Source of the DNA: Sulfuricaulis sp.
GTDB lineage: Bacteria; Pseudomonadota; Gammaproteobacteria; Acidiferrobacterales; Sulfurifustaceae
Direction: 5' to 3'
Length of the DNA: 63,252 nt
Assembly (NCBI GenBank): GCA_024654125.1
Contig: JANLIC010000007.1
Span: forward strand, 1 to 63,252
In this document: positions 1 through 63,252 of the stretch, piece after piece
Position numbering within the stretch: the stretch's first letter is position 1
Layout: every line of letters begins with the position of its first letter
Notes under the pieces: model-generated
Seen by the model: the letters and a program-made list of their open reading frames with translations, nothing else
Database searches by the model: none
What the model was told of the DNA's origin: nothing
Translations under genes and position numbers: made by a program

Positions 1-605
1 GGGGGTAAATCGAATATCACCCAGCGCATGGGATAGCGCCGTTTCAATTCCTGCACCAGCTGCAACATAGGGCGAGATGACAACGCTTCAGAAGAAGTCG
101 TTAGCGGCACACTGCCAGGAAAAATAACAAGCCCCGGTATCTTGGGATGAACCAGAATCTTTTGCACAGCTACTCCTTCTAGCAGGTGCTCGCGCAACCC
201 CAGATCCACATCGATACCGAGATATGTATGTATACTTGGCTGGCTCAAATTGGCATCTACCAGCAATACGGTTTGATTACGTTCCAAGGCCAGACTGATA
301 CTTAGGTTAATTGCCGTAAGCGTCTTACCTTCACCTTGTCTGGGACTGGTCACGCCCAGCGTTCTCCAGCCGTGCTGGCGCATCCGCTGAGACACCTGCG
401 TGCGAAGCACCTTGTATGCCTTGGTTGCCTCGTTTTGAGAGTCCCCGGCAATAATACGATGCTGCTTTAACCAGCCTGGATAAAGATCGACGCTGCGGGT
501 CTGGGTATAAACAATATCCGTGGGTATTAAGGCTCGACCTTCGGCAGAGAAATCCTGCCCCTGCTTCTGCCGCACCCGCTCAATCGCCTTAGAATAGGGA
601 TCCAT
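1..605 (-). CDS. CpsD/CapB-family (Wzc C-terminal type) tyrosine autokinase, runs off the window
   Basis: Manual translation from ATG at 605 gives MDPYSKAIERVRQ...AYKVLRTQV...LGVTSPRQGEGKTLTAINLSISLA...VLLVDANL...VIFDLPP, with Walker A GEGKT and Walker B-like motifs. It lies directly downstream of the chain-length determinant. Confidence 0.85.
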   Translation of the reverse strand, partial: MDPYSKAIERVRQKQGQDFSAEGRALIPTDIVYTQTRSVDLYPGWLKQHRIIAGDSQNEATKAYKVLRTQVSQRMRQHGWRTLGVTSPRQGEGKTLTAINLSISLALERNQTVLLVDANLSQPSIHTYLGIDVDLGLREHLLEGVAVQKILVHPKIPGLVIFPGSVPLTTSSEALSSRPMLQLVQELKRRYPMRWVIFDLP

Positions 606-732
606 GCTTTGCTATCTCTGCTTTTCTATCAGAATACTGGAAACTACTAATGCCGGAAGTATTGTCATTCAGAATTTCGAAGTTTAGCACACTCTGCCTA
701 GCAGAACTTAGGACGCCAATATAATCCTAGAA

Positions 733-2352
733 TTACCGTGCCCCCTGAATCATCCGTCGGCTTTCTGCAACCGTGTCACCAATTGGAATATGCGGAATAA
801 CAGCCAATGGGGGGACACGCAACACCGATGCAATGCCCATGGAGCCGCGAATGGTACGGTCCATGTATTCAGCGATACTGGCATAGCCAATACCGCTTCC
901 GAAGCCCAGGACTATCCCAAGCAGGAGAAACGCACGCCGGTTTGGCATCTCCGGGCTGTCGGGGAGTGTAGGTGCCACCAATAACGAAAAACGCTCGCCC
1001 TTTTGCTCCTTCTCCATTTCCACGGCGATATCGGCGCCCATCAGGTGTTCCTTGATCTCGCGGTATTTCTTGACCGTACTGTCATATTCACGCTGCAACA
1101 CCAGCCCTTCCTGCTCCACCCCGGGTGTCTGAATCAGACGACCCTCGTACTCCGCTGATTTCTGCTTTGCCCGTACGCGCTGCTCGTTCGCGGCCCTGAG
1201 ACTGATAGCGATCGTCGCCAGTTGGGTTTGAATGGCAATGTAAGCGGGGTTATCCGGCTTTAGGGCAAAGCCCATCGGCGTCGCTGCTGATGACGCCTTG
1301 AGTTTCTCCTCGAGTGTTGCCAACATTGTTTTCTGCCTGGTCACATCTGGATGATTCTCCGCGTACTTCTCACGGGCCGACGCTAACTCGGCGCGTGCTT
1401 TCTTGTACTCACGATCAACCGCTTCACGCTCGTCAACGGCGCCGGTTTCTTTTCGCAGCATTTCGAGTTCGCGCCGCAGTTTAATCACATCTGGATGATT
1501 AGGCGCATAAACCGCCGCCGCACTCAGATATTGAGTCTGCACTTCCCGTAGCCGCCCGCCGGGGCCCTGTCCGGTATAGGGTTCCACCGTGGCGAGTTGC
1601 CCTTGGAGTTCGAGCCTACGCTCTTCCAGCGTGGTGATCTGACGGTCCAAATCCTCCATTTCTTTTTGCGTGCGCTCCATGAGCGACATATTCAAGCCCA
1701 TTAATTCTGGAAGACGTCCTGTATTCCTTTTTTTATACGCGGCAAGTTGCGCCTCGAGGTCAGTAAGATGCTGACGCAATTTTCCTTCTTCCTCGGAAAA
1801 GAAACCGGACGTCCTCTCCGCTTGTTGCGTCCGGATCATTATATTGGCGTTTAAAAGCAAATTAGTTAACTCGTCAGTCACTTTCTGGGTAACGCCAGGT
1901 TCATCTCCATCGAATGATACTGTGAAAGCGATCGTTGCCATCATCGACGCGCCGCTACGTGGGTCGGTCACGTTAGCACTGACCGTTTCGACCTTGATTC
2001 CCTTGCGCATGCGCGCGATGAACTGTTTGACGGAAGATTCGGAATTCAGTTTTTCCGTATAAAGCTGACTTTTTTCGGCAATCTTCAGCAAGTTGTCATC
2101 TGTCAAGACTCGTTTCTGAATAATCTGGAGACGCTGATTGGCATAGCCGGTGACGGTGGATGAAACCAGGTCGCGTGGAACCTCCTGTTGCTCAATCAGA
2201 ATGGTCGCCGAAGAGCGATACACAGGCGGAATTACAAAAGCCAGGATGGCGCTGACAAGAAACACCAATAGTGCCGTGCGGAATACCTGCTTTTTTCGGC
2301 GTCGCAAAATCGAAAGATAGTCAGCGAGATGTAAAGTGCCTGTATCTGTCAT
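733..2352 (-). CDS. Polysaccharide chain-length determinant (GumC/Wzc N-terminal type co-polymerase)
   Basis: N-terminal TM followed by PPVYRSSATILIE, long coiled coil with YxxNHPDV motifs, C-terminal PxxP plus TM and DRTIR...LRVPPLAVIP. Confidence 0.88.
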   Translation of the reverse strand: MTDTGTLHLADYLSILRRRKKQVFRTALLVFLVSAILAFVIPPVYRSSATILIEQQEVPRDLVSSTVTGYANQRLQIIQKRVLTDDNLLKIAEKSQLYTEKLNSESSVKQFIARMRKGIKVETVSANVTDPRSGASMMATIAFTVSFDGDEPGVTQKVTDELTNLLLNANIMIRTQQAERTSGFFSEEEGKLRQHLTDLEAQLAAYKKRNTGRLPELMGLNMSLMERTQKEMEDLDRQITTLEERRLELQGQLATVEPYTGQGPGGRLREVQTQYLSAAAVYAPNHPDVIKLRRELEMLRKETGAVDEREAVDREYKKARAELASAREKYAENHPDVTRQKTMLATLEEKLKASSAATPMGFALKPDNPAYIAIQTQLATIAISLRAANEQRVRAKQKSAEYEGRLIQTPGVEQEGLVLQREYDSTVKKYREIKEHLMGADIAVEMEKEQKGERFSLLVAPTLPDSPEMPNRRAFLLLGIVLGFGSGIGYASIAEYMDRTIRGSMGIASVLRVPPLAVIPHIPIGDTVAESRRMIQGAR

Positions 2353-2401
2353 GTCTTTGTGTCTCGATAGCTCAAATTCTCAAACTAATTCCTTGAAAAC
2401 C

Positions 2402-3745
2402 TCAGCGAGAGGTTACCTGCTTGCCCCAAGAATAGTTTACCCCGGCGAACACTGCCTTGCTTTTCGCAGTTGTCGGATTAGCATCAAACTTCTGTTCCCG
2501 GAATTGGTACTCGAGCCCAAATACCCATTCGGGTTTCCATTGCCAGCTTAGACCAGGTATTACCTCGTAGTATCGCCGATCGATATCTGGATCGGAACCC
2601 TCGAGCACTTTGTTACGAAAGATGCTAGCCCTGATATTAAAATTGACCATCGGAGAGATCTTCCTGGCCATATTTATTCTGAATTGATTGCTTATCGCCG
2701 TTCGCCCGGCTCCGCTCGGATGCACGTCTCGGCTGATAACACCATCAACAGTGGACAACTCGGATCGCTGTTGCAAGCCCGCTTCCAATACATAATTGCT
2801 GGTATCGTTGGTTACTGTAGGTGATTTCTCCGATGTTTTACCGACACCAAGCATAAATCGTCCTTGAGTCGTTTCCGTGTAAGCATGCGAAATACCCGCC
2901 AGAAATTGGTTCGTATCTGACTTGGTATTGCTTACGTCAGGTCGGTAAGCTGAATGAGCAATTGAAATATTTAGATCGTCACGTGGCGTTATTCGGTAGG
3001 AGTATGTGACTCCTAACAGATGATCCTTGTAGTCCTCCAATCCTGTACCTGCGATTTTTTCGAAACTCACATCATTAATAACGTAACGAAAATTCAGTGA
3101 ACTACGCTCCGTCAGCGCATAGGCCCATGAAGGTTGCGCGAACAGTGATTCTCGGCGTACTTTCTGAGAAACCAGCCCCACATCGGTGTCCCTCAGATTC
3201 CCAGTTCCTGAAGTTGTTTGAGTAGATTCAAACAGTATATTCCGTCGATATTCACTGTCTAACCCCCACTTAGATCGTTCTGTTGACTGAACATGCGAAT
3301 TTAGAGTCAGGATTTGCGAATCCGTATCCGGCACCTGATCTCCTGAATACTCTGTTGCGCTTAACAGAAGGTCTAAATTCACAGCGGAGGTTTCTGTGGT
3401 TTTACCTAACTTCATACGTGGATAAATAGAAACCGCCGAGACAGATTCGTGAGCGCCGGTTGTTAACGTGGGGTTATCATCGCGGCTCGAGGCTAAGCCA
3501 ATGGAAGGCTCAAATGACCATTCCGCAGCTAGCGAGATCCGGGGTAATAGCAAAACTGATAGGATACCTATCAATAACAAAGACGTCAGGCCCCAAAGAA
3601 TCAAGCGATAAAATGGGAAAATTGTGCCCTCGGGTCGCACTGGCTGAAAGTTGAATGACCTTAATTTAGAAGCGAAAACACTAGTTTGAAAATTTTCTGT
3701 TGCTGACATAGTAAAGTAGCTTATCTGACGATAATTGTTTCTCAT
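2402..3745 (-). CDS. EPS-associated outer-membrane beta-barrel protein (start probably downstream of 3745)
   Basis: Signal-peptide-like segment ending SLA-AEW, alternating beta-strand pattern, C-terminal AGVNYSW. It sits between wza and the co-polymerase. Confidence 0.65.
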   Translation of the reverse strand: MRNNYRQISYFTMSATENFQTSVFASKLRSFNFQPVRPEGTIFPFYRLILWGLTSLLLIGILSVLLLPRISLAAEWSFEPSIGLASSRDDNPTLTTGAHESVSAVSIYPRMKLGKTTETSAVNLDLLLSATEYSGDQVPDTDSQILTLNSHVQSTERSKWGLDSEYRRNILFESTQTTSGTGNLRDTDVGLVSQKVRRESLFAQPSWAYALTERSSLNFRYVINDVSFEKIAGTGLEDYKDHLLGVTYSYRITPRDDLNISIAHSAYRPDVSNTKSDTNQFLAGISHAYTETTQGRFMLGVGKTSEKSPTVTNDTSNYVLEAGLQQRSELSTVDGVISRDVHPSGAGRTAISNQFRINMARKISPMVNFNIRASIFRNKVLEGSDPDIDRRYYEVIPGLSWQWKPEWVFGLEYQFREQKFDANPTTAKSKAVFAGVNYSWGKQVTSR

Positions 3746-3819
3746 TTTTCCTCCTTCGTCCTAGACAATTCTTGTGTTGACTCATTTTAAATACGTGTAT
3801 TTCAGATTAGACATAATTA

Positions 3820-4458
3820 TCAGGGCACAATAATCACATCACCGCTCTGCAGAGTGATGTTTTGCTCCAGTCGACGGCCTTTTTTTACTTCTGCATAATT
3901 GAAGCGAAGAATGTTCTCTTTACCATTTTCTTTCCTGATAACTTTAATATTTCCTTCTTCTGCAAAAGGCGTAAGCCCGCCGGCTAAACTCAGCGCCTGG
4001 AGCACGTCAATATATCGGCCAACCACATAATCTCCCGGTTTGTTCACCCGGCCTATTACAAAAATTTTATAACCAGCGATTTTTTTGATCGATACGCTTA
4101 CTACCGGATTAGGGATGTATTGCTTGAGCCACTGCGCGATTTCTTCCTGAAGCTGCAAAGCGGTTTTTCCTTTCGCCTGAACGTTTCCAACCAAAGGAAA
4201 AGTGATCCAACCATCAGGTCTGACAAGGACTTCCTGTTGCAAATCTTTTTCCTTCCATACAGAGATATCGAGTACATCCTCGGGGCCAATTTCGTATTCA
4301 CCGCCGGAAGCAACCTGATTGACAACGGGACTGTCAGCAAACGCTGTAGTCAGCGGGGCAATAAAAAAAACTGAAGCGAGAGCGCCAAAAACTACTTTCT
4401 CCGACAGCAATGATGATGCTACTGCAACTGTGGGATAAAAGTTAAAGATACGGTGCAT
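3820..4458 (-). CDS. wza: Polysaccharide biosynthesis/export protein (Wza/GumB family)
   Basis: YEIGPEDVLDISVW...VRPDGWITFPLVG poly_export motif, SLBB domain, ends LQSGDVIIVP. Confidence 0.88.
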   Translation of the reverse strand: MHRIFNFYPTVAVASSLLSEKVVFGALASVFFIAPLTTAFADSPVVNQVASGGEYEIGPEDVLDISVWKEKDLQQEVLVRPDGWITFPLVGNVQAKGKTALQLQEEIAQWLKQYIPNPVVSVSIKKIAGYKIFVIGRVNKPGDYVVGRYIDVLQALSLAGGLTPFAEEGNIKVIRKENGKENILRFNYAEVKKGRRLEQNITLQSGDVIIVP

Positions 4459-5318
4459 GTCTTCTTAACCTTGGTTAAATAAATTTCTGTAAATTGTCTA
4501 ATACCCAGATGAGGCGAATCAATTTTCAATTCATCTAGCGTACCAATGAAACAGGAAAACATAAGCCGATTGCCCTTATGTTTTCCATACAACTATATAA
4601 TCTGATTTCAGCATCCCTGAGCGGTGGATACATGCCTAATTGTTCCGCTCTCGACCTGCGCATAACGTTCACGGCAGATAGCTGCTTAATCGCAGAATAG
4701 CCCCAGAAGTCGCAATAAATAGACGCTTTGGTACAGCCCATTACATCAGCCATCCAATTTAATGAATTAGATGCCTTTGTGAAAGAACTTCGCTTCAATC
4801 AACTTGTTTGAATACAGGGGATAACTCAGTCTGATCAATCTCAGCAGTGGTCGACAATACCGACCAGTTTTCTTTACCGCTTCGGATGCATTCAACCAAG
4901 AATCTTTAATACTACACTCCAGAAACCATATCTCTAGGGCCAACCGGTGTAGCGTATTATAACTGAGGAACTTGATTTCAGTGACAAGAAAGAACAGATA
5001 GATGATTCGCAATAAATCTTTGTGACAGTGTAGTTACAGAGGATTTATTGACTACTATTTTGAATTAAGCTCTATCCTTATAATTTTAATAACCTTTATG
5101 GATTCCTGTGCTTTATAAAATCAGCCGTTTCATTCGATTGTTGTCACCCAAGGGAACAGATCGGAATACCCGATTCCGCTTCTGCTACTCAACACTCCCG
5201 CCACTAACATATAATGGCCACACTGCAGAGATGATATGTAACTCATTTCTTTCGCCGCAAACAGTACCATGGATTAGGACTGTAAGCACCCAACAACTCT
5301 CCTAATTGGAGAAATGTT

Positions 5319-6728
5319 TTGGCAATTCAAAAGTTTACAGGCCCTGAATATGGGAAAGTATCTGCTTTTTTGCAGATAACGGATGTTTTGTTGATCGCTG
5401 GCTCACTTTGGCTTACCTCGCTGTTGTATGAACTCCCCTGGGTTAGGCAATACACAATTGTATTGGTCTGGACGATCAGTATGTTTCTGCTTGTCGTTCA
5501 TTTCTCTGAAATTTATCGTGCCTGGCGGGGATCGTTACTCAGGGGCCGAGAATTACTGCGCCTCATGGGGGCCTGGTTTACCGTCGTCCTGACGCTTCTG
5601 ATTCTGGCATACACCACCAAGACGACCAGTGAATACTCGCGTCGGCTTTTCCTTACATGGTTTGTCATTACTCCCCTGGTTCTGGTCGTCTGGCGCGGAT
5701 GGCTTCAAATATTTTTGGGGGAGATGCGAAAACGTGGCTGGAACGTGCGTACCGTTGCCATTGTTGGCGCATCAGAGTTAGGAGCGCATCTTGCCAACAC
5801 TATCCTTGAGTCTCCCTGGATGGGGCTCCGTCCGCTGGGTTTCTACGATGCGCGGCGACCTTCTGGAGTAAGGCCCCTCCACGGGGGTCCGATTGGGGTG
5901 CTAGGAAATTTGGATGCATTGATCAAGCATGCGCACGAAGGAAGAATCGACATGGTTTACATCGCATTACCCATGCGAGCGGAAACCCGCATCGGGGAAC
6001 TGATTGCGAAGCTGTCTGACACAACTGTTTCGGTCTATCTGGTACCGGACTTCTTTATGTTCGACCTGTTGCATGCAAGCTGGGGGAATGTTGGGGATCT
6101 TCCCGTGGTCAGCATTTCGGAAACCCCGTTTTACGGTGTTGACGGTTTCGTCAAGCGCCTGGAAGACATCTCTTTATCCGGACTGTTTCTATTGCTTGTA
6201 GCCATTCCGATGATAATTATCGCAATTGGCGTGAAGCTTTCTTCCCCAGGACCAATCATTTTCCGGCAACATCGATACGGTTTACGGGGCAACAGAATCA
6301 GTGTCTGGAAATTTCGCACAATGACAGTATCTGAGAGTGATGCCACCGTAGTCCAGGCAAAAAAGAACGACCCGCGCGTGACTCGCATTGGCGCCTTTTT
6401 GAGGCGCACATCCCTTGACGAGCTGCCCCAGCTTATTAACGTCCTGGAAGGAAAGATGTCTCTCGTAGGGCCCCGGCCTCATGCTGTCGCTCATAATGAA
6501 CAATACCGGAAACAGGTGGATCGCTACATGCTTCGCCACAAAGTTAAGCCGGGGATTACCGGCCTGGCCCAAGTCAATGGGTGGCGTGGCGAGACCGATA
6601 CACTCGATAAGATGCAAATGCGGATAAAATTCGATTTGGCCTATATACAAAACTGGTCGCTTTATCTCGATTTAAAGATTATCTACCAAACTATGTTTAA
6701 AGTGATTTCTGACAGGAATGCTTACTAA
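5319..6728 (+). CDS. wcaJ: Undecaprenyl-phosphate glucose phosphotransferase
   Basis: N-terminal TMs, CoA-binding-like domain, KFRTM...DPRVT...LRRTSLDELPQLINVL...SLVGPRPH...KPGITGLAQVNG. Confidence 0.92.
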   Translation: MAIQKFTGPEYGKVSAFLQITDVLLIAGSLWLTSLLYELPWVRQYTIVLVWTISMFLLVVHFSEIYRAWRGSLLRGRELLRLMGAWFTVVLTLLILAYTTKTTSEYSRRLFLTWFVITPLVLVVWRGWLQIFLGEMRKRGWNVRTVAIVGASELGAHLANTILESPWMGLRPLGFYDARRPSGVRPLHGGPIGVLGNLDALIKHAHEGRIDMVYIALPMRAETRIGELIAKLSDTTVSVYLVPDFFMFDLLHASWGNVGDLPVVSISETPFYGVDGFVKRLEDISLSGLFLLLVAIPMIIIAIGVKLSSPGPIIFRQHRYGLRGNRISVWKFRTMTVSESDATVVQAKKNDPRVTRIGAFLRRTSLDELPQLINVLEGKMSLVGPRPHAVAHNEQYRKQVDRYMLRHKVKPGITGLAQVNGWRGETDTLDKMQMRIKFDLAYIQNWSLYLDLKIIYQTMFKVISDRNAY

Positions 6729-6832
6729 ACATGAGGTGCCCGCCTTTTTTTTGTAAACCACCCAGCGCACGGAAAATTTTCACGAAAACGAACAAAACCT
6801 CCATCGGACATGCTCAAGAACATCTATCCTTT

Positions 6833-6881
6833 CGCGCCAAGTAAAAAAGGTCCGCAATGTAGGCCTTTTTTACTTGGCGCG
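6833..6881. terminator. Bidirectional intrinsic terminator-like hairpin between wcaJ and the tRNA operon
   Basis: Perfect 18-bp inverted repeat cgcgccaagtaaaaaagg / ccttttttacttggcgcg with internal A and T tracts. Confidence 0.7.
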
Positions 6882-7057
6882 CCCGGAGAGATTGCTCGCC
6901 CCATCCCCGGGGCTCGCCGCTTCGCGGCCAGCCTTCGGCTGTCCAAATTTGCTCCCGGCAAATTTGTCGAACTCCACTCCCGCTTACGGCGGTCGGGAGC
7001 TCAAACCACATCGAGCCCACAATCAAAGAGGACCCCGTACGGGGCCCTCTTTGATTG
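6875..7057 (-). repeat. RtT-like tRNA-linked repeat ending in a 19-bp copy of the tRNA-Arg 3' end
   Basis: tggcgcgcccggagagatt at 6875-6893 duplicates 7058-7076. The spacer is made of stem-loops (GTTCGACAAATTTGCCGGGAGCAAATTTGGACAGCCGAAGGCTG... on the minus strand). Confidence 0.6.
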
Positions 7058-7134
7058 TGGCGCGCCCGGAGAGATTCGAACTCCCGACCCTCAGGTTCGT
7101 AGCCTGATACTCTATCCAGCTGAGCTACGGGCGC
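7058..7134 (-). tRNA. tRNA-Arg(ACG)
   Basis: GCGCCCGTAGCTCAGCTGGATAGAG...CTACGAA...GTTCGAATC...GCGCGCCA cloverleaf. Confidence 0.96.
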
Positions 7135-7526
7135 GAAAATTTATACCTTCCATCCATGGTGCGACTACTCAGCCACAGAAACCCCCGCCCGACCACCCCT
7201 GGTCGGGCGCCCGGCGTCGCGAGAGTCCACTGGGCTCTCGCGAATGCCCCACTTCGCCCAGCTGAGCCACGGGCACATGGGCTGCGGATTATACTGAACA
7301 GTGAATGGATGAAAAAGGCAAAATTTGGATAAAAACTACTGGCAGAGAGAGTAATGAATCGGGCCTTCGGCCCTCACCCCTTCAGGGCCCACCGTTGCTG
7401 TGCTCCGGTGTTCAGCTTAGCTTCGCTATGCTGTCAAACTCAACCTTTAAGAATCGATCGAGGGCACGAATCCAGTATTATCCGATTTATAAACGAAGAG
7501 CCCATAAGACCATTCGTTTAAGAGAC

Positions 7527-7617
7527 TGGCGGAGAGAGAGGGATTCGAACCCTCGATGGGATTTTGTCCCATACACCCTTAGCAGGGGTGCGCCTTCGAC
7601 CACTCGGCCATCTCTCC
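7527..7617 (-). tRNA. tRNA-Ser(GCT)
   Basis: GGAGAGATGGCCGAGTGGTCGAAGGCG...CTGCTAA..., long variable arm, GTTCGAATCC...CGCCA. Confidence 0.96.
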
Positions 7618-7685
7618 TTGCAAACGCAAGCGTCTGCAAGGATACCTGCGCACTCAGGGCACGTAAAGCTGTGCCCTGTTAGATT

Positions 7686-7907
7686 TCAGCCCTTGCTGCC
7701 GCCGTGCGCCAGGCCAGGCATGGGATGCACTAGACCCAATTCTTTCTCTTTCTTGATGCGCTCGTAGATTTCCTCGCGATGAACGGGGATCTCTTTGGGC
7801 GCATTCACGCCGATCCGGACCTGGTTGCCCTTGATGCCGAGCACGGTGACCTGAACATCGTCACCGATGTTGAGGGTTTCGCCAATGCGTCGAGTAAGTA
7901 TCAGCAT
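7686..7907 (-). CDS. csrA: Carbon storage regulator CsrA
   Basis: [48 protein letters not shown]. Confidence 0.97.
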
Positions 7908-8185
7908 TGTTCTGCACTCCTTTCAGTATTGCCTAACTCCGTATGTTCCCTATCCCTTTGTTCGGTCACCCACCCCTGGACTGACCGGCTCCTCAACTCA
8001 ATTTGCCCAACGTCTTAATGACGGTTTTTGGCAAACTTCCCCATGAACGACAGCCGACACGGCGTTTTCGGCATCTGCCGCAGCCACTGACAGGCACGAC
8101 TACGCGCTTGCCTGACTTCTAACTTACGGATACCTCAGGGTATTTCCTGCTGATCCGGCCGTATTCGACTGCACGCCAATAGCTA

Positions 8186-8202
8186 TGCAGCTTCTGTGCC
8201 AG
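8186..8202 (-). promoter_or_regulatory. Candidate sigma-54 -24/-12 promoter upstream of csrA
   Basis: Minus strand reads CTGGCACAGAAGCTGCA, which fits TGGCAC-N5-(T/C)TGC with GG-N10-GC spacing. Confidence 0.45.
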
Positions 8203-8215
8203 TTTTGGAGGGGGA

Positions 8216-9448
8216 TTAAGCTGGGGATTTACTGCTTTTTTCGAGACCGAAGGCGCCGTGCAGGGCACGGACCCCCAATTCCAAGTACTTTTCGTCGACC
8301 ACCACGGAAATCTTGATCTCCGAGGTCGAAATCATCTGGATATTAATACCCTCGCCCGCCAGGGTCTTGAACATCTGGCTCGCGATACCGGCATGCGAGC
8401 GCATGCCCACCCCAACGATGGAAATTTTGACGATCTTGTCATCGCCCGTGACCTCGCGCGCCTTCAGCTCCTGGGCCACCCGTTTCAGGATATCGAGGGA
8501 ATTTTTATAATCACCCCGATGAACCGTAAAGGTGAAATCGGTGGTGCCGTCCGCGCCCACGTTCTGCACGATCATGTCGACATTGATGCTGGCCTTGCCG
8601 ATCTCGTCCAGGATGCGGGCGGCAATGCCGGGCTTGTCCGGTACGCCGCGGATGGTCAGCTTGGCTTCGTCGCGATTGAATGCAATACCTGAAATGACGG
8701 GTGCTTCCATGATTTTTTCCTCATAGGAAATGAGCGTGCCCGGACCTTCCTCGAAGGAGGACAGCACGCGCAAGGGAACCTTGTACTTGCCGGCGAATTC
8801 TACCGAACGCAGCTGGAGGACCTTGGAGCCCAGGCTCGCCAGTTCGAGCATCTCCTCGAAGGTAATGCGATCCAGCCGCCGGGCCTGCGGCACGATGCGC
8901 GGATCGGTCGTGTATACGCCGTCCACATCGGTGTATATCTGACACTCGTCCGCCTTGAGAGCCGCGGCCATGGCCACGGCCGTGGTATCAGAGCCACCCC
9001 GGCCCAGGGTGGTAATATTGCCATCCTCGTCCACGCCCTGGAAACCGGCTATCACCACGACACGTCCCTTCTTAAGATCGTCGCGCACGCGCGATTCATC
9101 GATGTCTAAAATACGCGCCTTGCCATAAACGCTGTCGGTGCGGATATGCACCTGATGCCCGGTGTAGGAGCGCGCCGGGCACCCAATTTTTTCCAGTGCC
9201 ATCGCCAGCAGGGCAATCGTGGCCTGCTCGCCGGTGGCGAGCAGGACATCGAGCTCGCGCGGCGGCGGATCAGCATTAATGGTTTTTGCGAGTTTCAACA
9301 GCCTGTCGGTTTCGCCGCTCATGGCGGAAACCACGATCACGAGCTCGTCCCCCTGCTTTCGCATGCGCGCGACCTTGTCGGCCACGGCGTTGATACGCTC
9401 GGGGTTGCCGACAGAAGTGCCGCCGTATTTTTGGACGATGAGGGCCAT
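8216..9448 (-). CDS. lysC: Aspartate kinase
   Basis: Starts MALIVQKYGGTSVG; contains TTLGRGGSDTTAV and two C-terminal ACT domains. Confidence 0.95.
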   Translation of the reverse strand: MALIVQKYGGTSVGNPERINAVADKVARMRKQGDELVIVVSAMSGETDRLLKLAKTINADPPPRELDVLLATGEQATIALLAMALEKIGCPARSYTGHQVHIRTDSVYGKARILDIDESRVRDDLKKGRVVVIAGFQGVDEDGNITTLGRGGSDTTAVAMAAALKADECQIYTDVDGVYTTDPRIVPQARRLDRITFEEMLELASLGSKVLQLRSVEFAGKYKVPLRVLSSFEEGPGTLISYEEKIMEAPVISGIAFNRDEAKLTIRGVPDKPGIAARILDEIGKASINVDMIVQNVGADGTTDFTFTVHRGDYKNSLDILKRVAQELKAREVTGDDKIVKISIVGVGMRSHAGIASQMFKTLAGEGINIQMISTSEIKISVVVDEKYLELGVRALHGAFGLEKSSKSPA

Positions 9449-9687
9449 ATATAACTGCTGATTCTTTTTGACGATTTCCCTCACCCCGTGCCCTCTCCCG
9501 CTACCCTCACCCTCATTCCCTCTTCCGGAGAGAGTGGGGCGAGCCGTAGCGCGCTTCGCGCGCACCCCTGCACTTTAGGAGAGGGGGAGTAAGTGCGCCA
9601 GCGGCGCGCTCTCAATGATCGGGCGCAGATTAAACCTGCTTTTTTACCATGAGTAAACCGTCCGGGAGGAACGTTAAGCGCGCGGTA

Positions 9688-12300
<2,613 letters not shown>

Positions 12301-12720
12301 CTAATCCTGTCCGCGAGGATTGAGTAATTGCTGTATTTGATCATAAGTGAAGCCGCGATATTGGAGGAAGCGCGCCTGGCGGGCACGTTCCGCATAGCTC
12401 TTAGGTGTTTTGCCGCCGAATTTCTTGCGCTGTACACGCCGGATGTCATCGAACCATTCCTGCCTGCTGGCATCGAGCCAATCAGCGATGGCGTCCGGCG
12501 CCACCCCTTTTTCCTGTAATTCCTTCTGGATACGCAACGGCCCGAAACCCCGGCTGCGCCGTGCCCGAATCAGGCTTTCCATGAAGCGGTCGTCGGAAAC
12601 CAGCTGCTCGTTTTCCAGTTTGCTTATGACCTCTGCAGTCAGCGCCGCGCCGCAACCCTTCTTTAATAATTTTTCCTGTAATTCGCGACGGCTGTGTTCG
12701 CGGCGTGCCAACCACTGCAT
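12301..12720 (-). CDS. recX: Regulatory protein RecX (true start may lie up to about 50 nt upstream)
   Basis: LARREHSRRELQEKL...G.GPLRIQKELQEKG...RFLQYRGF; directly downstream of recA. Confidence 0.92.
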   Translation of the reverse strand: MQWLARREHSRRELQEKLLKKGCGAALTAEVISKLENEQLVSDDRFMESLIRARRSRGFGPLRIQKELQEKGVAPDAIADWLDASRQEWFDDIRRVQRKKFGGKTPKSYAERARQARFLQYRGFTYDQIQQLLNPRGQD

Positions 12721-12767
12721 GGCCAGCTGGCGCGCCCGCGCCGGAGTAAGCTCCGGCGAATTCGTAC

Positions 12768-13817
<1,050 letters not shown>

Positions 13818-13990
13818 GCTGTTCTCCTGCGGCAATCCGCCGAATCGGTGGTCAGTATTTTGAAAGATTGTGCGTGCAAATGATTATTCCACATCTTCCC
13901 CGGTGGGGCCTAGTCCCGCGCGGACGCCGCCTGTCACGGCCAAAAAAGCCGACCTTACTGGGCAAGGGTTGATAAAAATGCAGCGCGATC

Positions 13991-14470
13991 TCAACGAATA
14001 AATTCCAGCAGTCCCTGAAGCGCGGCGGTTACTGCCTGCCGGCGCACGCTCTCGCGGTCGCCGGAATAAACCTGCTTGCGGGTGAGCGATTCACGTTTCT
14101 TGCCGGCCCAAGCGAAGCAGACGGTGCCGACCGGCTTTTCCAGGGTGCCACCGCTGGGGCCGGCAATACCCGTAATGGCGATAGCCAACTGCGCGTGGGA
14201 ATGGGTGAGTGCGCCCTCGGCCATGGCACGCGCGGCTTGCTCGCTGACCGCGCCGTAGCGCGACAGAATGGTGGTTTTAACCCCCAGCATCTCGCGCTTG
14301 GCCAGGTTGGTGTAGGCGACGAAGCCGCGCTCGAACCATTCGGAGCTGCCCGCCACCGAGGTCATGATCTGCGCCACCCAACCGCCGGTACAGGATTCGG
14401 CCGTGACCAGCATCAGTCCCTGGCGTTTAAGTTCCTGGCTGACAGCGCGTGCGAGTGTTTCCAGTTCCAT
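13991..14470 (-). CDS. pncC: CinA C-terminal domain / nicotinamide-mononucleotide amidohydrolase
   Basis: AESCTGG, GAVSE, ITGIAGPSGG...KPVGTV; upstream of recA. Confidence 0.9.
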   Translation of the reverse strand: MELETLARAVSQELKRQGLMLVTAESCTGGWVAQIMTSVAGSSEWFERGFVAYTNLAKREMLGVKTTILSRYGAVSEQAARAMAEGALTHSHAQLAIAITGIAGPSGGTLEKPVGTVCFAWAGKKRESLTRKQVYSGDRESVRRQAVTAALQGLLEFIR

Positions 14471-14512
14471 GCGCGCAAGGATAACGCGGTATTCTCCCCG
14501 GCGACAGCGCGT

Positions 14513-15301
14513 CTAGCCGATCAGCATGCGCACGCCAAGGATCGCCAGAAACAGTGAAAAAAACCGGCGCAATGTCGCGGCCGGGATGATATGTGTCAAC
14601 TTCGCACCGAGACGCGCGGACAAGAGGCTTGCGATCGAAATCCCGGCAAACGCCGGCCAATATACATAGCCGCTGCTCCACGCAGGAAGACCCGTCTCGT
14701 TCCAGCCGGTGGCGATAAATCCGGCGGCACCGGCCACGGCGATGGGCAGACCGCAGGCGCTCGAAGTCGCCACCGCCTGGCGCAGGGAAATATTGCACCA
14801 GACCAGGAACGGCGTGGTCAGGGTGCCGCCACCAATGCCCAGCGCCGCCGAGACGGCGCCGATGACGGCGCCCGTGAAGTTTGTGCCGAATGCACCGGGC
14901 AGCTGTCGATGCGGCGCGGCCATGATGTTGAATCCGATCTGCGCTGCCACCACCAGCTCGAAAATACCGAACCACCAGCGCATGGCTTTTGTCGGGAGTA
15001 AATCCGCGATCACAGCGCCCACGAGCGCCCCGACTACGATGCCAGGCACCAGCCGCCGGAACACCGGCCATTGCACCGCGCCGTGGCGGTGATGCGCGCG
15101 CATGGAAGAGATGGAAGTAACGACAATCGTCGCCAGCGAGGTGCCGATCGCCAGATGCACGATCACACTTGAATCGACGCCCTGTCCCTGGAACACGAAC
15201 ACCAGCACCGGGACGATGATGAGTCCGCCACCGACACCGAGCAACCCGGCGATCAGTCCGGCGAAGGCACCGACCAACAGGTAAATCAGCAGGGTTTCCA
15301 A
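14513..15301 (-). CDS. Sulfite exporter TauE/SafE family protein
   Basis: AGLLGVGGGLIIVP, AIGTSLA, second repeat LGIGGG; multiple TMs. Confidence 0.88.
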   Translation of the reverse strand: METLLIYLLVGAFAGLIAGLLGVGGGLIIVPVLVFVFQGQGVDSSVIVHLAIGTSLATIVVTSISSMRAHHRHGAVQWPVFRRLVPGIVVGALVGAVIADLLPTKAMRWWFGIFELVVAAQIGFNIMAAPHRQLPGAFGTNFTGAVIGAVSAALGIGGGTLTTPFLVWCNISLRQAVATSSACGLPIAVAGAAGFIATGWNETGLPAWSSGYVYWPAFAGISIASLLSARLGAKLTHIIPAATLRRFFSLFLAILGVRMLIG

Positions 15302-15305
15302 GTTC

Positions 15306-16529
15306 TCAGCTTCCGCTCATCTGATAAATCTGGAACAACACGAATCCGGTGGCCGCGAGAAATCCCGCGACCGGGATCCAGACTGGATAGACGCGCACGC
15401 CCTTGGGTCGCGGCACACGCCGCTTGATGCGTACCAGGGAGAGATTGATCAGGGCGAACACCACCAGAATGACAAAGCTGGTCACCTTGGCCAACGTCAC
15501 CAGCGGCAGCCACAGGGCGAGCACCAACACGATAACAGAGGCCACGACCGTGGACAGCAGCGGTGTCCGCGTGACGGCATGGACTCTTCCGAACGCGCTG
15601 TGCAGCCAGCCTTCGCGGCTCATGCCGTAGAGCACGCGCGCGGCCATGATGATCTGGATCAGCGCGCCGTTCACCACGGCGAAAATACTGATCAAGCTGA
15701 TGAGCACGGGCGCGGAACCGGTGGCGCGCTCGTAAATCAGCGCCAGCGGCGCGCGGCTTTGTGCCAGTTCCGCCGGCGGCAGCGCCAGCACCGCCACCAG
15801 CGAAACCAATAGATACAGAATGGTGGAGACCACAATGGCAATAATGATGGCCAGCGGCAGAATGCGCGACGGATCCTTCACTTCCTCGGCCACGTTGACC
15901 ATGTCCTCGAAGCCGATGAAGGCATAGAACGCGAGAAACGCGCCCAGCATGATCCCCAGCCAGATGCCGCCGTCGGCCGGCGGGATCAGCTCGGGCAGGC
16001 GCGCCGGCAGATCGCCCAGGCTGCCGCCGGCCACGAACAGCACCAGCAGCAGACCGCCCACTTCCACCAGCGTGATCAGGGACGCGGCCATCACGGATTC
16101 GCTGATGCCCCAGGACGCCAGCGCGCCCAGCAGCAACACCAGCAGCGTAATAGCGAACCAGTCGGGTATCGCCACGAACACATGCAGGTAACCCACGAAT
16201 CCGTTCGCGATAGTGGCCGCGGAGACGACGCCGGTGAGAATGATCAGCCAACCCACCAGCATTGAAAGACCACGCCGGCGCAGTCCCTCCTGAACGTAGA
16301 CGGCCTCGCCCGCGCTTTTCGGATAGCGCGCCGATAACTCGGCGTAAGACAGACCGGTCAACGCCGCCAGCGCCGCAGACACGACGAAGGACACCGGCGC
16401 GTACAGTCCGGCGATGCCCGCGACTTTGCCGACCAGCACATAAATACCGGCACCGAGTATGGTCCCGAGGCCGTATAAAGTGATTTGTGTGAGAGACAGC
16501 GAACGCTTGAGCTCGGTGGACTGTGCCAT
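15306..16529 (-). CDS. APC-family amino acid permease
   Basis: GTILGAGIY, SYAEL...P.SAGE, FYAFIGFED. Confidence 0.88.
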   Translation of the reverse strand: MAQSTELKRSLSLTQITLYGLGTILGAGIYVLVGKVAGIAGLYAPVSFVVSAALAALTGLSYAELSARYPKSAGEAVYVQEGLRRRGLSMLVGWLIILTGVVSAATIANGFVGYLHVFVAIPDWFAITLLVLLLGALASWGISESVMAASLITLVEVGGLLLVLFVAGGSLGDLPARLPELIPPADGGIWLGIMLGAFLAFYAFIGFEDMVNVAEEVKDPSRILPLAIIIAIVVSTILYLLVSLVAVLALPPAELAQSRAPLALIYERATGSAPVLISLISIFAVVNGALIQIIMAARVLYGMSREGWLHSAFGRVHAVTRTPLLSTVVASVIVLVLALWLPLVTLAKVTSFVILVVFALINLSLVRIKRRVPRPKGVRVYPVWIPVAGFLAATGFVLFQIYQMSGS

Positions 16530-16616
16530 GTCGATTATCGGCTTGTGATTATTCAGATTGGCAAGAAGGGGAGGATAACGCAGATGTTAAAAGGTGTGCA
16601 AAAAAATACTCCGCGT

Positions 16617-17081
16617 TCAGGCCTGGGTGGAATACACAACCCCTTGCATCACTGCCATGGCATACAATCCGGCCAGCGCATCGTCCAGCATATTGCCCAG
16701 CCCGCCTCGGATCCTTCGTTCGATCTGGCGGATGGGAAAGGGCTTCCAGATATCGGAGATCCGGAACAGGACGAATCCCAGCGCAATCCACCCCCACCCG
16801 GTTGGTGCCATGAACATGGTGATCTGGTAGCCGACGATTTCATCCCACACGATGCCGGGATGGTCGTGCACGCCCAAATCCTTTTCCGTCACGTGACAAA
16901 GCCAAACGCCCAGGCCAAACAGCGCCAGGACGGCAACGGTGTACAGCAGCAGCGACAACGGCTGCAACAACAGATAAACGGGAATGCCGATCAACGTTCC
17001 GAAAGTCCCCGGAGCCACTGGGATTTTTCCCGCACCGAATCCGAAGGCCAAAAAATGCGCCAGCTTTCGCATCGGATTCAC
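16617..17081 (-). CDS. pgpA: Phosphatidylglycerophosphatase A
   Basis: GFGAG..PVAPGTFGT, DHPGIVWDEIVG, FRISDIWKPFPI, MLDDALAG. Confidence 0.93.
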   Translation of the reverse strand: MNPMRKLAHFLAFGFGAGKIPVAPGTFGTLIGIPVYLLLQPLSLLLYTVAVLALFGLGVWLCHVTEKDLGVHDHPGIVWDEIVGYQITMFMAPTGWGWIALGFVLFRISDIWKPFPIRQIERRIRGGLGNMLDDALAGLYAMAVMQGVVYSTQA

Positions 17082-17097
17082 GCGCGGATGTGGCGGG

Positions 17098-19053
17098 TCA
17101 TGCCGGTGACGTTACGCGTGATTCCCGGCGGGCGGGCAGATCGCTGGAAAAAAACCGCTCGACATCCTGCAAGCTCCGGGTCACCGGCATCGGCGGGAGA
17201 CTCGCGAGAAAGATTTTTCCGTAACCTTTGCTCAAAATACGCGGATCGCACAGGACCAGCACACCGTGGTCGTTTTCATCGCGAATCAGCCGGCCCACAC
17301 CCTGCTTCAGCGCTATAACGGCCTCCGGCAATTGATATTCGGCGAACGGGCTGCGGCCGCTTTGCTCCAGGGCCGCCGCACGCGCCTGCAACACGGGGTC
17401 GTCGGGTGAAGCAAACGGGAGTTTATCGATTATTACGCAGGACAACGCTTCGCCACGCACGTCCACACCCTCCCAGAAGCTGCTGGTCCCGAGCAGCACG
17501 GCGTTGCCCAGTTCGCGAAACCGGCGCAACAATTCGGAGCGCGGGGCATCGCCCTGTACCAACAAGGGGTAATCCAGCCGGTCACGCAGTCGCACGGTAG
17601 CGGCCTTGAGCGCGCGGTGACTGGTGAACAGGATGAACGCACGGCCGCGACTGGCGCGCAGAATCGGGAGCGCCACGTCAATGACTCGATCCGTGTATTC
17701 CGGGGCTGAAGGCACGGGCAGGCCGGGCGGAATATACAAAAGCGTTTGGCGCGCAAAATCAAAGGGGCTGTCCCACAGGCCGGTTTCGGCCTGCTCCAGC
17801 CCCAGTCGCGCCTGAAAGTGCGCGAAGCTTTGTTTTATCGCCAGCGTGGCCGAGGTGAAAATCCAGGCCTTCTTGCCGTCACGGAGGTGCCTCTGGAACG
17901 CCGTGGCAATCTCGAGCGGGGTCAGAAAAAGCGTAAAGCGGCGCGGAGTGGTCTCGAACCAGGCGACATACTCCGACGGCGGGCTTTCACTGATCGTCAT
18001 CAGACGATCGAGCAGATCCGATGCCCGACGGGCGCAATTCGCCAGACCCTGGCCTTTACCGGCGGCGGCATCCAGCACCGTGGAAAAATCCGTCAGCCGC
18101 GCTTTCAGCTCCGCCAGCGCGGCGTGTACCGATTTGGCATATTCTAGTTTTTCCCAGGCATCACGGCGCGGTTCCACGCCGAACGCCAGGCGGAAATCCG
18201 CCGCGGCCTTTTCCAGACGCTGGACACCGAATGGCAACGCGTCAATGCCGCTGTGCTCTTTCAGATCTTCGGCGATTGCATCATGGCACAGGTTCGTGAG
18301 CTGATGACTGCTAAGCGAAATACCCAGAAAGTTCGAGGCGATTTCAGGCAGTTGATGCGCCTCATCGAATATCACGGCCTCCACGCCGGGGAGCAATTGC
18401 CCAAATCCTTCCTCGCGCAACGCGAGATCGGCGAAGAACAAATGATGATTGACAATCACCACATCCGCGGCCAGCGCTTCGCGCCGCGCATGATTGACGA
18501 AACATTCATCGTAATAGGAACAATTGCTGCCGAGACAATTGTCGGCCGTGGAAGTCACCAGCGGCCATAGCTCGGCATCCTCGGAAAGGCCGCTCATTTC
18601 GGCGATATCACCATGCCGTGTCCGCCCACTCCACTCCCTGATCATGACAAGCTCCGACGGAGCGCGTCCAGCGGCGAGGTGTGTATCCATTTCCGCCTGT
18701 TCCAATCGGTAGCGACACAAATAATTGGAACGTCCCTTGAGCAGGGCCGTCGTCACCGGAACCGCGAGGGCGTCGCGCACGAGAGGAAGGTCGCGATGGT
18801 ACAGTTGATCCTGCAGGTGGCGCGTGCCGGTGGATATCAGTATTTTTTTCCCGGATAGCAGCACCGGAACCAGGTAGGCGTAAGTTTTACCGGTGCCGGT
18901 GCCCGACTCGGCGATAAAAACGGAATAATCCGCGAGCGCCTGCTCGATGCAAGACGCCATTTCCTGTTGCGCGCGACGTGGTGAATATCCTTCCAGCCGC
19001 CCGGCCAGGGGGCCGTCAATACCTAGAATGTCTTTGCTGGTCACCGGCAGCAT
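17098..19053 (-). CDS. yoaA: ATP-dependent DNA helicase, DinG/YoaA family
   Basis: GTGTGKT, Fe-S cysteines (NYLC...C....C..Y..C), DEAH, SFWEGVDV, KQGVGRLIR. Confidence 0.88.
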   Translation of the reverse strand: MLPVTSKDILGIDGPLAGRLEGYSPRRAQQEMASCIEQALADYSVFIAESGTGTGKTYAYLVPVLLSGKKILISTGTRHLQDQLYHRDLPLVRDALAVPVTTALLKGRSNYLCRYRLEQAEMDTHLAAGRAPSELVMIREWSGRTRHGDIAEMSGLSEDAELWPLVTSTADNCLGSNCSYYDECFVNHARREALAADVVIVNHHLFFADLALREEGFGQLLPGVEAVIFDEAHQLPEIASNFLGISLSSHQLTNLCHDAIAEDLKEHSGIDALPFGVQRLEKAAADFRLAFGVEPRRDAWEKLEYAKSVHAALAELKARLTDFSTVLDAAAGKGQGLANCARRASDLLDRLMTISESPPSEYVAWFETTPRRFTLFLTPLEIATAFQRHLRDGKKAWIFTSATLAIKQSFAHFQARLGLEQAETGLWDSPFDFARQTLLYIPPGLPVPSAPEYTDRVIDVALPILRASRGRAFILFTSHRALKAATVRLRDRLDYPLLVQGDAPRSELLRRFRELGNAVLLGTSSFWEGVDVRGEALSCVIIDKLPFASPDDPVLQARAAALEQSGRSPFAEYQLPEAVIALKQGVGRLIRDENDHGVLVLCDPRILSKGYGKIFLASLPPMPVTRSLQDVERFFSSDLPARRESRVTSPA

Positions 19054-19402
19054 ATTAAGACAAGACGAACGTGCGAAGCGAGCGAAGCTTTCATGATTTG
19101 TCCGTCCGCTCCTTGTGCCAGGTTCACCCCGAGAATGATGACCGCAGGCTGTAACCCATTTGGATATGACCGATGAGTTATTCTTCTCATGGTCGGGAAT
19201 GAGACCGTCATGCCGGATCGGATGCTGTCCCGAGACTTACATTATCATCGGGTCGGAATCATAACCATGCAGGACATAATCAGACCTTGGCCAGTTATTA
19301 CACCAGCCGCCCTGCGTTAATTTCGCACATTTTGACTACTTTCTGGGGGATGTTATTGAACGCCTGCCCGATGAGCCGGAATGCCGCGCGCTCATCGACG
19401 AT

Positions 19403-21250
19403 TCAACCTGGTTCCAGAAAGAAATTCCTGCGCCAGACTTCGAATTTCTCGGACGGGAGAGGTTTACTGAAAATATAGCCCTGGATATCGTCACACCCCA
19501 TCTCACGCAGAAGCCTGACCTGTTCCTCGGAATCAACGCCTTCGGCGACAACCTCGTGCTTCAACAGATGTGCCAGCGAGATTATGGCTGAAACAATGTT
19601 CCGGTGATCCATATCGCTTGCCATATTGATAATGAATGATCGATCGATTTTGAGCGCGTTGATTGGCAGCGTGGCCAGATGGCTGAACGAGGAATAGCCG
19701 GTTCCGAAATCATCGATCGAAATTCCTACCCCCATCGCCTGTATCGCCTTGAGTTTCGAGACGTTCTCATCGATATCCTTCATGATCAGACTCTCGGTGA
19801 TTTCGATGTCCAGTCCGCACTGTTTGCGCCCGTTCTTATTTACTATCTCCTCGATCATCGGCACGAAATTTTTCTGCACCAGCTGAATCTGGGAGATGTT
19901 GACGGCGATGCGTGGCGCTTGCGGGTCCTGTTCCCGCCAGAGGGCATATTGGGCCACGGCCTTCTCGATGATCCACCGGCCGACGTCGATGATCAAACCG
20001 GAATCTTCCAGGGTGGCGATGAACTCGATCGGCGGCACCATGCCTCGATCCGGGCTGTTCCAACGTAACAGCGCCTCCGCGCCCGTAACCTTTCCACTGC
20101 GGAGATCGACCTTCGGCTGGTAGTGGAGCAGAAACTCGTCACGATCCAGCGCGCGGCGCAAGAGAGTTTGGAGCGCCAAACGGTCGTTGAGCCGTACATT
20201 CAATTCGGTTGTGTAAAACTGGAAATTATTCCGTCCCAATTCTTTGGCGCGCCGCATGGCCGCCTCGGCATTTTTCAACAGCTTGCCCGACTCCTGGCCA
20301 TCGTGTGGAAACAGACTCACGCCGATGCTGCAGGTGATGTCCAGCTCGCGATTGTTCATGAAAATGGGCTGAGAAACAGTACTTAAGACCTTCTCCAGGG
20401 TATCCGTGACCTGCGGTCGGGACGAGATTGTGTCCACGATACGTTGCAGCACCTTGGGGATGTTTTCTTCGTTGGCAATGCCGGTGAGCACCAATACGAA
20501 TTCATCGCTGGCCAGCCGCGCCACGGTATCCGTCGTCCTGATGCAGGAACGAATGCGATGCGCGACGAGTTTCAGGACCTCGTCTCCCGTTTTGTGTCCC
20601 AGGCTATCATTAACGAACTGGAAATTGTCGAGATCGAGAAACGCCAGAGCCACAATGTGTTTCTGCCGCCGGGCCAACGCCACGGCCTGCTGCAGACGAT
20701 CCTGTAGCAGGTTGCGATTGGGAAGTTCGGTCAGGAGATCGAAGTTGGCCTGATGTTCCAGCTGCTGTTGGTAGTTCCGGGTTTCGGTAATGTCATTCAG
20801 CACCATGACGAAATGTGTATTTTTCCCTTTGTCGTCACAGACCGGAGCGATATGCATATCGCTCCAGAAGAGGCTGCCGTCCTTTCGAAGGCAGGGAAGT
20901 GTGACATGCGTCTCGCTCCGATCCGCAATGGCGGCATGGATGTTTCCTAATCCGGTCTGATCTGGTTCAGCGCCAAACAGGAAATTGATATTCCGGCCCA
21001 ATATTTCCTTGGAGGTATAGCCCGTCATGCGCTCAAAAGCGGGGTTGACGTATTCAATAGGATTATCGGGGTCGGAAGATTTTGCGATCATCACCGCATT
21101 CACGCTCGATTCGATAGCGCGGTTTCGCAGCCGCAAAGCCTTGTCGGCCCTGCTGTAGCGGTGTGAGGTGAACATGACCGCCAGGATTCCGACGCCCGCG
21201 GCGGCGGTGCAGACAATCAGCAATATCCAGAAGATGGGGGTTTCGTTCAC
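19403..21250 (-). CDS. TM-PAS-GGDEF(degenerate)-EAL protein, probable c-di-GMP phosphodiesterase
   Basis: PAS (IEYVNPAFERMTGY), ARLASDEF in place of GGDEF, intact EALLRW and DDFGTGYSS. Confidence 0.88.
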   Translation of the reverse strand: MNETPIFWILLIVCTAAAGVGILAVMFTSHRYSRADKALRLRNRAIESSVNAVMIAKSSDPDNPIEYVNPAFERMTGYTSKEILGRNINFLFGAEPDQTGLGNIHAAIADRSETHVTLPCLRKDGSLFWSDMHIAPVCDDKGKNTHFVMVLNDITETRNYQQQLEHQANFDLLTELPNRNLLQDRLQQAVALARRQKHIVALAFLDLDNFQFVNDSLGHKTGDEVLKLVAHRIRSCIRTTDTVARLASDEFVLVLTGIANEENIPKVLQRIVDTISSRPQVTDTLEKVLSTVSQPIFMNNRELDITCSIGVSLFPHDGQESGKLLKNAEAAMRRAKELGRNNFQFYTTELNVRLNDRLALQTLLRRALDRDEFLLHYQPKVDLRSGKVTGAEALLRWNSPDRGMVPPIEFIATLEDSGLIIDVGRWIIEKAVAQYALWREQDPQAPRIAVNISQIQLVQKNFVPMIEEIVNKNGRKQCGLDIEITESLIMKDIDENVSKLKAIQAMGVGISIDDFGTGYSSFSHLATLPINALKIDRSFIINMASDMDHRNIVSAIISLAHLLKHEVVAEGVDSEEQVRLLREMGCDDIQGYIFSKPLPSEKFEVWRRNFFLEPG

Positions 21251-21608
21251 AAATTATGCGCAGAGGCGGGAAGCACCACGATAGTTTGTATTATAGATGT
21301 CTGCCAGGCAGCGGGTTGGCTCCGTCAAATCTGTTGCATACCATGCGTATTCGCAAAAAGGACCCAGGAAAAGCACGACATGTCATCCATGTTTACACCG
21401 GGCGATGGCAACAGGAGAGAAGGCCGCCCGGTGATTGGCGTTAATCACTTGCCGGAGATTTCAGACGCCTCCCTGGCGGGTCGCATTCAGAGTTCAATTC
21501 CCGAGCTTAGCCGCCCCCCTTTCCCCGAGCACGGTCGGGGTAGTAGTAATTTCAGTAGACAAAGCACGAAGCGCGAATGCTGTTTCTGGTATCAATTTGA
21601 GGTGCAAC

Positions 21609-21920
21609 ATGCTACTCGGGCGACGCGCAGGAATATGCAAACCAGCGGATCGGGAAGCGATGGCTATTCACGGCCAGGGTCACCTTCTCCGAAAAATCCA
21701 CGATCTCAGCCTGAACGGGGCCATGCTCAAGTTGGGTGAGGGAACGCTAACCCGCGATGTAACCGTCGAATTGGCCATATCGCTTCCAACTGCCAAAGGA
21801 AAATCATCTTATCGCCTTCCGGCTCAGGTAGCGCGTCACCACGGATGAAACAGCTATTAAGTTCCGCAATCTCGATTCGACTGCTCTTGAGGCCATGCAG
21901 CGCCATTGCAGGCGGAGGTA
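21609..21920 (+). pseudogene. PilZ-domain protein, frameshifted (end approximate)
   Basis: RBS plus ATG at 21609; MLLGRR...HDLSLNGA (D-x-S-x-x-G)...LPAQVAR, then continues in another frame as VTTDETAIKFRNLD. Confidence 0.55.
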
Positions 21921-21973
21921 CGCTCTGCCCGATTCTAAATTTCGCTGACAAGCAGGCGGTGAGAAATTAAAAG

Positions 21974-21996
21974 AGGGCCGGCATAATGCCGGCCCT
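21974..21996 (-). terminator. Intrinsic terminator following the displaced tRNA-Glu 3' end
   Basis: agggccggca-taa-tgccggccct hairpin followed on the minus strand by CTTTTAATTT. Confidence 0.7.
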
Positions 21997-22008
21997 TGTT
22001 GTTTGATT

Positions 22009-22069
22009 GGCGTCCCCAACTGGATTTGAACTCTATGCTGGTCGGTTGAGCCTGCCCTGGGCCGCTTGA
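22009..22069. repeat. att-like left arm of element A (tRNA-Glu 3' fragment plus about 40 bp), direct repeat of 52426-52486
   Basis: ggcgtccccaactggatttgaactctatgctggtcggttgagcctgccctgggccgcttga; 55/61 identical to 52426-52486 by manual alignment. Confidence 0.85.
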
Positions 22070-22178
22070 ACGTGTCGTTTACTTGGCGATAAGCCGCGAA
22101 ACCCCTAATCGGGTCTGGGGCATCACTAATCGTTGTCAAGTTTCCCTACGATACTTCAAAAAATCTTCTCCGCTGAAC

Positions 22179-22246
22179 GCGGGATTGACGTATTCAATGG
22201 GTTTGTCGAGGCCGGAAAAACTGGCGCTCATCACCGTATTCACGCT
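22179..22246 (-). pseudogene. Fragment of a paralogue of the PAS-GGDEF-EAL gene
   Basis: 56/68 nt identical to 21039-21106; reads SVNTVMSASFSGLDKPIEYVNPA. Confidence 0.7.
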
Positions 22247-22391
22247 TGTCACGACCCGCACGCACGCTCGCCAAGTCACGACAAATGTGCGATCCTTATC
22301 GGGCTTCGGCGACTTCAATACTTCCACAACCGCGCGTTTGCTCGCGGCCGGAATGGCAGCTGCTGGAGCGGAATCTCACTTAAGGACTCAA

Positions 22392-22813
22392 GGAAGGTCT
22401 GATTAATTGATGATTTTGGCAAAATCGATGCAATCCAGAGTCATAAATTTCACAATAAGATCACCGAAGAGATATCGGCGGACCCGATTCTCGCTTGCCT
22501 CATCGTTCTGGGGCGCCGCGCCCACATTACGCCCCCTGCAATCTCAGCAGATACCTTCTCGCCCAGACTGTGCGCCTCCAGCCGCTGGCGGAACTTGCAC
22601 ACCGTCTTCGGATAAAACGGCTCGATCAAGACACCCAGCTCGGCCCACGGCACCACGCGGTCCATCTCGGCGCGGAACTGCTCGCGGCGTGTCGGTTTGT
22701 AGTAGGCCTCGAAACTGGCTTCGGCAAAGGTCGCCTGCTGGGAACGCATCGGCGGAATCTCCATGAATTATTGTTCGATAGCCGTAAGAGTGGATGGATT
22801 AACCAGAGTTTCC
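22392..22813 (-). mobile_element. Internally deleted IS5-family element (422 bp)
   Basis: Imperfect terminal IRs ggaaggtctgattaa / ttaaccagagtttcc. Transposase remnant QATFA...KPTRREQFRAEMDRVVPWAEL..LIEPFYPK joined to TVCKFRQRLEAHSL. Confidence 0.82.
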
Positions 22814-22844
22814 TTGACTGAGAAATACCGGTTAGGAGGCCCGG

Positions 22845-24089
22845 GTGGATAGGGTGCGCGATCTGGTTGACCGCGCCTTCGACGCGGCCTTCGCCATTGA
22901 CGACCGCTGTCGAGTAACCGCCTTGAACGCGAAGGCGGAACAGTTGTTCGGCCACGCGTCAGACGAGGTGATCGGCCGGTGCTGTGGAGAAGTTCTTCAA
23001 GCCGTCTTGCCCGGCGGTGAGCCTCTCTGTGCCCCCAACTGTGAAGCCATCCGGTGTTTCCAGAGCTGCATGCCCTACGGCGTGCCGTCCTGCCGCATAC
23101 GGCGCAAAGATGGCGATTGGGTTTCGGTTGGTATCTCTTCGCTCGTCTTGTCAAGACGAGCCCGGGAGCCGCACCCCGGTTCAGTCGTTGCTGTTATTTT
23201 CCTGCACGAAAAAGAGCCAGGGCATATCCAGGCGCCGCCGCACGGAACAATGCAAGTTTTCATGCTCGGCGGTTTTGGCCTGGCGGTCGGAGGGCGTGGC
23301 GTCGATTTCGGAAAATGGAAACGCAAGCAGGCCGTGACGTTGTTGAAATACCTCGTCACTCAGGTCGGCCGCCAGGTCCACCGCGAGCGTATACTCGATT
23401 CCCTGTGGCCCAACGTCGACGAAGACCGCGGATGGGACCGGCTTAAAGTAACGATGTGCTACTTGCGGCGCCAGTTGTGCGTCAACGGCATGGGCGAAGA
23501 CGTTCTGAAAACGGTCGGGGACGCCTACCTCCTCAGGCGCGACGCGGTTTCGGTGGACGCGGAAACCTTTGAAAGGCTGGTCGCCGAGGGCGGGACACTA
23601 CAGCGATGCCAGCAATGGGATGAAGCGCTGCGCCGCTACAATGAAGCCGAGCACCTCTACCGCGGGGACTACCTGGAGGAAGACGCTTATACGGATTGGT
23701 GCGCCGAAGAGCGCGAGCGACTGCGCGAACTCTACCTGGAAATGCTTGCCGACATGGCGCAATGCAACGCCAAGCGTGGCCACTATGCCGAGGCGGCGCG
23801 GGTCTGCCGGAAGGCCCTTGTCCGCGAGCCGTGCCGGGAGAGCTTTCACCGCGCGCTGATGGAGTACCTCGCGTGGCTCGGCCATCCCGACCGCGCCGTG
23901 GCCCAGTTCCACGCCTGTCAGCGCGTGTTAGCACGGGAACTTGGTGTGGACCCGACGCCCGAGACGCAGCAACTATACCATCAAATCTTAGAGGGAGCGG
24001 CAAAAGCCAAAGCCAGTCGGCACCCTGCCTTGAGTGATCGCCTCCAACCCGAGACCTTGGCCTCGCCAGGCCAAGCCCCAGACCCCTAA
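22845..24089 (+). CDS. Cys-rich PAS + winged-helix + BTAD (SARP-family) transcriptional regulator
   Basis: N-terminal PAS, MLGGFGL..., LLKYL...VHRERILDSLWP, LYRGDYLEE...WC.EERERL, EPCRESFHRALM...ELGVDPTPET. Confidence 0.85.
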   Translation: MDRVRDLVDRAFDAAFAIDDRCRVTALNAKAEQLFGHASDEVIGRCCGEVLQAVLPGGEPLCAPNCEAIRCFQSCMPYGVPSCRIRRKDGDWVSVGISSLVLSRRAREPHPGSVVAVIFLHEKEPGHIQAPPHGTMQVFMLGGFGLAVGGRGVDFGKWKRKQAVTLLKYLVTQVGRQVHRERILDSLWPNVDEDRGWDRLKVTMCYLRRQLCVNGMGEDVLKTVGDAYLLRRDAVSVDAETFERLVAEGGTLQRCQQWDEALRRYNEAEHLYRGDYLEEDAYTDWCAEERERLRELYLEMLADMAQCNAKRGHYAEAARVCRKALVREPCRESFHRALMEYLAWLGHPDRAVAQFHACQRVLARELGVDPTPETQQLYHQILEGAAKAKASRHPALSDRLQPETLASPGQAPDP

Positions 24090-24204
24090 CCGAACGAACT
24101 CTACTCAGCTTTCCTGCCTCCGTTTAAATTTTTCTCGCCCTCGATCGCCCGGCCGCGGGCTTAGCTCGACACACCGGTCGAATTTCGCCGAGCGTCGCTT
24201 CCCA

Positions 24205-24228
24205 GTGTTACTGAATTGTTACCGGCAC
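24205..24228 (+). promoter_or_regulatory. Candidate operator box 1 (TGTYAC-N5-TGTYAC)
   Basis: GTGTTACTGAATTGTTACCGGCAC; near-identical copies at 40339-40362 (-) and 40472-40490 (+). Confidence 0.7.
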
Positions 24229-24349
24229 ATGATATTCATAATATTAACTTATGATGAGGAATTGAGGCGGGCGGTCGATTAATGGGCAGGTTTTATTGTC
24301 GGCGTCACTCTTTAATCAGTGACGCCGTTTCCATGGAGTCGCTTAGGCA

Positions 24350-24520
24350 ATGACAAACACTTTACAGAATAAAAAAATCACCAAAGAACATAGACCTAAT
24401 AATACCAAGGAGCATTCGAATTGGGGCGCCAAGCTTTTTGTTGGCACTTTGTTCGCGGTACTGGCGTTCTTTTGGTGGTTGCTCATTCATTCTGGCGGCG
24501 TCGGGGGACATCACGGTTAG
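24350..24520 (+). CDS. Small single-TM protein (56 aa), not in the ORF track
   Basis: MTNTLQNKK...WGAKLFVGTLFAVLAFFWWLLIHSGGVGGHHG; GGAG upstream; first ORF of the bd-like operon. Confidence 0.6.
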   Translation: MTNTLQNKKITKEHRPNNTKEHSNWGAKLFVGTLFAVLAFFWWLLIHSGGVGGHHG

Positions 24521-24559
24521 CCTGTTGGGCATCTTGATGTCTTCTCAAAGAGAGATTTT

Positions 24560-24712
24560 ATGAGCACAGCGAAACATAATCGACATTTAGGCAAAACGAT
24601 GACCTGGGCAGCCGCAATCGCCGTCGCACTGGTCGCTTTTTATTTCATGGACCATTTTGTCATGAGCATCCAGGGGTTGCCGCTTAACTGGAATCTCACC
24701 CCGGCGCAGTAA
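24560..24712 (+). CDS. Small single-TM protein (50 aa), not in the ORF track
   Basis: MSTAKHNRHLGKTMTWAAAIAVALVAFYFMDHFVMSIQGLPLNWNLTPAQ; purine-rich RBS-like agagag upstream. Confidence 0.6.
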   Translation: MSTAKHNRHLGKTMTWAAAIAVALVAFYFMDHFVMSIQGLPLNWNLTPAQ

Positions 24713-24731
24713 CGATCGGCATCCGGTTAAT

Positions 24732-26630
24732 TTGAAACGGCTAGGACAAAAAAAGGTGAAATCGGTTTTGTATTTCCCCTTACTGTGGACATGGCGTCGT
24801 GTGCTACTGGTCCTGATGACGGCGATCATCGGGCTCGGTGCCGGCGGATTTCCCTTCACGGCTTCGGCTGCCGACCCAGCGCAGGAGCAGCAGATTACCG
24901 CCGCTGACAGCGGGGGAATTACGGGTGAAACCAAGGCATCGCTCATCCTCGCGCCGAAACTCAAGCGCGCGGATTATCCAAATATAGGCGTGAGCAGCCG
25001 CGCCATTGTCTGGGTTGTCGCCCAGATGCACCTGTTTTTTGGCGCCTTGGTGCTGGCGGTTCCCATCTTCGTGCTGGTCATCGAATTCATCGGTTTCAAG
25101 ACCAACGATGATCGTTACGACGACATGGCGCATGAGTTTATGAAGATCAGCCTTACCGCCTACGCCATAACGGCGTTGTTCGGTGGCACTCTGGCGCTTT
25201 CCCTGTTTTTGCTCTACCCCGATTTTATGAACTATATGATGCGGGTATTCGGATCGCAGATGCTGGTCTATGCGGTTTTGTTTTTCCTTGAGAGCATGCT
25301 GCTCTATATCTATTACTACGGATGGAATGCCCTACGCTACGGCAATAGTAAGTGGGTTCACTTGACCTTGGGACTACTGCTAAACGCCGTCGGCACCACG
25401 CTGTTGGTGGTCGCCAACTCCTGGACAACTTTTATGATGGCACCTTCCGGGGTCGATTCGGCGGGCGCCGTGATCGGCAATATCTGGGAGATCATGAAAG
25501 GCCCGTTGTGGAACCCGTTAAACCTGCATCGCTTTATCGCCAACGTCGCCTTTGGCGGCGCGGTCGTGGGGGCGTATGCGGCCTTCAAGTTTCTCTGCGC
25601 AAAGACCGCCGCGGACAAGGCCCACTACGATTGGATGGGCTATACCTCGAATTTCATCGCGATACTCGCGTTCCTGCCATTACCGTTTGCCGGTTACTGG
25701 CTGATGGCCGAAATCTACGCATACTCCCAGCAGATGGGCATCCTGGCGATGGGCGGCATTCTGGCGTGGCTGTTCGTCATCCAGGCGGTGCTCATTTGCA
25801 CCATTTTGTTCGCCGGCAATTATTATCTCTGGTCCGGGATGGCACGCACCGAGGGCAGCGAACGCTACCAATGGCTAATTAAGTATATTGCTGTCGTGCT
25901 GGTGTTTGGTTTTCTTGTCTGGGTGACACCCCACAACGTGATTTTCACCACCAATGAAATCGCCAAATTGGGCGGCGGGCATCACCCCGTATTGGGACCC
26001 TTGGGCATCATGCCGGCAAAGAATATCGCCGTGTTTTTGATGCTCATCTTCACGTTTCTTTCCTTTCAAATCTATCGGCGCGCCGACAAGGTCATCACCG
26101 TCTCCTGGCAAGCTTGGGGTAACACGTTGATGGCCGCCATTTACATCGTGGCGTGCGCCAACGTGATTTTTGCCGGTGTCTACTACGGTTATTTCACCAA
26201 CACCGTCTATAAGGTGGGCTCCAGCGTCATGCAGGTGGCGTCCACGCTGGCTGTGATCGTCGCCGGGTCGGTGATCGACACGCTGATGTTCAAGGGGGCA
26301 AAAACCCTGCCGTCCTCTTGGGGCAAGGTTTCCGACCGCTCCCAATATGCCCTGTTCGCGCTGCCGGTTGCCTTTACCTGGCTGATGGCGCTGATGGGTT
26401 ATGTCCGTTCTTCCGTGCGCACTCACTGGCACGTGTACACGGTAATGAAGGACAACTCCCCCGATAATTTCATTCCCACGCTGGCAACCGTTGGCAACAC
26501 GGTCACCTTCGCGACCGTGTTATTTCTGATATTTCTGCTCTTTATTTTCTGGATCGCCAATTTGAGCGGCATTAAACAAAAACCTCCCGTCTCCGCGGGC
26601 AAAATCGTGCCGGCGGAAAGTGCGGCATGA
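24732..26630 (+). CDS. Cytochrome bd-like oxidase subunit I family protein (start uncertain)
   Basis: QMHLFFG (His in TM1), FFLES..LYIYYYGW, ANSWTTFMMAPSG, WNPLNLHRFIAN, MGYVRS; many TMs; no cydB follows. Confidence 0.82.
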   Translation: MKRLGQKKVKSVLYFPLLWTWRRVLLVLMTAIIGLGAGGFPFTASAADPAQEQQITAADSGGITGETKASLILAPKLKRADYPNIGVSSRAIVWVVAQMHLFFGALVLAVPIFVLVIEFIGFKTNDDRYDDMAHEFMKISLTAYAITALFGGTLALSLFLLYPDFMNYMMRVFGSQMLVYAVLFFLESMLLYIYYYGWNALRYGNSKWVHLTLGLLLNAVGTTLLVVANSWTTFMMAPSGVDSAGAVIGNIWEIMKGPLWNPLNLHRFIANVAFGGAVVGAYAAFKFLCAKTAADKAHYDWMGYTSNFIAILAFLPLPFAGYWLMAEIYAYSQQMGILAMGGILAWLFVIQAVLICTILFAGNYYLWSGMARTEGSERYQWLIKYIAVVLVFGFLVWVTPHNVIFTTNEIAKLGGGHHPVLGPLGIMPAKNIAVFLMLIFTFLSFQIYRRADKVITVSWQAWGNTLMAAIYIVACANVIFAGVYYGYFTNTVYKVGSSVMQVASTLAVIVAGSVIDTLMFKGAKTLPSSWGKVSDRSQYALFALPVAFTWLMALMGYVRSSVRTHWHVYTVMKDNSPDNFIPTLATVGNTVTFATVLFLIFLLFIFWIANLSGIKQKPPVSAGKIVPAESAA

Positions 26631-27454
26631 ATATATTGATAAAAACCCTGGGCTTCAGTCTCGCGCTGATCCTGACATTTACCGCCGTGAGTTACGTGCT
26701 TCCGCAGATGAAGGGCGAGGCGCCGGTGGAGAAAGAGATGGATGTGGGGGCATTGACCATGGATTCCTTCATTGCCATGGGAAAGGATTTATACCAGGGG
26801 AAGGGGACCTGCACGCTGTGCCACAATCAGCTCGGCCGGGCGCCCGACCTCCTGGCGCTCAATGTGGAAAAGACATCGTTGGAGCGGTTGGCGGATTCCC
26901 GCTACCAGGGCAAGGCCAAGAACACAGAAGGCTATCTGCGCGAGTCCATGCTGGAGCCGAATATTTATGTCGTCAAGGGGTTCGGTAAGAAGGGCACCAA
27001 CGATGCCGAGTCGCCCATGCCCGCCATCGACAAGCCCCCCGCCCAACTCTCCCAGGTGGAAATCGACGCCATCATCGCCTTTCTGCAGCACAAGGATGGC
27101 AACAAGGTGACCGTGGCGCTGCCAACGAAAACTTCTTTGCCCGCGGCGGCGGAGGAAAAAACCGCGCCGGCCAAACCCGCGCTTGCGCAAAGCCCCGAGG
27201 AGGCGATCGCAAAATTCGGTTGCGCCGCCTGTCATTCCATTCTGAAGACGGAATCAACGGTCGGACCGAACCTGAACGACGTCGGCAAGCGGCTAAGCAT
27301 CGCCCAGATCCGGGAGAGCATCATCGCGCCGGGCACGGTGATCGCCGAGGGTTATCCGCCCATCATGCCCGATCTTTCCGAAAAGATGACGACAAAAGAA
27401 TTGGAAATTATGGCGCAATTTCTGGCGCAACAAAAAACCAAGACGCAACCGTGA
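26627..27454 (+). CDS. Membrane-anchored diheme cytochrome c
   Basis: N-terminal TM, CTLCH and CAACH, YLRESMLEP and IRESIIAP motifs; ATGA overlap with the upstream gene. Confidence 0.88.
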   Translation: MNILIKTLGFSLALILTFTAVSYVLPQMKGEAPVEKEMDVGALTMDSFIAMGKDLYQGKGTCTLCHNQLGRAPDLLALNVEKTSLERLADSRYQGKAKNTEGYLRESMLEPNIYVVKGFGKKGTNDAESPMPAIDKPPAQLSQVEIDAIIAFLQHKDGNKVTVALPTKTSLPAAAEEKTAPAKPALAQSPEEAIAKFGCAACHSILKTESTVGPNLNDVGKRLSIAQIRESIIAPGTVIAEGYPPIMPDLSEKMTTKELEIMAQFLAQQKTKTQP

Positions 27455-29850
27455 ATTGGAAGATATCCGCTTTTTGGCAGGCTGTTACCGTGGTTGTTTG
27501 CGCCTGGTTGATTTTCAACTGGGCCTTTCCGCCATTTATGCCGAGGTCATTGATGATCACCTTTATGGTCATCACGGTCATCGGTGTCATTCTTTACTTC
27601 TCCAGCGAGGATCGGCGTTGGAGCGAATTCAAGGCGCCGATCATCGCCACGCTGCGTGACGACGGCAAACAGACGCTGCGCTGGGCCTTGCTTATTTTCA
27701 TACCGCTTTTGTTCGGCTATACCGCATACGATGCGGTGAAACCCTCGTTCGAAACCCCGATGGAGCTGCGTCAGGTCCATCCCGCCCCACCCGCCTCCCT
27801 ACGGGTTTACGACAAAAGTTATGACCTGGCGACACTCGAGAACCCGCTGCGGTTAAAAATATTAGAACAACTCAACAGCAACCCGGATCTGGCGTGGGAG
27901 AATTACAAGAAGACAGTGCATGCGGGAAGTACGGTCTATTTCCGCAACTGCTTTTATTGCCACGGCGATCTCCTGGGGGGAGAGGGGCATTTCGCCAAGG
28001 GTTTCGATCCCCTCCCCACCGACTTCCGGGACGTGGGCACGATCGCGCAGCTGCAGGAGTCTTTCCTGTTCTGGCGCATCACCACCGGTGGGCCCGGATT
28101 GCCCCAGGGCGGGATGCCGTGGAAATCGGCCATGCCGGTTTGGCACGAGATGCTGAGCGAGGAGGAAGTCTGGCAGGTAATCACCTTTCTCTATGACTAT
28201 GTGGAGCAAGTGCCGCGCATGTGGGATCAAGCAACCTCCAGGGCGGTCAGCGGGATGAAGGACAAGATCGCCTCAGAACGGGCCAAGATGACCAGCGAGG
28301 AGATCTACCAGTTTCGTTGCGCCGTGTGTCACGGCGAGGAAGGTGCGGGGGACGGGCCGGCGGCCGAGTTCCTCAACCCGCGGCCGCGGGATTTCACCCA
28401 AGGATTCTTGAAATACAAGACCTCGCCCGGTGCGCGTCCGCCGCGCGACGAGGATCTGTTCAACATTATTAAATATGGTTTGGTCGGTACCAGCATGCCG
28501 GGGTGGTCGGAGGTGCTGAGCGATGCGCAGATCAACGACCTGATTACGCTCATGAAGAGCTTCGATACCTCCTACACCTGGGCGCCAGTGGATGCCCCAG
28601 AGGAAGACTTTGACGAGGACGGCCGTTACCGGAAATCCGATTTCAAGGTCGTCACCGAACGGGAGCCGACCGACGGCCAGGTTCCCTACTCACCCGAATC
28701 CATCGCCCGGGGTAAGGAGGTGTTTGAGGAAAACTGCGAGAAATGTCACGGCGTCGGAGGCCGCGGTGACATCACTTCCGGCGAGTTCTTGGACGATGAC
28801 TGGGGCTACCGCGTCTGGGCGCGCGACCTGACCAAGCCCTGGACCTGGCGGATAACCGAGGTAGGGTCCGGAAACGACAACAAGAACCGGGATGAAACGA
28901 TCCGAAATATCTACACGCGCCTCTCGGTCGGCATACCGGGTACCCCGATGCCTGCGCATCGCGCCACCGAGGAGGGAGAGGAGGACTCGATCACCCTGGA
29001 GGACCGTTGGCATGTTGCTAACTACACCTATTCATTGCGTAGCAACCGTTCCGCGCCCGGCAAGAGCACGGTGATTGAAGGCGTGGAGGTGGCGAGCGAA
29101 TTGCCCAAAAGCGTGGCGGATGAGGCCTGGCAGCAGGCGCCGGCCACCTCCTTTCGGTTGGTGCCCAATATCATAAAAGAGAAGCGCCTGTTCACGCCGC
29201 TCAATAATGCGATAACCGTGCAAGCCCTTTACAACGACCGCGAGATCGCCTTTTTGCTGGAGGTGAACGACCGCACCGACAGCCGCCCCGGCGGACCGGT
29301 GACCGAGCGTTTCCCAGATGGCGCGGACCGGACCGTGTATCCCGACGCTGTTGCGATCCAATTTCCAAAACAGGGTGCCTACTCGACGGCACCGGTTGAA
29401 AAACCCCTATACCGCCACGGGGACCCAGAACATCCCACCACCATCTGGTATTGGAACGCCGGCTCGGTGAAACCCGCGATTGAGCCGCGGGCCGTGCTAC
29501 TGGATGCGACCGGTCCCGATACCAAGCTGATCACGCGTGCGAGTGGCAATGACCTTGCAGCGAGCGGCAAGTGGGAGGACGGCCGCTGGCGCGTGCTGAT
29601 GAAACGCCCGCGTAACAGCAACGGCTTGCAGGACATGAGCTTTCCCAAAGGGCAATTCATCCCGGTGTCGTTTGCGAACTGGGATGGGAACAACGGCGAG
29701 ATCGGCTCCAAACACACCATGACGACGTGGGTCTGGCTGCTACTGCCACCGGATATCGATTACACCCGGGTCTATGGCATCCCCCTGGGGACCATTGTGG
29801 GTAGCTTCCTGGCAGGTATCCTGTTGGTCCGGACCCAACGGCGAAAATAG
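27451..29850 (+). CDS. Membrane triheme cytochrome c fused to an ethylbenzene-dehydrogenase-gamma-like (heme b) domain
   Basis: GTG start overlaps the upstream stop; three N-terminal TMs; CFYCH, CAVCH, CEKCH; DAVAIQFP...IWYW...GKWEDGRWRVLMKR...FANWDGNNGEIGSKH; C-terminal TM. Confidence 0.82.
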   Translation: MNWKISAFWQAVTVVVCAWLIFNWAFPPFMPRSLMITFMVITVIGVILYFSSEDRRWSEFKAPIIATLRDDGKQTLRWALLIFIPLLFGYTAYDAVKPSFETPMELRQVHPAPPASLRVYDKSYDLATLENPLRLKILEQLNSNPDLAWENYKKTVHAGSTVYFRNCFYCHGDLLGGEGHFAKGFDPLPTDFRDVGTIAQLQESFLFWRITTGGPGLPQGGMPWKSAMPVWHEMLSEEEVWQVITFLYDYVEQVPRMWDQATSRAVSGMKDKIASERAKMTSEEIYQFRCAVCHGEEGAGDGPAAEFLNPRPRDFTQGFLKYKTSPGARPPRDEDLFNIIKYGLVGTSMPGWSEVLSDAQINDLITLMKSFDTSYTWAPVDAPEEDFDEDGRYRKSDFKVVTEREPTDGQVPYSPESIARGKEVFEENCEKCHGVGGRGDITSGEFLDDDWGYRVWARDLTKPWTWRITEVGSGNDNKNRDETIRNIYTRLSVGIPGTPMPAHRATEEGEEDSITLEDRWHVANYTYSLRSNRSAPGKSTVIEGVEVASELPKSVADEAWQQAPATSFRLVPNIIKEKRLFTPLNNAITVQALYNDREIAFLLEVNDRTDSRPGGPVTERFPDGADRTVYPDAVAIQFPKQGAYSTAPVEKPLYRHGDPEHPTTIWYWNAGSVKPAIEPRAVLLDATGPDTKLITRASGNDLAASGKWEDGRWRVLMKRPRNSNGLQDMSFPKGQFIPVSFANWDGNNGEIGSKHTMTTWVWLLLPPDIDYTRVYGIPLGTIVGSFLAGILLVRTQRRK

Positions 29851-29863
29851 TATTTGGACCTAA

Positions 29864-30004
29864 CAGGGTGATGCAAAACTCTCTGTCACCCAGGCAACAG
29901 GCGTGGTCTAGCTATTCAACGTCAGGAAAATAGATGGTTTCTGGATGCCGACTTTCGTTGGCAGAGTAGCGAGCGTGACTATTTTTGAGTTTTGCATCAC
30001 CCTG
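29864..30004. mobile_element. 141-bp MITE with 18-bp perfect terminal IRs and a 4-bp CTAA target duplication
   Basis: ctaa|cagggtgatgcaaaactc ... gagttttgcatcaccctg|ctaa. Confidence 0.8.
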
Positions 30005-30011
30005 CTAACCG

Positions 30012-30419
30012 TTATATCCCGCTCTTGTTCCCACTGAAGATCCGGTGCTGCCGCGCCGCCTTGGTCACCGCCTCGATCAACTTCTCTTTTTCCACCGGCT
30101 TGACGAGATATTCGACGACGCCATCCTTCAAGAACTCCACGGCCAGGTTCATATCCGGGTAACCCGTCAGTACGATCACAGGAGTGGAAGAATATTCCCG
30201 GCGGAAATAGGCGACCGCTTCCACGCCGTTGATCTTGGGCATCCGGATATCGCAGATGATCACATCCACCGCCAAGGGATTGTCCAAGGCATTGAGGAGT
30301 TTGATCCCCTTTTCTCCGTTCTCTGCCTCTATCACCTCATAATCCGTTCCCCTGAGTTGGAGCCGGACTGTTTTACGGACCTCTTCCTCGTCATCGATAA
30401 CTAGCACCTTGTGTAACAT
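30012..30419 (-). CDS. Stand-alone response regulator receiver
   Basis: VLVIDDE, CDIRMPKING, VLTG, YLVKP; no output domain. Confidence 0.9.
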   Translation of the reverse strand: MLHKVLVIDDEEEVRKTVRLQLRGTDYEVIEAENGEKGIKLLNALDNPLAVDVIICDIRMPKINGVEAVAYFRREYSSTPVIVLTGYPDMNLAVEFLKDGVVEYLVKPVEKEKLIEAVTKAARQHRIFSGNKSGI

Positions 30420-30433
30420 TCCAACCCCTCCTT

Positions 30434-31615
30434 TCAGTCTTCCGCCACAATGGGAAATAGGATCGTAAAGGTTGTCCCCACCCCTTCCTGGCTTTCTACG
30501 CGAATGTTTCCATCATACTTTTTGACAATCTGCTGCACAATATATAGTCCCAAGCCTTCTCCCTCGTCCGGTCCCTTGGTGGTAAAGAACGGATCGAAGA
30601 TCTTCCCGAGGTTCTCCACCGGCATCCCTGAACCTCGATCCCGGACCTGTATCCGCACCCGGTTGTCCTCCCGGCGGCTGCTTATCTCCAGCACGCCCTT
30701 GCCATCCATCGCTTGAATGCCGTTGCGAATGATATTGAAAAACACCTGTTGAATCTCCTCCGGCTTCGCCAGAATCTCGGGAATCGGCACGGTGTCCTGA
30801 CGTATCTCAATATCATCGCTCTCAAGTGAACGTCTGGCCACTTGAATGGCGGCAGAGATCGATGCGTTCACATCCACGTGCTGCAGATCATGTTTCCCGC
30901 TGGGCTGAGCATATCGAGACAGGTTCTTTACCGTTTCTGCAATTTGCTTACTATATTTGATGATGTCTTCGCTGTATTCGCGACACAGAGTGATGTCTTT
31001 CTCGCCCCTGATCGCCTCGGCCATCCCCAGTATGCAATAGAGTGGATTATTGATCTCGTGCCCGACGCCGCTGACCAATGTGCCGATCGCGGCCATCTTT
31101 TCCGTCTGGATGAGTTGCTCCATGACGCGTTCTTTTTCAAGTTGTGCCTCGTGGAGTTCACGCGTGCGTTCCGCGACCAGTTCCTCCAGATGTTCCTCGT
31201 GCCGCCGCAATCGATCTTCGATCGCCTTGCGTTGGGTAATATCGATGACGGTGGCGACCGCCAGCCGCCCTTCCTCGGTCTCGCCGGGGCGCAGGCCGAT
31301 TTCGACCGGAAATATTCGCCCGTCCTTGCTTACCGCATCGAAATTCCGGCCCGCACCCATTGCGCGGGTTGCGGGGTTGGCGTTGAACGCGGCTCGGTGG
31401 TGCCGGTGGGCCTCCGCATCCTTCTTGGGAATCAAGATCTCGACGGGTTGGTCCAACAGTTCGTCCGCACCGTAACCGAACATTTCCAACAGCGCCCGAT
31501 TGGCGAACACGATACGTCCGCTTTCGTCCGCCACCAGTATGCCGGACGGTGAGGCACGTACCGCCAGCCGAAGCAGCTCGTCGGAGACATCTTTCGGCTG
31601 CATCGGTTTCCTCAT
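30434..31615 (-). CDS. Cytoplasmic PAS sensor histidine kinase
   Basis: PAS, GHEINNPL H-box, NIIRNGIQA, DRGSG, FFTTK...GLGL. Confidence 0.9.
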   Translation of the reverse strand: MRKPMQPKDVSDELLRLAVRASPSGILVADESGRIVFANRALLEMFGYGADELLDQPVEILIPKKDAEAHRHHRAAFNANPATRAMGAGRNFDAVSKDGRIFPVEIGLRPGETEEGRLAVATVIDITQRKAIEDRLRRHEEHLEELVAERTRELHEAQLEKERVMEQLIQTEKMAAIGTLVSGVGHEINNPLYCILGMAEAIRGEKDITLCREYSEDIIKYSKQIAETVKNLSRYAQPSGKHDLQHVDVNASISAAIQVARRSLESDDIEIRQDTVPIPEILAKPEEIQQVFFNIIRNGIQAMDGKGVLEISSRREDNRVRIQVRDRGSGMPVENLGKIFDPFFTTKGPDEGEGLGLYIVQQIVKKYDGNIRVESQEGVGTTFTILFPIVAED

Positions 31616-31816
31616 TGACAGGTCTTCTCAAATTAACGATCGTTACCCGTACGTGCTCCCTCCTCACCGCCAATGGATGGTGCCGCCCAAGACCCATTTG
31701 TCAGCCAGCTCAGCGCCGCACAACCCGGCAACCTTTTGAATTTGTTGGGTTCACGCCATACCTATAAACTCGCGGTCCGCGGCGCTGGGAACTCGGATCC
31801 CGATACGGTATCCAGC

Positions 31817-32551
31817 TCAAAGTTTGAGATTAATACTTAGTTCCGTGGTCTTTCCCGTCTCGATCACCACCGGCTGTTGGGATTCTCCCAATTTCTCATG
31901 CCAGATCTTGAGCTTATAGGTTCCAGGCGGAATATCCTTAATGGAGAAGTTTCCATTCTCGTCGGAGAGTACCGTGTAGGGGGTTTCAGCCACGACCCAC
32001 CATCCCTCCATCCAGGAGTGAATATCGCATTTGGCCCGGACTGTCCCTGATCTTCTAATCTTATCCTCCGCCACAACCATCTTGGCGTCGGCCTTGATTT
32101 TCTTGTTGACGTTATAAATACCTTTGCTGACGGTATGGAAGTTATGCCCCACGGGATCGCTGTTTAACACCACCCCTTTGCTTTTCGGTTTGATTAACAA
32201 CACACGCGGGACGAATCTGCACTTCTTTTGATCGTAAACGAATTCCTTAGGGAAGTCCCATTTTTTACCTGATTGAATGCCTTCAATGCTGAGTACGACA
32301 TTCTTTATACCGCCGCTCTTGCTCACCAGTAAGGCTTCGGAAGGCCTGTCGGGACCGCAGGTCGCGACATCCTCATCGACCTTCATCATCTTGGGAGGAG
32401 GCGGTGTACCTTTGAAAATGACCCGGCCATATACCGTGCCGCCATTCTTCACGCCGCCCGCCTGCACCGCATATTCAGCCGCCTCTGCGGCATTGACTCC
32501 GAGGATAAACAAACAGATTGGAATAAGAATAGCCCATCGTACTTGTTTCAT
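31817..32551 (-). CDS. Secreted cupredoxin-like / carboxypeptidase-regulatory-domain protein
   Basis: Signal peptide; DQKKCRFVP, HNFH, CDIHSWM (type-1 Cu-like ligands), IPPGTYKLKIWHE. Confidence 0.72.
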   Translation of the reverse strand: MKQVRWAILIPICLFILGVNAAEAAEYAVQAGGVKNGGTVYGRVIFKGTPPPPKMMKVDEDVATCGPDRPSEALLVSKSGGIKNVVLSIEGIQSGKKWDFPKEFVYDQKKCRFVPRVLLIKPKSKGVVLNSDPVGHNFHTVSKGIYNVNKKIKADAKMVVAEDKIRRSGTVRAKCDIHSWMEGWWVVAETPYTVLSDENGNFSIKDIPPGTYKLKIWHEKLGESQQPVVIETGKTTELSINLKL

Positions 32552-32585
32552 TTGACAGCTCCTTAAGTAAACCTTGGAAAACGTC

Positions 32586-34091
32586 TCATTCGATCGTGAG
32601 CTCCATCCATTGCGAAACGGATTTCTGCCCATTGCGGTCTCCGGCATCGCCATCCCACGCGGCAATGGCGACGGGGAGAATTTTTCTTTGGCGCAGCGCC
32701 GGGGCCGAATCAAGCGTCTGTCGCATGACCACCACCCACACGCCGTTGCGCCATACGCCGCGTCCTTCCACGGTCTGATCCGTGGCCGACAAACTTGTTA
32801 AAGTGCCGAATCCCTTTGCCGCCAGCACCTCGACGGGCGTACTGTGTTGGCGGGTCGAGAGGGGATTGGCCGCCGCGAGACCGGCAAGGTATATCCTATC
32901 GCTGGTGTGGTCGGCCGGTGATGTCATCCGGTCCATGGTGACACCGTATTTCTGTACGACGTCGCGAAAACCTTTCTTCATATCGGCTTCCCAATCTGCC
33001 TTCCAATGCCAGATCGTTACCACATCCTTGTCATCCCCCATACCGATAAAGGGGATGCCGACGTAATCGCTTGGCTTCCCCTGCGGGATATACTGCATCG
33101 CGATCCCATCGCGGAAATCCCGCGGTCTGATGACTTCGTCATTCCCTCTGATGTCGCGCCATTCGAATCGGAATGCGGCCATCTTCGGACCGATCACGGT
33201 TTGCACCTTCACGGAGTCCACCCAAGTGTCCCTGGCCCAAAGCGGACGCAGCGGGACGACCGTCGCGGGCGACTGCTTCCATACGGGATCATCACTATCA
33301 AGGGGCGGATCGACCGACGCCTTCACGGCGCGCAAGGTCGGCGTGCTCTCGGGCGCGGTAGTTTTCGTACCCGCGGGCGAAAGCGACTGGATGTAATGGA
33401 CCAATTGCCAACGTTGCTTTTCTGTCAGTTCATCAATAAATGACGGCATCGGCGTCCCATCGAGACCGGTCATGAAGGTGCGGTAGATATCCTGGGGCGC
33501 GGCGCCGCCTTTCATCAGGCCGGGGCCACGGGTGAAATCGTAGGGACGGATCGGGCGCTCCCAATCGTCCGTAAGTTTTGCGGCCGATGGCCCGTCGCCC
33601 CTGCCCCGTGGACCGTGACACTTATTGCACTCCATCTCCTTGTACACCTTACGTCCGGCCTGCACGCTTTCTTTGGTCAACCGCGGCGGAGACTTGATGG
33701 CAATCGGCGGCTCCATCGCGCCCTGGTCCGCGAAGATATCCGAGAAAGATTTCACGTATTTGATAACGTCCGTGAGTTCTTTTTCCGACAGGCGGTCCCA
33801 GGGAGGCATGGACGTGCCGGGTACGCCGTGCTTCAACGTGCGCAGCAGATCCTGGTCGGTCGGCGGCGAACCCGTCGGCGTACTCCGGAACTTGTACACG
33901 CCGCGGGTAAAATCCCGTGGTTTCGGCGACAGCAGATAAGCCGCGGGGCCGTCGCCATCGCCTTTTTCGCCGTGACAGGCGGTACAATGTCGCTGATAGA
34001 GTTTCTCCACCTCCTGACCGGCCGCCAGAGCGGTCGCAGAGGACAGAAAGAGCCCCGCCATTACTAGTATTGAAAGTATGGTTCGCCGCAT
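32586..34091 (-). CDS. Periplasmic diheme cytochrome c fused to an EB_dh-like heme b domain; NxrC candidate
   Basis: Sec signal; CTACH, CNKCH; FRDGIAMQY...IGMG...IWHWKADW...GFGTLT...AWDGDAGDRNGQKS. Confidence 0.8.
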   Translation of the reverse strand: MRRTILSILVMAGLFLSSATALAAGQEVEKLYQRHCTACHGEKGDGDGPAAYLLSPKPRDFTRGVYKFRSTPTGSPPTDQDLLRTLKHGVPGTSMPPWDRLSEKELTDVIKYVKSFSDIFADQGAMEPPIAIKSPPRLTKESVQAGRKVYKEMECNKCHGPRGRGDGPSAAKLTDDWERPIRPYDFTRGPGLMKGGAAPQDIYRTFMTGLDGTPMPSFIDELTEKQRWQLVHYIQSLSPAGTKTTAPESTPTLRAVKASVDPPLDSDDPVWKQSPATVVPLRPLWARDTWVDSVKVQTVIGPKMAAFRFEWRDIRGNDEVIRPRDFRDGIAMQYIPQGKPSDYVGIPFIGMGDDKDVVTIWHWKADWEADMKKGFRDVVQKYGVTMDRMTSPADHTSDRIYLAGLAAANPLSTRQHSTPVEVLAAKGFGTLTSLSATDQTVEGRGVWRNGVWVVVMRQTLDSAPALRQRKILPVAIAAWDGDAGDRNGQKSVSQWMELTIE

Positions 34092-34108
34092 GATTCTTTC
34101 TCTCGTGA

Positions 34109-35011
34109 TTACTCGAAATTTGGTTCGGTCGTTAATGCGCATGTCTCGCACCCTTTGGCATCGCCCTCCTCGACTGAGGCAAGGACGTTAACAGCGGTAA
34201 GGGTGGTGGGTGGAGCAATGCCAAGGACCCCTCGTTCGGCGGGGACAAATGCCGCCAGGAAGGCGCCGATCGCGCCTTGAAAACTTTTCGGCGGCGAGGT
34301 CAGGTCCCGTTCATCCCTGATCCCATCCGCCTTCTGGCGCAGCGCCAGGGCGAACGCAGTTGTCCACCAGGCCAAATGATCCCGAAAAAAGCTGACTTGA
34401 GCGTCCCGGCAGAGGCTCGCGTTGTCTTCGTCTCCCTGCTCCCAGGCATAGAGGGTCTTGGTGTTCAGCCAGGCCATAAATTCCAGCTCAAGGGCGATGT
34501 GGTCGTGCCGTTCAGGGGATTGATGGGAGGGCTCCAATCCAAAGGCGCGATAATAACCGGCGATGTCTCCCAGTTGCTGGGAACGATAAACCGAGAAGGT
34601 CTGGGGACAATATTCTGTTTCGTAAGGGGGGCACTCTCTGGAAACGAGGAGACCAAAAACACGGTCGAATTCTTCTCTAAAGTCCTCTTTAGGTTGCCGA
34701 AGAAAGGAGATGAGTGGCGCAAGATCCAGCGCCTCCAAGGCGATCTCGCCAGGCGCCAGGCTATCGGGAAAGGCCCGAGGATCTTTTTGAATGGCCGCGA
34801 CAGCCGCCTGAGCCAGTTCCTGGAAACCCGGATCGAGCAGCCGTGCCGACCTTTCAGGCTGCGGCTTCAAGGTAGCCAGGGAAAGGAATTGGTAAACGGT
34901 TACTCTGGCTCGATCAAGGACATGGATGCCCTCATTCGACCCCGCGCCGGCCTGATTCATTTTCTTTTCATTCGTTGCAGAAGCGGACAGATTCATACCG
35001 CGCACCGGCAC
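34109..35011 (-). CDS. TorD/DmsD/NarJ-family molybdoenzyme maturation chaperone
   Basis: CPPYETEY, DIAGYYRAFGL, ERHDHIALELEFM, FFRDHLAWW; directly after nxrB. Confidence 0.88.
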   Translation of the reverse strand: MPVRGMNLSASATNEKKMNQAGAGSNEGIHVLDRARVTVYQFLSLATLKPQPERSARLLDPGFQELAQAAVAAIQKDPRAFPDSLAPGEIALEALDLAPLISFLRQPKEDFREEFDRVFGLLVSRECPPYETEYCPQTFSVYRSQQLGDIAGYYRAFGLEPSHQSPERHDHIALELEFMAWLNTKTLYAWEQGDEDNASLCRDAQVSFFRDHLAWWTTAFALALRQKADGIRDERDLTSPPKSFQGAIGAFLAAFVPAERGVLGIAPPTTLTAVNVLASVEEGDAKGCETCALTTEPNFE

Positions 35012-35023
35012 GTCAATAGAGCG

Positions 35024-36310
35024 CTAAATGGAGTTGACATGATTCTTCGGCCGTTCGAAGGTAGGCTCTTCGACCGTGATGCGAACAATTTCCTGGCCCT
35101 GTTTGTTGTAACCGATAACGGTATCATTGAATATCTCCTGAACCGCCTTCTTCCCGGATGGCAGTGTGTTTTCGATCTCGGCAACCTTTTTGCCTTTGTC
35201 GATCTTGAACTTGAAAATGACCTTCTGCGTGGCGCGAAACAGCTGAAGCACCGCCAGCAGTTCCCGGTCGGGATTGGAGTATTGTTCAATGGCCTTCTCG
35301 ACACCGGGGCCGAACATCTGCACCAGGTAGCCGCGTGGCACCCAGCGCGGCGGGATGTAATAGCCATTCGGCTCGGTGCCGAACTGGGGATAGAGCGGTA
35401 GCGCGATTTCGCGCTCGCGCACAAGATAATTTATCGGATTGTCCGGATCCTTCGCCCATTTTCCGTCCGCGGTCTTCTTCACCAGCCCCTGAAGGCGGAT
35501 CTTGCCCACGCAGGCGGTCATGCAACGCGTTTCCAACGGGGATTTGTCTTCGCTCAGGGTCGGGTCCTTGCCTTCGATGCGCGGATAGCAGGCGATGCAC
35601 TTTTCGCTGATCCGGGTGGTCGAGTTGTACATGGGCTTTTTGTACGGACAGGCCTCCACGCACTTGCGGTATCCCCGGCAGCGCTCCTGGTCGATCAGAA
35701 CGATGCCGTCTTCGGGCCGTTTATAGATGGCGTTACGAGGACAGGCAGCCAGACACGCGGGGTAGGTGCAATGGTTGCAAAGGCGTTGCAGATAGAAGAA
35801 CCACACCCGGTGCTCGGGCAACTCGGCGGAATAGCCCCACTGATCCTTTCCCCGGATCTTTCCCGTGGCGGTCTCTTCGTGGATGTTGGGGCTTGTCCAT
35901 TCCTCTTCGGCGGGGATATAGCCCAGGGCGCGCATGGACCCATCGGCGGAAAGATGGTTTTGGGCGGCCTCGAAAATGGTTTTACCCTTGAATTCGCCGT
36001 AGGGATTTTCCGGGGACTTCTCTTTAGTTCGCCACACCTGCCCATCGGGATCTTCCTTTGCGAGCATCGCCAAAAGCTTGGCGTCCCAATTGTGTGGATA
36101 GCCGCCATAGGGCTTGCTCTCCACGTTGTTCCACCACATGTATTCCTGTCCCTTGGCGAAGGTCCAGGTGGACTTGCAGGCCATGGTACAAGTCTGACAG
36201 GCGATGCAGCGGTTGATGTTGAACACAAAGGCGAACTGCCATTGTGGATGCGCTTCCTCGTGCGGATAACTCATCCCTCGCCCGAGCTGCCAGTTATAAA
36301 CGTTAGCCAT
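35024..36310 (-). CDS. nxrB: Nitrite oxidoreductase / nitrate reductase beta (Fe-S) subunit, Nitrospira/anammox type
   Basis: MANVYNWQLGR.MSYP...WQFAFVFNINRCIACQTCTMACKSTWT, CNHCTYPACLAACP, CRGYRKCVEACPY, CIACYPR, LPLYPQFGTEPNGYYIPPRW. Confidence 0.92.
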   Translation of the reverse strand: MANVYNWQLGRGMSYPHEEAHPQWQFAFVFNINRCIACQTCTMACKSTWTFAKGQEYMWWNNVESKPYGGYPHNWDAKLLAMLAKEDPDGQVWRTKEKSPENPYGEFKGKTIFEAAQNHLSADGSMRALGYIPAEEEWTSPNIHEETATGKIRGKDQWGYSAELPEHRVWFFYLQRLCNHCTYPACLAACPRNAIYKRPEDGIVLIDQERCRGYRKCVEACPYKKPMYNSTTRISEKCIACYPRIEGKDPTLSEDKSPLETRCMTACVGKIRLQGLVKKTADGKWAKDPDNPINYLVREREIALPLYPQFGTEPNGYYIPPRWVPRGYLVQMFGPGVEKAIEQYSNPDRELLAVLQLFRATQKVIFKFKIDKGKKVAEIENTLPSGKKAVQEIFNDTVIGYNKQGQEIVRITVEEPTFERPKNHVNSI

Positions 36311-36331
36311 AGTCACGATCTCTCTGCAAGG

Positions 36332-36679
36332 TTATTTCGGTTTTCTTTCGACGAAATGCAATGTTTGCGTCGGTTGGGCCTCGCTGACCTTGAAATGAAA
36401 GACGCCACACCGCTGTAAGGTCTGTTCGATGCATTCGTGGACGGCTTCGCGGCCTAATTGTTTTGCCAAGCCATGCGACGCCAGAAAAAACGGGTTCTCG
36501 AACAGCCGCGCAATCTGATTTGCATTCCAACCCATGCGGGCGAACTCCTCGATCAGGCACTGCAGCATCACGCGTTGATCCCCCGCCACCGACTCGGCCT
36601 GCATTTGCATCGGATCATCCGGCTCGGAGGGCTTTGGCGATCCGGTACCGACCGCCCCGGAGTCTTTTGAATAAGTCAT
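36332..36679 (-). CDS. Hypothetical protein between nxrA and nxrB
   Basis: 115-aa ORF tightly packed in the operon; PDDPM...IEEFARMGW...LFENPFF...H. Confidence 0.7.
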   Translation of the reverse strand: MTYSKDSGAVGTGSPKPSEPDDPMQMQAESVAGDQRVMLQCLIEEFARMGWNANQIARLFENPFFLASHGLAKQLGREAVHECIEQTLQRCGVFHFKVSEAQPTQTLHFVERKPK

Positions 36680-36685
36680 CGCCGG

Positions 36686-39600
36686 TTACGCCTCTTTAAT
36701 GAAACCGCCGGCGAGATACCTGCGCATCGCTTCGGATTCGGTTCCCGGTGAGTGTCCCGTGGTCGCGGGTTGCCAAACACCCTTGCCATTAAGCCCACCG
36801 TCTTCCGCTTTGGTGATACGGACAAGTGTCTCTTTGGGAACCGTGTTGACGCCGTGGTTGTCGACCGCGAAACCGAATACGAATCTCATCGCCCCGGTAT
36901 CCTTGTGGAACAGGGTATCGGTCTGGTGCATGGGCATAAGCCAGCTTCGGGTAATGCTTTGGTGTGAGCCATAACGGTAATTGGACTGATAACCGGTATC
37001 CTTGGCCAGGGCGCGGCCGTCCGGCCGGCTCTCGTGAGCCTTGACGGTGCGTTCGGTGCCAATCCACCCGGTGTGTTTCATAATCGTCATGGCGTAGGGC
37101 AGGGATGGGTTAAACTTGAGCCTCACCAAACAACGGAACGCCCGGGAGCGAAAGTTCTCCTTGCTCATCTTCCAGCCGACATAGGGACGATCGGCGGGAT
37201 TGGCATCGACATAGACGTAATCGCCCTCTTTGAAACCACTGTCCTTGGCCGCTTGGGGGTTCATCTGAATCTGCCGGTCACTGACTCCGGGGGCGCGTTT
37301 GTCCTTGCGGTAGGGATCGCTGAAACTGGTACTCCAGATCCAGTTCCAGTCCACGGTGGACCAGGAGGAGTGGGTGGTGTGCCGGCTCTTGGGCGTCGAG
37401 CAGAAGAAGCGGTATCCCTGCGCCCACAGCGGATTAACGGTTTTCTTGACCTTACTCCACGGCATCTTGACGTTGCGCACGGTCCGCAGATCCGCATCCA
37501 TCGCATCCAGGGGAATTCCATAGTTATTGGGACGGATGTAGGGACTGCTCGAGACAATGACATTGGGAAGATAAGGCGTTGCCTCAGTCCCTTCCCGGTG
37601 GACCATCAGGTTCTCTCCGTACTCGATGGCCTCAGGCAGATCGCAATAGGCGGACATCCGGCCGTGATCCGTATAGAACGGTATACTGTCATTAAGCTGT
37701 TCGTAAAACGGCACCCGCGGGTAGGTACGGAACAACATCAGGGCCGCCCCCGGTTCCCCGCCGTACTCACCTTTGAGTATCTTATCGAGCTGGTAGGGAC
37801 CGTCTTTGCCACGGGTCGTGGTGCAGTTGTCCAGCACCCGCTGAATATAAACCCCGGCCTTCTTCTCGGTGATGTATTTCCAATAGTCGGCAAAGCGGCG
37901 GTCACCGGTGGTCTTGGTCAGGGCGCGGCCCACGCCGGCGAAGATTTCGGCATCGTCCTTGGAGTCGTGGACCGGCTTGATGCCGTTGCCGCCCCAGACC
38001 TGGAGGAAGGGGTTGGAACAGGAGCCGCCGATCTCCAGGTCCTGGAACTCGACCCAGGAGTTGGCCGGCAGCACGATATCCGAGTACTCCGCCGAGGCGG
38101 TCCATTCCACCTGCTGATCGACGATCATATCGATCTTGGGAAAGACGTTGACGATCAGGTGGTAGACCCACTTGGCCTGATTGATCAGGTTGGCATTGTT
38201 GTACCACATGAGCTTGGTGGGGGTCGGCATATGGGTTTTGCCGGTGAAGACCTTCCGACCCTTGGGGGTGTCAACGATTAGCGGCGTTTCACCGTGACCC
38301 CAGAAGGCCACGTCTTCACCATAGGTGTAGTTGTGCAGGTGCTCGTGATGATCCATGCGAACCTTTTCATCGAGCACCGGTTGGAAGGGGTTCTCGTGGC
38401 TGTAAGAACCGACGCCGGGTCCGCTCCAGGATGAGGCCTGAAACAGCGCACCTTTATAGTTTCCGGCCCAGGTAAAGACGCCGGCGCCATGCTTACCGAA
38501 GTTCCCGGTTAACATTAACGGCAGATGGCAGGCCCGATTGTGCAGGGTGCCATGGAAATAATGGTTGGTGCCCTCGCCGTGGTGGAGGGATACCGGATGG
38601 CCGGCCTTGCTGGTCTCCCAGATGTCCCGCGCCAGGCGCTCCACAAGTTTGGGATCGGCGCCGCTGATCTCTTCCACGGTTTTAAGGTCGTAGTCCTTGA
38701 GATGACGCTTATACATCTCATAGGCCGGCATCACCTCAACATCTTTGCCGTCCACCGTCCGCACCTTGAAGACACCGGTGAGGGCGGCATTCATATTCGC
38801 CTTGTCACCCACTTCCTCACGGCTGATGGCGACCACTTGGCCCGCCTTGGCGTCCCAGATGGTGAAATCACCAATCCGTTCCCGCTGCTTATCCGTCAGG
38901 CCCTGGATCTTATAAGAGGGGCCGTCGCGCAGGTCCTTGGCTTTGTATCCCCGAATGACGTCTTCGGGCCGTAAACGGCGCAGCGTATCGGTACGTACCA
39001 ACAGCGGGAAGTCGGTGAACTGCTTCACGAATTTCTTATCGACCCAGTCGTTGTCCATCAGGATCTTGGTGATCGCCAGTAGCACCGAGGTGTCAGAGAG
39101 TCCGGGCCGGGTCCCGATCCAATAATTGGCCTTGGCCGAGGGCGCGTTATAGTCGGGGGTGATAGTGACAATCTTGCCGCCGCGCTCCATGATCTCGTTG
39201 AGCCAGTGTGACTCCGGCATCTTGTTCTCGACGAGGTTCTTGCCCACCTGGATGGTGAGCTTGGAAAAGCGCAGGTCGGACATATCGATGTCGGAGGTCT
39301 GCAAGCCGTGAACGAACGGCTGACCCGGGGCCTGGTCGCCGCGCCAGGTATATTCCGTCCACTCGCGCGAGCCCTGGGCCTGTTCAGGCGTCGCACCACG
39401 GGCGTGATGATCGACCAGGGCCATCATGTTGGCAAAACGAAACAGGCCGAATTTACCGATTACCCCATGCAGCGGAAGCGACGACCCGATCTTCATGGTG
39501 CGCGTGCCCGCGCCGTGCCAATGTTCCAGCATTTCCTTTTCGTAGCCGTCCTTCATAAGCCGGCGCTTGCCTTCGTCGCCGCTGTAGGTTCGGCCCACGG

Positions 39601-40234
39601 CCAGCAGGCCCCGGGCGCAGTAATCCGACACCTCTTCCCAGGAAACGCGTACGAAGGTGTCATTGCCACGATCGTCAAACTTGTATTTTGACCGCAATTC
39701 GGGATTGTCGGAGAGCGAGGGAAAATCGGCATCGGCCCAGGCCTTCCATCCTTTTCGAATCACCGGCCCGCTAAGACGATACGGGCCGTAGACCCGGCGC
39801 TGAAACGTATAGCCCTTCAGGCACCCGCGGGGATTCCAGGATTGGGTGGTCTTATTACCATAGAGATCGCCGCAGCGATCGTGATCGTAATTTTGCTCGC
39901 TGCGGATCATGACCCCGTTGCGGACAAATGCCCGCATGCGGCACATATGGGTATCGTTCGGCGCGCAGATCCAGGTGAAACTGTTATCGTAACGGTATTG
40001 ATCCAGGTAGACCTTTTCCCATCCGCGGTTTGGATAGTGTTTTAAGGGATTGTCGATACTGGGAACCGCCACCAGTGACGCCAGCACATCTTTGCAGCTG
40101 AGGGCCGTCGCCACGCCCGCGGTCCCCGCCGTCAGGAGTTGCAGGAATCGACGCCGGCTGAGATCTAATTGGTTATTCGCGGCGTCCCCCTTGCCAGAAG
40201 CGGGGACCTCTTTCGGCTGATTTTCGTCTGACAT
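36686..40234 (-). CDS. nxrA: Nitrite oxidoreductase / periplasmic nitrate reductase alpha subunit (Mo-bisPGD, DMSO reductase type II), Nitrospira/Nitrospina/anammox type
   Basis: Tat signal SRRRFL; FS0 motif CAPNDTHMC...NPRGCLKG; RVYGPYRL; YTWRGDQ with the Mo-ligand Asp; TPKSRHTTHS; NTVPKETLVRITKAE. Confidence 0.92.
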   Translation of the reverse strand: MSDENQPKEVPASGKGDAANNQLDLSRRRFLQLLTAGTAGVATALSCKDVLASLVAVPSIDNPLKHYPNRGWEKVYLDQYRYDNSFTWICAPNDTHMCRMRAFVRNGVMIRSEQNYDHDRCGDLYGNKTTQSWNPRGCLKGYTFQRRVYGPYRLSGPVIRKGWKAWADADFPSLSDNPELRSKYKFDDRGNDTFVRVSWEEVSDYCARGLLAVGRTYSGDEGKRRLMKDGYEKEMLEHWHGAGTRTMKIGSSLPLHGVIGKFGLFRFANMMALVDHHARGATPEQAQGSREWTEYTWRGDQAPGQPFVHGLQTSDIDMSDLRFSKLTIQVGKNLVENKMPESHWLNEIMERGGKIVTITPDYNAPSAKANYWIGTRPGLSDTSVLLAITKILMDNDWVDKKFVKQFTDFPLLVRTDTLRRLRPEDVIRGYKAKDLRDGPSYKIQGLTDKQRERIGDFTIWDAKAGQVVAISREEVGDKANMNAALTGVFKVRTVDGKDVEVMPAYEMYKRHLKDYDLKTVEEISGADPKLVERLARDIWETSKAGHPVSLHHGEGTNHYFHGTLHNRACHLPLMLTGNFGKHGAGVFTWAGNYKGALFQASSWSGPGVGSYSHENPFQPVLDEKVRMDHHEHLHNYTYGEDVAFWGHGETPLIVDTPKGRKVFTGKTHMPTPTKLMWYNNANLINQAKWVYHLIVNVFPKIDMIVDQQVEWTASAEYSDIVLPANSWVEFQDLEIGGSCSNPFLQVWGGNGIKPVHDSKDDAEIFAGVGRALTKTTGDRRFADYWKYITEKKAGVYIQRVLDNCTTTRGKDGPYQLDKILKGEYGGEPGAALMLFRTYPRVPFYEQLNDSIPFYTDHGRMSAYCDLPEAIEYGENLMVHREGTEATPYLPNVIVSSSPYIRPNNYGIPLDAMDADLRTVRNVKMPWSKVKKTVNPLWAQGYRFFCSTPKSRHTTHSSWSTVDWNWIWSTSFSDPYRKDKRAPGVSDRQIQMNPQAAKDSGFKEGDYVYVDANPADRPYVGWKMSKENFRSRAFRCLVRLKFNPSLPYAMTIMKHTGWIGTERTVKAHESRPDGRALAKDTGYQSNYRYGSHQSITRSWLMPMHQTDTLFHKDTGAMRFVFGFAVDNHGVNTVPKETLVRITKAEDGGLNGKGVWQPATTGHSPGTESEAMRRYLAGGFIKEA

Positions 40235-40338
40235 CGTATTCGCACCTCACTGTTTCGTGGTGTTAAACTTTATTCTTGCCGCCTTCATCATCCGGTCCTT
40301 ATCCGATCCTTACGGATGAAGGTAAAAAAAACTACCAC

Positions 40339-40362
40339 GTGCCGGTGACAATCCAGTAACAC
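40339..40362 (-). promoter_or_regulatory. Candidate operator box 2, upstream of nxrA
   Basis: Minus strand GTGTTACTGGATTGTCACCGGCAC, 22/24 identical to box 1, followed by TGGTAGTTT (extended -10-like). Confidence 0.7.
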
Positions 40363-40471
40363 TCAGCATTACCGTTCCCTCCGTTGAAACTTTTCTCACC
40401 CTTGCGCCTTTAATAATGACGGCGGGCTGGGTTCGACATGCCCGCCGATAGTCGCCGGGCATCGCCGCCAG

Positions 40472-40490
40472 GTGTTACTGAATTGTCACC
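40472..40490 (+). promoter_or_regulatory. Candidate operator box 3, upstream of the Usp/radical-SAM operon
   Basis: GTGTTACTGAATTGTCACC followed at the same spacing by TGGTAGT. Confidence 0.7.
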
Positions 40491-40542
40491 AAGCTGTGGT
40501 AGTAACTGTGCACAGCCCCTGGAGGAGCGGAGATAATTCATC

Positions 40543-40770
40543 TTGGAATCGTTCGTTGCGCGGGTCTGGCTGGAGTACGGGCAAAATGGGGAACCGATAT
40601 GGCGCGGGCATGTCCGGCATGTCCAGAGCAGCCGCGAGGCCTACTTTCAAGACCTGCGGGAAATGAGCAAATTTCTGGAGCAAGTGAGTGACGTGCCCGG
40701 GCCTTTGACCGAGCGGACGACGGAGGCGCGAGGGGGCGGCGATTCCCCATCTCAACGGCGCCGGAGGTAG
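40543..40770 (+). CDS. Small hypothetical protein (75 aa)
   Basis: SFVARVWLE...WRGHVRHVQS...YFQDLREMSKFL looks protein-like; TTG start with GGAG upstream. Confidence 0.6.
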   Translation: MESFVARVWLEYGQNGEPIWRGHVRHVQSSREAYFQDLREMSKFLEQVSDVPGPLTERTTEARGGGDSPSQRRRR

Positions 40771-40976
40771 GAAACGAAACAGTCGAGGGACGAATCACGA
40801 CCGGTCGGGCACATACATGCGCGCGCTTTCCGCGGCGGGATGGAAACAGGTGTGCCGAAACCCGTATGCCTATGACCGGGCCTTCAAGAGATACTTAAAT
40901 TAGCCCGACACGGCCGGTGGCAACCACGACAAGAAAACTTTTTGCGACAGACTCGAAATCGGAATTAAGACGGTTC

Positions 40977-41072
40977 ATGCGTCTTACCCCGTTCGACTAT
41001 GTCGTGCTCGCCGGTGGTTTGATCAACTTGATTGTGATGTGCCTGATAATTATTCATTGGATCTGGCGCTGA
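40977..41072 (+). CDS. 31-aa single-TM peptide, not in the ORF track
   Basis: MRLTPFDYVVLAGGLINLIVMCLIIIHWIWR; ends 13 nt before the Usp gene. Confidence 0.5.
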   Translation: MRLTPFDYVVLAGGLINLIVMCLIIIHWIWR

Positions 41073-41085
41073 GGTTAGAAAGGTC

Positions 41086-43395
41086 ATGAATGCCAAAACA
41101 TTTACAAAAACAGAAAAACAAGAATACCAGGAGGCCCGGCTACCCAGCTATCAATCGATATTGCTGGCCACCGATTCGTCGGATCATGCCAATCGCGGTC
41201 TCAGCGATGCGATCGTGCTCGCCAAGCAGTTTGGCGCCAACATTACGGCCACCCATGTGTATGCGGCCAAGATGCATGATTTACGTTTCCGGCATATGGA
41301 AGGCGGCCTGCCGGAGAAATTCCGTCAGGAGCATGAACTGGAACGACAACGGGACGTGCATGACGATCTTATTACGCGCGGCCTATCCATTATATCCGAC
41401 TCTTACCTGGACCGGGTCGCCCACGCCTGTAACGAATCCGCCGTCCCATTGACGCGTTGTGTGCTGGAAGGAAAAAATTATCGAGCCTTGGTGACGGAAA
41501 CCAACAGCAGTCACTACGACCTGCTCATCATGGGCGCGCTCGGACTCGGTGCGGTGGAAGGCAGTCGCCTCGGTACGGTTTGTCAACGCGTTGCGCGACG
41601 GACAGACATTGATACCTTGGTCATAAAAGAGCCAAGCCGTTCTATCGCCGAAGGACCCGTCGTGGTGGCGGTAGACGGCTCGCCCAAGGCCTACGGCGGG
41701 CTGTTAACGGCCTTGTCCCTGGCGCAACAGCGGAAGCTACCGGTAACGGTCGTCGCGGCATTCGATCCGTACTTTCATTATGTCGCGTTTAACCGTATCG
41801 CCGGCGTGCTCTCCGAAGAGGCGGGCAAGGTGTTCCGATTCAAGGAGCAAGAAAAGCTGCACGAGGAGATCATCGATTCCGGCCTGGCCAAGATCTACCA
41901 AGGCCACCTGGATGTCGCGGTCACCGTCGCCCGGGAACACGGCATGGACGTCGAGCCGGTGCTGCTGGCCGGCAAGCCCCATGACGCCATTGCCAAATAC
42001 CTGCGCCAGGTCAATCCCGCCCTGCTGGTGATCGGCAAAACCGGCATCCACGCCGACCCCGGCCTGGACATCGGCGGTAATGCCGAGAACCTGCTCTACG
42101 ACGCGGACTGCGCCGTACTGCTCAGCCAACGTGAATATCGGCCGCGCGTCGACGTGGTGGCCGATGTGACCACCTCCTGGACCCATGAAGCGGAACACGC
42201 CATGCAAAAGGTGCCAGCGTTCGTGCGCAATATGGCGCGCATGGCCATACTACGTTACGCCCAGGAGCGCGGGCACACCGTGATCACCGAAAAAATCGTC
42301 GAACAAGCTACCGCTGAGCTGTGTCCAGGTCATGCCAAGCAGGCCATGGCCGAGATCGTGGCTAAAAAAATGGGGTCGGAGTCGACTAACCCGGAACCAC
42401 CTATCAACTCTGATTCCACCGAATCGGTTATCGACTCCGACCCCATTTTTTCTGATATTTCCAAACCGGAGGTGGGTGCGCCGATGGTATGGAGCGACGC
42501 GGCGATGGCATTGTTGGAAACCGTGGCGAATCACGCCATACGCCAGAATCTGCGTCAACGCGCCGAGAAGAAAGCGCGGACCGATGGCAGCAGCTGTGTA
42601 CGACCGGAACATATCGACCATTTTCTGCCGAAAGCTGACGGCACCAAGGCAACCCAAGAACCGCTAATGGATCCGGGCAGCGGCCCTGTCAACCCTGAGG
42701 ATGTCGGTAGCCCGAAACCGAATACGCAAAGCGCGTTTCATTGGCACGCCGCTGCCCTCGCGCGCGTGATGCGAATCCCCAAGGGGTTCATGCGCGACGC
42801 CTCGTGCGTCCACATTGAACAGCACGCCCGTGAGCACGGACTCACGGAAATCACCTTGGATGTCGCGGAACAAGGTCTGGCCGAAGCCCGAAAGGTCATG
42901 CAAGCCACGATGCGCGCCAATCACGAATTGCTTTCCAGCAACACGGCGGTGTCCGGGCAGAGCAGGTGCCCGTTTTCCAAGCGCGCCGAAGGCACTGCAC
43001 AAGGCCCGGTCATGCCCTGGTCGGAGGGGGCAGAGACACAGTTAACGAACGTGCCATTGGGCTTTTGCCGCGACATGACGCGCAAGGCGGCCGAAACCAT
43101 CGCCGCGCAAAGCGGCAAGACCGAAATTGACGAGCCGTTCGTGCAGAAGCTGATCAAGACCTTTGAGGCGGGCTCAAGCGCAGCGCACGAAACGATGCCT
43201 TGGGACGACGCCGCGCGCGGGCGTATCGCCAAGGCGCCGGACATGATCCGCGGCATGCTGATCAAAGAGATCGAGGCATGGACCAGACGCCACAACATGA
43301 AACACGTCAATGAAGATGCGGTCCGGGCCGTGAAGCAGCTGTGGCAACAGAAAGGCCAGTTCCACCTCGACCCTGACGACCCACGTTCGCAGTAA
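41086..43395 (+). CDS. Tandem universal stress protein domains plus five PCP_red (BchB C-terminal-like) repeats
   Basis: ILLATDSS...LLIMGALG..GS.LG; VVAVDGS...LVIGKTG...IGGNAE; five W-x-x-x-A...(VP/IP/AP).F/M.R-type repeats. Confidence 0.8.
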   Translation: MNAKTFTKTEKQEYQEARLPSYQSILLATDSSDHANRGLSDAIVLAKQFGANITATHVYAAKMHDLRFRHMEGGLPEKFRQEHELERQRDVHDDLITRGLSIISDSYLDRVAHACNESAVPLTRCVLEGKNYRALVTETNSSHYDLLIMGALGLGAVEGSRLGTVCQRVARRTDIDTLVIKEPSRSIAEGPVVVAVDGSPKAYGGLLTALSLAQQRKLPVTVVAAFDPYFHYVAFNRIAGVLSEEAGKVFRFKEQEKLHEEIIDSGLAKIYQGHLDVAVTVAREHGMDVEPVLLAGKPHDAIAKYLRQVNPALLVIGKTGIHADPGLDIGGNAENLLYDADCAVLLSQREYRPRVDVVADVTTSWTHEAEHAMQKVPAFVRNMARMAILRYAQERGHTVITEKIVEQATAELCPGHAKQAMAEIVAKKMGSESTNPEPPINSDSTESVIDSDPIFSDISKPEVGAPMVWSDAAMALLETVANHAIRQNLRQRAEKKARTDGSSCVRPEHIDHFLPKADGTKATQEPLMDPGSGPVNPEDVGSPKPNTQSAFHWHAAALARVMRIPKGFMRDASCVHIEQHAREHGLTEITLDVAEQGLAEARKVMQATMRANHELLSSNTAVSGQSRCPFSKRAEGTAQGPVMPWSEGAETQLTNVPLGFCRDMTRKAAETIAAQSGKTEIDEPFVQKLIKTFEAGSSAAHETMPWDDAARGRIAKAPDMIRGMLIKEIEAWTRRHNMKHVNEDAVRAVKQLWQQKGQFHLDPDDPRSQ

Positions 43396-43400
43396 GACGA

Positions 43401-44723
43401 ATGGAAGGATTTAACGCACATGCAGCGCCAACGATAACCGGGAAAGGCGCTGTCCATGATCTTTACCTGCTGGCCATAAACCTGACCCGCCGTTGCAACC
43501 TGCGTTGTCCGCACTGTTATCTGGACGCAGGCACGCTGCGCGACGGATCACAGGACGAACTGCGCACCACCGAGGTTCAGGAATTACTGAATGACGTCGC
43601 CAGCCGCAGCAACGAAACCATGGTGGTGCTGACCGGCGGGGAGCCTTTGCTGCGGATGGACCTCGAGGACATCATCGCCTTTGGTGCGGAACGCGGGCTG
43701 GCGATGGTGGTGGGTACCAATGGCACCGCGCTCACGGACCGCCGGGTCCGATCGCTCAAACAGGCGGGCGCCCTGGGGGTCGGTATCAGTCTGGATTCGC
43801 TCGATGAAACCTACCACGATCACTTCCGCGGCCTGGCGGGAAGCTGGCAAAAAACCCTGGCGGGGATCGAGGCCTGCCGTCGTCACGCGCTGTCTTTCCA
43901 AATCCATTTTTCCATTACCGACGCCAACGCCCACGAACTGCCGGCCATGATCGACTTCGCCCGCGCCTGCGGCGCTCGCGTATTGAATATTTTTTTCTTG
44001 GTGTGCACCGGCCGCGGGGAGTCGATGTCCGATATCTCGCCGCTCCGCTGTGAACAGGTGCTGCGCGCATTGGTCGCCGCGCAATCGCAACACACCGATA
44101 TAATCATCCGCGCCCGCTGCGCGCCCCATTTCAAACGCATCGCCCATCAACACGACCCGGACTCGCGCCTGAATCGCATCAGCGGCAGGGACGGCGATGG
44201 CTGTATCGCCGGCATCCATTACTGCCGCATAACCCCGGAGGGTGGCGTCACTGCCTGCCCTTACATCCCGGACGAAGCAGGCAATGTTCGTCAACAACGC
44301 CTCCTGGACATCTGGGATCACGGATCCGAATTCCAACGCCTGCGCGTGCCGGTGCTGCGCGGCAAGTGTGGCGACTGCGAATACCATCTGTTGTGCGGCG
44401 GCTGCCGCGCGCGGCCGCGGGCCTTGGACGGCGATCTCATGGGCGCCGACCCGTTGTGCGCCTACGTGCCTAAGGGAGGCCGCGCGATCGTTCCGCTGTC
44501 CGATATCGAAGGCCCATGCATACACTGGGACAGCGAGGCCAGCCTACGGCTAGCGCGCGTTCCGGCGTTCCTGCGCCGGCTAATCAAAAAACGCGCAGAG
44601 GCCTATGTCGCCGCGCTTGGCGAGGCCTTGGTAACCGCGGACCATCTGGCCACCTTGTCGGCACGGCGTTTTGGCGGCAACGGCCCGAAGCGACCCGGCT
44701 TTTTTAAGGAGCCACAAAAATGA
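43401..44723 (+). CDS. Radical SAM/SPASM protein (AhbD/NirJ-like) with C-terminal PCP_red domain
   Basis: CNLRCPHC, LTGGEPL, CIAG..YCRITPEGGVTACPY, CGDCEYHLLCGGCRAR...DPLC, WDSEASLRLARVPAFLR. Confidence 0.85.
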   Translation: MEGFNAHAAPTITGKGAVHDLYLLAINLTRRCNLRCPHCYLDAGTLRDGSQDELRTTEVQELLNDVASRSNETMVVLTGGEPLLRMDLEDIIAFGAERGLAMVVGTNGTALTDRRVRSLKQAGALGVGISLDSLDETYHDHFRGLAGSWQKTLAGIEACRRHALSFQIHFSITDANAHELPAMIDFARACGARVLNIFFLVCTGRGESMSDISPLRCEQVLRALVAAQSQHTDIIIRARCAPHFKRIAHQHDPDSRLNRISGRDGDGCIAGIHYCRITPEGGVTACPYIPDEAGNVRQQRLLDIWDHGSEFQRLRVPVLRGKCGDCEYHLLCGGCRARPRALDGDLMGADPLCAYVPKGGRAIVPLSDIEGPCIHWDSEASLRLARVPAFLRRLIKKRAEAYVAALGEALVTADHLATLSARRFGGNGPKRPGFFKEPQK

Positions 44724-46138
44724 CCGGCATCGACGTCCTGGTGGTAGGCGGTGGGATCTCGGGTCTGTCCAGCGCTTGGTGGCTGGCCCGCGCCGGGTTT
44801 TCGGTGGAGGTATGGGAGGCCGGAGATCGCCCAGGCGGGAAAATCTTAAGCCAACGCCAAGACGGCTATCTTACGGAACGTGCGGCGGCGATGGTCATGA
44901 ACTTCCGCCCCGAGGTCGTTGAGTTGGTGCGCGAAGCCGGTCTGGAACCGGCCAAAACCAAACGTTCGCCGGCTGCCGCGGCACGTCGCTACTTGTTGCA
45001 TCAGGGACGACTGGAAAGCCTGCCCATGCGTCTTGGGGCGTTCATGACCTCCCCGCTGTGGAGCCTGCGCGGCAAGCTGCGCATGCTGGCAGAACCCTTT
45101 ATTCCAGCGAGCGGCGATGAAAATGAAAGCGTGAGTCAATTCATCACCCGACGTCTGGGCCGGGAAGTACTGGAAAAAGCCATGGAACCGTTCGTGGCCG
45201 GGACCCTGGCGGCTGACCCCGACCGGGCCTGCGCCGCGTCTACGCTTCCCCGGCTTACTGCGCTGGAACGACGTTACGGCAGCATCACCGCCGGCATTGT
45301 GGCGAACCGCCTGCTGCACCGGCGCCAGGGCTGTGTCACCGATACGTTTTCATTCCAGGGCGGCATGAATACCCTAATAAATAATCTGGCCCGAACCCAT
45401 GGGGTCCAGTTGTACACCCGCCACACCGTCCAGGAGCTGGTCCGCGAGCAAACCGGCTGGCGGGTGACGGCCATGACACCGGCGGGTGAACGGTCCCTGC
45501 AGGTGCCCCGGGTCGTGCTTGCGACCCCCGCCCCCGCGGCGGCCTCGTTGCTTGCAGGCTTGGATGCGGAGTTGGCTGACCTGCTGCGCGGGATCCGCTA
45601 CGCGCCGGTTACCGTAGTGCATCTGGGGCTGGATCGGGCCAGCGTGCAGCATCCGTTGGACGGTACCGGGTTTCTGGTCCCCAGGCAGGAAGGCCGGCAT
45701 CTGACGGGCAACCTGTGGATGAGCACCCTGTTCCCGAACCGGGCGCCCGCGGGCAAGGTTCTGTTGTGCGCCTACCTCGGGGGCGCGCGCTCACCCGAGG
45801 TACGGGACTGGGACGATAATCATATCGTGGCCGAGACATTACGCGCGCTGCGCAAATATCTGGGGCTCAAGGCCGAACCGGAGATGGTCCGCATCGATCG
45901 ACACCCGCAGGCCTTGCCTCTCTATCACGGCGCCTACCAAGCGCGCATGCAGGCGATCGGAGCCCGCCTAAGCAAATTCTCGGGGCTTTACTTGGAGGCC
46001 AACTACCAAGGCGGGGTGTCGGTGCGCGACCGCATTGCCCGTGGCCGTACACTGGCAAAGCAGATCCAGGCAGCGGAGCGCCACGCGCCTGGCCGCCTTG
46101 CACCTCTCGCTCTTCCGGCTCTGGGGCCAGACGGCTGA
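44720..46138 (+). CDS. hemY: Protoporphyrinogen/coproporphyrinogen oxidase, HemY type
   Basis: VVGGGISGL FAD motif, ESVSQFITRRLG, PLDGTGFLVP, STLFPNRAP, ALPLY..G. Confidence 0.85.
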   Translation: MTGIDVLVVGGGISGLSSAWWLARAGFSVEVWEAGDRPGGKILSQRQDGYLTERAAAMVMNFRPEVVELVREAGLEPAKTKRSPAAAARRYLLHQGRLESLPMRLGAFMTSPLWSLRGKLRMLAEPFIPASGDENESVSQFITRRLGREVLEKAMEPFVAGTLAADPDRACAASTLPRLTALERRYGSITAGIVANRLLHRRQGCVTDTFSFQGGMNTLINNLARTHGVQLYTRHTVQELVREQTGWRVTAMTPAGERSLQVPRVVLATPAPAAASLLAGLDAELADLLRGIRYAPVTVVHLGLDRASVQHPLDGTGFLVPRQEGRHLTGNLWMSTLFPNRAPAGKVLLCAYLGGARSPEVRDWDDNHIVAETLRALRKYLGLKAEPEMVRIDRHPQALPLYHGAYQARMQAIGARLSKFSGLYLEANYQGGVSVRDRIARGRTLAKQIQAAERHAPGRLAPLALPALGPDG

Positions 46139-46312
46139 GGCCCGGCCCGTGCCATGACTACCCGGGAACGGGCCAGTGATAACAAAATCACGGAGGGGTT
46201 ACACTCCTGATGTATCGTTGTGACGGTATTCTCTTCTTTGACGTTGATTACCAGGGGAGTTTTGCATGGGTAACGCGGCGGGGCGTCAAACGACATTCCC
46301 GAGGGTAGGCGC

Positions 46313-47123
46313 ATGGATGCGCACTCTCGCCAGCGTACGGAGCGCGCGCGGCACGGCGCCGCGTACGAATCCCAAGCAATCTGTTTTTTCTGGTATGTAC
46401 CGGCCGCGGCGTTACCCAGACGGATCTTTCCGCGGCGGCTTACGAGGAGACGCTGTGCGACATAGACCGGTTGCAACGGGAACGACCGTCGTTAAGGATT
46501 CGCGCGCGCTGCGCGCCCTACATGCATGCGGCGCGTGCGGGGGTTGCACGTGGGTGAACAGGGCGAGGGTTATGCCGAGTGGCCCAGCGCCTGCCTGGCT
46601 GGGAGAAAATATTTTCGTATTACACCGCAGGGGACCGTTACCCCTTGCCCCTACCTGCCTGGAACCGTTGGCGATTTGCGTACCCAGACGTTGCGGGGAG
46701 TCTGGGAGCAAAACGTTGAACTACAGCGTTTGCGCACGGAATATCCCGGCGGCAAGTGCGGGGCGTGCGATTATCGCCTGAGCTGCGGCGGCTGCCGCGC
46801 GCGCGCTTATGCCGCCTGCGGCGACATCATGGCCGAGGATCCGAAGTGTCCTTATATACCCGCCGCAGACGCCGGACCTGAAACCCGGATCGAGCCGGCG
46901 GCTCCGCCGCTCACGTGGACACCCGAGGCGCGTGCGCGGCTGACGCGCATCCCGGCATTTCTGCGCGGGGCGGATCCGGGCGCGACTCGAAGAGCGCGCG
47001 CGGGCGCAGGGGTTGAGCGAAATCGGCACTGAGTTTATGGCCGCCCACCGACCCGGATTCCTGACCGAAACGGTACACCATACCGGCGCGGTCATCGCGG
47101 GCGAGCCGATGCAGGACAAATGA
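46313..47123 (+). pseudogene. Second radical SAM/SPASM-PCP_red paralogue, with an internal deletion and two frameshifts
   Basis: N-terminus jumps to NLFFLVCTGRG...IRARCAPYM (CxxxCxxC region lost); catg duplication near 46521-46528; CLAG..YFRITPQG, CGACDYRLSCGGCRAR; extra G near 46966-46969. Confidence 0.8.
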
Positions 47124-47265
47124 AAGGATATCGGTAATCTCACGGTCTTATAATGTGTATCCAGATCGAGGCAGAGTCCGCGTTCCCTCGGCTGGGTGTG
47201 GAGCGTGCGCGGTGCGACTGTGTGTGAATCCCAAGTGTGTTTTTCCATAGCATAGGAGGAGTGAA

Positions 47266-47541
47266 ATGAAAGATAGCAATGCGTTGATAAGAGCTGCACT
47301 GATAGGTCTCGTGGCAATGGGTGTCGGTGCGTTTACCATGACTGCTTCGGCTGGCAAAGCCGGCATGGAGAAGTGCGCCGGCATCGTCAAGGCCGGCAAG
47401 AACGACTGCGGCACCAGCGCCCATGCCTGCGCCGGCCAGTCCACGAAGAACGGCGACGCCCAGGAATGGGTCTACGTCCCGGTCGGCACCTGCGACAAGA
47501 TCGTCGGCGCGAAAGTCGTGGCGGCGGCGCCGAAGAAGTAA
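47266..47541 (+). CDS. DUF2282 / BufA1-type bufferin precursor peptide
   Basis: Signal peptide plus [15 protein letters not shown]...HACAGQS...[15 protein letters not shown] (four Cys); strong RBS aggagg. Confidence 0.88.
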
Positions 47542-47544
47542 GCC

Positions 47545-48045
47545 ATGCCGCCGGGCCGGCGATGTTCGCCGGTGCCGGCGGCTCGTTGCGGCCATCCCAC
47601 TATGCGTGTAACCGGTCTGGGCTTCGGTATTCTGGTCGTGGCGACGCTTAATCTTCTCGGCGCCGCCGCGGCCGGCGAGGCCGGGTCGCCGGGCTGGCGC
47701 GAATGGTCGCCGCAAGTGTTCGAGCAGGCCCGGCGCGAATCGCGATTGGTGCTGCTCGACGTGGTCGCCGAGTGGTGCCAGCTCTGCAAGAAAATGGATC
47801 TCACCGCCTATCGCGATCCGAAGGTGCTCGGGCTGATCGGACAACGTTATATCGCGGTTCGCGCCGACATCGATAAGGAACCGGAGATCAGGCAACGTTA
47901 CGGCGACTACGGCGTGCCGGCGGTGGTCATCCTCGACGGCGGAGGCAACGAGATCATCAGGCGCCGGGGCTACCTCACGCCGGAATGGCTGTACTGGATG
48001 CTGGTGGCGGTGGCTGACAATCCCGACCCTGCGGCCCACCGCTAG
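47545..48045 (+). CDS. Thioredoxin-like (DUF255-type) exported protein (start may be 47602)
   Basis: W..W....FEQARRESRLVLLDVVAEWCQLCKKMD...YGVPAVVIL. Confidence 0.78.
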   Translation: MPPGRRCSPVPAARCGHPTMRVTGLGFGILVVATLNLLGAAAAGEAGSPGWREWSPQVFEQARRESRLVLLDVVAEWCQLCKKMDLTAYRDPKVLGLIGQRYIAVRADIDKEPEIRQRYGDYGVPAVVILDGGGNEIIRRRGYLTPEWLYWMLVAVADNPDPAAHR

Positions 48046-48077
48046 TGTCGTGCCTCGCAAATAACTTTCTTAAGTTC

Positions 48078-48308
48078 GTAGCCTGGATGGAGCGCAGCGA
48101 CAAAATCGTTGGGTGAGGCGGGGTCTTCGCGAACATAATGTATGTTCGCGCCGCCGAACGGGTGCGACGGGTTTGGTTGCACCCCGGGCAGCAACGTTGG
48201 ACAGCCGAAGGCTGACCCGCAGGGCGGAGTCCAGGGACGGACTCCGCCAATCCAGGTAATCGCGAAGAAACCCCCGGATTGCGGCATGGCGTGCCTCCAT
48301 CGGGCTAC
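48078..48308. repeat. GTAG-type REP-like composite palindrome
   Basis: gtagcctggatggag ... ctccatcgggctac inverted ends enclosing several hairpins. Confidence 0.55.
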
Positions 48309-48377
48309 AAGAGGAGTAATTTTCGATTCGTGAATTATGTAATTTATTTCTGGGACACGACACTAGGATAAAGAACG

Positions 48378-48917
48378 ATGGACCGGCGTACGTTTCTCAT
48401 CCACTTCGGGGGCCTCGCGGCGGCACCAGCACTGTCGTCGCTGCTCACCGGCTGTGCCTCGCCGGTGCGCGAGGCACTTGCCCCGCCGCCCGGGTTTGAC
48501 TGGCGAACGCTCGCGGCGGTGCAGGCGCACTTGCTGCCCTCCGAGTCCAGCGCGCCGGGCGCCCGCGAGATTCACGCCGAGGCGTATCTGCGCGGGGTGC
48601 TCGCCGACCCGAAACTCGCCCCCGCCGACCGCGCATTTCTGATCGATGGTGTGGAGTCGATCGGCAAACTCGCGCGCGGCATGACCGGCAAACATTTCGT
48701 CGAGTTATCGCACGATGAACGCGAAGCCGTTTTGCGCGGCTTCGGGGAGATGCCCGAGGGCGAGCGCTGGCTCGAAGAGATGCTCGGCTACCTGATGGAG
48801 GCGCTGCTCGGCGATCCGGTCTACGGTGGGAATCCGGACGGTGTCGGCTGGCAGTGGCTGGCGCACAACCCGGGTTTCCCGCGACCGCCGGCGGACAAGC
48901 GCTACTTTCTATTATGA
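48378..48917 (+). CDS. Gluconate 2-dehydrogenase subunit 3 family protein (Tat)
   Basis: MDRRTFL, PGARE, DPVYGGNPDGVGWQWL. Confidence 0.85.
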   Translation: MDRRTFLIHFGGLAAAPALSSLLTGCASPVREALAPPPGFDWRTLAAVQAHLLPSESSAPGAREIHAEAYLRGVLADPKLAPADRAFLIDGVESIGKLARGMTGKHFVELSHDEREAVLRGFGEMPEGERWLEEMLGYLMEALLGDPVYGGNPDGVGWQWLAHNPGFPRPPADKRYFLL

Positions 48918-50596
48918 GAGACGAGTTCGATATCTGCGTGATCGGCGGCGGCGCGGGTGGCGGTGTGGCGGCGTTCGCGCTGGCGCAGGCCGGTTACGAC
49001 GTTGTCATCCTCGAAAAAGGGCCGTGGCTCACCGAGAAGGATTTCTACAAGGACGAGATCGCCTGCTGCCGTCGGCGCACGTACGTCCCCGACCTCAAGG
49101 ACGAGCCGCATGTGATCGAGACGCGGGAGGAAGACGATCAGCCCTGGCGGGCGCGGCCGACGCCGGGGTCCGGCTGGGATTTCTGGAACGGCAACTGCGT
49201 CGGCGGCTCGTCGAATTTCATGAGCGGCTTTTTTCACCGATTGAAGCCGGTGGATTTCCAGCTGCGTTCGAGCTTCGGTCCGATCGAGGGCGCCAACGTC
49301 GTCGACTGGCCGATTTCTTATGATGATCTCGAACCTTATTATGCAAAGGTCGAGCGCGAAGTGGGCGTCTCGGGCCGGATCGTGCCACACCCGCAGCTCG
49401 AGCCGCGCAGCACGCCGGACTTTCCTTATCCGCCGACGCGCGAGCACCCGATCGCCGGGCTGATCGATGCGTCTTGCAAGAAGCTCGGTTACCACTCGAT
49501 CCCCACCGCGCGCGCGATCCTGTCGCAGCCGGCCATGGGTCGCGGGAGTTGCAGCTACAACGGTTACTGCGGCAGTTACGGCTGCGCCACCGGCGCCAAG
49601 GGCGGCGCGCGTGCCGCGCTCATCGATCGCGCGGTGGCCGGCGGCCGCTGCGAGGTGCGCGCCCATAGTATGGTGGCAAGGCTCGTGAGCGACCGGACCG
49701 GCAAGGTCAGCGCGGCGGAGTACTTCGACAAAAACGGCGTGCGCCGGCGGGTGACCGCGCGCGTCTACGTGGTCGCCTGCCAGGCGATCGAAACCGCGCG
49801 GCTGTTGTTGCGTTCGACCGGCCCGCGTCATCCCCAGGGGCTCGCCAACGGCAGCGGCCAGGTCGGCAGGAACCTGTTGTTCGCCGCGGGTGGCGCCGGC
49901 TCCGGGCGATTGTCTTACAGGAAATTCGGCGAGTCGCTGCATGAGTTCGGTACTTTCGTCAATCGCGCGCTGCTGGATTGGTACGTGATCGACGACCCCG
50001 AATTCGGCCCACGTCAGAAAGGCGGAACGATAGACTTTGTGCATGCGCATCCCGCCCCGATCGCGCGCGCCACGAGCCAGCTGCGCCGCGGCGGCCGGCT
50101 CGTCTGGGGCGCGGAGCTCAAGCGCAACCTCGAGGCGCATTTCCGCGAGGGGCGCGACGTCAAGATCGAGGCCTTCTGCGACTGGCTGCCGCACGACGAC
50201 TGTTACGTCACCCTCGATCCGCGCGTGAAAGACAAGTGGGGACTGCCGGTGGCGCGTGTGCGCGTGGATTTCCACCCGCACAATCTCCAGGTCGGCTGGT
50301 ACCTCGCCGAGAAGGGCGCGCGGGTACTGAAAGAGTTGGGCGCCGAGGACGTGGTGTCCTTCGCCGTCGGTTCGCCGCCGACCAATCTCCAGGCCGGCGG
50401 TTGCCGTTTCGGGAAGGATCCGAAGACCTCGGTGCTGGATCCCGACTGCCGCGCGCACGAGGCGGAGAATCTGTTCGTCACCGACGGCAGCTTCATGCCC
50501 ACGGCGGGCAGCGCGCCCTATACCTTCACGATCTACGCCAACGCCTTCCGCGTGGCCGACCGCATCAAGGCGCAGCTCGGCGGGAGCCGCGCATGA
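48914..50596 (+). CDS. GMC-family flavoprotein oxidoreductase
   Basis: VIGGGAGGG, VGGSS, DWPISYDDLEPYY, C...G.C...GC cluster, GCRFG.DPKTSVLD, NLFVTDGSFMPT. Confidence 0.88.
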   Translation: MRDEFDICVIGGGAGGGVAAFALAQAGYDVVILEKGPWLTEKDFYKDEIACCRRRTYVPDLKDEPHVIETREEDDQPWRARPTPGSGWDFWNGNCVGGSSNFMSGFFHRLKPVDFQLRSSFGPIEGANVVDWPISYDDLEPYYAKVEREVGVSGRIVPHPQLEPRSTPDFPYPPTREHPIAGLIDASCKKLGYHSIPTARAILSQPAMGRGSCSYNGYCGSYGCATGAKGGARAALIDRAVAGGRCEVRAHSMVARLVSDRTGKVSAAEYFDKNGVRRRVTARVYVVACQAIETARLLLRSTGPRHPQGLANGSGQVGRNLLFAAGGAGSGRLSYRKFGESLHEFGTFVNRALLDWYVIDDPEFGPRQKGGTIDFVHAHPAPIARATSQLRRGGRLVWGAELKRNLEAHFREGRDVKIEAFCDWLPHDDCYVTLDPRVKDKWGLPVARVRVDFHPHNLQVGWYLAEKGARVLKELGAEDVVSFAVGSPPTNLQAGGCRFGKDPKTSVLDPDCRAHEAENLFVTDGSFMPTAGSAPYTFTIYANAFRVADRIKAQLGGSRA

Positions 50597-51591
50597 CGGC
50601 GACGCTCGTCGATTCCTTCGGCCGGCGCATCGAGTACCTGCGCGTATCGGTCACCGACCGCTGCAACTATCGCTGCTTCTACTGCATGCCCGCGACGGGC
50701 GTAGCGTACGGGCGGCACGAGGAGTTCCTGCGCCACGAGGAAATGGCGCGACTGGTGCGGCTGTTCGCCGAGCTCGGCGTGCACAAGGTCAGACTCACCG
50801 GTGGCGAACCGTTGGTGCGCCGCGGTATCGTGGACCTCGCCGGCCTGATCGGCCGCATCCCCGGCATCACCGACCTGTCGTTGTCCACGAACGGCCATCT
50901 GCTGGAGCGTCACGCCGCAGCGCTGAAGGCCGCCGGCGTCGCGCGCGTGAACATCTCGCTCGATTCGCTCGACCCCGATACGTTCGCGCGGATCACCCGC
51001 GGCGGCGATCTCGGGCACGCATGGCGCGGCATCGAGGCGGCGCTGACGGTGGGGATGACGCCGGTCAAGCTCAACATGGTGGTGCTCAAGGGGATCAACG
51101 ACCGCGAAATCGAGTCGATGCTGGATTTCGCGCTCGCGCGCGGCGCGCACCTGCGCTACATAGAAACCATGCCGGTAGGCGAGGCCGGCGCTCAAGGAAT
51201 GGAACATTATTATTCGGCCGACGCCATCCTCGCACGCGTGCGCAAGAAAGCCAGCGCGGAGTTGATCCCAGTGAAGGGCGCGCCGGGCGCCGGGCCGGCG
51301 CGCTGTTACCGGATCGGCGCCGGGCCCGCGACCGTCGGGATCATCTCCGCGATCTCGCGCCACTTCTGCGAGGGCTGCAATCGCGTGCGCCTGACGGCTA
51401 AGGGGGAGTTGGTGCTTTGCCTGGGCCAGGACCAGCGCGTGTCGCTGGCCGCGGCGCTACGGACCGGCGCGTCGGACCTCGATCTCAAGGATCTTATCGC
51501 GGGCGCGATTGCGCAAAAACCGAAACGGCATCGCTTTGCCGGACAGGGTGCATGTCACCCCATTCATAAGATGTCGGTGCTGGGCGGGTAG
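50593..51591 (+). CDS. moaA: GTP 3',8-cyclase MoaA
   Basis: [36 protein letters not shown]...CL, C-terminal MSVLGG. Confidence 0.95.
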
Positions 51592-51601
51592 GAGGCGAAT
51601 T

Positions 51602-51717
51602 GTGGTCGAGGTCGGATATCCACGCCGGCTCGATGCGCCCCGCGAGCGCCTTGAGTTGACGCAGATAATCCCGGTTGAGCGGGTCGTGCGATCCGATGGA
51701 GAGGATACGCCGTGCAT
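51602..51717 (-). pseudogene. Fragment of a DUF692 / MNIO (BufB-type) gene
   Basis: Minus strand reads MHGVS-(1-nt deletion)[30 protein letters not shown]. Confidence 0.78.
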
Positions 51718-51864
51718 CGCGTCGTCAATCAACACCTCCGTCCGCGACAGACCTTTATCGGTGTGCTGCCGGGCGGTGTGTCGCAGGTAATCGTTGAGCT
51801 CGGGGTTGCCGTAGTCGAAGCCTTCCCGGTGGTGCCAGCGGCTTAGGGGCTCAATCCAGAGCAT
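51718..51864 (-). pseudogene. Truncated GNAT-family toxin (TacT/AtaT type)
   Basis: IEPL...HHREGFDYGNPELNDYLRHTARQH..KGLSRT.V, then fused to the DUF692 fragment. Confidence 0.72.
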
Positions 51865-52050
51865 TCAGGGCCGAGCGCCGGTAGGCCGCGACCGCTTTCT
51901 TCAACCGCTTATTGGGCGCGGGCGGATTTTCCAAAGCCTTGAAAAACGCCTCCGCGTCGCGGCAGCTCAGGCGAACAAATCGCTCCCGCTCCAGCACCGC
52001 GTGTGCCTCCTTGAGCGCCGCCTGTACCACAAACTGGTCAACGTCGCGCC
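51851..52050 (-). pseudogene. N-terminally truncated DUF1778 antitoxin
   Basis: DQFVVQAALKEAHAVLERERFVRLS.RDAEAFFKALENPPAPNKRLKKA; overlaps the GNAT start. Confidence 0.75.
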
Positions 52051-52106
52051 CGGTCGTTTCCGTCGATGTTACGACGCGGCACCTTGGAAAAGCTTCTGCT
52101 GTCAGC

Positions 52107-52198
52107 TTGAAATGAGAAAAAACCAGCAAGGCGTTTAAAACCGGATTTCTCTAGCACGTTGTTTTAAAAGAAAAACTGGGCGTCCCCAAGGGGATTCG
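52107..52198. repeat. Right arm of element A, homologous to 60169-60257, ending in a tRNA-Glu 3' fragment
   Basis: aaccagca..cgtt.aaa.cg.at...tag..cgttgtt....aaga.aaa..gggcgtccccaagg.gattcg is shared; last 47 nt 38/47 identical. Confidence 0.75.
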
Positions 52199-52425
52199 TT
52201 ACTTGTCCAAATGCTCAGATTGCCGATAGCCGCCTAAGTTAACAGCCACCCAGCAGCCTTGTTTATCCCCTCTTGGCTACTTGATAAAAACGACTGAAAT
52301 TACACCGATTTGGTCGACACATGCTGGCCGCAGGTGCGTCGTCGGTACCGCGATTGTCTGGCGTCGGTTCTTTTCCTGTCCCCAAGGGGACCCGAACGTT
52401 ATGCTGGTTCAACCAGTATAAGGTC

Positions 52426-52486
52426 GGCGTCCCCGCGGGGATTTGAACTCTATGCTGGTCGGCTGAGCCTGCCATGGGCCGCTTGA
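52426..52486. repeat. Left arm of element B, direct repeat of 22009-22069
   Basis: ggcgtccccgcggggatttgaactctatgctggtcggctgagcctgccatgggccgcttga; a further degenerate copy lies at 52378-52407. Confidence 0.85.
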
Positions 52487-52545
52487 GTGCGCACACCTGC
52501 CGTTTTCTGACCGAACCAAGTAAGCAATGCCGGCCCAAGGTTGCT

Positions 52546-54273
52546 TCAAGCCGCGAAGCCGGGATTCCCGGCGGTTCCTTTAAGCTTTGGCACGTACGCC
52601 TTCTCCACGGAAACTACCTTTTTACCCCTCAGATATTCCGCGACGACGTCCCAGATCGGGCGCGTGCCGGCCGGATTCGGCTGCACGCTCGCCCAGCCGG
52701 CCACCTTGTATTTCCTGCCGGCCGTCAGCGGCTTGCCGCGCAGCGCAAGGTCCTGGATGCGCCGGCCGTGCGTCTGTTTGACGTCGAGCGTGTACGTGAG
52801 GCCGCCCACGCGCACCATGTCGCCGCCCTGCTGATAGTACGGATCGGGGTGATAGAGGTTATCGGCGATGTCCTCGAGGATGACCTTGATCTGCTCGCCG
52901 GTAAGTTCGTTGAGCGTCGCGGTCGCGTAGGTGATCGCGGTCTGGTCCATGACGTGCTCGAAGGTGATGGCGTCGCCGGGCAGGAGCGTCGAGCCCCAGC
53001 GGAAGCCCGGCGAGAATGCGATCTCGGCATTCTGCACGTCGAGCATGGCGTCGATGATCAGCTGGTCGAAGGTGCCGCTGAAGTTGCCGCGGCGGTACAG
53101 CAGCGACTCGGACACCGCCAGCTTCTCCCCGAGCTTCTGCTGGTACGGCGCGCGCACCTTGTCGATGTGGGCGGCCATCGCCGGATCGGGTGCGATCAGG
53201 TTCGAGAAGATCGGCAGCAGCTTGTAGCGGAAGTCGCGCAGCTTCCCGCCCCTGACGTCGAGGTCGAGCACCGACAGGAACTTGGTGCTGGAACCGGAGT
53301 TGAACACGAGCGTCCTGCCGGCGGCGTTGCGCACCACGCTCGGCGCCGGCACCGCGTCGTGGGTATGTCCGCCGAGGATGGCGTCGATGCCCGTGACGCG
53401 CGAGGCCATCTTGAGGTCCACGTCCATGCCGTTGTGCGACAGCAGCACCACCACCTGCGCGCCCTTGGCGCGTATCTCGTTCACGAGCTTTTGTATATCC
53501 TCGTCACGGATGCCGAACGACCAGTTCGGGAAGGCGAGGCGGTTGTTCGCGATCGGCGTGTAGGGAAACGCCTGGCCGATGATCGCGACCGGGACCTTAT
53601 TCACCTCGCGGATGGCGTAGGGCTTGAACACGCGCTCCTCGCCGAAGCTCGTGTCGTAGACGTTCTGCGCCAGGAACTCGATGCGGCCCTGGAGATCCTT
53701 GTCCACGATCTCCTTGACGCGCTGGTCGCCGTACATGAACTCCCAGTGCGCGGTCATCATGTCGACGCCGAGCAGCTTCTGCGCATCCACCATGTCCTGG
53801 CCCTGCGTCCAGAGCGCCGTGGCCGACCCCTGCCAGGTGTCGCCGCCGTCGAGCAGCAGCGTGCGGCCCGGACGGCTCGCGCGCAGTTGTTTCACCAGGG
53901 TGGCGAGATGGGCGAAGCCGCCGATCTTGCCGTAGCGGCGCGCGGCCTCTTCGAAGTTGAGGTAGGTGAAGGCATGCGCCTCAAGCGAGCCGGGGGCAAC
54001 CCCGAAGTGCTTGAGCAGCGCCTCACCGACGAGGTGCGGCGGCTGGCCGCGGGCGCCGCCCACGCCGATGTTGATGTTGGGCTCGCGGAAATACACCGGC
54101 ACGAGCTGCGCGTGGCAGTCGGTGTAGTGGAGCAGCGTCAGATTCCCGAACGCCGGGACATCGTAAGGATCCGGATTGGCAGCCCAGGCGACCCCGCGCC
54201 CGCCGGCCAGACCCATGCCAGCCACACCGGCCACGGCCAGCATCTGAATGAACTCTCGTCTCGTCACGCTCAA
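52546..54273 (-). CDS. soxB: Thiosulfohydrolase SoxB
   Basis: Tat VTRREF; TDCHAQL.PVYFREP, DGGDTWQGS, HWEF, LSHNGMDVDLK, GGHTHD, DPYYQQGGDMVR. Confidence 0.93.
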   Translation of the reverse strand: MSVTRREFIQMLAVAGVAGMGLAGGRGVAWAANPDPYDVPAFGNLTLLHYTDCHAQLVPVYFREPNINIGVGGARGQPPHLVGEALLKHFGVAPGSLEAHAFTYLNFEEAARRYGKIGGFAHLATLVKQLRASRPGRTLLLDGGDTWQGSATALWTQGQDMVDAQKLLGVDMMTAHWEFMYGDQRVKEIVDKDLQGRIEFLAQNVYDTSFGEERVFKPYAIREVNKVPVAIIGQAFPYTPIANNRLAFPNWSFGIRDEDIQKLVNEIRAKGAQVVVLLSHNGMDVDLKMASRVTGIDAILGGHTHDAVPAPSVVRNAAGRTLVFNSGSSTKFLSVLDLDVRGGKLRDFRYKLLPIFSNLIAPDPAMAAHIDKVRAPYQQKLGEKLAVSESLLYRRGNFSGTFDQLIIDAMLDVQNAEIAFSPGFRWGSTLLPGDAITFEHVMDQTAITYATATLNELTGEQIKVILEDIADNLYHPDPYYQQGGDMVRVGGLTYTLDVKQTHGRRIQDLALRGKPLTAGRKYKVAGWASVQPNPAGTRPIWDVVAEYLRGKKVVSVEKAYVPKLKGTAGNPGFAA

Positions 54274-54352
54274 AGCTTCCCCCTTCCTGTCTAGGCCACG
54301 CCTGGCTGTAAATAAGTTGTAACGTATATCACATCATGGTAGCGTAGTCTAC

Positions 54353-55381
54353 ATGCGTATTAATCCCGCACAGCGGTGGTTGATGTTGGTGATCAGCCTG
54401 CCGAGCCAAAGCGCCACCCCGCGCATGCGGGTGTGGCGGGCGCTCAAGGCGGCCGGGGCGGCGGTGCTGCGCGACGGGGTCTACCTGCTTCCGGACCAGA
54501 CCGCACCCCGCGCGGCCTTCCGCGACCAGGCCCACGAGGTCGAGGACGCCGGCGGCACGGCCTATCTGGTGCCGTTCGAATCGCCGGCCGACGAGGCGCG
54601 CGACTACGCGCAATTGTTCGATCGGACCGAACAGTATGCGGAGCTGCTCGCGCGCATCGCCGAGCTGAAGGAACGGCTCGTCACGCTCAGTGAGCCGGAG
54701 GCGCGCAAGCGCCTCGCGCAACTGCAGCGCGACTTTGACGCACTCACCGCTATCGATTATCTCCCGGGGCCGGCAGGCGAGCAGGCACGCGAAGCGCTCG
54801 CCGAGCTTGGGACCGCGACAACGGCCACGTATTCGCCCGGCGAACCGAGCGCGGTCGCGGGCGAGATCCGAAAACTGCGCATCGCCGACTACCGCGGACG
54901 CACCTGGGCGACGCGCGCGCGACCGTGGGTGGATCGCCTCGCGAGCGCCTGGTTCATCCGGTGCTTTATCGATCCTGAGGCGCGAATCCTCTGGCTCCAT
55001 GACCCGAAGGACTGCCCCCCGGAGGCGCTCGGCTTCGATTTCGACGGCGCCGCCTTTACGCACATCGGGGCGCGCGTGACCTTCGAGGTGCTGGCGGTGA
55101 GCTTCGGCCTCGCCGAGGACCGCGGGCTCGCCCGGCTCGGCAAGCTCGTGCATTACCTCGATGTCGGCGGCGTGCCGGTCGCGGAGGCGGCCGGCGTCGA
55201 GACCATTCTGGTCGGCCTGCGCCAGCGGCTCGCGGACGACGACGCCCTGCTCGCCGAGGCCGGCGCTACGTTCGATGCGCTGTATGCCGCCTACGCCAGC
55301 GACGTCTCAACCGACAACAACAACACCAACAGAGAACAAGCCAATGTCAGCCAGCCACCCCGCCGCCGCGCCGGCAATTGA
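54353..55381 (+). CDS. chrB: Chromate resistance regulator ChrB
   Basis: RMRVWRALK..GAAVLRDGVYLLP, WATRARPWVDRLASAWFI..FID, FDFDGAAFTH. Confidence 0.9.
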   Translation: MRINPAQRWLMLVISLPSQSATPRMRVWRALKAAGAAVLRDGVYLLPDQTAPRAAFRDQAHEVEDAGGTAYLVPFESPADEARDYAQLFDRTEQYAELLARIAELKERLVTLSEPEARKRLAQLQRDFDALTAIDYLPGPAGEQAREALAELGTATTATYSPGEPSAVAGEIRKLRIADYRGRTWATRARPWVDRLASAWFIRCFIDPEARILWLHDPKDCPPEALGFDFDGAAFTHIGARVTFEVLAVSFGLAEDRGLARLGKLVHYLDVGGVPVAEAAGVETILVGLRQRLADDDALLAEAGATFDALYAAYASDVSTDNNNTNREQANVSQPPRRRAGN

Positions 55382-56753
55382 CGCCGCAGAAGCGCCGCAC
55401 CCCGTCTCCTTGTCGGAGGCGTTCAAGTACTGGCTCAAGCTCGGGTTCATCAGCTTCGGCGGCCCGGCCGGCCAGATCTCGATGATGCACCAGGAACTGG
55501 TGGAGAAGCGCCGCTGGATCTCCGAACACCGGTTCCTGCACGCGCTCAACTACTGCATGGTGCTGCCCGGCCCCGAGGCCCAGCAGCTTGCGACCTACAT
55601 CGGTTGGCTGATGCACGGCGCTTGGGGCGGGGTCCTGGCCGGGGTGTTGTTTGTGCTGCCGTCGTTGTTCATCCTGATCGCGCTCACCTGGATCTATCTC
55701 GCCTTCGGCGATGTGCCGGCGGTGGCCGGCGTGCTCTACGGCATCAAGCCCGCGGTGACGGCGATCGTCGTGTTCGCCGCCTACCGCATCGGCTCGCGCG
55801 CGCTCAAGAACGGCGTGCTGTGGGCGCTCGCCGCCGCGGCGTTCGTGGCGATTTTCGCCTTCGACGTGCCCTTTCCTTATATAGTGCTCGGCGCCGCCAT
55901 CCTCGGCTTTCTCGGCGGGCGCGTGGCGCCCGGCAAGTTCAAGACCGGCGGTCATCACGGCGACAGCAAGAAAGGCTACGGCCCGGCGCTGATCGACGAC
56001 CACACGCCGCCGCCCGAGCACACGCGCTTCAAGTGGGTGCGGGTGTTCACCTATGCCGCGATCGGGCTCGCCATCTGGGCCGGCGTCACGGGGCTCATGA
56101 TGGCGGTCTGGGGTTGGCAGGGCACGCTCACGCAGATGGGCTGGTTCTTCACCAAGGCGGCGCTGGTCACCTTCGGCGGCGCCTACGCGGTGCTGCCGTA
56201 CGTGTACCAGGGCGGCGTCGAACAGTACGGCTGGCTCACCGGCCCGCAGATGATCGACGGCCTGGCGCTCGGCGAGACCACCCCCGGCCCGCTCATCATG
56301 GTGGTGGCCTTCGTCGGCTTCGTCGGCGGCTGGACCAAGGAAATCTTCGGCAGCGATTCGCTGGCGCTCGCCGGCATGGCCGGTGCCACCATTGCGACGA
56401 TTTTCACCTTCCTGCCGTCGTTCCTGTTCATTCTGGTCGGGGCGCCGGCCGTGGAGCGCACGCGCCACGAGATCGGCTTCACCGGCCCGCTCACCGCCAT
56501 CACCGCCGCGGTGGTCGGCGTGGTGCTCAACCTCGCGGTGTTCTTCGCCTACCACGTGCTCTGGCCGCAGGGATTCGTGCAGCCGTTCAGCGCCGGAACC
56601 GTCTTCACTGGCTTCGAGTGGTTCTCGGCGCTGGTCGGTGTCGCGGCCTTCGTGGCGTTGTGGCGCTTCAAGCTCGGCATCATGCCGGTGATCGGTGCCT
56701 GCGCGGTGGCCGGTCTCGCCTGGGTGTTCGTGTTGAAACCGCTGTTTGTCTGA
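55344..56753 (+). CDS. chrA: Chromate efflux transporter ChrA
   Basis: KLGFISFGGPAGQI, LPGPEAQQLA, TFGGAYAVL, GETTPGP. Confidence 0.94.
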   Translation: MSASHPAAAPAIDAAEAPHPVSLSEAFKYWLKLGFISFGGPAGQISMMHQELVEKRRWISEHRFLHALNYCMVLPGPEAQQLATYIGWLMHGAWGGVLAGVLFVLPSLFILIALTWIYLAFGDVPAVAGVLYGIKPAVTAIVVFAAYRIGSRALKNGVLWALAAAAFVAIFAFDVPFPYIVLGAAILGFLGGRVAPGKFKTGGHHGDSKKGYGPALIDDHTPPPEHTRFKWVRVFTYAAIGLAIWAGVTGLMMAVWGWQGTLTQMGWFFTKAALVTFGGAYAVLPYVYQGGVEQYGWLTGPQMIDGLALGETTPGPLIMVVAFVGFVGGWTKEIFGSDSLALAGMAGATIATIFTFLPSFLFILVGAPAVERTRHEIGFTGPLTAITAAVVGVVLNLAVFFAYHVLWPQGFVQPFSAGTVFTGFEWFSALVGVAAFVALWRFKLGIMPVIGACAVAGLAWVFVLKPLFV

Positions 56754-56763
56754 GGGAACAATC

Positions 56764-57354
56764 ATGGCCTACCAAATGAAACCGCTGTCCTGCGACCCGG
56801 CGAAGCTCAAGGGGTTGTCCGAGAAGCTCATCGTCTCGCACTACGAGAACAACTACGGCGGCGCGGTGAAGCGCCTCAATGCCATCACCGAGCAGCTCGG
56901 CAATCTCGACTTTGCCAAGGCGCCAGTGTTCCAGATCAACGGTCTCAAGCGCGAGGAGTTGATCGCCACCAACTCGATGATCCTGCACGAGCTGTACTTC
57001 GACGGGCTGGGCGATTCGGGCAACCCGACTGGCAAGCTCGCCGAGGCACTGAAGCACGATTTCGGCAGCGTCGAGCGCTGGGCCGCCGAGTTCAGCTTCA
57101 TGGGCAAGGCCCAGGGCGGCGGTTCCGGCTGGGTGTTGCTTATCTATTCGCACCGGGACAAGAAACTCGTCAATCAATGGGCGGCGGATCACACGTGCAG
57201 CCTGGCCGGCGGCACGCCGATCCTGGCGCTCGACATGTACGAGCACAGCTACCACATGGACTACGGCGCCAAGGCCGCGGCCTACGTCGAGGCCAGCATG
57301 AACAACATCAGCTGGGCGAACGTCGCCCGTCTCTACGAGGAGTGCGTGAAATGA
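56764..57354 (+). CDS. chrC: Fe/Mn superoxide dismutase-like ChrC
   Basis: SHYENNY, LHELYF, GGSGW, DMYEHSY; follows chrA. Confidence 0.85.
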   Translation: MAYQMKPLSCDPAKLKGLSEKLIVSHYENNYGGAVKRLNAITEQLGNLDFAKAPVFQINGLKREELIATNSMILHELYFDGLGDSGNPTGKLAEALKHDFGSVERWAAEFSFMGKAQGGGSGWVLLIYSHRDKKLVNQWAADHTCSLAGGTPILALDMYEHSYHMDYGAKAAAYVEASMNNISWANVARLYEECVK

Positions 57355-57671
57355 GCCGTACCATTGCCCCAAATGATCTCAAGCCGCTGGTCGAGAGGAA
57401 GCCGGTTACCGTGCTGGACGTGCGCCGACAGAACGACTTCGCAGCCGACGGCGTCACGCTGCCCGGCGCACAGTGGAAGAACCCCGAGCAGATGACCGAA
57501 TGGAGCAAGACCTTACCCCAGGACAAGGAAGTCGTGATTTACTGCGCGCGCGGCGGCTCGGTCAGCAACTCGGTGCTCGACCATCTGCTCGCGCAGGGCG
57601 TGCCGGCGCGCTACATCGAGGGCGGCATCGAGGCATGGAAGGCCGCGGGCGGCGCGACCGCGGCGAAATAG
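57351..57671 (+). CDS. chrE: Rhodanese-like ChrE
   Basis: LDVRR, VIYCARG, YIEGGIEAW. Confidence 0.78.
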   Translation: MSRTIAPNDLKPLVERKPVTVLDVRRQNDFAADGVTLPGAQWKNPEQMTEWSKTLPQDKEVVIYCARGGSVSNSVLDHLLAQGVPARYIEGGIEAWKAAGGATAAK

Positions 57672-57673
57672 CC

Positions 57674-58114
57674 ATGAAATGGGTCACGCGCGAACGCCCG
57701 AAGATCGACCGCATCGCCTGCCCGTGGCTGATCGCGCGTTTCGTCGATGAGCACCCGGAATTTCTGTACGTGCCGAGCGGCGACGTTATGAAGGTCGCCG
57801 CCGAGACCGGCGCCATTCCCTATGACGTGCCCGGCGTCGAGCTCGGCCACCGCGGCGACCAGTGCAGCTTCGACGCCTTCATTGCCAAGTATGAATTGAA
57901 CGAACCGGCGCTCGACAAACTGGCGCTGATCGTGCGCGCCGCGGACTGCGGTACCCCGCACCTCGCGAAGGAAGCCGCGGGCCTGCTGGCCATCTCGAAA
58001 GGCTTGTCGCTCAACTTCGCGGACGACCACGAGATGCTGAAGCACGGCATGGTGGTCTACGACGCGCTCTACGCCTGGTGCCGATCCGGCCAACCCGAGG
58101 TCCGCGGTCGCTAA
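57674..58114 (+). CDS. chrF: ChrF (chromate-resistance domain protein)
   Basis: MKWVTRERPKIDRIACPWLIARFVD...CSFDAF...YDALYAWC. Confidence 0.85.
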   Translation: MKWVTRERPKIDRIACPWLIARFVDEHPEFLYVPSGDVMKVAAETGAIPYDVPGVELGHRGDQCSFDAFIAKYELNEPALDKLALIVRAADCGTPHLAKEAAGLLAISKGLSLNFADDHEMLKHGMVVYDALYAWCRSGQPEVRGR

Positions 58115-58131
58115 CCCAATGCCTGCCGGCC

Positions 58132-59343
58132 ATGACCGCGGCGGCTGACCGGCGGCGGTTGTATGCCGCCGCGTTCCTGCGCGCGGTCGCGACCGGGCTC
58201 ATGGGCGTGCTGCTCGGGCTCTATCTCGCGCGGCGCGGGTTCGATACCGTCGCCATCGGCCTGGTCATCGGTTCCGGCTTAAGCGGCGCGGCTGCCGCCA
58301 CACTCCTCGTCACCTTCTTCGGCGACCGGCTGGGTCGCCGCGTCACGCTCATCATGCTGGCGACGCTCGCCGCCCTCGGCGGGGTCGCGCTGCTGGCGAG
58401 CGAACACTTGGCTGCCGTCTGCGCCGTCGCTTTCCTCGGCATGGTGAACGGCGCCGGGCGCGACCGGGCCGCGGCGCTCGCGCTCGAACAGGCGATGTTG
58501 CCGGCGACCACGGATGACGCCGGGCGCACGCGCGCCTTCGCCTGGTACAACGTGCTGCAGGACGCCGGCCATGCGCTGGGCGGGCTCGCGGCGGCGCTGC
58601 CGGTCGTGATCGCGCAGCTGGCCGGCACCACGGAACTCGTCGGCTACGGCTGGACGCTCGGCGTCTACGCCACGCTCTGTCTGGCGACCGGCGTGTTGTA
58701 CCTCGGGTTGTCGCCGGCAATCGAGGTGCGACCGAACCACGGCGACTGGATACCGCCGCTTGCGCCCGAGAGCCGGCGGGTTCTCCGGCGTATCTCGGGT
58801 TTGTTTGCCGTGGACAGCCTCGCCGGCGGTTTCCTCGGCACGGCGCTATTGTCGTATTTCTTCTTCGCGCGCTTCGGCGCGGGCGAGGCGGCGATCGCGA
58901 CCCTGTTCTTCCTCGCGCGCGTGGCGAACGGGGTGTCGCACCTCGGCGCCGCCTGGCTCGCGGCGCGCATCGGGCTCATCAACACCATGGTGTTCACGCA
59001 TATCCCGTCGAGCCTCATGCTGATCGCGGTCGCGCTGGTGCCCGAGTTCTGGATGGCGGCGGCGCTGTTTCTCACCCGTGAGCTGCTGGTGGAAATGGAC
59101 GTGCCGACACGGCAGTCCTACGTCATGGCGGTGGTGCGGCCGGAGGAGCGGACGTTTGCCGCGGGTGTCACGAGCCTGGTGCGCCTCGGCGGCTGGGCGG
59201 TGGCGCCGTTTGCCGCCGGCGTTCTCATGCAGGGGGTCGCGCTCGCCACGCCGCTCCTTGTCGGCGCCGGGATGAAGATCGGCTACGATCTACTGCTCTG
59301 GAGATCGTTTCGCGCCCTCAGGCCGCCGGAGGAGCGAACATGA
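58132..59343 (+). CDS. MFS transporter
   Basis: GDRLGRR motif A, about 12 TMs, MVFTHIPS, MDVPTRQSY. Confidence 0.88.
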   Translation: MTAAADRRRLYAAAFLRAVATGLMGVLLGLYLARRGFDTVAIGLVIGSGLSGAAAATLLVTFFGDRLGRRVTLIMLATLAALGGVALLASEHLAAVCAVAFLGMVNGAGRDRAAALALEQAMLPATTDDAGRTRAFAWYNVLQDAGHALGGLAAALPVVIAQLAGTTELVGYGWTLGVYATLCLATGVLYLGLSPAIEVRPNHGDWIPPLAPESRRVLRRISGLFAVDSLAGGFLGTALLSYFFFARFGAGEAAIATLFFLARVANGVSHLGAAWLAARIGLINTMVFTHIPSSLMLIAVALVPEFWMAAALFLTRELLVEMDVPTRQSYVMAVVRPEERTFAAGVTSLVRLGGWAVAPFAAGVLMQGVALATPLLVGAGMKIGYDLLLWRSFRALRPPEERT

Positions 59344-59444
59344 TGGCACCTGCCTGAGCGGTTGTGGGCGTACCCTGCTCACGAAAAGCCGATTGGTAGT
59401 GCTAAAAAAGAGACGCACCACCGGGCGCGGACACCGGCGGCGGA

Positions 59445-59830
59445 TCAGTGCTGTTCCTTTCCGGGCATCGCCGCGCCGACGCCAAGCGCATGTAGCGTGT
59501 CCTTCATTTCATGCAGCTTATCGTGCAGGGACTGGAGACGAGCAACGCCCCAATTAGCCGTCGCTCCGAGGCCCACCACGATGGGAACTAGACCTAACAC
59601 GGCTTCGGGATGAATGAGCCGCTCGATCGCCCGCCAAATCAGCAGCGCGCTCACAGCGATAAGACCGACCGGATTAAAGGCATTTGCTGAACGGACGAGA
59701 TTGCGCGAGATACCTTCGGACAAGACGAAAGCCAGATATAGAAGTACGAGCGCCAATTCGTCTGAAAAGTTGCGCAAGCTGTCCATGAGGAGACTGAGGC
59801 TATGCGCCTGCAATCCCGCAACAGCCTCCT
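59445..59830 (-). pseudogene. Cation diffusion facilitator fragment
   Basis: AHSLSLLMDSLRNFSD (TM2 HxxxD degenerate), AIERLIHPEAV; both ends missing. Confidence 0.6.
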
Positions 59831-60236
59831 GGTCTGACTTGAAGGTCTGCAATGGGTCGACTTGAGCCGGTTAAGTCAACTGAAACTGGACTTAACCGGC
59901 TGCCTGAAGGTCTGCTTTCTGGGGATTAGAACGCTCCAAATAGCGCGTTCGATCGGTTCCCGTTCTACCTCAAGAGAGGCAGCAAGGTTGGCGTGCCATT
60001 CTTTTTAGAGAAAGGCAGACTGACCTTGTTCGATTCCAACCGTCGGTACCAATGCAAGAAGGATAAGGATCTGCGGTCTGATCAGTCCACTTGATTACCA
60101 CCAGCCATGGATAGATTTCAGATACCCGTGGTAGTGCGGTTTCGAATTCGCGATGCTCAGGTAGCGATTTGAAATCGAGTAACCAGCATGACGTTCAAAC
60201 CGAATCCCTTTAGTGCGTTGTTCTGTAAGAGAAAAC

Positions 60237-60312
60237 GGGCGTCCCCAAGGAGATTCGAACTCCTGTCGCCGCCGTGAAAGGGCAGTGTCCTAGGCCTCTA
60301 GACGATGGGGAC
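60237..60312 (-). tRNA. tRNA-Glu(TTC), integration target; encoded 3' end is CCC, not CCA
   Basis: GTCCCCATCGTCTAGAGGCCTAGGACACTGCCCTTTCACGGCGGCGACAGGAGTTCGAATCTCCTTGGGGACGCC. Confidence 0.94.
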
Positions 60313-60371
60313 GGATGATCTGATTGAAAAAAAACATAAAGGGTTATCCGCACACCACCCCTTGTGTAAAT

Positions 60372-60447
<76 letters not shown>

Positions 60448-60489
60448 TTTTGCAAGGCGCGCTACTCTACATGCCCGTCCACCGGCGGG

Positions 60490-61905
60490 TCAAGCCGTAA
60501 CTGGTTGTATCCTTATATGTTCCAGTGCGGCATCGAGCCGTTCGAGTGTTTTATCGCGCCCCAAGAGAGTCAACGTCACATCAATCGGTGGAGAAATGGC
60601 GCGACCGGCGACGGCCACACGTAATGGTTGGGCAATTTTTCCGAGTTTGAGTCCCTGCGCCTCGGCCACACCACTGACCGCATCGTGAATCGTTGGGGCT
60701 TCCCACCTTGGCAGTGCCGCCAGCGATTCACGCAATTGGGTAAGTGGCTTCTCCACTTCCGGCTTCAAATGCGTCGCGGCATCCTTGGCGTCGTAGCTGT
60801 CGAAATTCCTGTAAAAAAAGGCGCTGTTAATCGCCATTTCTGCCAGCGTCTTCGCCCGCTCACGTTGTGCCTTCACCACTTCGATCAAGTCCGGCCCTTG
60901 GCTCGGATCGATGCCCAACTTTCCGAGGTGATGGCTCAGGTGATGCGCCACATGCTTGGGATCACCATCCTTTATATAGTGCTGGTTCAGCCACAGCAGC
61001 TTTTCCGGATTGAACGCCGCCGCTGAACTGTGCACCTGGGTGACATCGAACAACTTGATCATCTCGTCGATGGAAAAGATTTCCTGATCCCCGTGCGACC
61101 AGCCGAGGCGCACCAGATAGTTAAGCAGTGCCTCCGGTAGATAGCCATCATCGCGGTACTGCATAACGCTCACGGCGCCGTGACGCTTGGAAAGACGGGC
61201 GCCGTCGGGACCGAGAATCATCGGCACGTGCGCGTAAACCGGTGGAGTAAACCCGAGCGCCTTCAGCATATTCATCTGACGCGGCGTGTTGTTCAGGTGG
61301 TCGTCACCGCGAATGACGTGAGAGATGTTCATATCCATGTCATCCACCACCACGGTGAAATTGTAGGTGGGAGAGCCGTCACCGCGTGCGATGATCAGAT
61401 CGTCCAATTCGCTGTTCTGGAACACCACGCGTCCGCGAATGATGTCTTCCACCACCACGACCCCGTCATGCGGATTCTTGAACCGCACGACCGGCATCAC
61501 CCCGGCAGGCGGATTTGCCACACCCTGGCGACATTTACCGTTGTAACGCGGCTTTTCTTTACGTGCCATCTGCTCCGTGCGCAGAATCTCCAGGCGTTCC
61601 TTCGAGCAATAGCAATGATAGGCCTGCCCATCCTTGAGCATCTGCCGTATAACTTCCTGGTAGCGTGGGAAGCGCTGGGTCTGGAAAAACGGGCCTTCGT
61701 CGTATTCCAGTCCCAGCCAGGTCATGCCCTGCAGGATGGCGTCCACCGATTCGGCCGTGGAGCGCTCCAGGTCGGTGTCCTCGATACGCAGAATGAATGT
61801 GCCACCGTGCTGGCGCGCATACAACCAGGAAAACAGCGCGGTGCGCGCACCACCCACGTGCAGGTAACCGGTAGGGCTCGGGGCAAATCGTGTGCGGATG
61901 GTCAC
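60490..61905 (-). CDS. gltX: Glutamate--tRNA ligase
   Basis: [33 protein letters not shown]; GTG start. Confidence 0.97.
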
Positions 61906-62022
61906 GAAGATAATTTTCGGGTTGGAGACGTAGGCTATGGTAAAGAAAATCAGCGCCAATTTCAGCTGAATTGACGCTCATTCCCCGCAGGCAGTAAACT
62001 TCTTCGCTCGTTTTCCCCTACG

Positions 62023-62097
62023 GGGCGATTAGCTCAGCGGTAGAGCACTGCCTTCACACGGCAGGGGTCGCAGGTTCGAACCCTGCATCGCCCACCA
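62023..62097 (+). tRNA. tRNA-Val(CAC)
   Basis: GGGCGATTAGCTCAGCGGTAGAGCACTGCCTTCACACGGCAGGGGTCGCAGGTTCGAACCCTGCATCGCCCACCA. Confidence 0.95.
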
Positions 62098-62124
62098 TAT
62101 TCCCTTCCGCGTTTACCGGATTGG

Positions 62125-62844
62125 CTATAACTTTAATCGACTGGCAACGTGCCTAGCCACTGAATTTGCGCCTTCTTTCAGGCCATGCATCGCCTTTTCC
62201 TTCTCGGTCATCAGCGCGTCAAAATCCTGGAAGTAATACTGCTTGTCGGCCGGCAGTTCCGTGGCTGACATGAAGGGGTTGTGATAGCCGAACAGAACCT
62301 GCTCGGAATAAATGACGCTCTTGCTGCCAGCCGACACCAGACGCAAATCCATCTGCACGTGCGGCCAGAAATCACGATCCATCATGTTTACGGTTGCGTA
62401 GCCGACTGAACGTATGCCCACATCGAGAATCGCATCGGCCCCGGCGGTCGACACTTTCGAATAGTCCTCAATCAACTTGAGCGGCGATTCGCGTTTCACG
62501 CCGACGGCAACCACGTTATAACCCTGTTCCCTAAGATAACGCGTCAGGCGCGTCATCATTTCCTTGCTGAAATCGAAGTGGGTGGTCTTGATGGCTTCAT
62601 TGAATTTCTCGGTGGCGCTCGCGGCTTTGGCTCCGGCCACCGCCCCTCCGATGGCTCCAAAGGCTACCGTCGGGCTGCCGTAGTTCATGATTTGATATTT
62701 CACCGGGTTCGACACGCTCAGAATGGCAATGGTCTTGATGGGCGCTTTGCCTGTCTTGAATTCCTGGTAGGAAACACCCGTCGCGCAACCCGAAATCGTC
62801 AGAATGGCGCTGAACAGTAACGACAGCTTGCTAAATACCTGCAT
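62125..62844 (-). CDS. Putative lipoprotein
   Basis: MQVFSKLSLLFSAILTISGC lipobox; glycine-zipper-like FGAIGGAVAG. Confidence 0.7.
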   Translation of the reverse strand: MQVFSKLSLLFSAILTISGCATGVSYQEFKTGKAPIKTIAILSVSNPVKYQIMNYGSPTVAFGAIGGAVAGAKAASATEKFNEAIKTTHFDFSKEMMTRLTRYLREQGYNVVAVGVKRESPLKLIEDYSKVSTAGADAILDVGIRSVGYATVNMMDRDFWPHVQMDLRLVSAGSKSVIYSEQVLFGYHNPFMSATELPADKQYYFQDFDALMTEKEKAMHGLKEGANSVARHVASRLKL

Positions 62845-62969
62845 GGACGCCCCTCTCTTGGTTCGTGCTCGATTGACATTCTTGAGCTTAGACGAGGCTT
62901 TACACACTGCAACTCGGGATTTAAAACCGGGTACGTGAGGAAACAGACGCGGACCATCTGACGGGAAAA

Positions 62970-63197
62970 TCAGGCCTCCCATTCCTCCAGTGGAGAACTG
63001 GGCTGGCGTTTCTCGCCGAGCAGGCGCTTGGCCTTGATTTCGTTCTCGGCGAATGACATGCGGAAGGCGTTAGGATTGCCCGGCGACTCGGCAATCCGCC
63101 GTTCGCGGCAGAGATCCTTCGCCTCCTGAAATTTCTCGCAGCTTTTGACAAGGCTCATTTGCTTGTCTGCGGATATCCGGAAAACGAAATAGGGCAT
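62970..63197 (-). CDS. Small hypothetical protein
   Basis: MPYFVFRI...FQEAK..CRERR...RMSFAENE.KAKRLL.EKR...EEWEA; protein-like composition. Confidence 0.6.
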   Translation of the reverse strand: MPYFVFRISADKQMSLVKSCEKFQEAKDLCRERRIAESPGNPNAFRMSFAENEIKAKRLLGEKRQPSSPLEEWEA

Positions 63198-63252
63198 GGT
63201 GTATTCCTGTGCGTTAGAATCCAAAACAAAAGAAAATTAGACAGGATTCACA

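Follow-up and report, generated by a model that had tools for sequence, protein, structure and literature searches.

An NXR-type module of a widespread, uncharacterised clade on a tRNA-Glu island in a sulfur-oxidising Sulfuricaulis

Here we describe a horizontally acquired module, encoding an enzyme of the periplasmic NXR type, in a 63,252-nucleotide stretch of DNA from Sulfuricaulis sp. (GCA_024654125.1 JANLIC010000007.1:1-63252; hereafter the window). The catalytic subunit comes from a branch that is sister to the Nitrospira/anammox enzyme and is widespread but uncharacterised, and we give a probability of about one half to the reading that the enzyme serves mainly as a quinol-fed periplasmic nitrate reductase in this sulfur oxidiser. 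A preliminary description of the window had placed nxrA, nxrB, a chaperone gene and genes for two heme-b/c proteins, a diheme cytochrome, a bd-like protein and a cupredoxin-like protein between tRNA-Glu att-like repeats, and all of them were found where it had put them; it had counted two regulators, whereas three regulatory genes are present. The features are as follows (G664 is a gammaproteobacterium of another family).

22009..22069, no strand: att-like distal copy of the tRNA-Glu 3' end (21/25), plus the element end common to 52426-52486
22176..22246, no strand: partial copy (82%), inside the island, of the flanking GGDEF gene
22450-22764: remnant near the GGDEF copy, without Pfam match, which we take to be transposase-like
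22845..24089, plus: PAS-wHTH-BTAD (SARP-like) regulator
24206..24222, plus: 17-bp direct-repeat box, TGT(T/C)AC-N5-TGT(T/C)AC, upstream of the bd-like operon
24350..24712, plus: two small membrane peptides (56 and 50 aa), their DNA conserved in G664
24732..26630, plus: CydA-like (OR-N-type) membrane protein, about 13-14 helices; His100, His266 and Glu187 retained, Tyr180 at the Glu99/101 position
26627..27454, plus: diheme cytochrome c, membrane-anchored
27451..29850, plus: triheme c and heme-b (EB_dh) protein, membrane-anchored, alt-NxrC-like, with His/Lys at the heme-b ligand positions; likely start GTG 27451
30012..31615, minus: histidine kinase with PAS domain and a stand-alone response regulator, both missing in the G664 copy
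31817..32551, minus: secreted cupredoxin-like protein with a conserved His...Cys-x2-His-x2-Met, a type-1-copper-like site
32586..34151, minus: NxrC-like protein with signal peptide, two c hemes and a heme-b domain with Met/Lys ligands
34109..35011, minus: TorD/NarJ-type chaperone
35024..36316, minus: NxrB-like Fe-S subunit, with Cys where N. defluvii NxrB has Asp45
36332..36679, minus: 115-aa conserved protein of no known family, present in 60 of 73 related loci
36686..40234, minus: NxrA-like catalytic subunit, 1182 aa, with twin-arginine leader, CAPNDTHMC and the Mo-ligand Asp in TWRGD
40345-40361, minus: 17-bp box facing nxrA
40473-40489, plus: 17-bp box facing the usp operon
41086..46138, plus: Usp/PCP_red-domain protein, AhbD/NirJ2-like radical SAM protein and HemY, within the conserved core
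46378..51591, plus: additional high-GC genes that are not part of the conserved core, namely a broken paralogue of the radical SAM gene, moaA and genes for DUF2282, thioredoxin-like, gluconate-dehydrogenase-like (small subunit) and GMC oxidoreductase proteins
50593-51591, plus: moaA, the sole Moco gene of the island, outside the conserved core
51457..52129, minus: toxin-antitoxin pair remnant (TacA antitoxin match; partner fragment without match)
52135..52198, no strand: proximal element end and att-like tRNA-Glu 3' copy (52178-52198, 20/21)
52426..60236, no strand: second tandem element with matching end types (soxB, chrB, chrA, SOD, rhodanese, ChrB-C protein, MFS)
60237..60313, minus: tRNA-Glu(TTC), intact, the integration target

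Both borders of the island as first drawn, 22009 and 52198, are fragments of the tRNA 3' end, and the intact tRNA lies beyond the second element, an 8 kb unit with soxB and chromate genes that has its ends in common with the NXR island (61 nt at 90% and 64 nt at 78%). If a site counts as a near match when its first 10 bases agree at 9/10 or better, the 3' end of tRNA-Glu has five such sites in the genome. Four of them lie in the window (22009, 52179, 52426 and the tRNA), so the att-like repeats are more than chance would give. In G017, a genome of the same genus, the tRNA-Glu site is unoccupied, and the terminator preceding the 22009 copy resembles the one that follows tRNA-Glu in that empty site. 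The island thus shows both marks of a tRNA-targeting element, namely duplicated tRNA 3' ends on either side and a related genome in which the site is empty. No integrase was found in the window; the tyrosine-type profile PF00589 had four matches in the genome and none on this contig.

The approximately 23 kb core recurs in identical order in G664, whose NxrA is 90% and whose RecA is 79% identical to those of the window. No NxrA above 40% was found in 20 other genomes of the genus, and none above 62% in 102 other genomes of the order, and 2 of 400 genomes of the class gave an NxrA match of 91%; vertical inheritance was therefore rejected, and the horizontal move at tRNA-Glu, which the preliminary description had proposed, is upheld. 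The G664 copy stands between two tRNA genes, with no att duplication found on its flanks.

In phylogenetic trees, the window NxrA fell inside the periplasmic NXR radiation with anammox and Nitrospina NxrA and apart from the non-NXR type II enzymes NarG, PcrA, SerA and EbdA; consistent with this placement, its top PDB match was Kuenenia NxrA (7b04_B, 1558.7 bits; runner-up, 186 bits). The trees were rooted with more distant periplasmic homologues, 37-41% identical to the window NxrA, which we take to be the Nitrotoga/Hydrogenobacter-type clade although no named reference was included. Within the radiation, the window NxrA belongs to a clade of its own (SH-aLRT 100), with 55-59% identity to Nitrospina/anammox NXR (55-57% to Nitrospinota-type NxrA, 57-59% to Kuenenia). 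The suggestion that Nitrospira, Nitrospina and anammox bacteria are the typical bearers of this lineage is not supported: the clade spans many non-nitrifying phyla and is common in non-nitrifiers, and trees in which the window enzyme, together with the two sequences nearest to it, was constrained to group with Nitrospinota (represented by genomes of the phylum to which one record labelled Nitrospina belongs) or with the anammox group (anchored on L192, 2763 bits across the full length of 7b04_B) were rejected by AU tests (p 4e-99 and 8e-7, respectively), as was direct transfer from either group. As to Nitrospira NXR proper, the window NxrB has Cys in place of Asp45, and L208, which carries an Asp-bearing NxrB, branches far from the window NxrA; exclusion from a Nitrospira group is weaker because L208 serves as a proxy for named Nitrospira sequences.

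The clade is marked at its active site. Beside the Mo-binding Asp, Glu294/Arg298 replace Asn269/His273 in 120 of the 120 nearest homologues, whereas an anammox query gave Asn/His in 120 of 120. The window NxrA otherwise has the FS0 ligands Cys90/Asp94/Cys98, Asn93 and the Mo ligand Asp300, and all Kuenenia NXR catalytic residues that were checked (C67, N70, D71, C75, D275, N312, E527 and K917) are retained. Asp611 and Glu1088, the tunnel-mouth acids of Kuenenia NXR according to the supplement of PMC8387239, are Gly and Ala, the former position being Gly in Nitrospinota-type sequences as well. Tyr528 of that supplement could not be matched to the numbering used here and was set aside. The sister group of the Glu/Arg clade changed across three trees, and the lineages that surround it have nitrite oxidisers as their characterised members (support 92 and 88, neither starred).

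Some members of the Glu/Arg clade have already been noted in MAG papers. NXR-like genes of non-nitrifier MAGs, their direction left open, appear in PMC9306079 (PRO3/6/11/12), PMC10732223 (OFTM), PMC10839748 (ERR599109_bin11), PMC10359470 and bioRxiv 2020.05.19.103440, and the novel OMZ lineage of PMC4830246 is possibly of the same kind; records labelled DTUPRO3, OFTM248/77/9/220/100 and ERR599109_bin.11 fell within the clade. The available portions of these papers give neither the active-site signature, nor the proteobacterial package with regulator and box, nor an island with an empty site. Our literature search, to which most subscription journals, figure alignments and bioRxiv supplements were out of scope, likewise found no account of the signature, the conserved proteobacterial package or the regulator with its 17-bp box, nothing on such a module in Sulfuricaulis and nothing relevant for the motif strings.

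Compared with Kuenenia stuttgartiensis NXR-ABC as described in PMC8387239 (PDB 7B04), the window system is alike in its type II DMSO-reductase fold, 3Cys/1Asp FS0, Asn70, Asp275, Asn312 and Lys917, in a Met/Lys heme-b gamma domain and in the clustering of chaperone, cytochrome, cupredoxin-like and bd-like genes. It differs in the Glu/Arg pair, the lost tunnel-mouth acids, a gamma subunit with two c hemes, a dedicated BTAD regulator with heme genes and its placement, within a sulfur oxidiser, on an island at a tRNA gene. With the Nitrospina/Nitrospira systems, as far as PMC3578206, PMC10839748 and PMC12342949 present them, it shares a Tat-exported NxrA, an alt_NxrC with c-heme and heme b, and a bd-like protein of about 14 helices; however, its clade is separate, its NxrB is without the N. 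defluvii Asp45, it has one CydA-like gene against the OR-N CydAA' pair, and its host fixes carbon by CBB rather than rTCA. The Nitrotoga/Hydrogenobacter-type NXR/NAR (PMC6050957) is also periplasmic and Tat-exported, with oxidisers and reducers mixed within the clade.

NxrB, the heme-b gamma subunit and the TorD-like chaperone are all encoded alongside NxrA, and the two c-heme and heme-b-domain proteins contain two and three CxxCH motifs. The CydA-like subunit has the roughly 14 helices and heme-b His ligands of OR-N proteins; neither CydB nor a second CydA-like partner was found in the host genome (88% complete), and a single copy is present in 19 of the 22 proteobacterial carriers having a CydA-like match. 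Tyr180 was dropped as proof of lost oxidase activity because both CydA-like copies of genome G043 share Tyr at the Glu99/101 position. Pfam called no cupredoxin family for the cupredoxin-like protein, and the single-sequence model of the 115-aa protein (pLDDT 67.5) had no fold match.

Of the heme genes described earlier, hemY scored over the cut-off and the AhbD/NirJ2-like radical SAM gene below it, the latter with a broken paralogue; the Usp/radical SAM/HemY block is likely to provide heme b. The Moco genes are reduced to one moaA. To call the module self-contained, with a cofactor supply of its own, is an overstatement: moaA lies outside the core, and the host has a further copy of its own. 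Genes for the GMC, thioredoxin-like and DUF2282 proteins and the TacA remnant also lie between the repeats.

The five Cys of the BTAD regulator's PAS domain are invariant in 11 of 11 aligned sequences, and from this pattern the protein is likely a redox or ligand sensor. A 17-bp box precedes each of three operons, and all three boxes are conserved in G664; the box is likely the site of the dedicated BTAD regulator, and the island is likely co-regulated as one unit. Using what we take to be the FNR consensus, perfect boxes were found just upstream of the BTAD regulator in loci L038 and L050, but none in the window's island at one mismatch, nor upstream of BTAD in five of seven other loci checked.

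The host is a sulfur oxidiser, as had been presumed, and also autotrophic: its genome encodes Dsr, Sox, RuBisCO, NirS, qNor (split) and an aa3 oxidase. In this genome, 88% complete, neither narG nor napA nor nosZ was found. It does carry a second periplasmic NXR/NAR-family system (C178, C334), which groups by identity with the distant 37-41% homologues. We agree with the preliminary description that reaction direction is unreadable from sequence, and the following scheme is offered as a proposal. NxrAB would be exported by Tat, with the Met/Lys heme-b, diheme-c subunit as its partner, and it would be connected to the quinone pool through the CydA-like protein together with the two cytochromes that are anchored in the membrane; PMC3578206 proposes a quinone-linked role for the CydA-like subunit, which occurs in anaerobic Kuenenia. 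Sulfur oxidation (Dsr, Sox) would supply the electrons for periplasmic reduction of nitrate to nitrite, with NirS and qNor acting thereafter, while the Cys-rich PAS/BTAD regulator would turn on the three operons jointly and the radical SAM/HemY genes would supplement heme b. Because the enzyme type is reversible, as reported for Kuenenia NXR (PMC8387239), nitrite may also be oxidised to some extent when oxygen is present.

Nitrate reduction is favoured by the presence of NirS and qNor without narG or napA, by the single CydA-like copy and by the company that the module keeps. Among 26 proteobacterial carriers including the host, 17 have narG over the cut-off, 17 a strong cd1-nitrite-reductase match, 22 either or both, and 5 cd1 without a narG match, counts that are not independent, as the carriers are related MAGs from similar habitats. 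Among the 73 loci, recurring neighbours include Rrf2 regulators (at 10 loci), RIC Fe-S repair proteins (at 8) and qNor (at 4), and these, the scarcity of RuBisCO and the FNR boxes of L038 and L050 point the same way. Against nitrate reduction, the host's second system could do the same job, and the package often fills no gap, because the 17 carriers with narG include G664, which has the nearest full module. The nesting of the clade among nitrite oxidisers and the absence of an FNR box from the window's island also tell against it.

A tentative alternative is that the module is a portable nitrite-oxidation chain, in which electrons from NXR reach the CydA-like protein or the host's aa3 oxidase by way of either c-type cytochromes or the cupredoxin, and that the host is a facultative nitrite oxidiser. 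The retained catalytic residues are consistent with this, the accessory set equals that tied to nitrite oxidation in PMC3578206, and narG co-occurrence suggests a different role. RuBisCO is present in the host, G664 and G042, and the host could profit from nitrite oxidation because it has both RuBisCO and the aa3 oxidase. However, a strong RuBisCO match was present in 8 and absent in 42 of 50 other carriers (RuBisCO alone was searched among fixation pathways), the gene context of the carriers is that of denitrifiers, and the CydA-like subunit is single, whereas the oxidase proposed for Nitrospirales and Nitrospinota is an OR-N1/OR-N2 pair (PMC12342949, PMC10839748). Chlorite dismutase, a listed NOB trait (PMC12342949), was found in none of five genomes tested. 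On a wider and rather unlikely form of this reading, a cassette of about 23 kb (sensor, box, electron chain and heme genes), moving among unrelated Gammaproteobacteria, would make CBB-fixing sulfur oxidisers and denitrifiers facultative nitrite oxidisers by means of an NXR whose Glu/Arg active-site variant is known from no characterised nitrifier.

The direction matters because metagenome studies often count the whole radiation as nxrA, calling carriers new nitrite oxidisers or leaving direction open. The two-residue signature, which separates the clade from Nitrospina-type and anammox enzymes, provides a marker by which nxrA counts can be split, and the question becomes testable through a compact package, complete with predicted regulator and box, that has been transferred between families of Gammaproteobacteria. 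If nitrite is oxidised, the second step of nitrification would be a portable trait; if nitrate is reduced, nxrA-based estimates of nitrite oxidisers would be inflated in groundwater, oxygen minimum zones and anammox reactors.

It is improbable that enzymes of the Glu/Arg clade now act mainly on a different oxyanion or in detoxification, with nitrate and nitrite as side substrates. The clade-wide exchange adjoining the Mo ligand, the Gly and Ala at the tunnel mouth and the redundancy with narG would fit such a change, but the Gly at position 611 is not peculiar to this clade, chlorite dismutase, expected with a (per)chlorate reduction island, was found in none of the five genomes tested, and arsenic, selenium or iodate genes were not prominent among the neighbour families (seven named) found in at least 4 of the 73 loci, where NO-stress neighbours suggest nitrogen oxides.

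That the island was joined chimerically or persists as a decayed passenger, with no role in the host, is very improbable: the left junction is unbridged, genes at the margins are broken and an integrase is absent, but att-type tRNA duplications at both ends match the G017 empty site, the core genes are all intact, the three boxes are conserved in G664 and the core GC3 (0.72-0.74) lies inside the range of flanking host genes (0.68-0.82). The missing bridge, for which contigs of groundwater runs X1-X4 (two studies) were compared over 16000-35900, is uninformative because these contigs leave the host flank almost uncovered; long contig pieces of X1-X3 align at 22.6-35.9 kb, mostly 96-99.8% alike.

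All genes that the preliminary description had named are present in the window, where the core comprises three operons with a regulator ahead of the first:

22845-24089: PAS-wHTH-BTAD (SARP-like) regulator, ahead of operon 1
24350-29850, rightward: operon 1; two small membrane peptides, a CydA-like protein, a diheme cytochrome and a triheme-c/heme-b protein
40234-31817, leftward: operon 2; nxrA, a 115-aa protein, nxrB, a chaperone, a diheme-c/heme-b NxrC-like protein and a cupredoxin-like protein
41086-46138, rightward: operon 3; Usp/PCP_red, radical SAM and hemY

The window NxrA matched Kuenenia NxrA (7b04_B) with 1558.7 bits, compared with 186 bits for the next solved relative. The Usp and PCP_red-repeat protein (41086-43395), whose gene usually adjoins the radical SAM and hemY genes, has many invariant His and Cys residues among 25 aligned sequences and perhaps handles porphyrin or metal. 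A 21-nt perfect inverted-repeat pair lies inside the usp gene (42365-42451), and the stretch separating the thioredoxin-like gene from the GMC genes holds a 261-nt REP/MITE-like insert flanked by 32-nt inverted arms (48042-48366).

A scan of species genomes returned, in the best 80 of 119 stretches, 73 loci of 61-91% identity from Planctomycetota, Latescibacterota, Lentisphaeria, Kiritimatiellia, Ignavibacteria, Marinimicrobia, Myxococcota, Binatia, Methylomirabilota and alpha-, beta- and gammaproteobacteria. As references we used Nitrospinota sequences (the phylum of a record labelled Nitrospina; 55-57% to window NxrA) and anammox sequences drawn from Planctomycetota (57-59%), whose anchor, L192, matches 7b04_B end to end. 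In three trees built without a named Nitrospira sequence (125 rows, FastTree, without partial rows, duplicates and 15 near-identical Nitrospinota rows; 38 and 44 rows, IQ-TREE LG+G4), the window NxrA and the scan loci formed one clade (support 1.0 or 100). The enzyme had been described as a Nitrospira/anammox-type NXR; its place within the periplasmic NXR radiation stands, but it belongs to a clade apart from Nitrospinota and anammox. Constrained-tree tests rejected placing the window enzyme and its two closest relatives inside Nitrospinota, and likewise inside anammox. One genome of the host's order encodes, at locus L208 (G431:C194), an NxrA/NxrB pair in which NxrB carries the Asp reported from Nitrospira defluvii; the pair reflects either a real transfer or bin contamination (5%).

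As shown by comparison with the residues named for Kuenenia NXR in the available part of PMC8387239, the window NxrA keeps all of those checked (Cys67, Asn70, Asp71, Cys75, Asp275, Asn312, Glu527 and Lys917; Kuenenia numbering). Just ahead of the Mo ligand are two clade-wide swaps, Asn269 to Glu294 and His273 to Arg298: Glu/Arg occurs in 120/120 nearest homologues of the window NxrA, and Asn/His in all 120 sequences nearest to an anammox query. Position 269 we take to be the counterpart of the tunnel-gating Phe in perchlorate reductase. In the window's subclade, tunnel-mouth Asp611 and Glu1088 are replaced by Gly and Ala.

The enzyme clade is partly known, because similar genes appear in earlier MAG reports. 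In their available parts, PMC9306079 describes NOB/anammox-group periplasmic NXR in four proteobacterial MAGs and leaves direction open, PMC10732223 describes it in Planctomycetota MAGs, PMC10839748 presents ERR599109_bin11 as the exception among Nitrospinia, non-nitrifiers or unassigned lineages carry similar genes according to PMC10359470, PMC4830246 and bioRxiv 2020.05.19.103440, and PMC6050957 defines the NXR types; the corresponding parts of PMC12532881, PMC13335318, PMC7358590 and bioRxiv 2021.10.13.464073 contain nothing on the Glu/Arg clade. Our literature search returned no account of the Glu/Arg signature, a regulated proteobacterial package or a Sulfuricaulis island.

A 17-bp direct repeat, TGT(T/C)AC-N5-TGT(T/C)AC, lies ahead of each operon (24206, 40345 and 40473). 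The whole genome has four strict matches, three of which are these boxes; chance would place 0.01 in the window. G664, a gammaproteobacterium of another family with the same core, has three boxes in the same places; loci L013 and L014 have two each, and in eight further proteobacterial loci a single box precedes the bd-like operon. The 11-bp spacing is presumably compatible with winged-helix SARP-type binding, and five Cys of the regulator's PAS domain are invariant (11/11 sequences). We infer that the box is the binding site of the BTAD regulator and that this protein is a redox sensor. Within 10-kb flanks, where many loci are incomplete, the CydA-like gene was found in 19/28 proteobacterial loci versus 1/45 others, and usp, radical SAM and hemY in 22-23 of the 28.

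The CydA-like protein, of ~13-14 helices, retains His100, His266 and Glu187 and carries Tyr at the Glu99/101 position; its fold partly resembles that of cytochrome bd subunit I (TM-score ~0.35). Neither CydB nor a second CydA-like copy was found in the host genome (88% complete), and the copy is single in 19/22 proteobacterial carriers with a CydA-like match. The available parts of PMC10839748, PMC12342949 and bioRxiv 2021.01.16.426971 propose the OR-N1/N2 pair as a terminal oxidase, and that of PMC3578206 a quinone-linked role for the CydA-like subunit; the window protein may be either a terminal-oxidase part or a quinone-linked subunit. On a betaproteobacterial contig (G107:C35), ~10 kb separates the module's CydA-like gene from a canonical narG, and the contig has another CydA-like gene.

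The host GltX had its best named matches in 'Sulfuricaulis sp.' (91%). The genome encodes RuBisCO (two pieces), dsrAB, two soxB, aa3 oxidase, cd1 nitrite reductase and a qNor in two ORFs (L179:2632-4828, G000:C17), split by a frameshift or assembly error; searches of its 88% complete sequence yielded no narG, napA, nosZ or chlorite dismutase. A second Tat-exported NXR/NAR-family system, 38-40% identical to the window NxrA, is present in fragments on contigs C178 and C334. A copy in G469, which belongs to a different family of the same order, is 94% identical to this system (L006 on G000:C178, and C334), and that of the same-genus genome G017 is 74% identical; the host's system possibly moved recently as well.

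With a probability of about one half, the enzyme in this host mainly reduces nitrate. This reading is favored by the presence of NirS and qNor where narG and napA were not found, by narG and/or nirS in 22/26 proteobacterial carriers, by 42 of 50 carriers without a strong RuBisCO match, by Rrf2, RIC and qNor genes recurring next to the operon in non-proteobacterial loci, and by FNR-like boxes before the regulator in two relatives. Nitrite oxidation as the module's role is a tentative alternative: narG is already present in 17 of the 26 proteobacterial carriers, the host encodes a second candidate nitrate reductase as well as aa3 oxidase and RuBisCO, and the clade nests, with weak support, among nitrite oxidisers. 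That the package is a portable nitrite-oxidation cassette is doubtful. Another substrate for the enzyme is improbable.

The island is real, mobile and well delimited. Besides the intact tRNA-Glu (60237-60313), copies of its 3' end lie at 22009, 52178 and 52426, and the repeated sequences beside them (22009-22069 and 52426-52486, 90% match; 52135-52198 and 60194-60257, 78%) indicate two tandem elements with the same ends, one of 30 kb (NXR) and one of 8 kb carrying soxB and chromate-resistance genes. In this second element (52426-60236), which has high GC3 (soxB 0.89), the second soxB is 73% identical to the C172 copy and accompanies a chrB-chrA-SOD-rhodanese-chrB(C)-MFS cluster. A 228-bp remnant (52199-52425) flanked by two att copies may represent a third element that was deleted; near 52376 it contains another, degenerate att-like stretch. 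No tyrosine integrase was found on the window's contig, and the elements would therefore be stranded or moved in trans.

The empty tRNA-Glu site sought in relatives was found in G017 (99% complete), in which the island-flanking GGDEF gene lies ~100 bp from tRNA-Glu, compared with 39 kb in the window; G013 has 14 kb of different genes at this site. Inside the island, 22176-22246 is an 82% copy of part of the GGDEF gene (21036-21106) and may be the trace of an earlier event in which excision from a related host was imprecise. In groundwater runs from two studies, contigs overlap a large part of 22.6-35.9 kb, with most of the long pieces at 96-99.8% identity, and none bridges the left junction. 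An artefactual or decaying island is very improbable.

The horizontal movement originally suggested is borne out by the distribution of NxrA: a close copy occurs in 0/20 other genomes of the genus, the best match in the order is 62% (102 other genomes), and a 91% match occurs in 2/400 class genomes. One of these, G664 (98% complete), has the genes from BTAD to hemY arranged and oriented as in the window, between tRNA-Ser and tRNA-Arg. At the DNA level, the regulator and the two electron-transfer operons are 78-82% identical to those of the window, and the heme genes 66-72%; at the protein level, identity is 90% for NxrA, 88% for NxrB and 88% for the CydA-like protein, versus 79% for RecA, 63% for AlaS and 74% for aspartokinase. 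The kinase/regulator pair, the GMC genes and moaA are missing from the G664 copy, which sets the core at ~23 kb. L013 shares 82-83% DNA identity with the window across 7.8 kb. In G017, contig C19 (L106-L107) carries a back-to-back pair of divergent type II DMSO-reductase operons; this genome also has a moaA sharing 68% identity with the island copy. Left of tRNA-Arg/Ser in the window, low-GC (43-50%) exopolysaccharide/PEP-CTERM-type export genes (733-6728) form a block that was possibly also acquired.

Follow-up and report, generated by a model that had tools for sequence, protein, structure and literature searches.

A tandem Usp, radical SAM and HemY gene set as a probable maturation kit for cytochrome bd-like OR-N oxidases

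Introduction

The radical SAM enzymes AhbD (TIGR04545) and NirJ2 (TIGR04055) and the TIGR04053 family carry a radical SAM motif, an eight-cysteine SPASM region of defined spacing and a C-A-P-H segment, and the accessible part of one account gives the AhbD motif as CX3CX2C plus the SPASM pattern CX20-33CX17CX36-37CX2CX5CX2CX17-35C (PMC10452713). NirJ belongs to the heme d1 pathway for cytochrome cd1 nitrite reductase, in which a radical SAM enzyme is part of a dedicated gene set whose product is a special heme destined for a single respiratory enzyme. The HemY family of FAD oxidases includes Myxococcus PgoX (2IVD) and Bacillus CgoX (3I6D); a review states, in the sections available, that no characterised Gram-negative protoporphyrinogen oxidase oxidises coproporphyrinogen (PMC13564367). 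Tandem Usp proteins are represented by Rv2623 and TTHA0350, and the PCP_red domain (PF08369) is the C-terminal domain of DPOR BchB/ChlB, also known from the stand-alone structures 2KRU and 2L09; no tested function for it was found in the available parts of the literature.

In Nitrospira, Nitrospina and Manganitrophus, OR-N enzymes are suspected of acting as terminal oxidases, and the accessible text of two reports presents them as proposed O2-respiring enzymes of nitrite oxidisers and manganese lithotrophs that are uncharacterised (PMC10839748, PMC9040806). Their traits, according to the available portion of a preprint, are a PF01654 domain, the absence of a heme c motif, some 14 helices in the N1/N2 types and homologues in Nitrospirota (bioRxiv 2021.01.16.426971). 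Here, we compare these systems with a locus of Sulfuricaulis sp. within a window of 63,252 nt, the whole stretch of DNA analysed. The locus encodes a Usp protein, a radical SAM enzyme (rSAM) and a HemY homolog; no description of this module was found in the literature searched. We consider it a dedicated maturation kit for OR-N, with a probability of roughly 0.85. As a near one-to-one partner set, it would supply the genes to co-express for active OR-N and predict a non-standard heme, and it would assign, for the first time, a definite role to a subfamily of Usp proteins and to PCP_red in a non-photosynthetic context. The proteobacterial islands, which bundle regulator, oxidase and kit, would be the easiest versions to express.

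Organization of the locus

The genes encoding the tandem Usp (41086..43395, +), the first radical SAM enzyme, rSAM1 (43401..44723, +), and HemY (44720..46138, +) are closely packed, as described in the first-pass annotation, with a gap of 5 nt between Usp and rSAM1, a 4-nt overlap of rSAM1 and HemY and 15 nt between HemY and a second radical SAM gene, rSAM2. The operon begins upstream of the start given in that annotation, with a conserved 75-aa ORF without a Pfam match (40543..40770, +), homologs of which lie close to a BTAD regulator in L010, L025 and L107, and a previously overlooked single-helix membrane peptide of 31 aa (40977..41072, +). The peptide had matches in about 14 other loci, all proteobacterial, and is kept 5' of Usp, or 5' of rSAM instead in L008/L009. 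The working unit is Usp, rSAM and HemY, plus the 31-aa membrane peptide. In Nitrospirota, a CopD-like gene directly follows rSAM. A ferrochelatase gene adjoins the island in L025; other heme genes are not regular island members.

The rSAM2 gene (46154..47123, +) is a pseudogene, derived from another module-type enzyme with radical SAM and PCP_red domains. Its 5' catalytic half has been replaced (around 46190-46376), there are frameshifts near 46521 and 46968, and CxxxCxxC is absent from all three forward frames of 46154-47123, so that the two working radical SAM paralogs proposed earlier are reduced to one. It aligned in three frames to an intact ortholog from G064, a genome of the same genus, with 72-80% identity for each piece, the alignment beginning only at residue 142 of that ortholog fragment. 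An assembly error was rejected as the cause of the break, as was a core role for rSAM2, which is missing in G419 and G076; it is a broken remnant and has no part in the proposed kit here.

The promoter box said to be common to the Usp operon and nxrA was recovered as a 19-bp box before both, a direct repeat TGTTAC-N5-TGTCAC with an 11-bp period. Exactly three copies are present genome-wide, heading the Usp operon (40472..40490, +), towards nxrA (40344..40362, -) and towards the bd-like (OR-N) operon (24205..24223, +), and the spans 24103-24223 and 40361-40490, which hold box copies, are 70% alike. The box also occurs 5' of Usp in L001, L010, L025, L107, L109 and G419; FNR and sigma-54 patterns had no match in six upstream regions. 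It is likely the site of a BTAD/SARP-type regulator, with the PAS-Trans_reg_C-BTAD protein encoded at 22845..24089 (+) as the likely candidate binder; such a regulator adjoins the module in L010, L025, L107 and G419.

Co-occurrence with the bd-like oxidase

The putative client is a cytochrome bd-like subunit resembling OR-N1/N2 (24732..26630, +), with a PF01654 score of 72 bits, about 14 hydrophobic segments, no CxxCH and 39-49% identity to the copies of N. defluvii. Its operon further encodes a di-heme cytochrome c and a multi-heme c/EB_dh protein (26627..29850, +) as possible co-clients, and one of these neighbouring cytochromes, rather than the bd-like subunit, could be the actual client.

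The suggested link between module and bd-like protein proved very tight across genomes, the Usp, rSAM and HemY genes travelling with the oxidase gene as bacterial lineages acquire or lose them. Among 121 Nitrospirota, 41 had both Usp and the bd-like gene, 2 only Usp, 2 only the bd-like gene and 76 neither, and both bd-only genomes carry a divergent Usp+rSAM pair; the corresponding figures among 400 Gammaproteobacteria were 13 with both, 1 Usp-only and 3 bd-only. A bd-like gene was found in 31 of 35 module genomes. The link holds despite distance in N. defluvii (Usp at 0.52 Mb, bd-like at 0.87 and 3.26 Mb) and G213 (0.95 and 0.43 Mb), while in G247 and G164 Usp-rSAM lie inside the bd-like operon. 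Exceptions were a bd-like gene without Usp or HemY in G492 (97% complete) and without rSAM in G028 (95%) and G036 (80%), and Usp without a bd-like match in G025 (88%), G108, G112, G118, G134, G150 and G647. In Proteobacteria the genes share one island (≤15 kb in 11 of the 12 genomes other than our own), so part of the correlation reflects co-transfer, and since kin and islands are not independent in these counts, Fisher p-values were not taken as proof.

The Usp protein and its PCP_red domains

The 769-aa Usp protein has two Usp domains (PF00582) and five PCP_red domains (42178-42309, 42490-42618, 42742-42873, 43018-43146 and 43201-43335). The PF08369 profile confirmed the identity of the repeats (Usp 143.4 bits, rSAM1 38.6 bits, cut-off 32.5), although single copies scored 19-58 bits and four of eight matches passed the per-match cut-off. 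These eight genome-wide matches correspond to seven domains, all within the locus; the seven copies counted earlier are thus real, but the seventh is split by a frameshift in the rSAM2 pseudogene. Arrays of PCP_red on non-photosynthetic proteins set this locus apart from DPOR BchB/ChlB, with which the match is one of sequence family. Across the module rSAM always has at least one PCP_red and Usp between 0 and 5. Seven complete Usp proteins have none, which speaks against the idea of a scaffold dependent on its array and indicates, from sequence comparison, that the array is accessory.

A fold search with the whole Usp protein returned only Usp-type folds, Rv2623 and TTHA0350 having the same fold (Z 27.9 and 26.9). 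Like them, it has in domain 1 the motif G-x2-G-x9-G-(S/T) (G150/G153/G163-T), which we take to be the ATP motif of Usp proteins, and domain 2 has a degenerate version (G317/G320/G330-G). Identity to these proteins is 17-24%, and the family differs from them in its PCP_red tails, or rubredoxin-like tails in Nitrospira, in being single-copy and tied to an enzyme, and in two strongly conserved, homologous helical inserts with pseudo-symmetric invariant His pairs (H64/H92 and H231/H259). The invariant residues H64/F68/M71/H92 and H231/F235/H259 are retained down to about 30% identity. In the accessible part of a N. marina proteome preprint four UspA proteins were up at low O2; they could not be matched to the module Usp family.

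Proposed route

The product of the kit is probably a heme distinct from ordinary heme b, which it would load into OR-N, the chemistry being what we infer. The tetrapyrrole-type role proposed in the first-pass annotation is supported, and of the options raised there, a putative modified heme for the bd-like protein fits best. The exact route is put forward tentatively, at rather less than even odds. HemY would oxidise a porphyrinogen outside the HemJ route, for which coproporphyrinogen III or a monovinyl relative is the most likely candidate, the enzyme being the housekeeping copy in Nitrospirota and the kit-borne copy in Proteobacteria. The host ferrochelatase would insert iron, and the pseudo-symmetric His pairs of the tandem Usp would hold the Fe-porphyrin, with ATP used for binding or release. 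The three-cluster radical SAM enzyme would then change a side chain in the manner of AhbD or NirJ, and the product would pass to the membrane OR-N subunit, perhaps through the 31-aa peptide, with PCP_red domains as interchangeable docking modules. It is possible, if doubtful, that OR-N oxidases use an undescribed heme from a new tetrapyrrole branch with PCP_red-docked HemY, Usp and rSAM steps, in which an ATP-driven Usp would be a heme carrier or even a chelatase and rSAM would catalyse a new side-chain reaction.

HemY and host heme routes

HemY scored 264 bits on TIGR00562 (cut-off 97.85), and its sequence is closest to Myxococcus PgoX (227 bits, versus 182 for Bacillus CgoX), the reverse of the N. 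defluvii housekeeping HemY (PgoX 231, CgoX 305 bits). Unlike PgoX and CgoX, it has AAAM in place of the GPxS segment and is redundant with the host HemJ. Among Gammaproteobacteria, HemY was present in 14 of the 15 genomes with a bd-like gene and in 1 of 20 lacking one, although HemJ is kept in 15 of the 18 gammaproteobacterial genomes tested. G110 gave no HemY match. Module HemYs of different lineages are only 30-40% alike, suggesting repeated recruitment.

The PgoX-like character of HemY leaves a coproporphyrin route unproven, and the same kit might start from finished heme b, with HemY as a plain PgoX raising supply and rSAM tailoring its vinyl or propionate group for OR-N, for instance into a chlorin resembling heme d. 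Consistent with this, HemY retains the RRY arginine of Myxococcus PgoX, heme b is the one product within reach of all hosts, and OR-N, according to the available part of the preprint, retains the heme d-site His ligand (bioRxiv 2021.01.16.426971). This reading is unlikely, however, as it gives no account of why HemY is retained in nearly every HemJ-bearing host, and heme genes such as the ferrochelatase of L025 are not regular on the island.

The Sulfuricaulis genome (G000) has HemF, HemN and HemJ and no PF06778 match, and the coproporphyrin-dependent pathway (CgoX, CpfC and ChdC/AhbD, with no need for HemF/HemN) was not recognised in it. Its assembly (87.7% complete) lacks a ferrochelatase, a gap that was rejected as meaningful because relatives have hemH. 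Only one ferrochelatase is present in each of the proteobacterial hosts tested, so the proposed iron insertion would need it to accept a non-standard porphyrin.

The radical SAM enzyme

rSAM1 comprises Radical_SAM and SPASM domains and one C-terminal PCP_red (44526-44648). Its cluster cysteines (C32/36/39; C240, 268, 286, 323, 326, 332, 335 and 353) are all invariant in 23 sequences, and the module spacing CX27CX17CX36CX2CX5CX2CX17C conforms to the full AhbD motif; the C-A-P-H segment is likewise shared. The best families were NirJ2 (304.5 bits) and AhbD (290.6), both with a cut-off of 500, followed by TIGR04053 (247.7, cut-off 395); the TIGR04545 cut-off is strict, passed by 1 of 82 AhbD-related representatives, and failing it alone is weak evidence. 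The NirJ HMM gave only 160 bits (cut-off 515), the true NirJ of this genome lying elsewhere (C283, 643 bits), and unlike the heme d1 pathway the module locus is devoid of siroheme-branch genes, so that the likeness to that system is one of logic. In a 69-row quick tree (midpoint-rooted, labelled by HMM score, with no biochemically tested AhbD among the rows, and excluding L128, L129, L131 and 18 near-redundant rows), module rSAM formed its own clade (SH-aLRT 99) outside the AhbD-like+TIGR04053 group (99), next to two NirJ2-leaning rows (90) that are themselves under the cut-off; in a 45-row tree its support was weak (69/37) because of long outgroups. The residue before the first AuxI Cys is R in 120/120 module rSAM versus T in 114/120, R/K replacing the T of AhbD, from which module rSAM also differs in its PCP_red, fixed Usp partner and tie to OR-N.

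The first-pass annotation proposed, as one option, an AhbD-type enzyme turning coproheme into ordinary heme b, a bypass channelled to respiratory cytochromes. The AhbD-like SPASM motif agrees with this, as do reviews whose available text gives AhbD-like enzymes as the anaerobic final step of the CPD route. Yet rSAM is below all three family cut-offs and outside the AhbD clade, and would be redundant with the housekeeping AhbD/ChdC-like or HemF/HemN/HemJ proteins of the same genomes: it stands alongside AhbD-type genes in G124 (beside hemB), G213 (beside hemE) and G234, and a ChdC-like protein in N. defluvii. From its own clade and this coexistence, module rSAM is probably not an ordinary heme b synthase. 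With the hosts' heme b routes complete and HemY nearer PgoX, ordinary heme via coproporphyrin is doubtful and the bypass improbable.

A pure chaperone or insertase, in which HemW-like rSAM and Usp bring unaltered heme b to OR-N, would account for the His-rich insert and ATP motif of Usp, but we give it little credence, as all 11 cluster cysteines are invariant and a chaperone does not need HemY. Similarly slim is the chance that rSAM modifies a protein (through a cross-link in either OR-N or the 31-aa peptide), or that the His pairs load a non-heme metal, for instance Cu or Fe, with heme chemistry incidental. SPASM enzymes are often peptide maturases, PqqE is the best PDB match of rSAM1, a short conserved peptide is encoded ahead of the operon, the Nitrospirota have their CopD-like gene, and Cu sites are proposed for one bd-like paralog in the available part of the literature. 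Against this, rSAM1 scored 290-305 bits on heme-enzyme HMMs versus 111-140 on peptide-maturase HMMs, HemY travels with the module, and the 31-aa peptide was confined to proteobacterial loci among those found.

That the genes serve NXR, as also suggested earlier, or are mere passengers on a respiratory island is very improbable: the box shared with nxrA and the same layout in G419 and L001 speak for it, but NXR was rejected as client, since of the gammaproteobacterial genomes with the module or a bd-like gene 1 of 16 carries an NxrA-like gene, as do 2 of 5 genomes of the order, and the bd-like link persists when the loci are physically separated. In same-genus G076, the island is present and NXR absent.

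Genes of the Usp locus

Three main open reading frames were found as the first-pass annotation had described them, encoding a Usp protein (41086-43395), a radical SAM protein (rSAM; 43401-44723) and a HemY protein (44720-46138). According to Pfam, the Usp protein combines a pair of Usp domains with five stretches of PCP_red, and the rSAM has Radical_SAM, SPASM and PCP_red domains. A genome-wide profile search with PF08369 gave eight matches representing seven PCP_red domains, every one of them at this locus, in agreement with the number proposed. Two small conserved ORFs, of 75 aa and of 31 aa (a membrane peptide), are located 5' of Usp.

The fourth gene (rSAM2, 46154-47123) had been regarded as a second intact radical SAM paralogue and is instead broken: the motif CxxxCxxC was absent from all three forward frames of 46100-47300, and an intact orthologue in G064, a member of the same genus (truncated 5' by the contig edge), aligned to the window only from its residue 142 onward, across three frames, with four extra bases near 46521 and one near 46968. 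Contigs of four groundwater runs from two studies were compared; one had the 45400-46376 stretch in common with the window and then jumped to 47254, two diverged at 46189 and two were without the four extra bases. By this comparison the break is strain-level decay, and assembly error was rejected as its cause. A second rSAM was absent from G419, which carries the same island (most genes 61–91% identity), and from G076 of the same genus. The orthologue in G064 (L148:5144-9122) is followed by genes for a Crp/Fnr-like regulator and a MoeA-like protein, named from their translations, in a context differing from that of the window.

Upstream, the window contains genes for a BTAD regulator (starting at 22845), for the bd-like subunit and two cytochromes (24732-29850), and for a sensor kinase and a response regulator; an NXR-like cluster (31817-40234) occupies the minus strand, divergent from the Usp operon. 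This cluster, in a gammaproteobacterial host, has a Tat signal and the order A, 115-aa ORF, B, D, cytochrome c/EB_dh and carboxypeptidase-regulatory-like gene; its NxrA shares 91% identity with those of L001 and G419. In G076, G030 and L010 the kinase/regulator pair and the Usp operon, here separated by this cluster, adjoin each other. A 19-bp box occurs in exactly three copies genome-wide, ahead of bd-like, nxrA and Usp (a looser version of the pattern gave eight matches); the core repeat was found 5' of Usp in L001, L010, L025, L107 and L109, and in G419 at all three positions. BTAD/SARP regulators would be expected to bind direct repeats with an 11-bp period.

Association with the bd-like oxidase

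With a probability of about 85%, we consider the module to be a dedicated accessory kit of OR-N oxidases, a type defined in bioRxiv 2021.01.16.426971 and treated, in the available parts of PMC10839748, PMC9040806 and bioRxiv 2020.07.02.185504, as uncharacterised or putative. The first-pass annotation had expected co-occurrence with bd-like genes across genomes, and this was borne out. Among 121 Nitrospirota genomes, 41 had both, two Usp only, two bd-like only and 76 neither, and both bd-like-only genomes hold a divergent Usp-rSAM pair. In 400 scored gammaproteobacterial genomes (one further genome was unscored), 13 had both, including that of the window, one Usp only and three bd-like only; the 103 genomes of the window's order included five with Usp, seven with bd-like and four with both. 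A bd-like gene was present in 31 of 35 module genomes, or 30 of 34 given that G035 and G115 are one assembly. The well-assembled exceptions were G492 (bd-like without Usp or HemY) and G028 (bd-like without rSAM). The expected link to nxr did not hold, as NxrA-like genes were found in only one of the 16 other gammaproteobacterial genomes with Usp and/or bd-like.

Usp relatives were encoded on 524 GTDB stretches. Among the best 80 of these, rSAM was present at 70 loci (66 of the 68 that have a downstream stretch of 1.5 kb or more), and HemY at 13 of 24 Pseudomonadota versus none of 56 Nitrospirota loci; the same 24 had bd-like in nine and NxrA in three. In Proteobacteria, module and bd-like genes are mostly on one island, and in G247 and G164 Usp and rSAM are the last genes of the bd-like operon. 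In N. defluvii and G213 the two are hundreds of kb apart, yet co-retained. The bd-like operon is located among NosD/NosL genes in G213, and in G243 COX2/COX1 genes come after it (L137, L141).

The kit is real and widespread, and apparently undescribed: no account of it was found in the literature searched, which mostly did not extend to subscription papers, and the word 'radical' is absent from the main text, as available, of bioRxiv 2021.01.16.426971, the supplements of which cover operon context and might mention module genes.

Relationship of the radical SAM protein to AhbD

The highest-scoring families for the module rSAM were NirJ2 (304.5 of 500), AhbD (290.6 of 500) and TIGR04053 (247.7 of 395), and all eight SPASM cysteines are kept at the spacings of AhbD (PMC10452713, PMC6013774 and PMC10114771, in part). 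Despite this likeness the module rSAM is probably not a member of AhbD. In a 69-row tree, 16 module rows formed one group (SH-aLRT 99) and 43 AhbD-like and TIGR04053 rows a separate one (99). The residue ahead of the first AuxI cysteine was R in 120/120 close homologues of the module rSAM, whereas a hemE-linked AhbD-type protein had T in 114/120 homologues. The two types coexist, with AhbD adjoining hemB in G124 (496 bits) and an AhbD-type gene adjoining hemE in G213. In N. defluvii, hemE-hemH-hemY includes a CpfC-like chelatase, and a ChdC-like protein is encoded at another site; HemF was not found there, nor HemN above the cut-off (general background on the pathways is in PMC5095920 and PMC8529089). 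The module rSAM therefore comes on top of the heme b route that each host has.

In its logic the kit works like heme d1-type tailoring systems. That it follows the proposed route to a non-b heme is a tentative reading, somewhat short of an even chance. A true NirJ (643 bits) is encoded with AhbA/B-like siroheme decarboxylase genes on contig C283 of the window's own genome (L126), placing heme d1 synthesis elsewhere in that genome.

Usp and PCP_red domains

The Usp core is a tandem Usp resembling Rv2623 (predicted model, pTM 0.86; Z 27.9), and both Usp domains bear a homologous helical insert (E 2e-6) with a pair of histidines 28 residues apart (H64/H92 and H231/H259). These pairs, F68, M71, F235 and several Arg are invariant down to ~30% identity, a sequence pattern that would suit heme binding. 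Across 92 loci, Usp had zero to five PCP_red copies and every complete rSAM one or three; stand-alone PCP_red proteins exist too. The variable counts, with none in seven complete Usp proteins, show that the Usp array is dispensable, and would fit PCP_red as an exchangeable docking module; the Usp of G247, for one, naturally lacks PCP_red. No tested function for the domain was found in the available parts of PMC13474568 and PMC12022308.

In Nitrospirota (L036:9998-14093, L023, L026), the PCP_red copies of the Usp protein are interrupted by a rubredoxin-like domain, and rSAM has a CopD-like gene 3' of it. The module in L018, L019, L020 and L026 is adjoined by free-standing proteins that bear between one and four copies of PCP_red.

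HemY

Of 15 gammaproteobacterial genomes with bd-like, 14 carried HemY, against one of 20 without bd-like (the first non-matches listed), and HemJ was kept in 15 of 18 gammaproteobacterial genomes tested. In G119, HemY adjoins the bd-like gene and not Usp. Since HemY tracks bd-like in hosts that keep HemJ, we read this as module HemY performing a step that HemJ presumably cannot. However, its sequence is PgoX-like, and characterised Gram-negative protoporphyrinogen oxidases do not oxidise coproporphyrinogen (PMC13564367, in the part available), which counts against such a step. Alpha-, zeta- and gammaproteobacterial module copies have mutual identities down to 30–40%. The window's genome also has HemF and HemN.

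Flanking genes

The island's left edge carries a short ORF on the minus strand (22450-22764) that presumably resembles the start of an IS transposase. The region 3' of the rSAM2 pseudogene (47266-51591) encodes a DUF2282 peptide, a thioredoxin-like protein, a gluconate-2-dehydrogenase-like GMC pair and MoaA. It is followed by a TacA-like antitoxin with an adjoining short ORF (51457-52129) and, at 54353-59343, by ChrB-ChrA chromate resistance, an SOD-like protein and an MFS transporter at high GC3. A Tat-signal metallophosphoesterase/5'-nucleotidase-like protein on the minus strand (52546-54273; GC3 0.9), which we take to be probably SoxB, suggests a sulfur-oxidising host. Near the module in L009, L020 and L022 (also L002 and L019) are a HEAT-repeat protein, a carboxypeptidase-regulatory-like protein and a Rieske_3/molybdopterin enzyme, the last of which we assume to be AioA/IdrA-like; L022 has two di-heme peroxidase-like genes as well.
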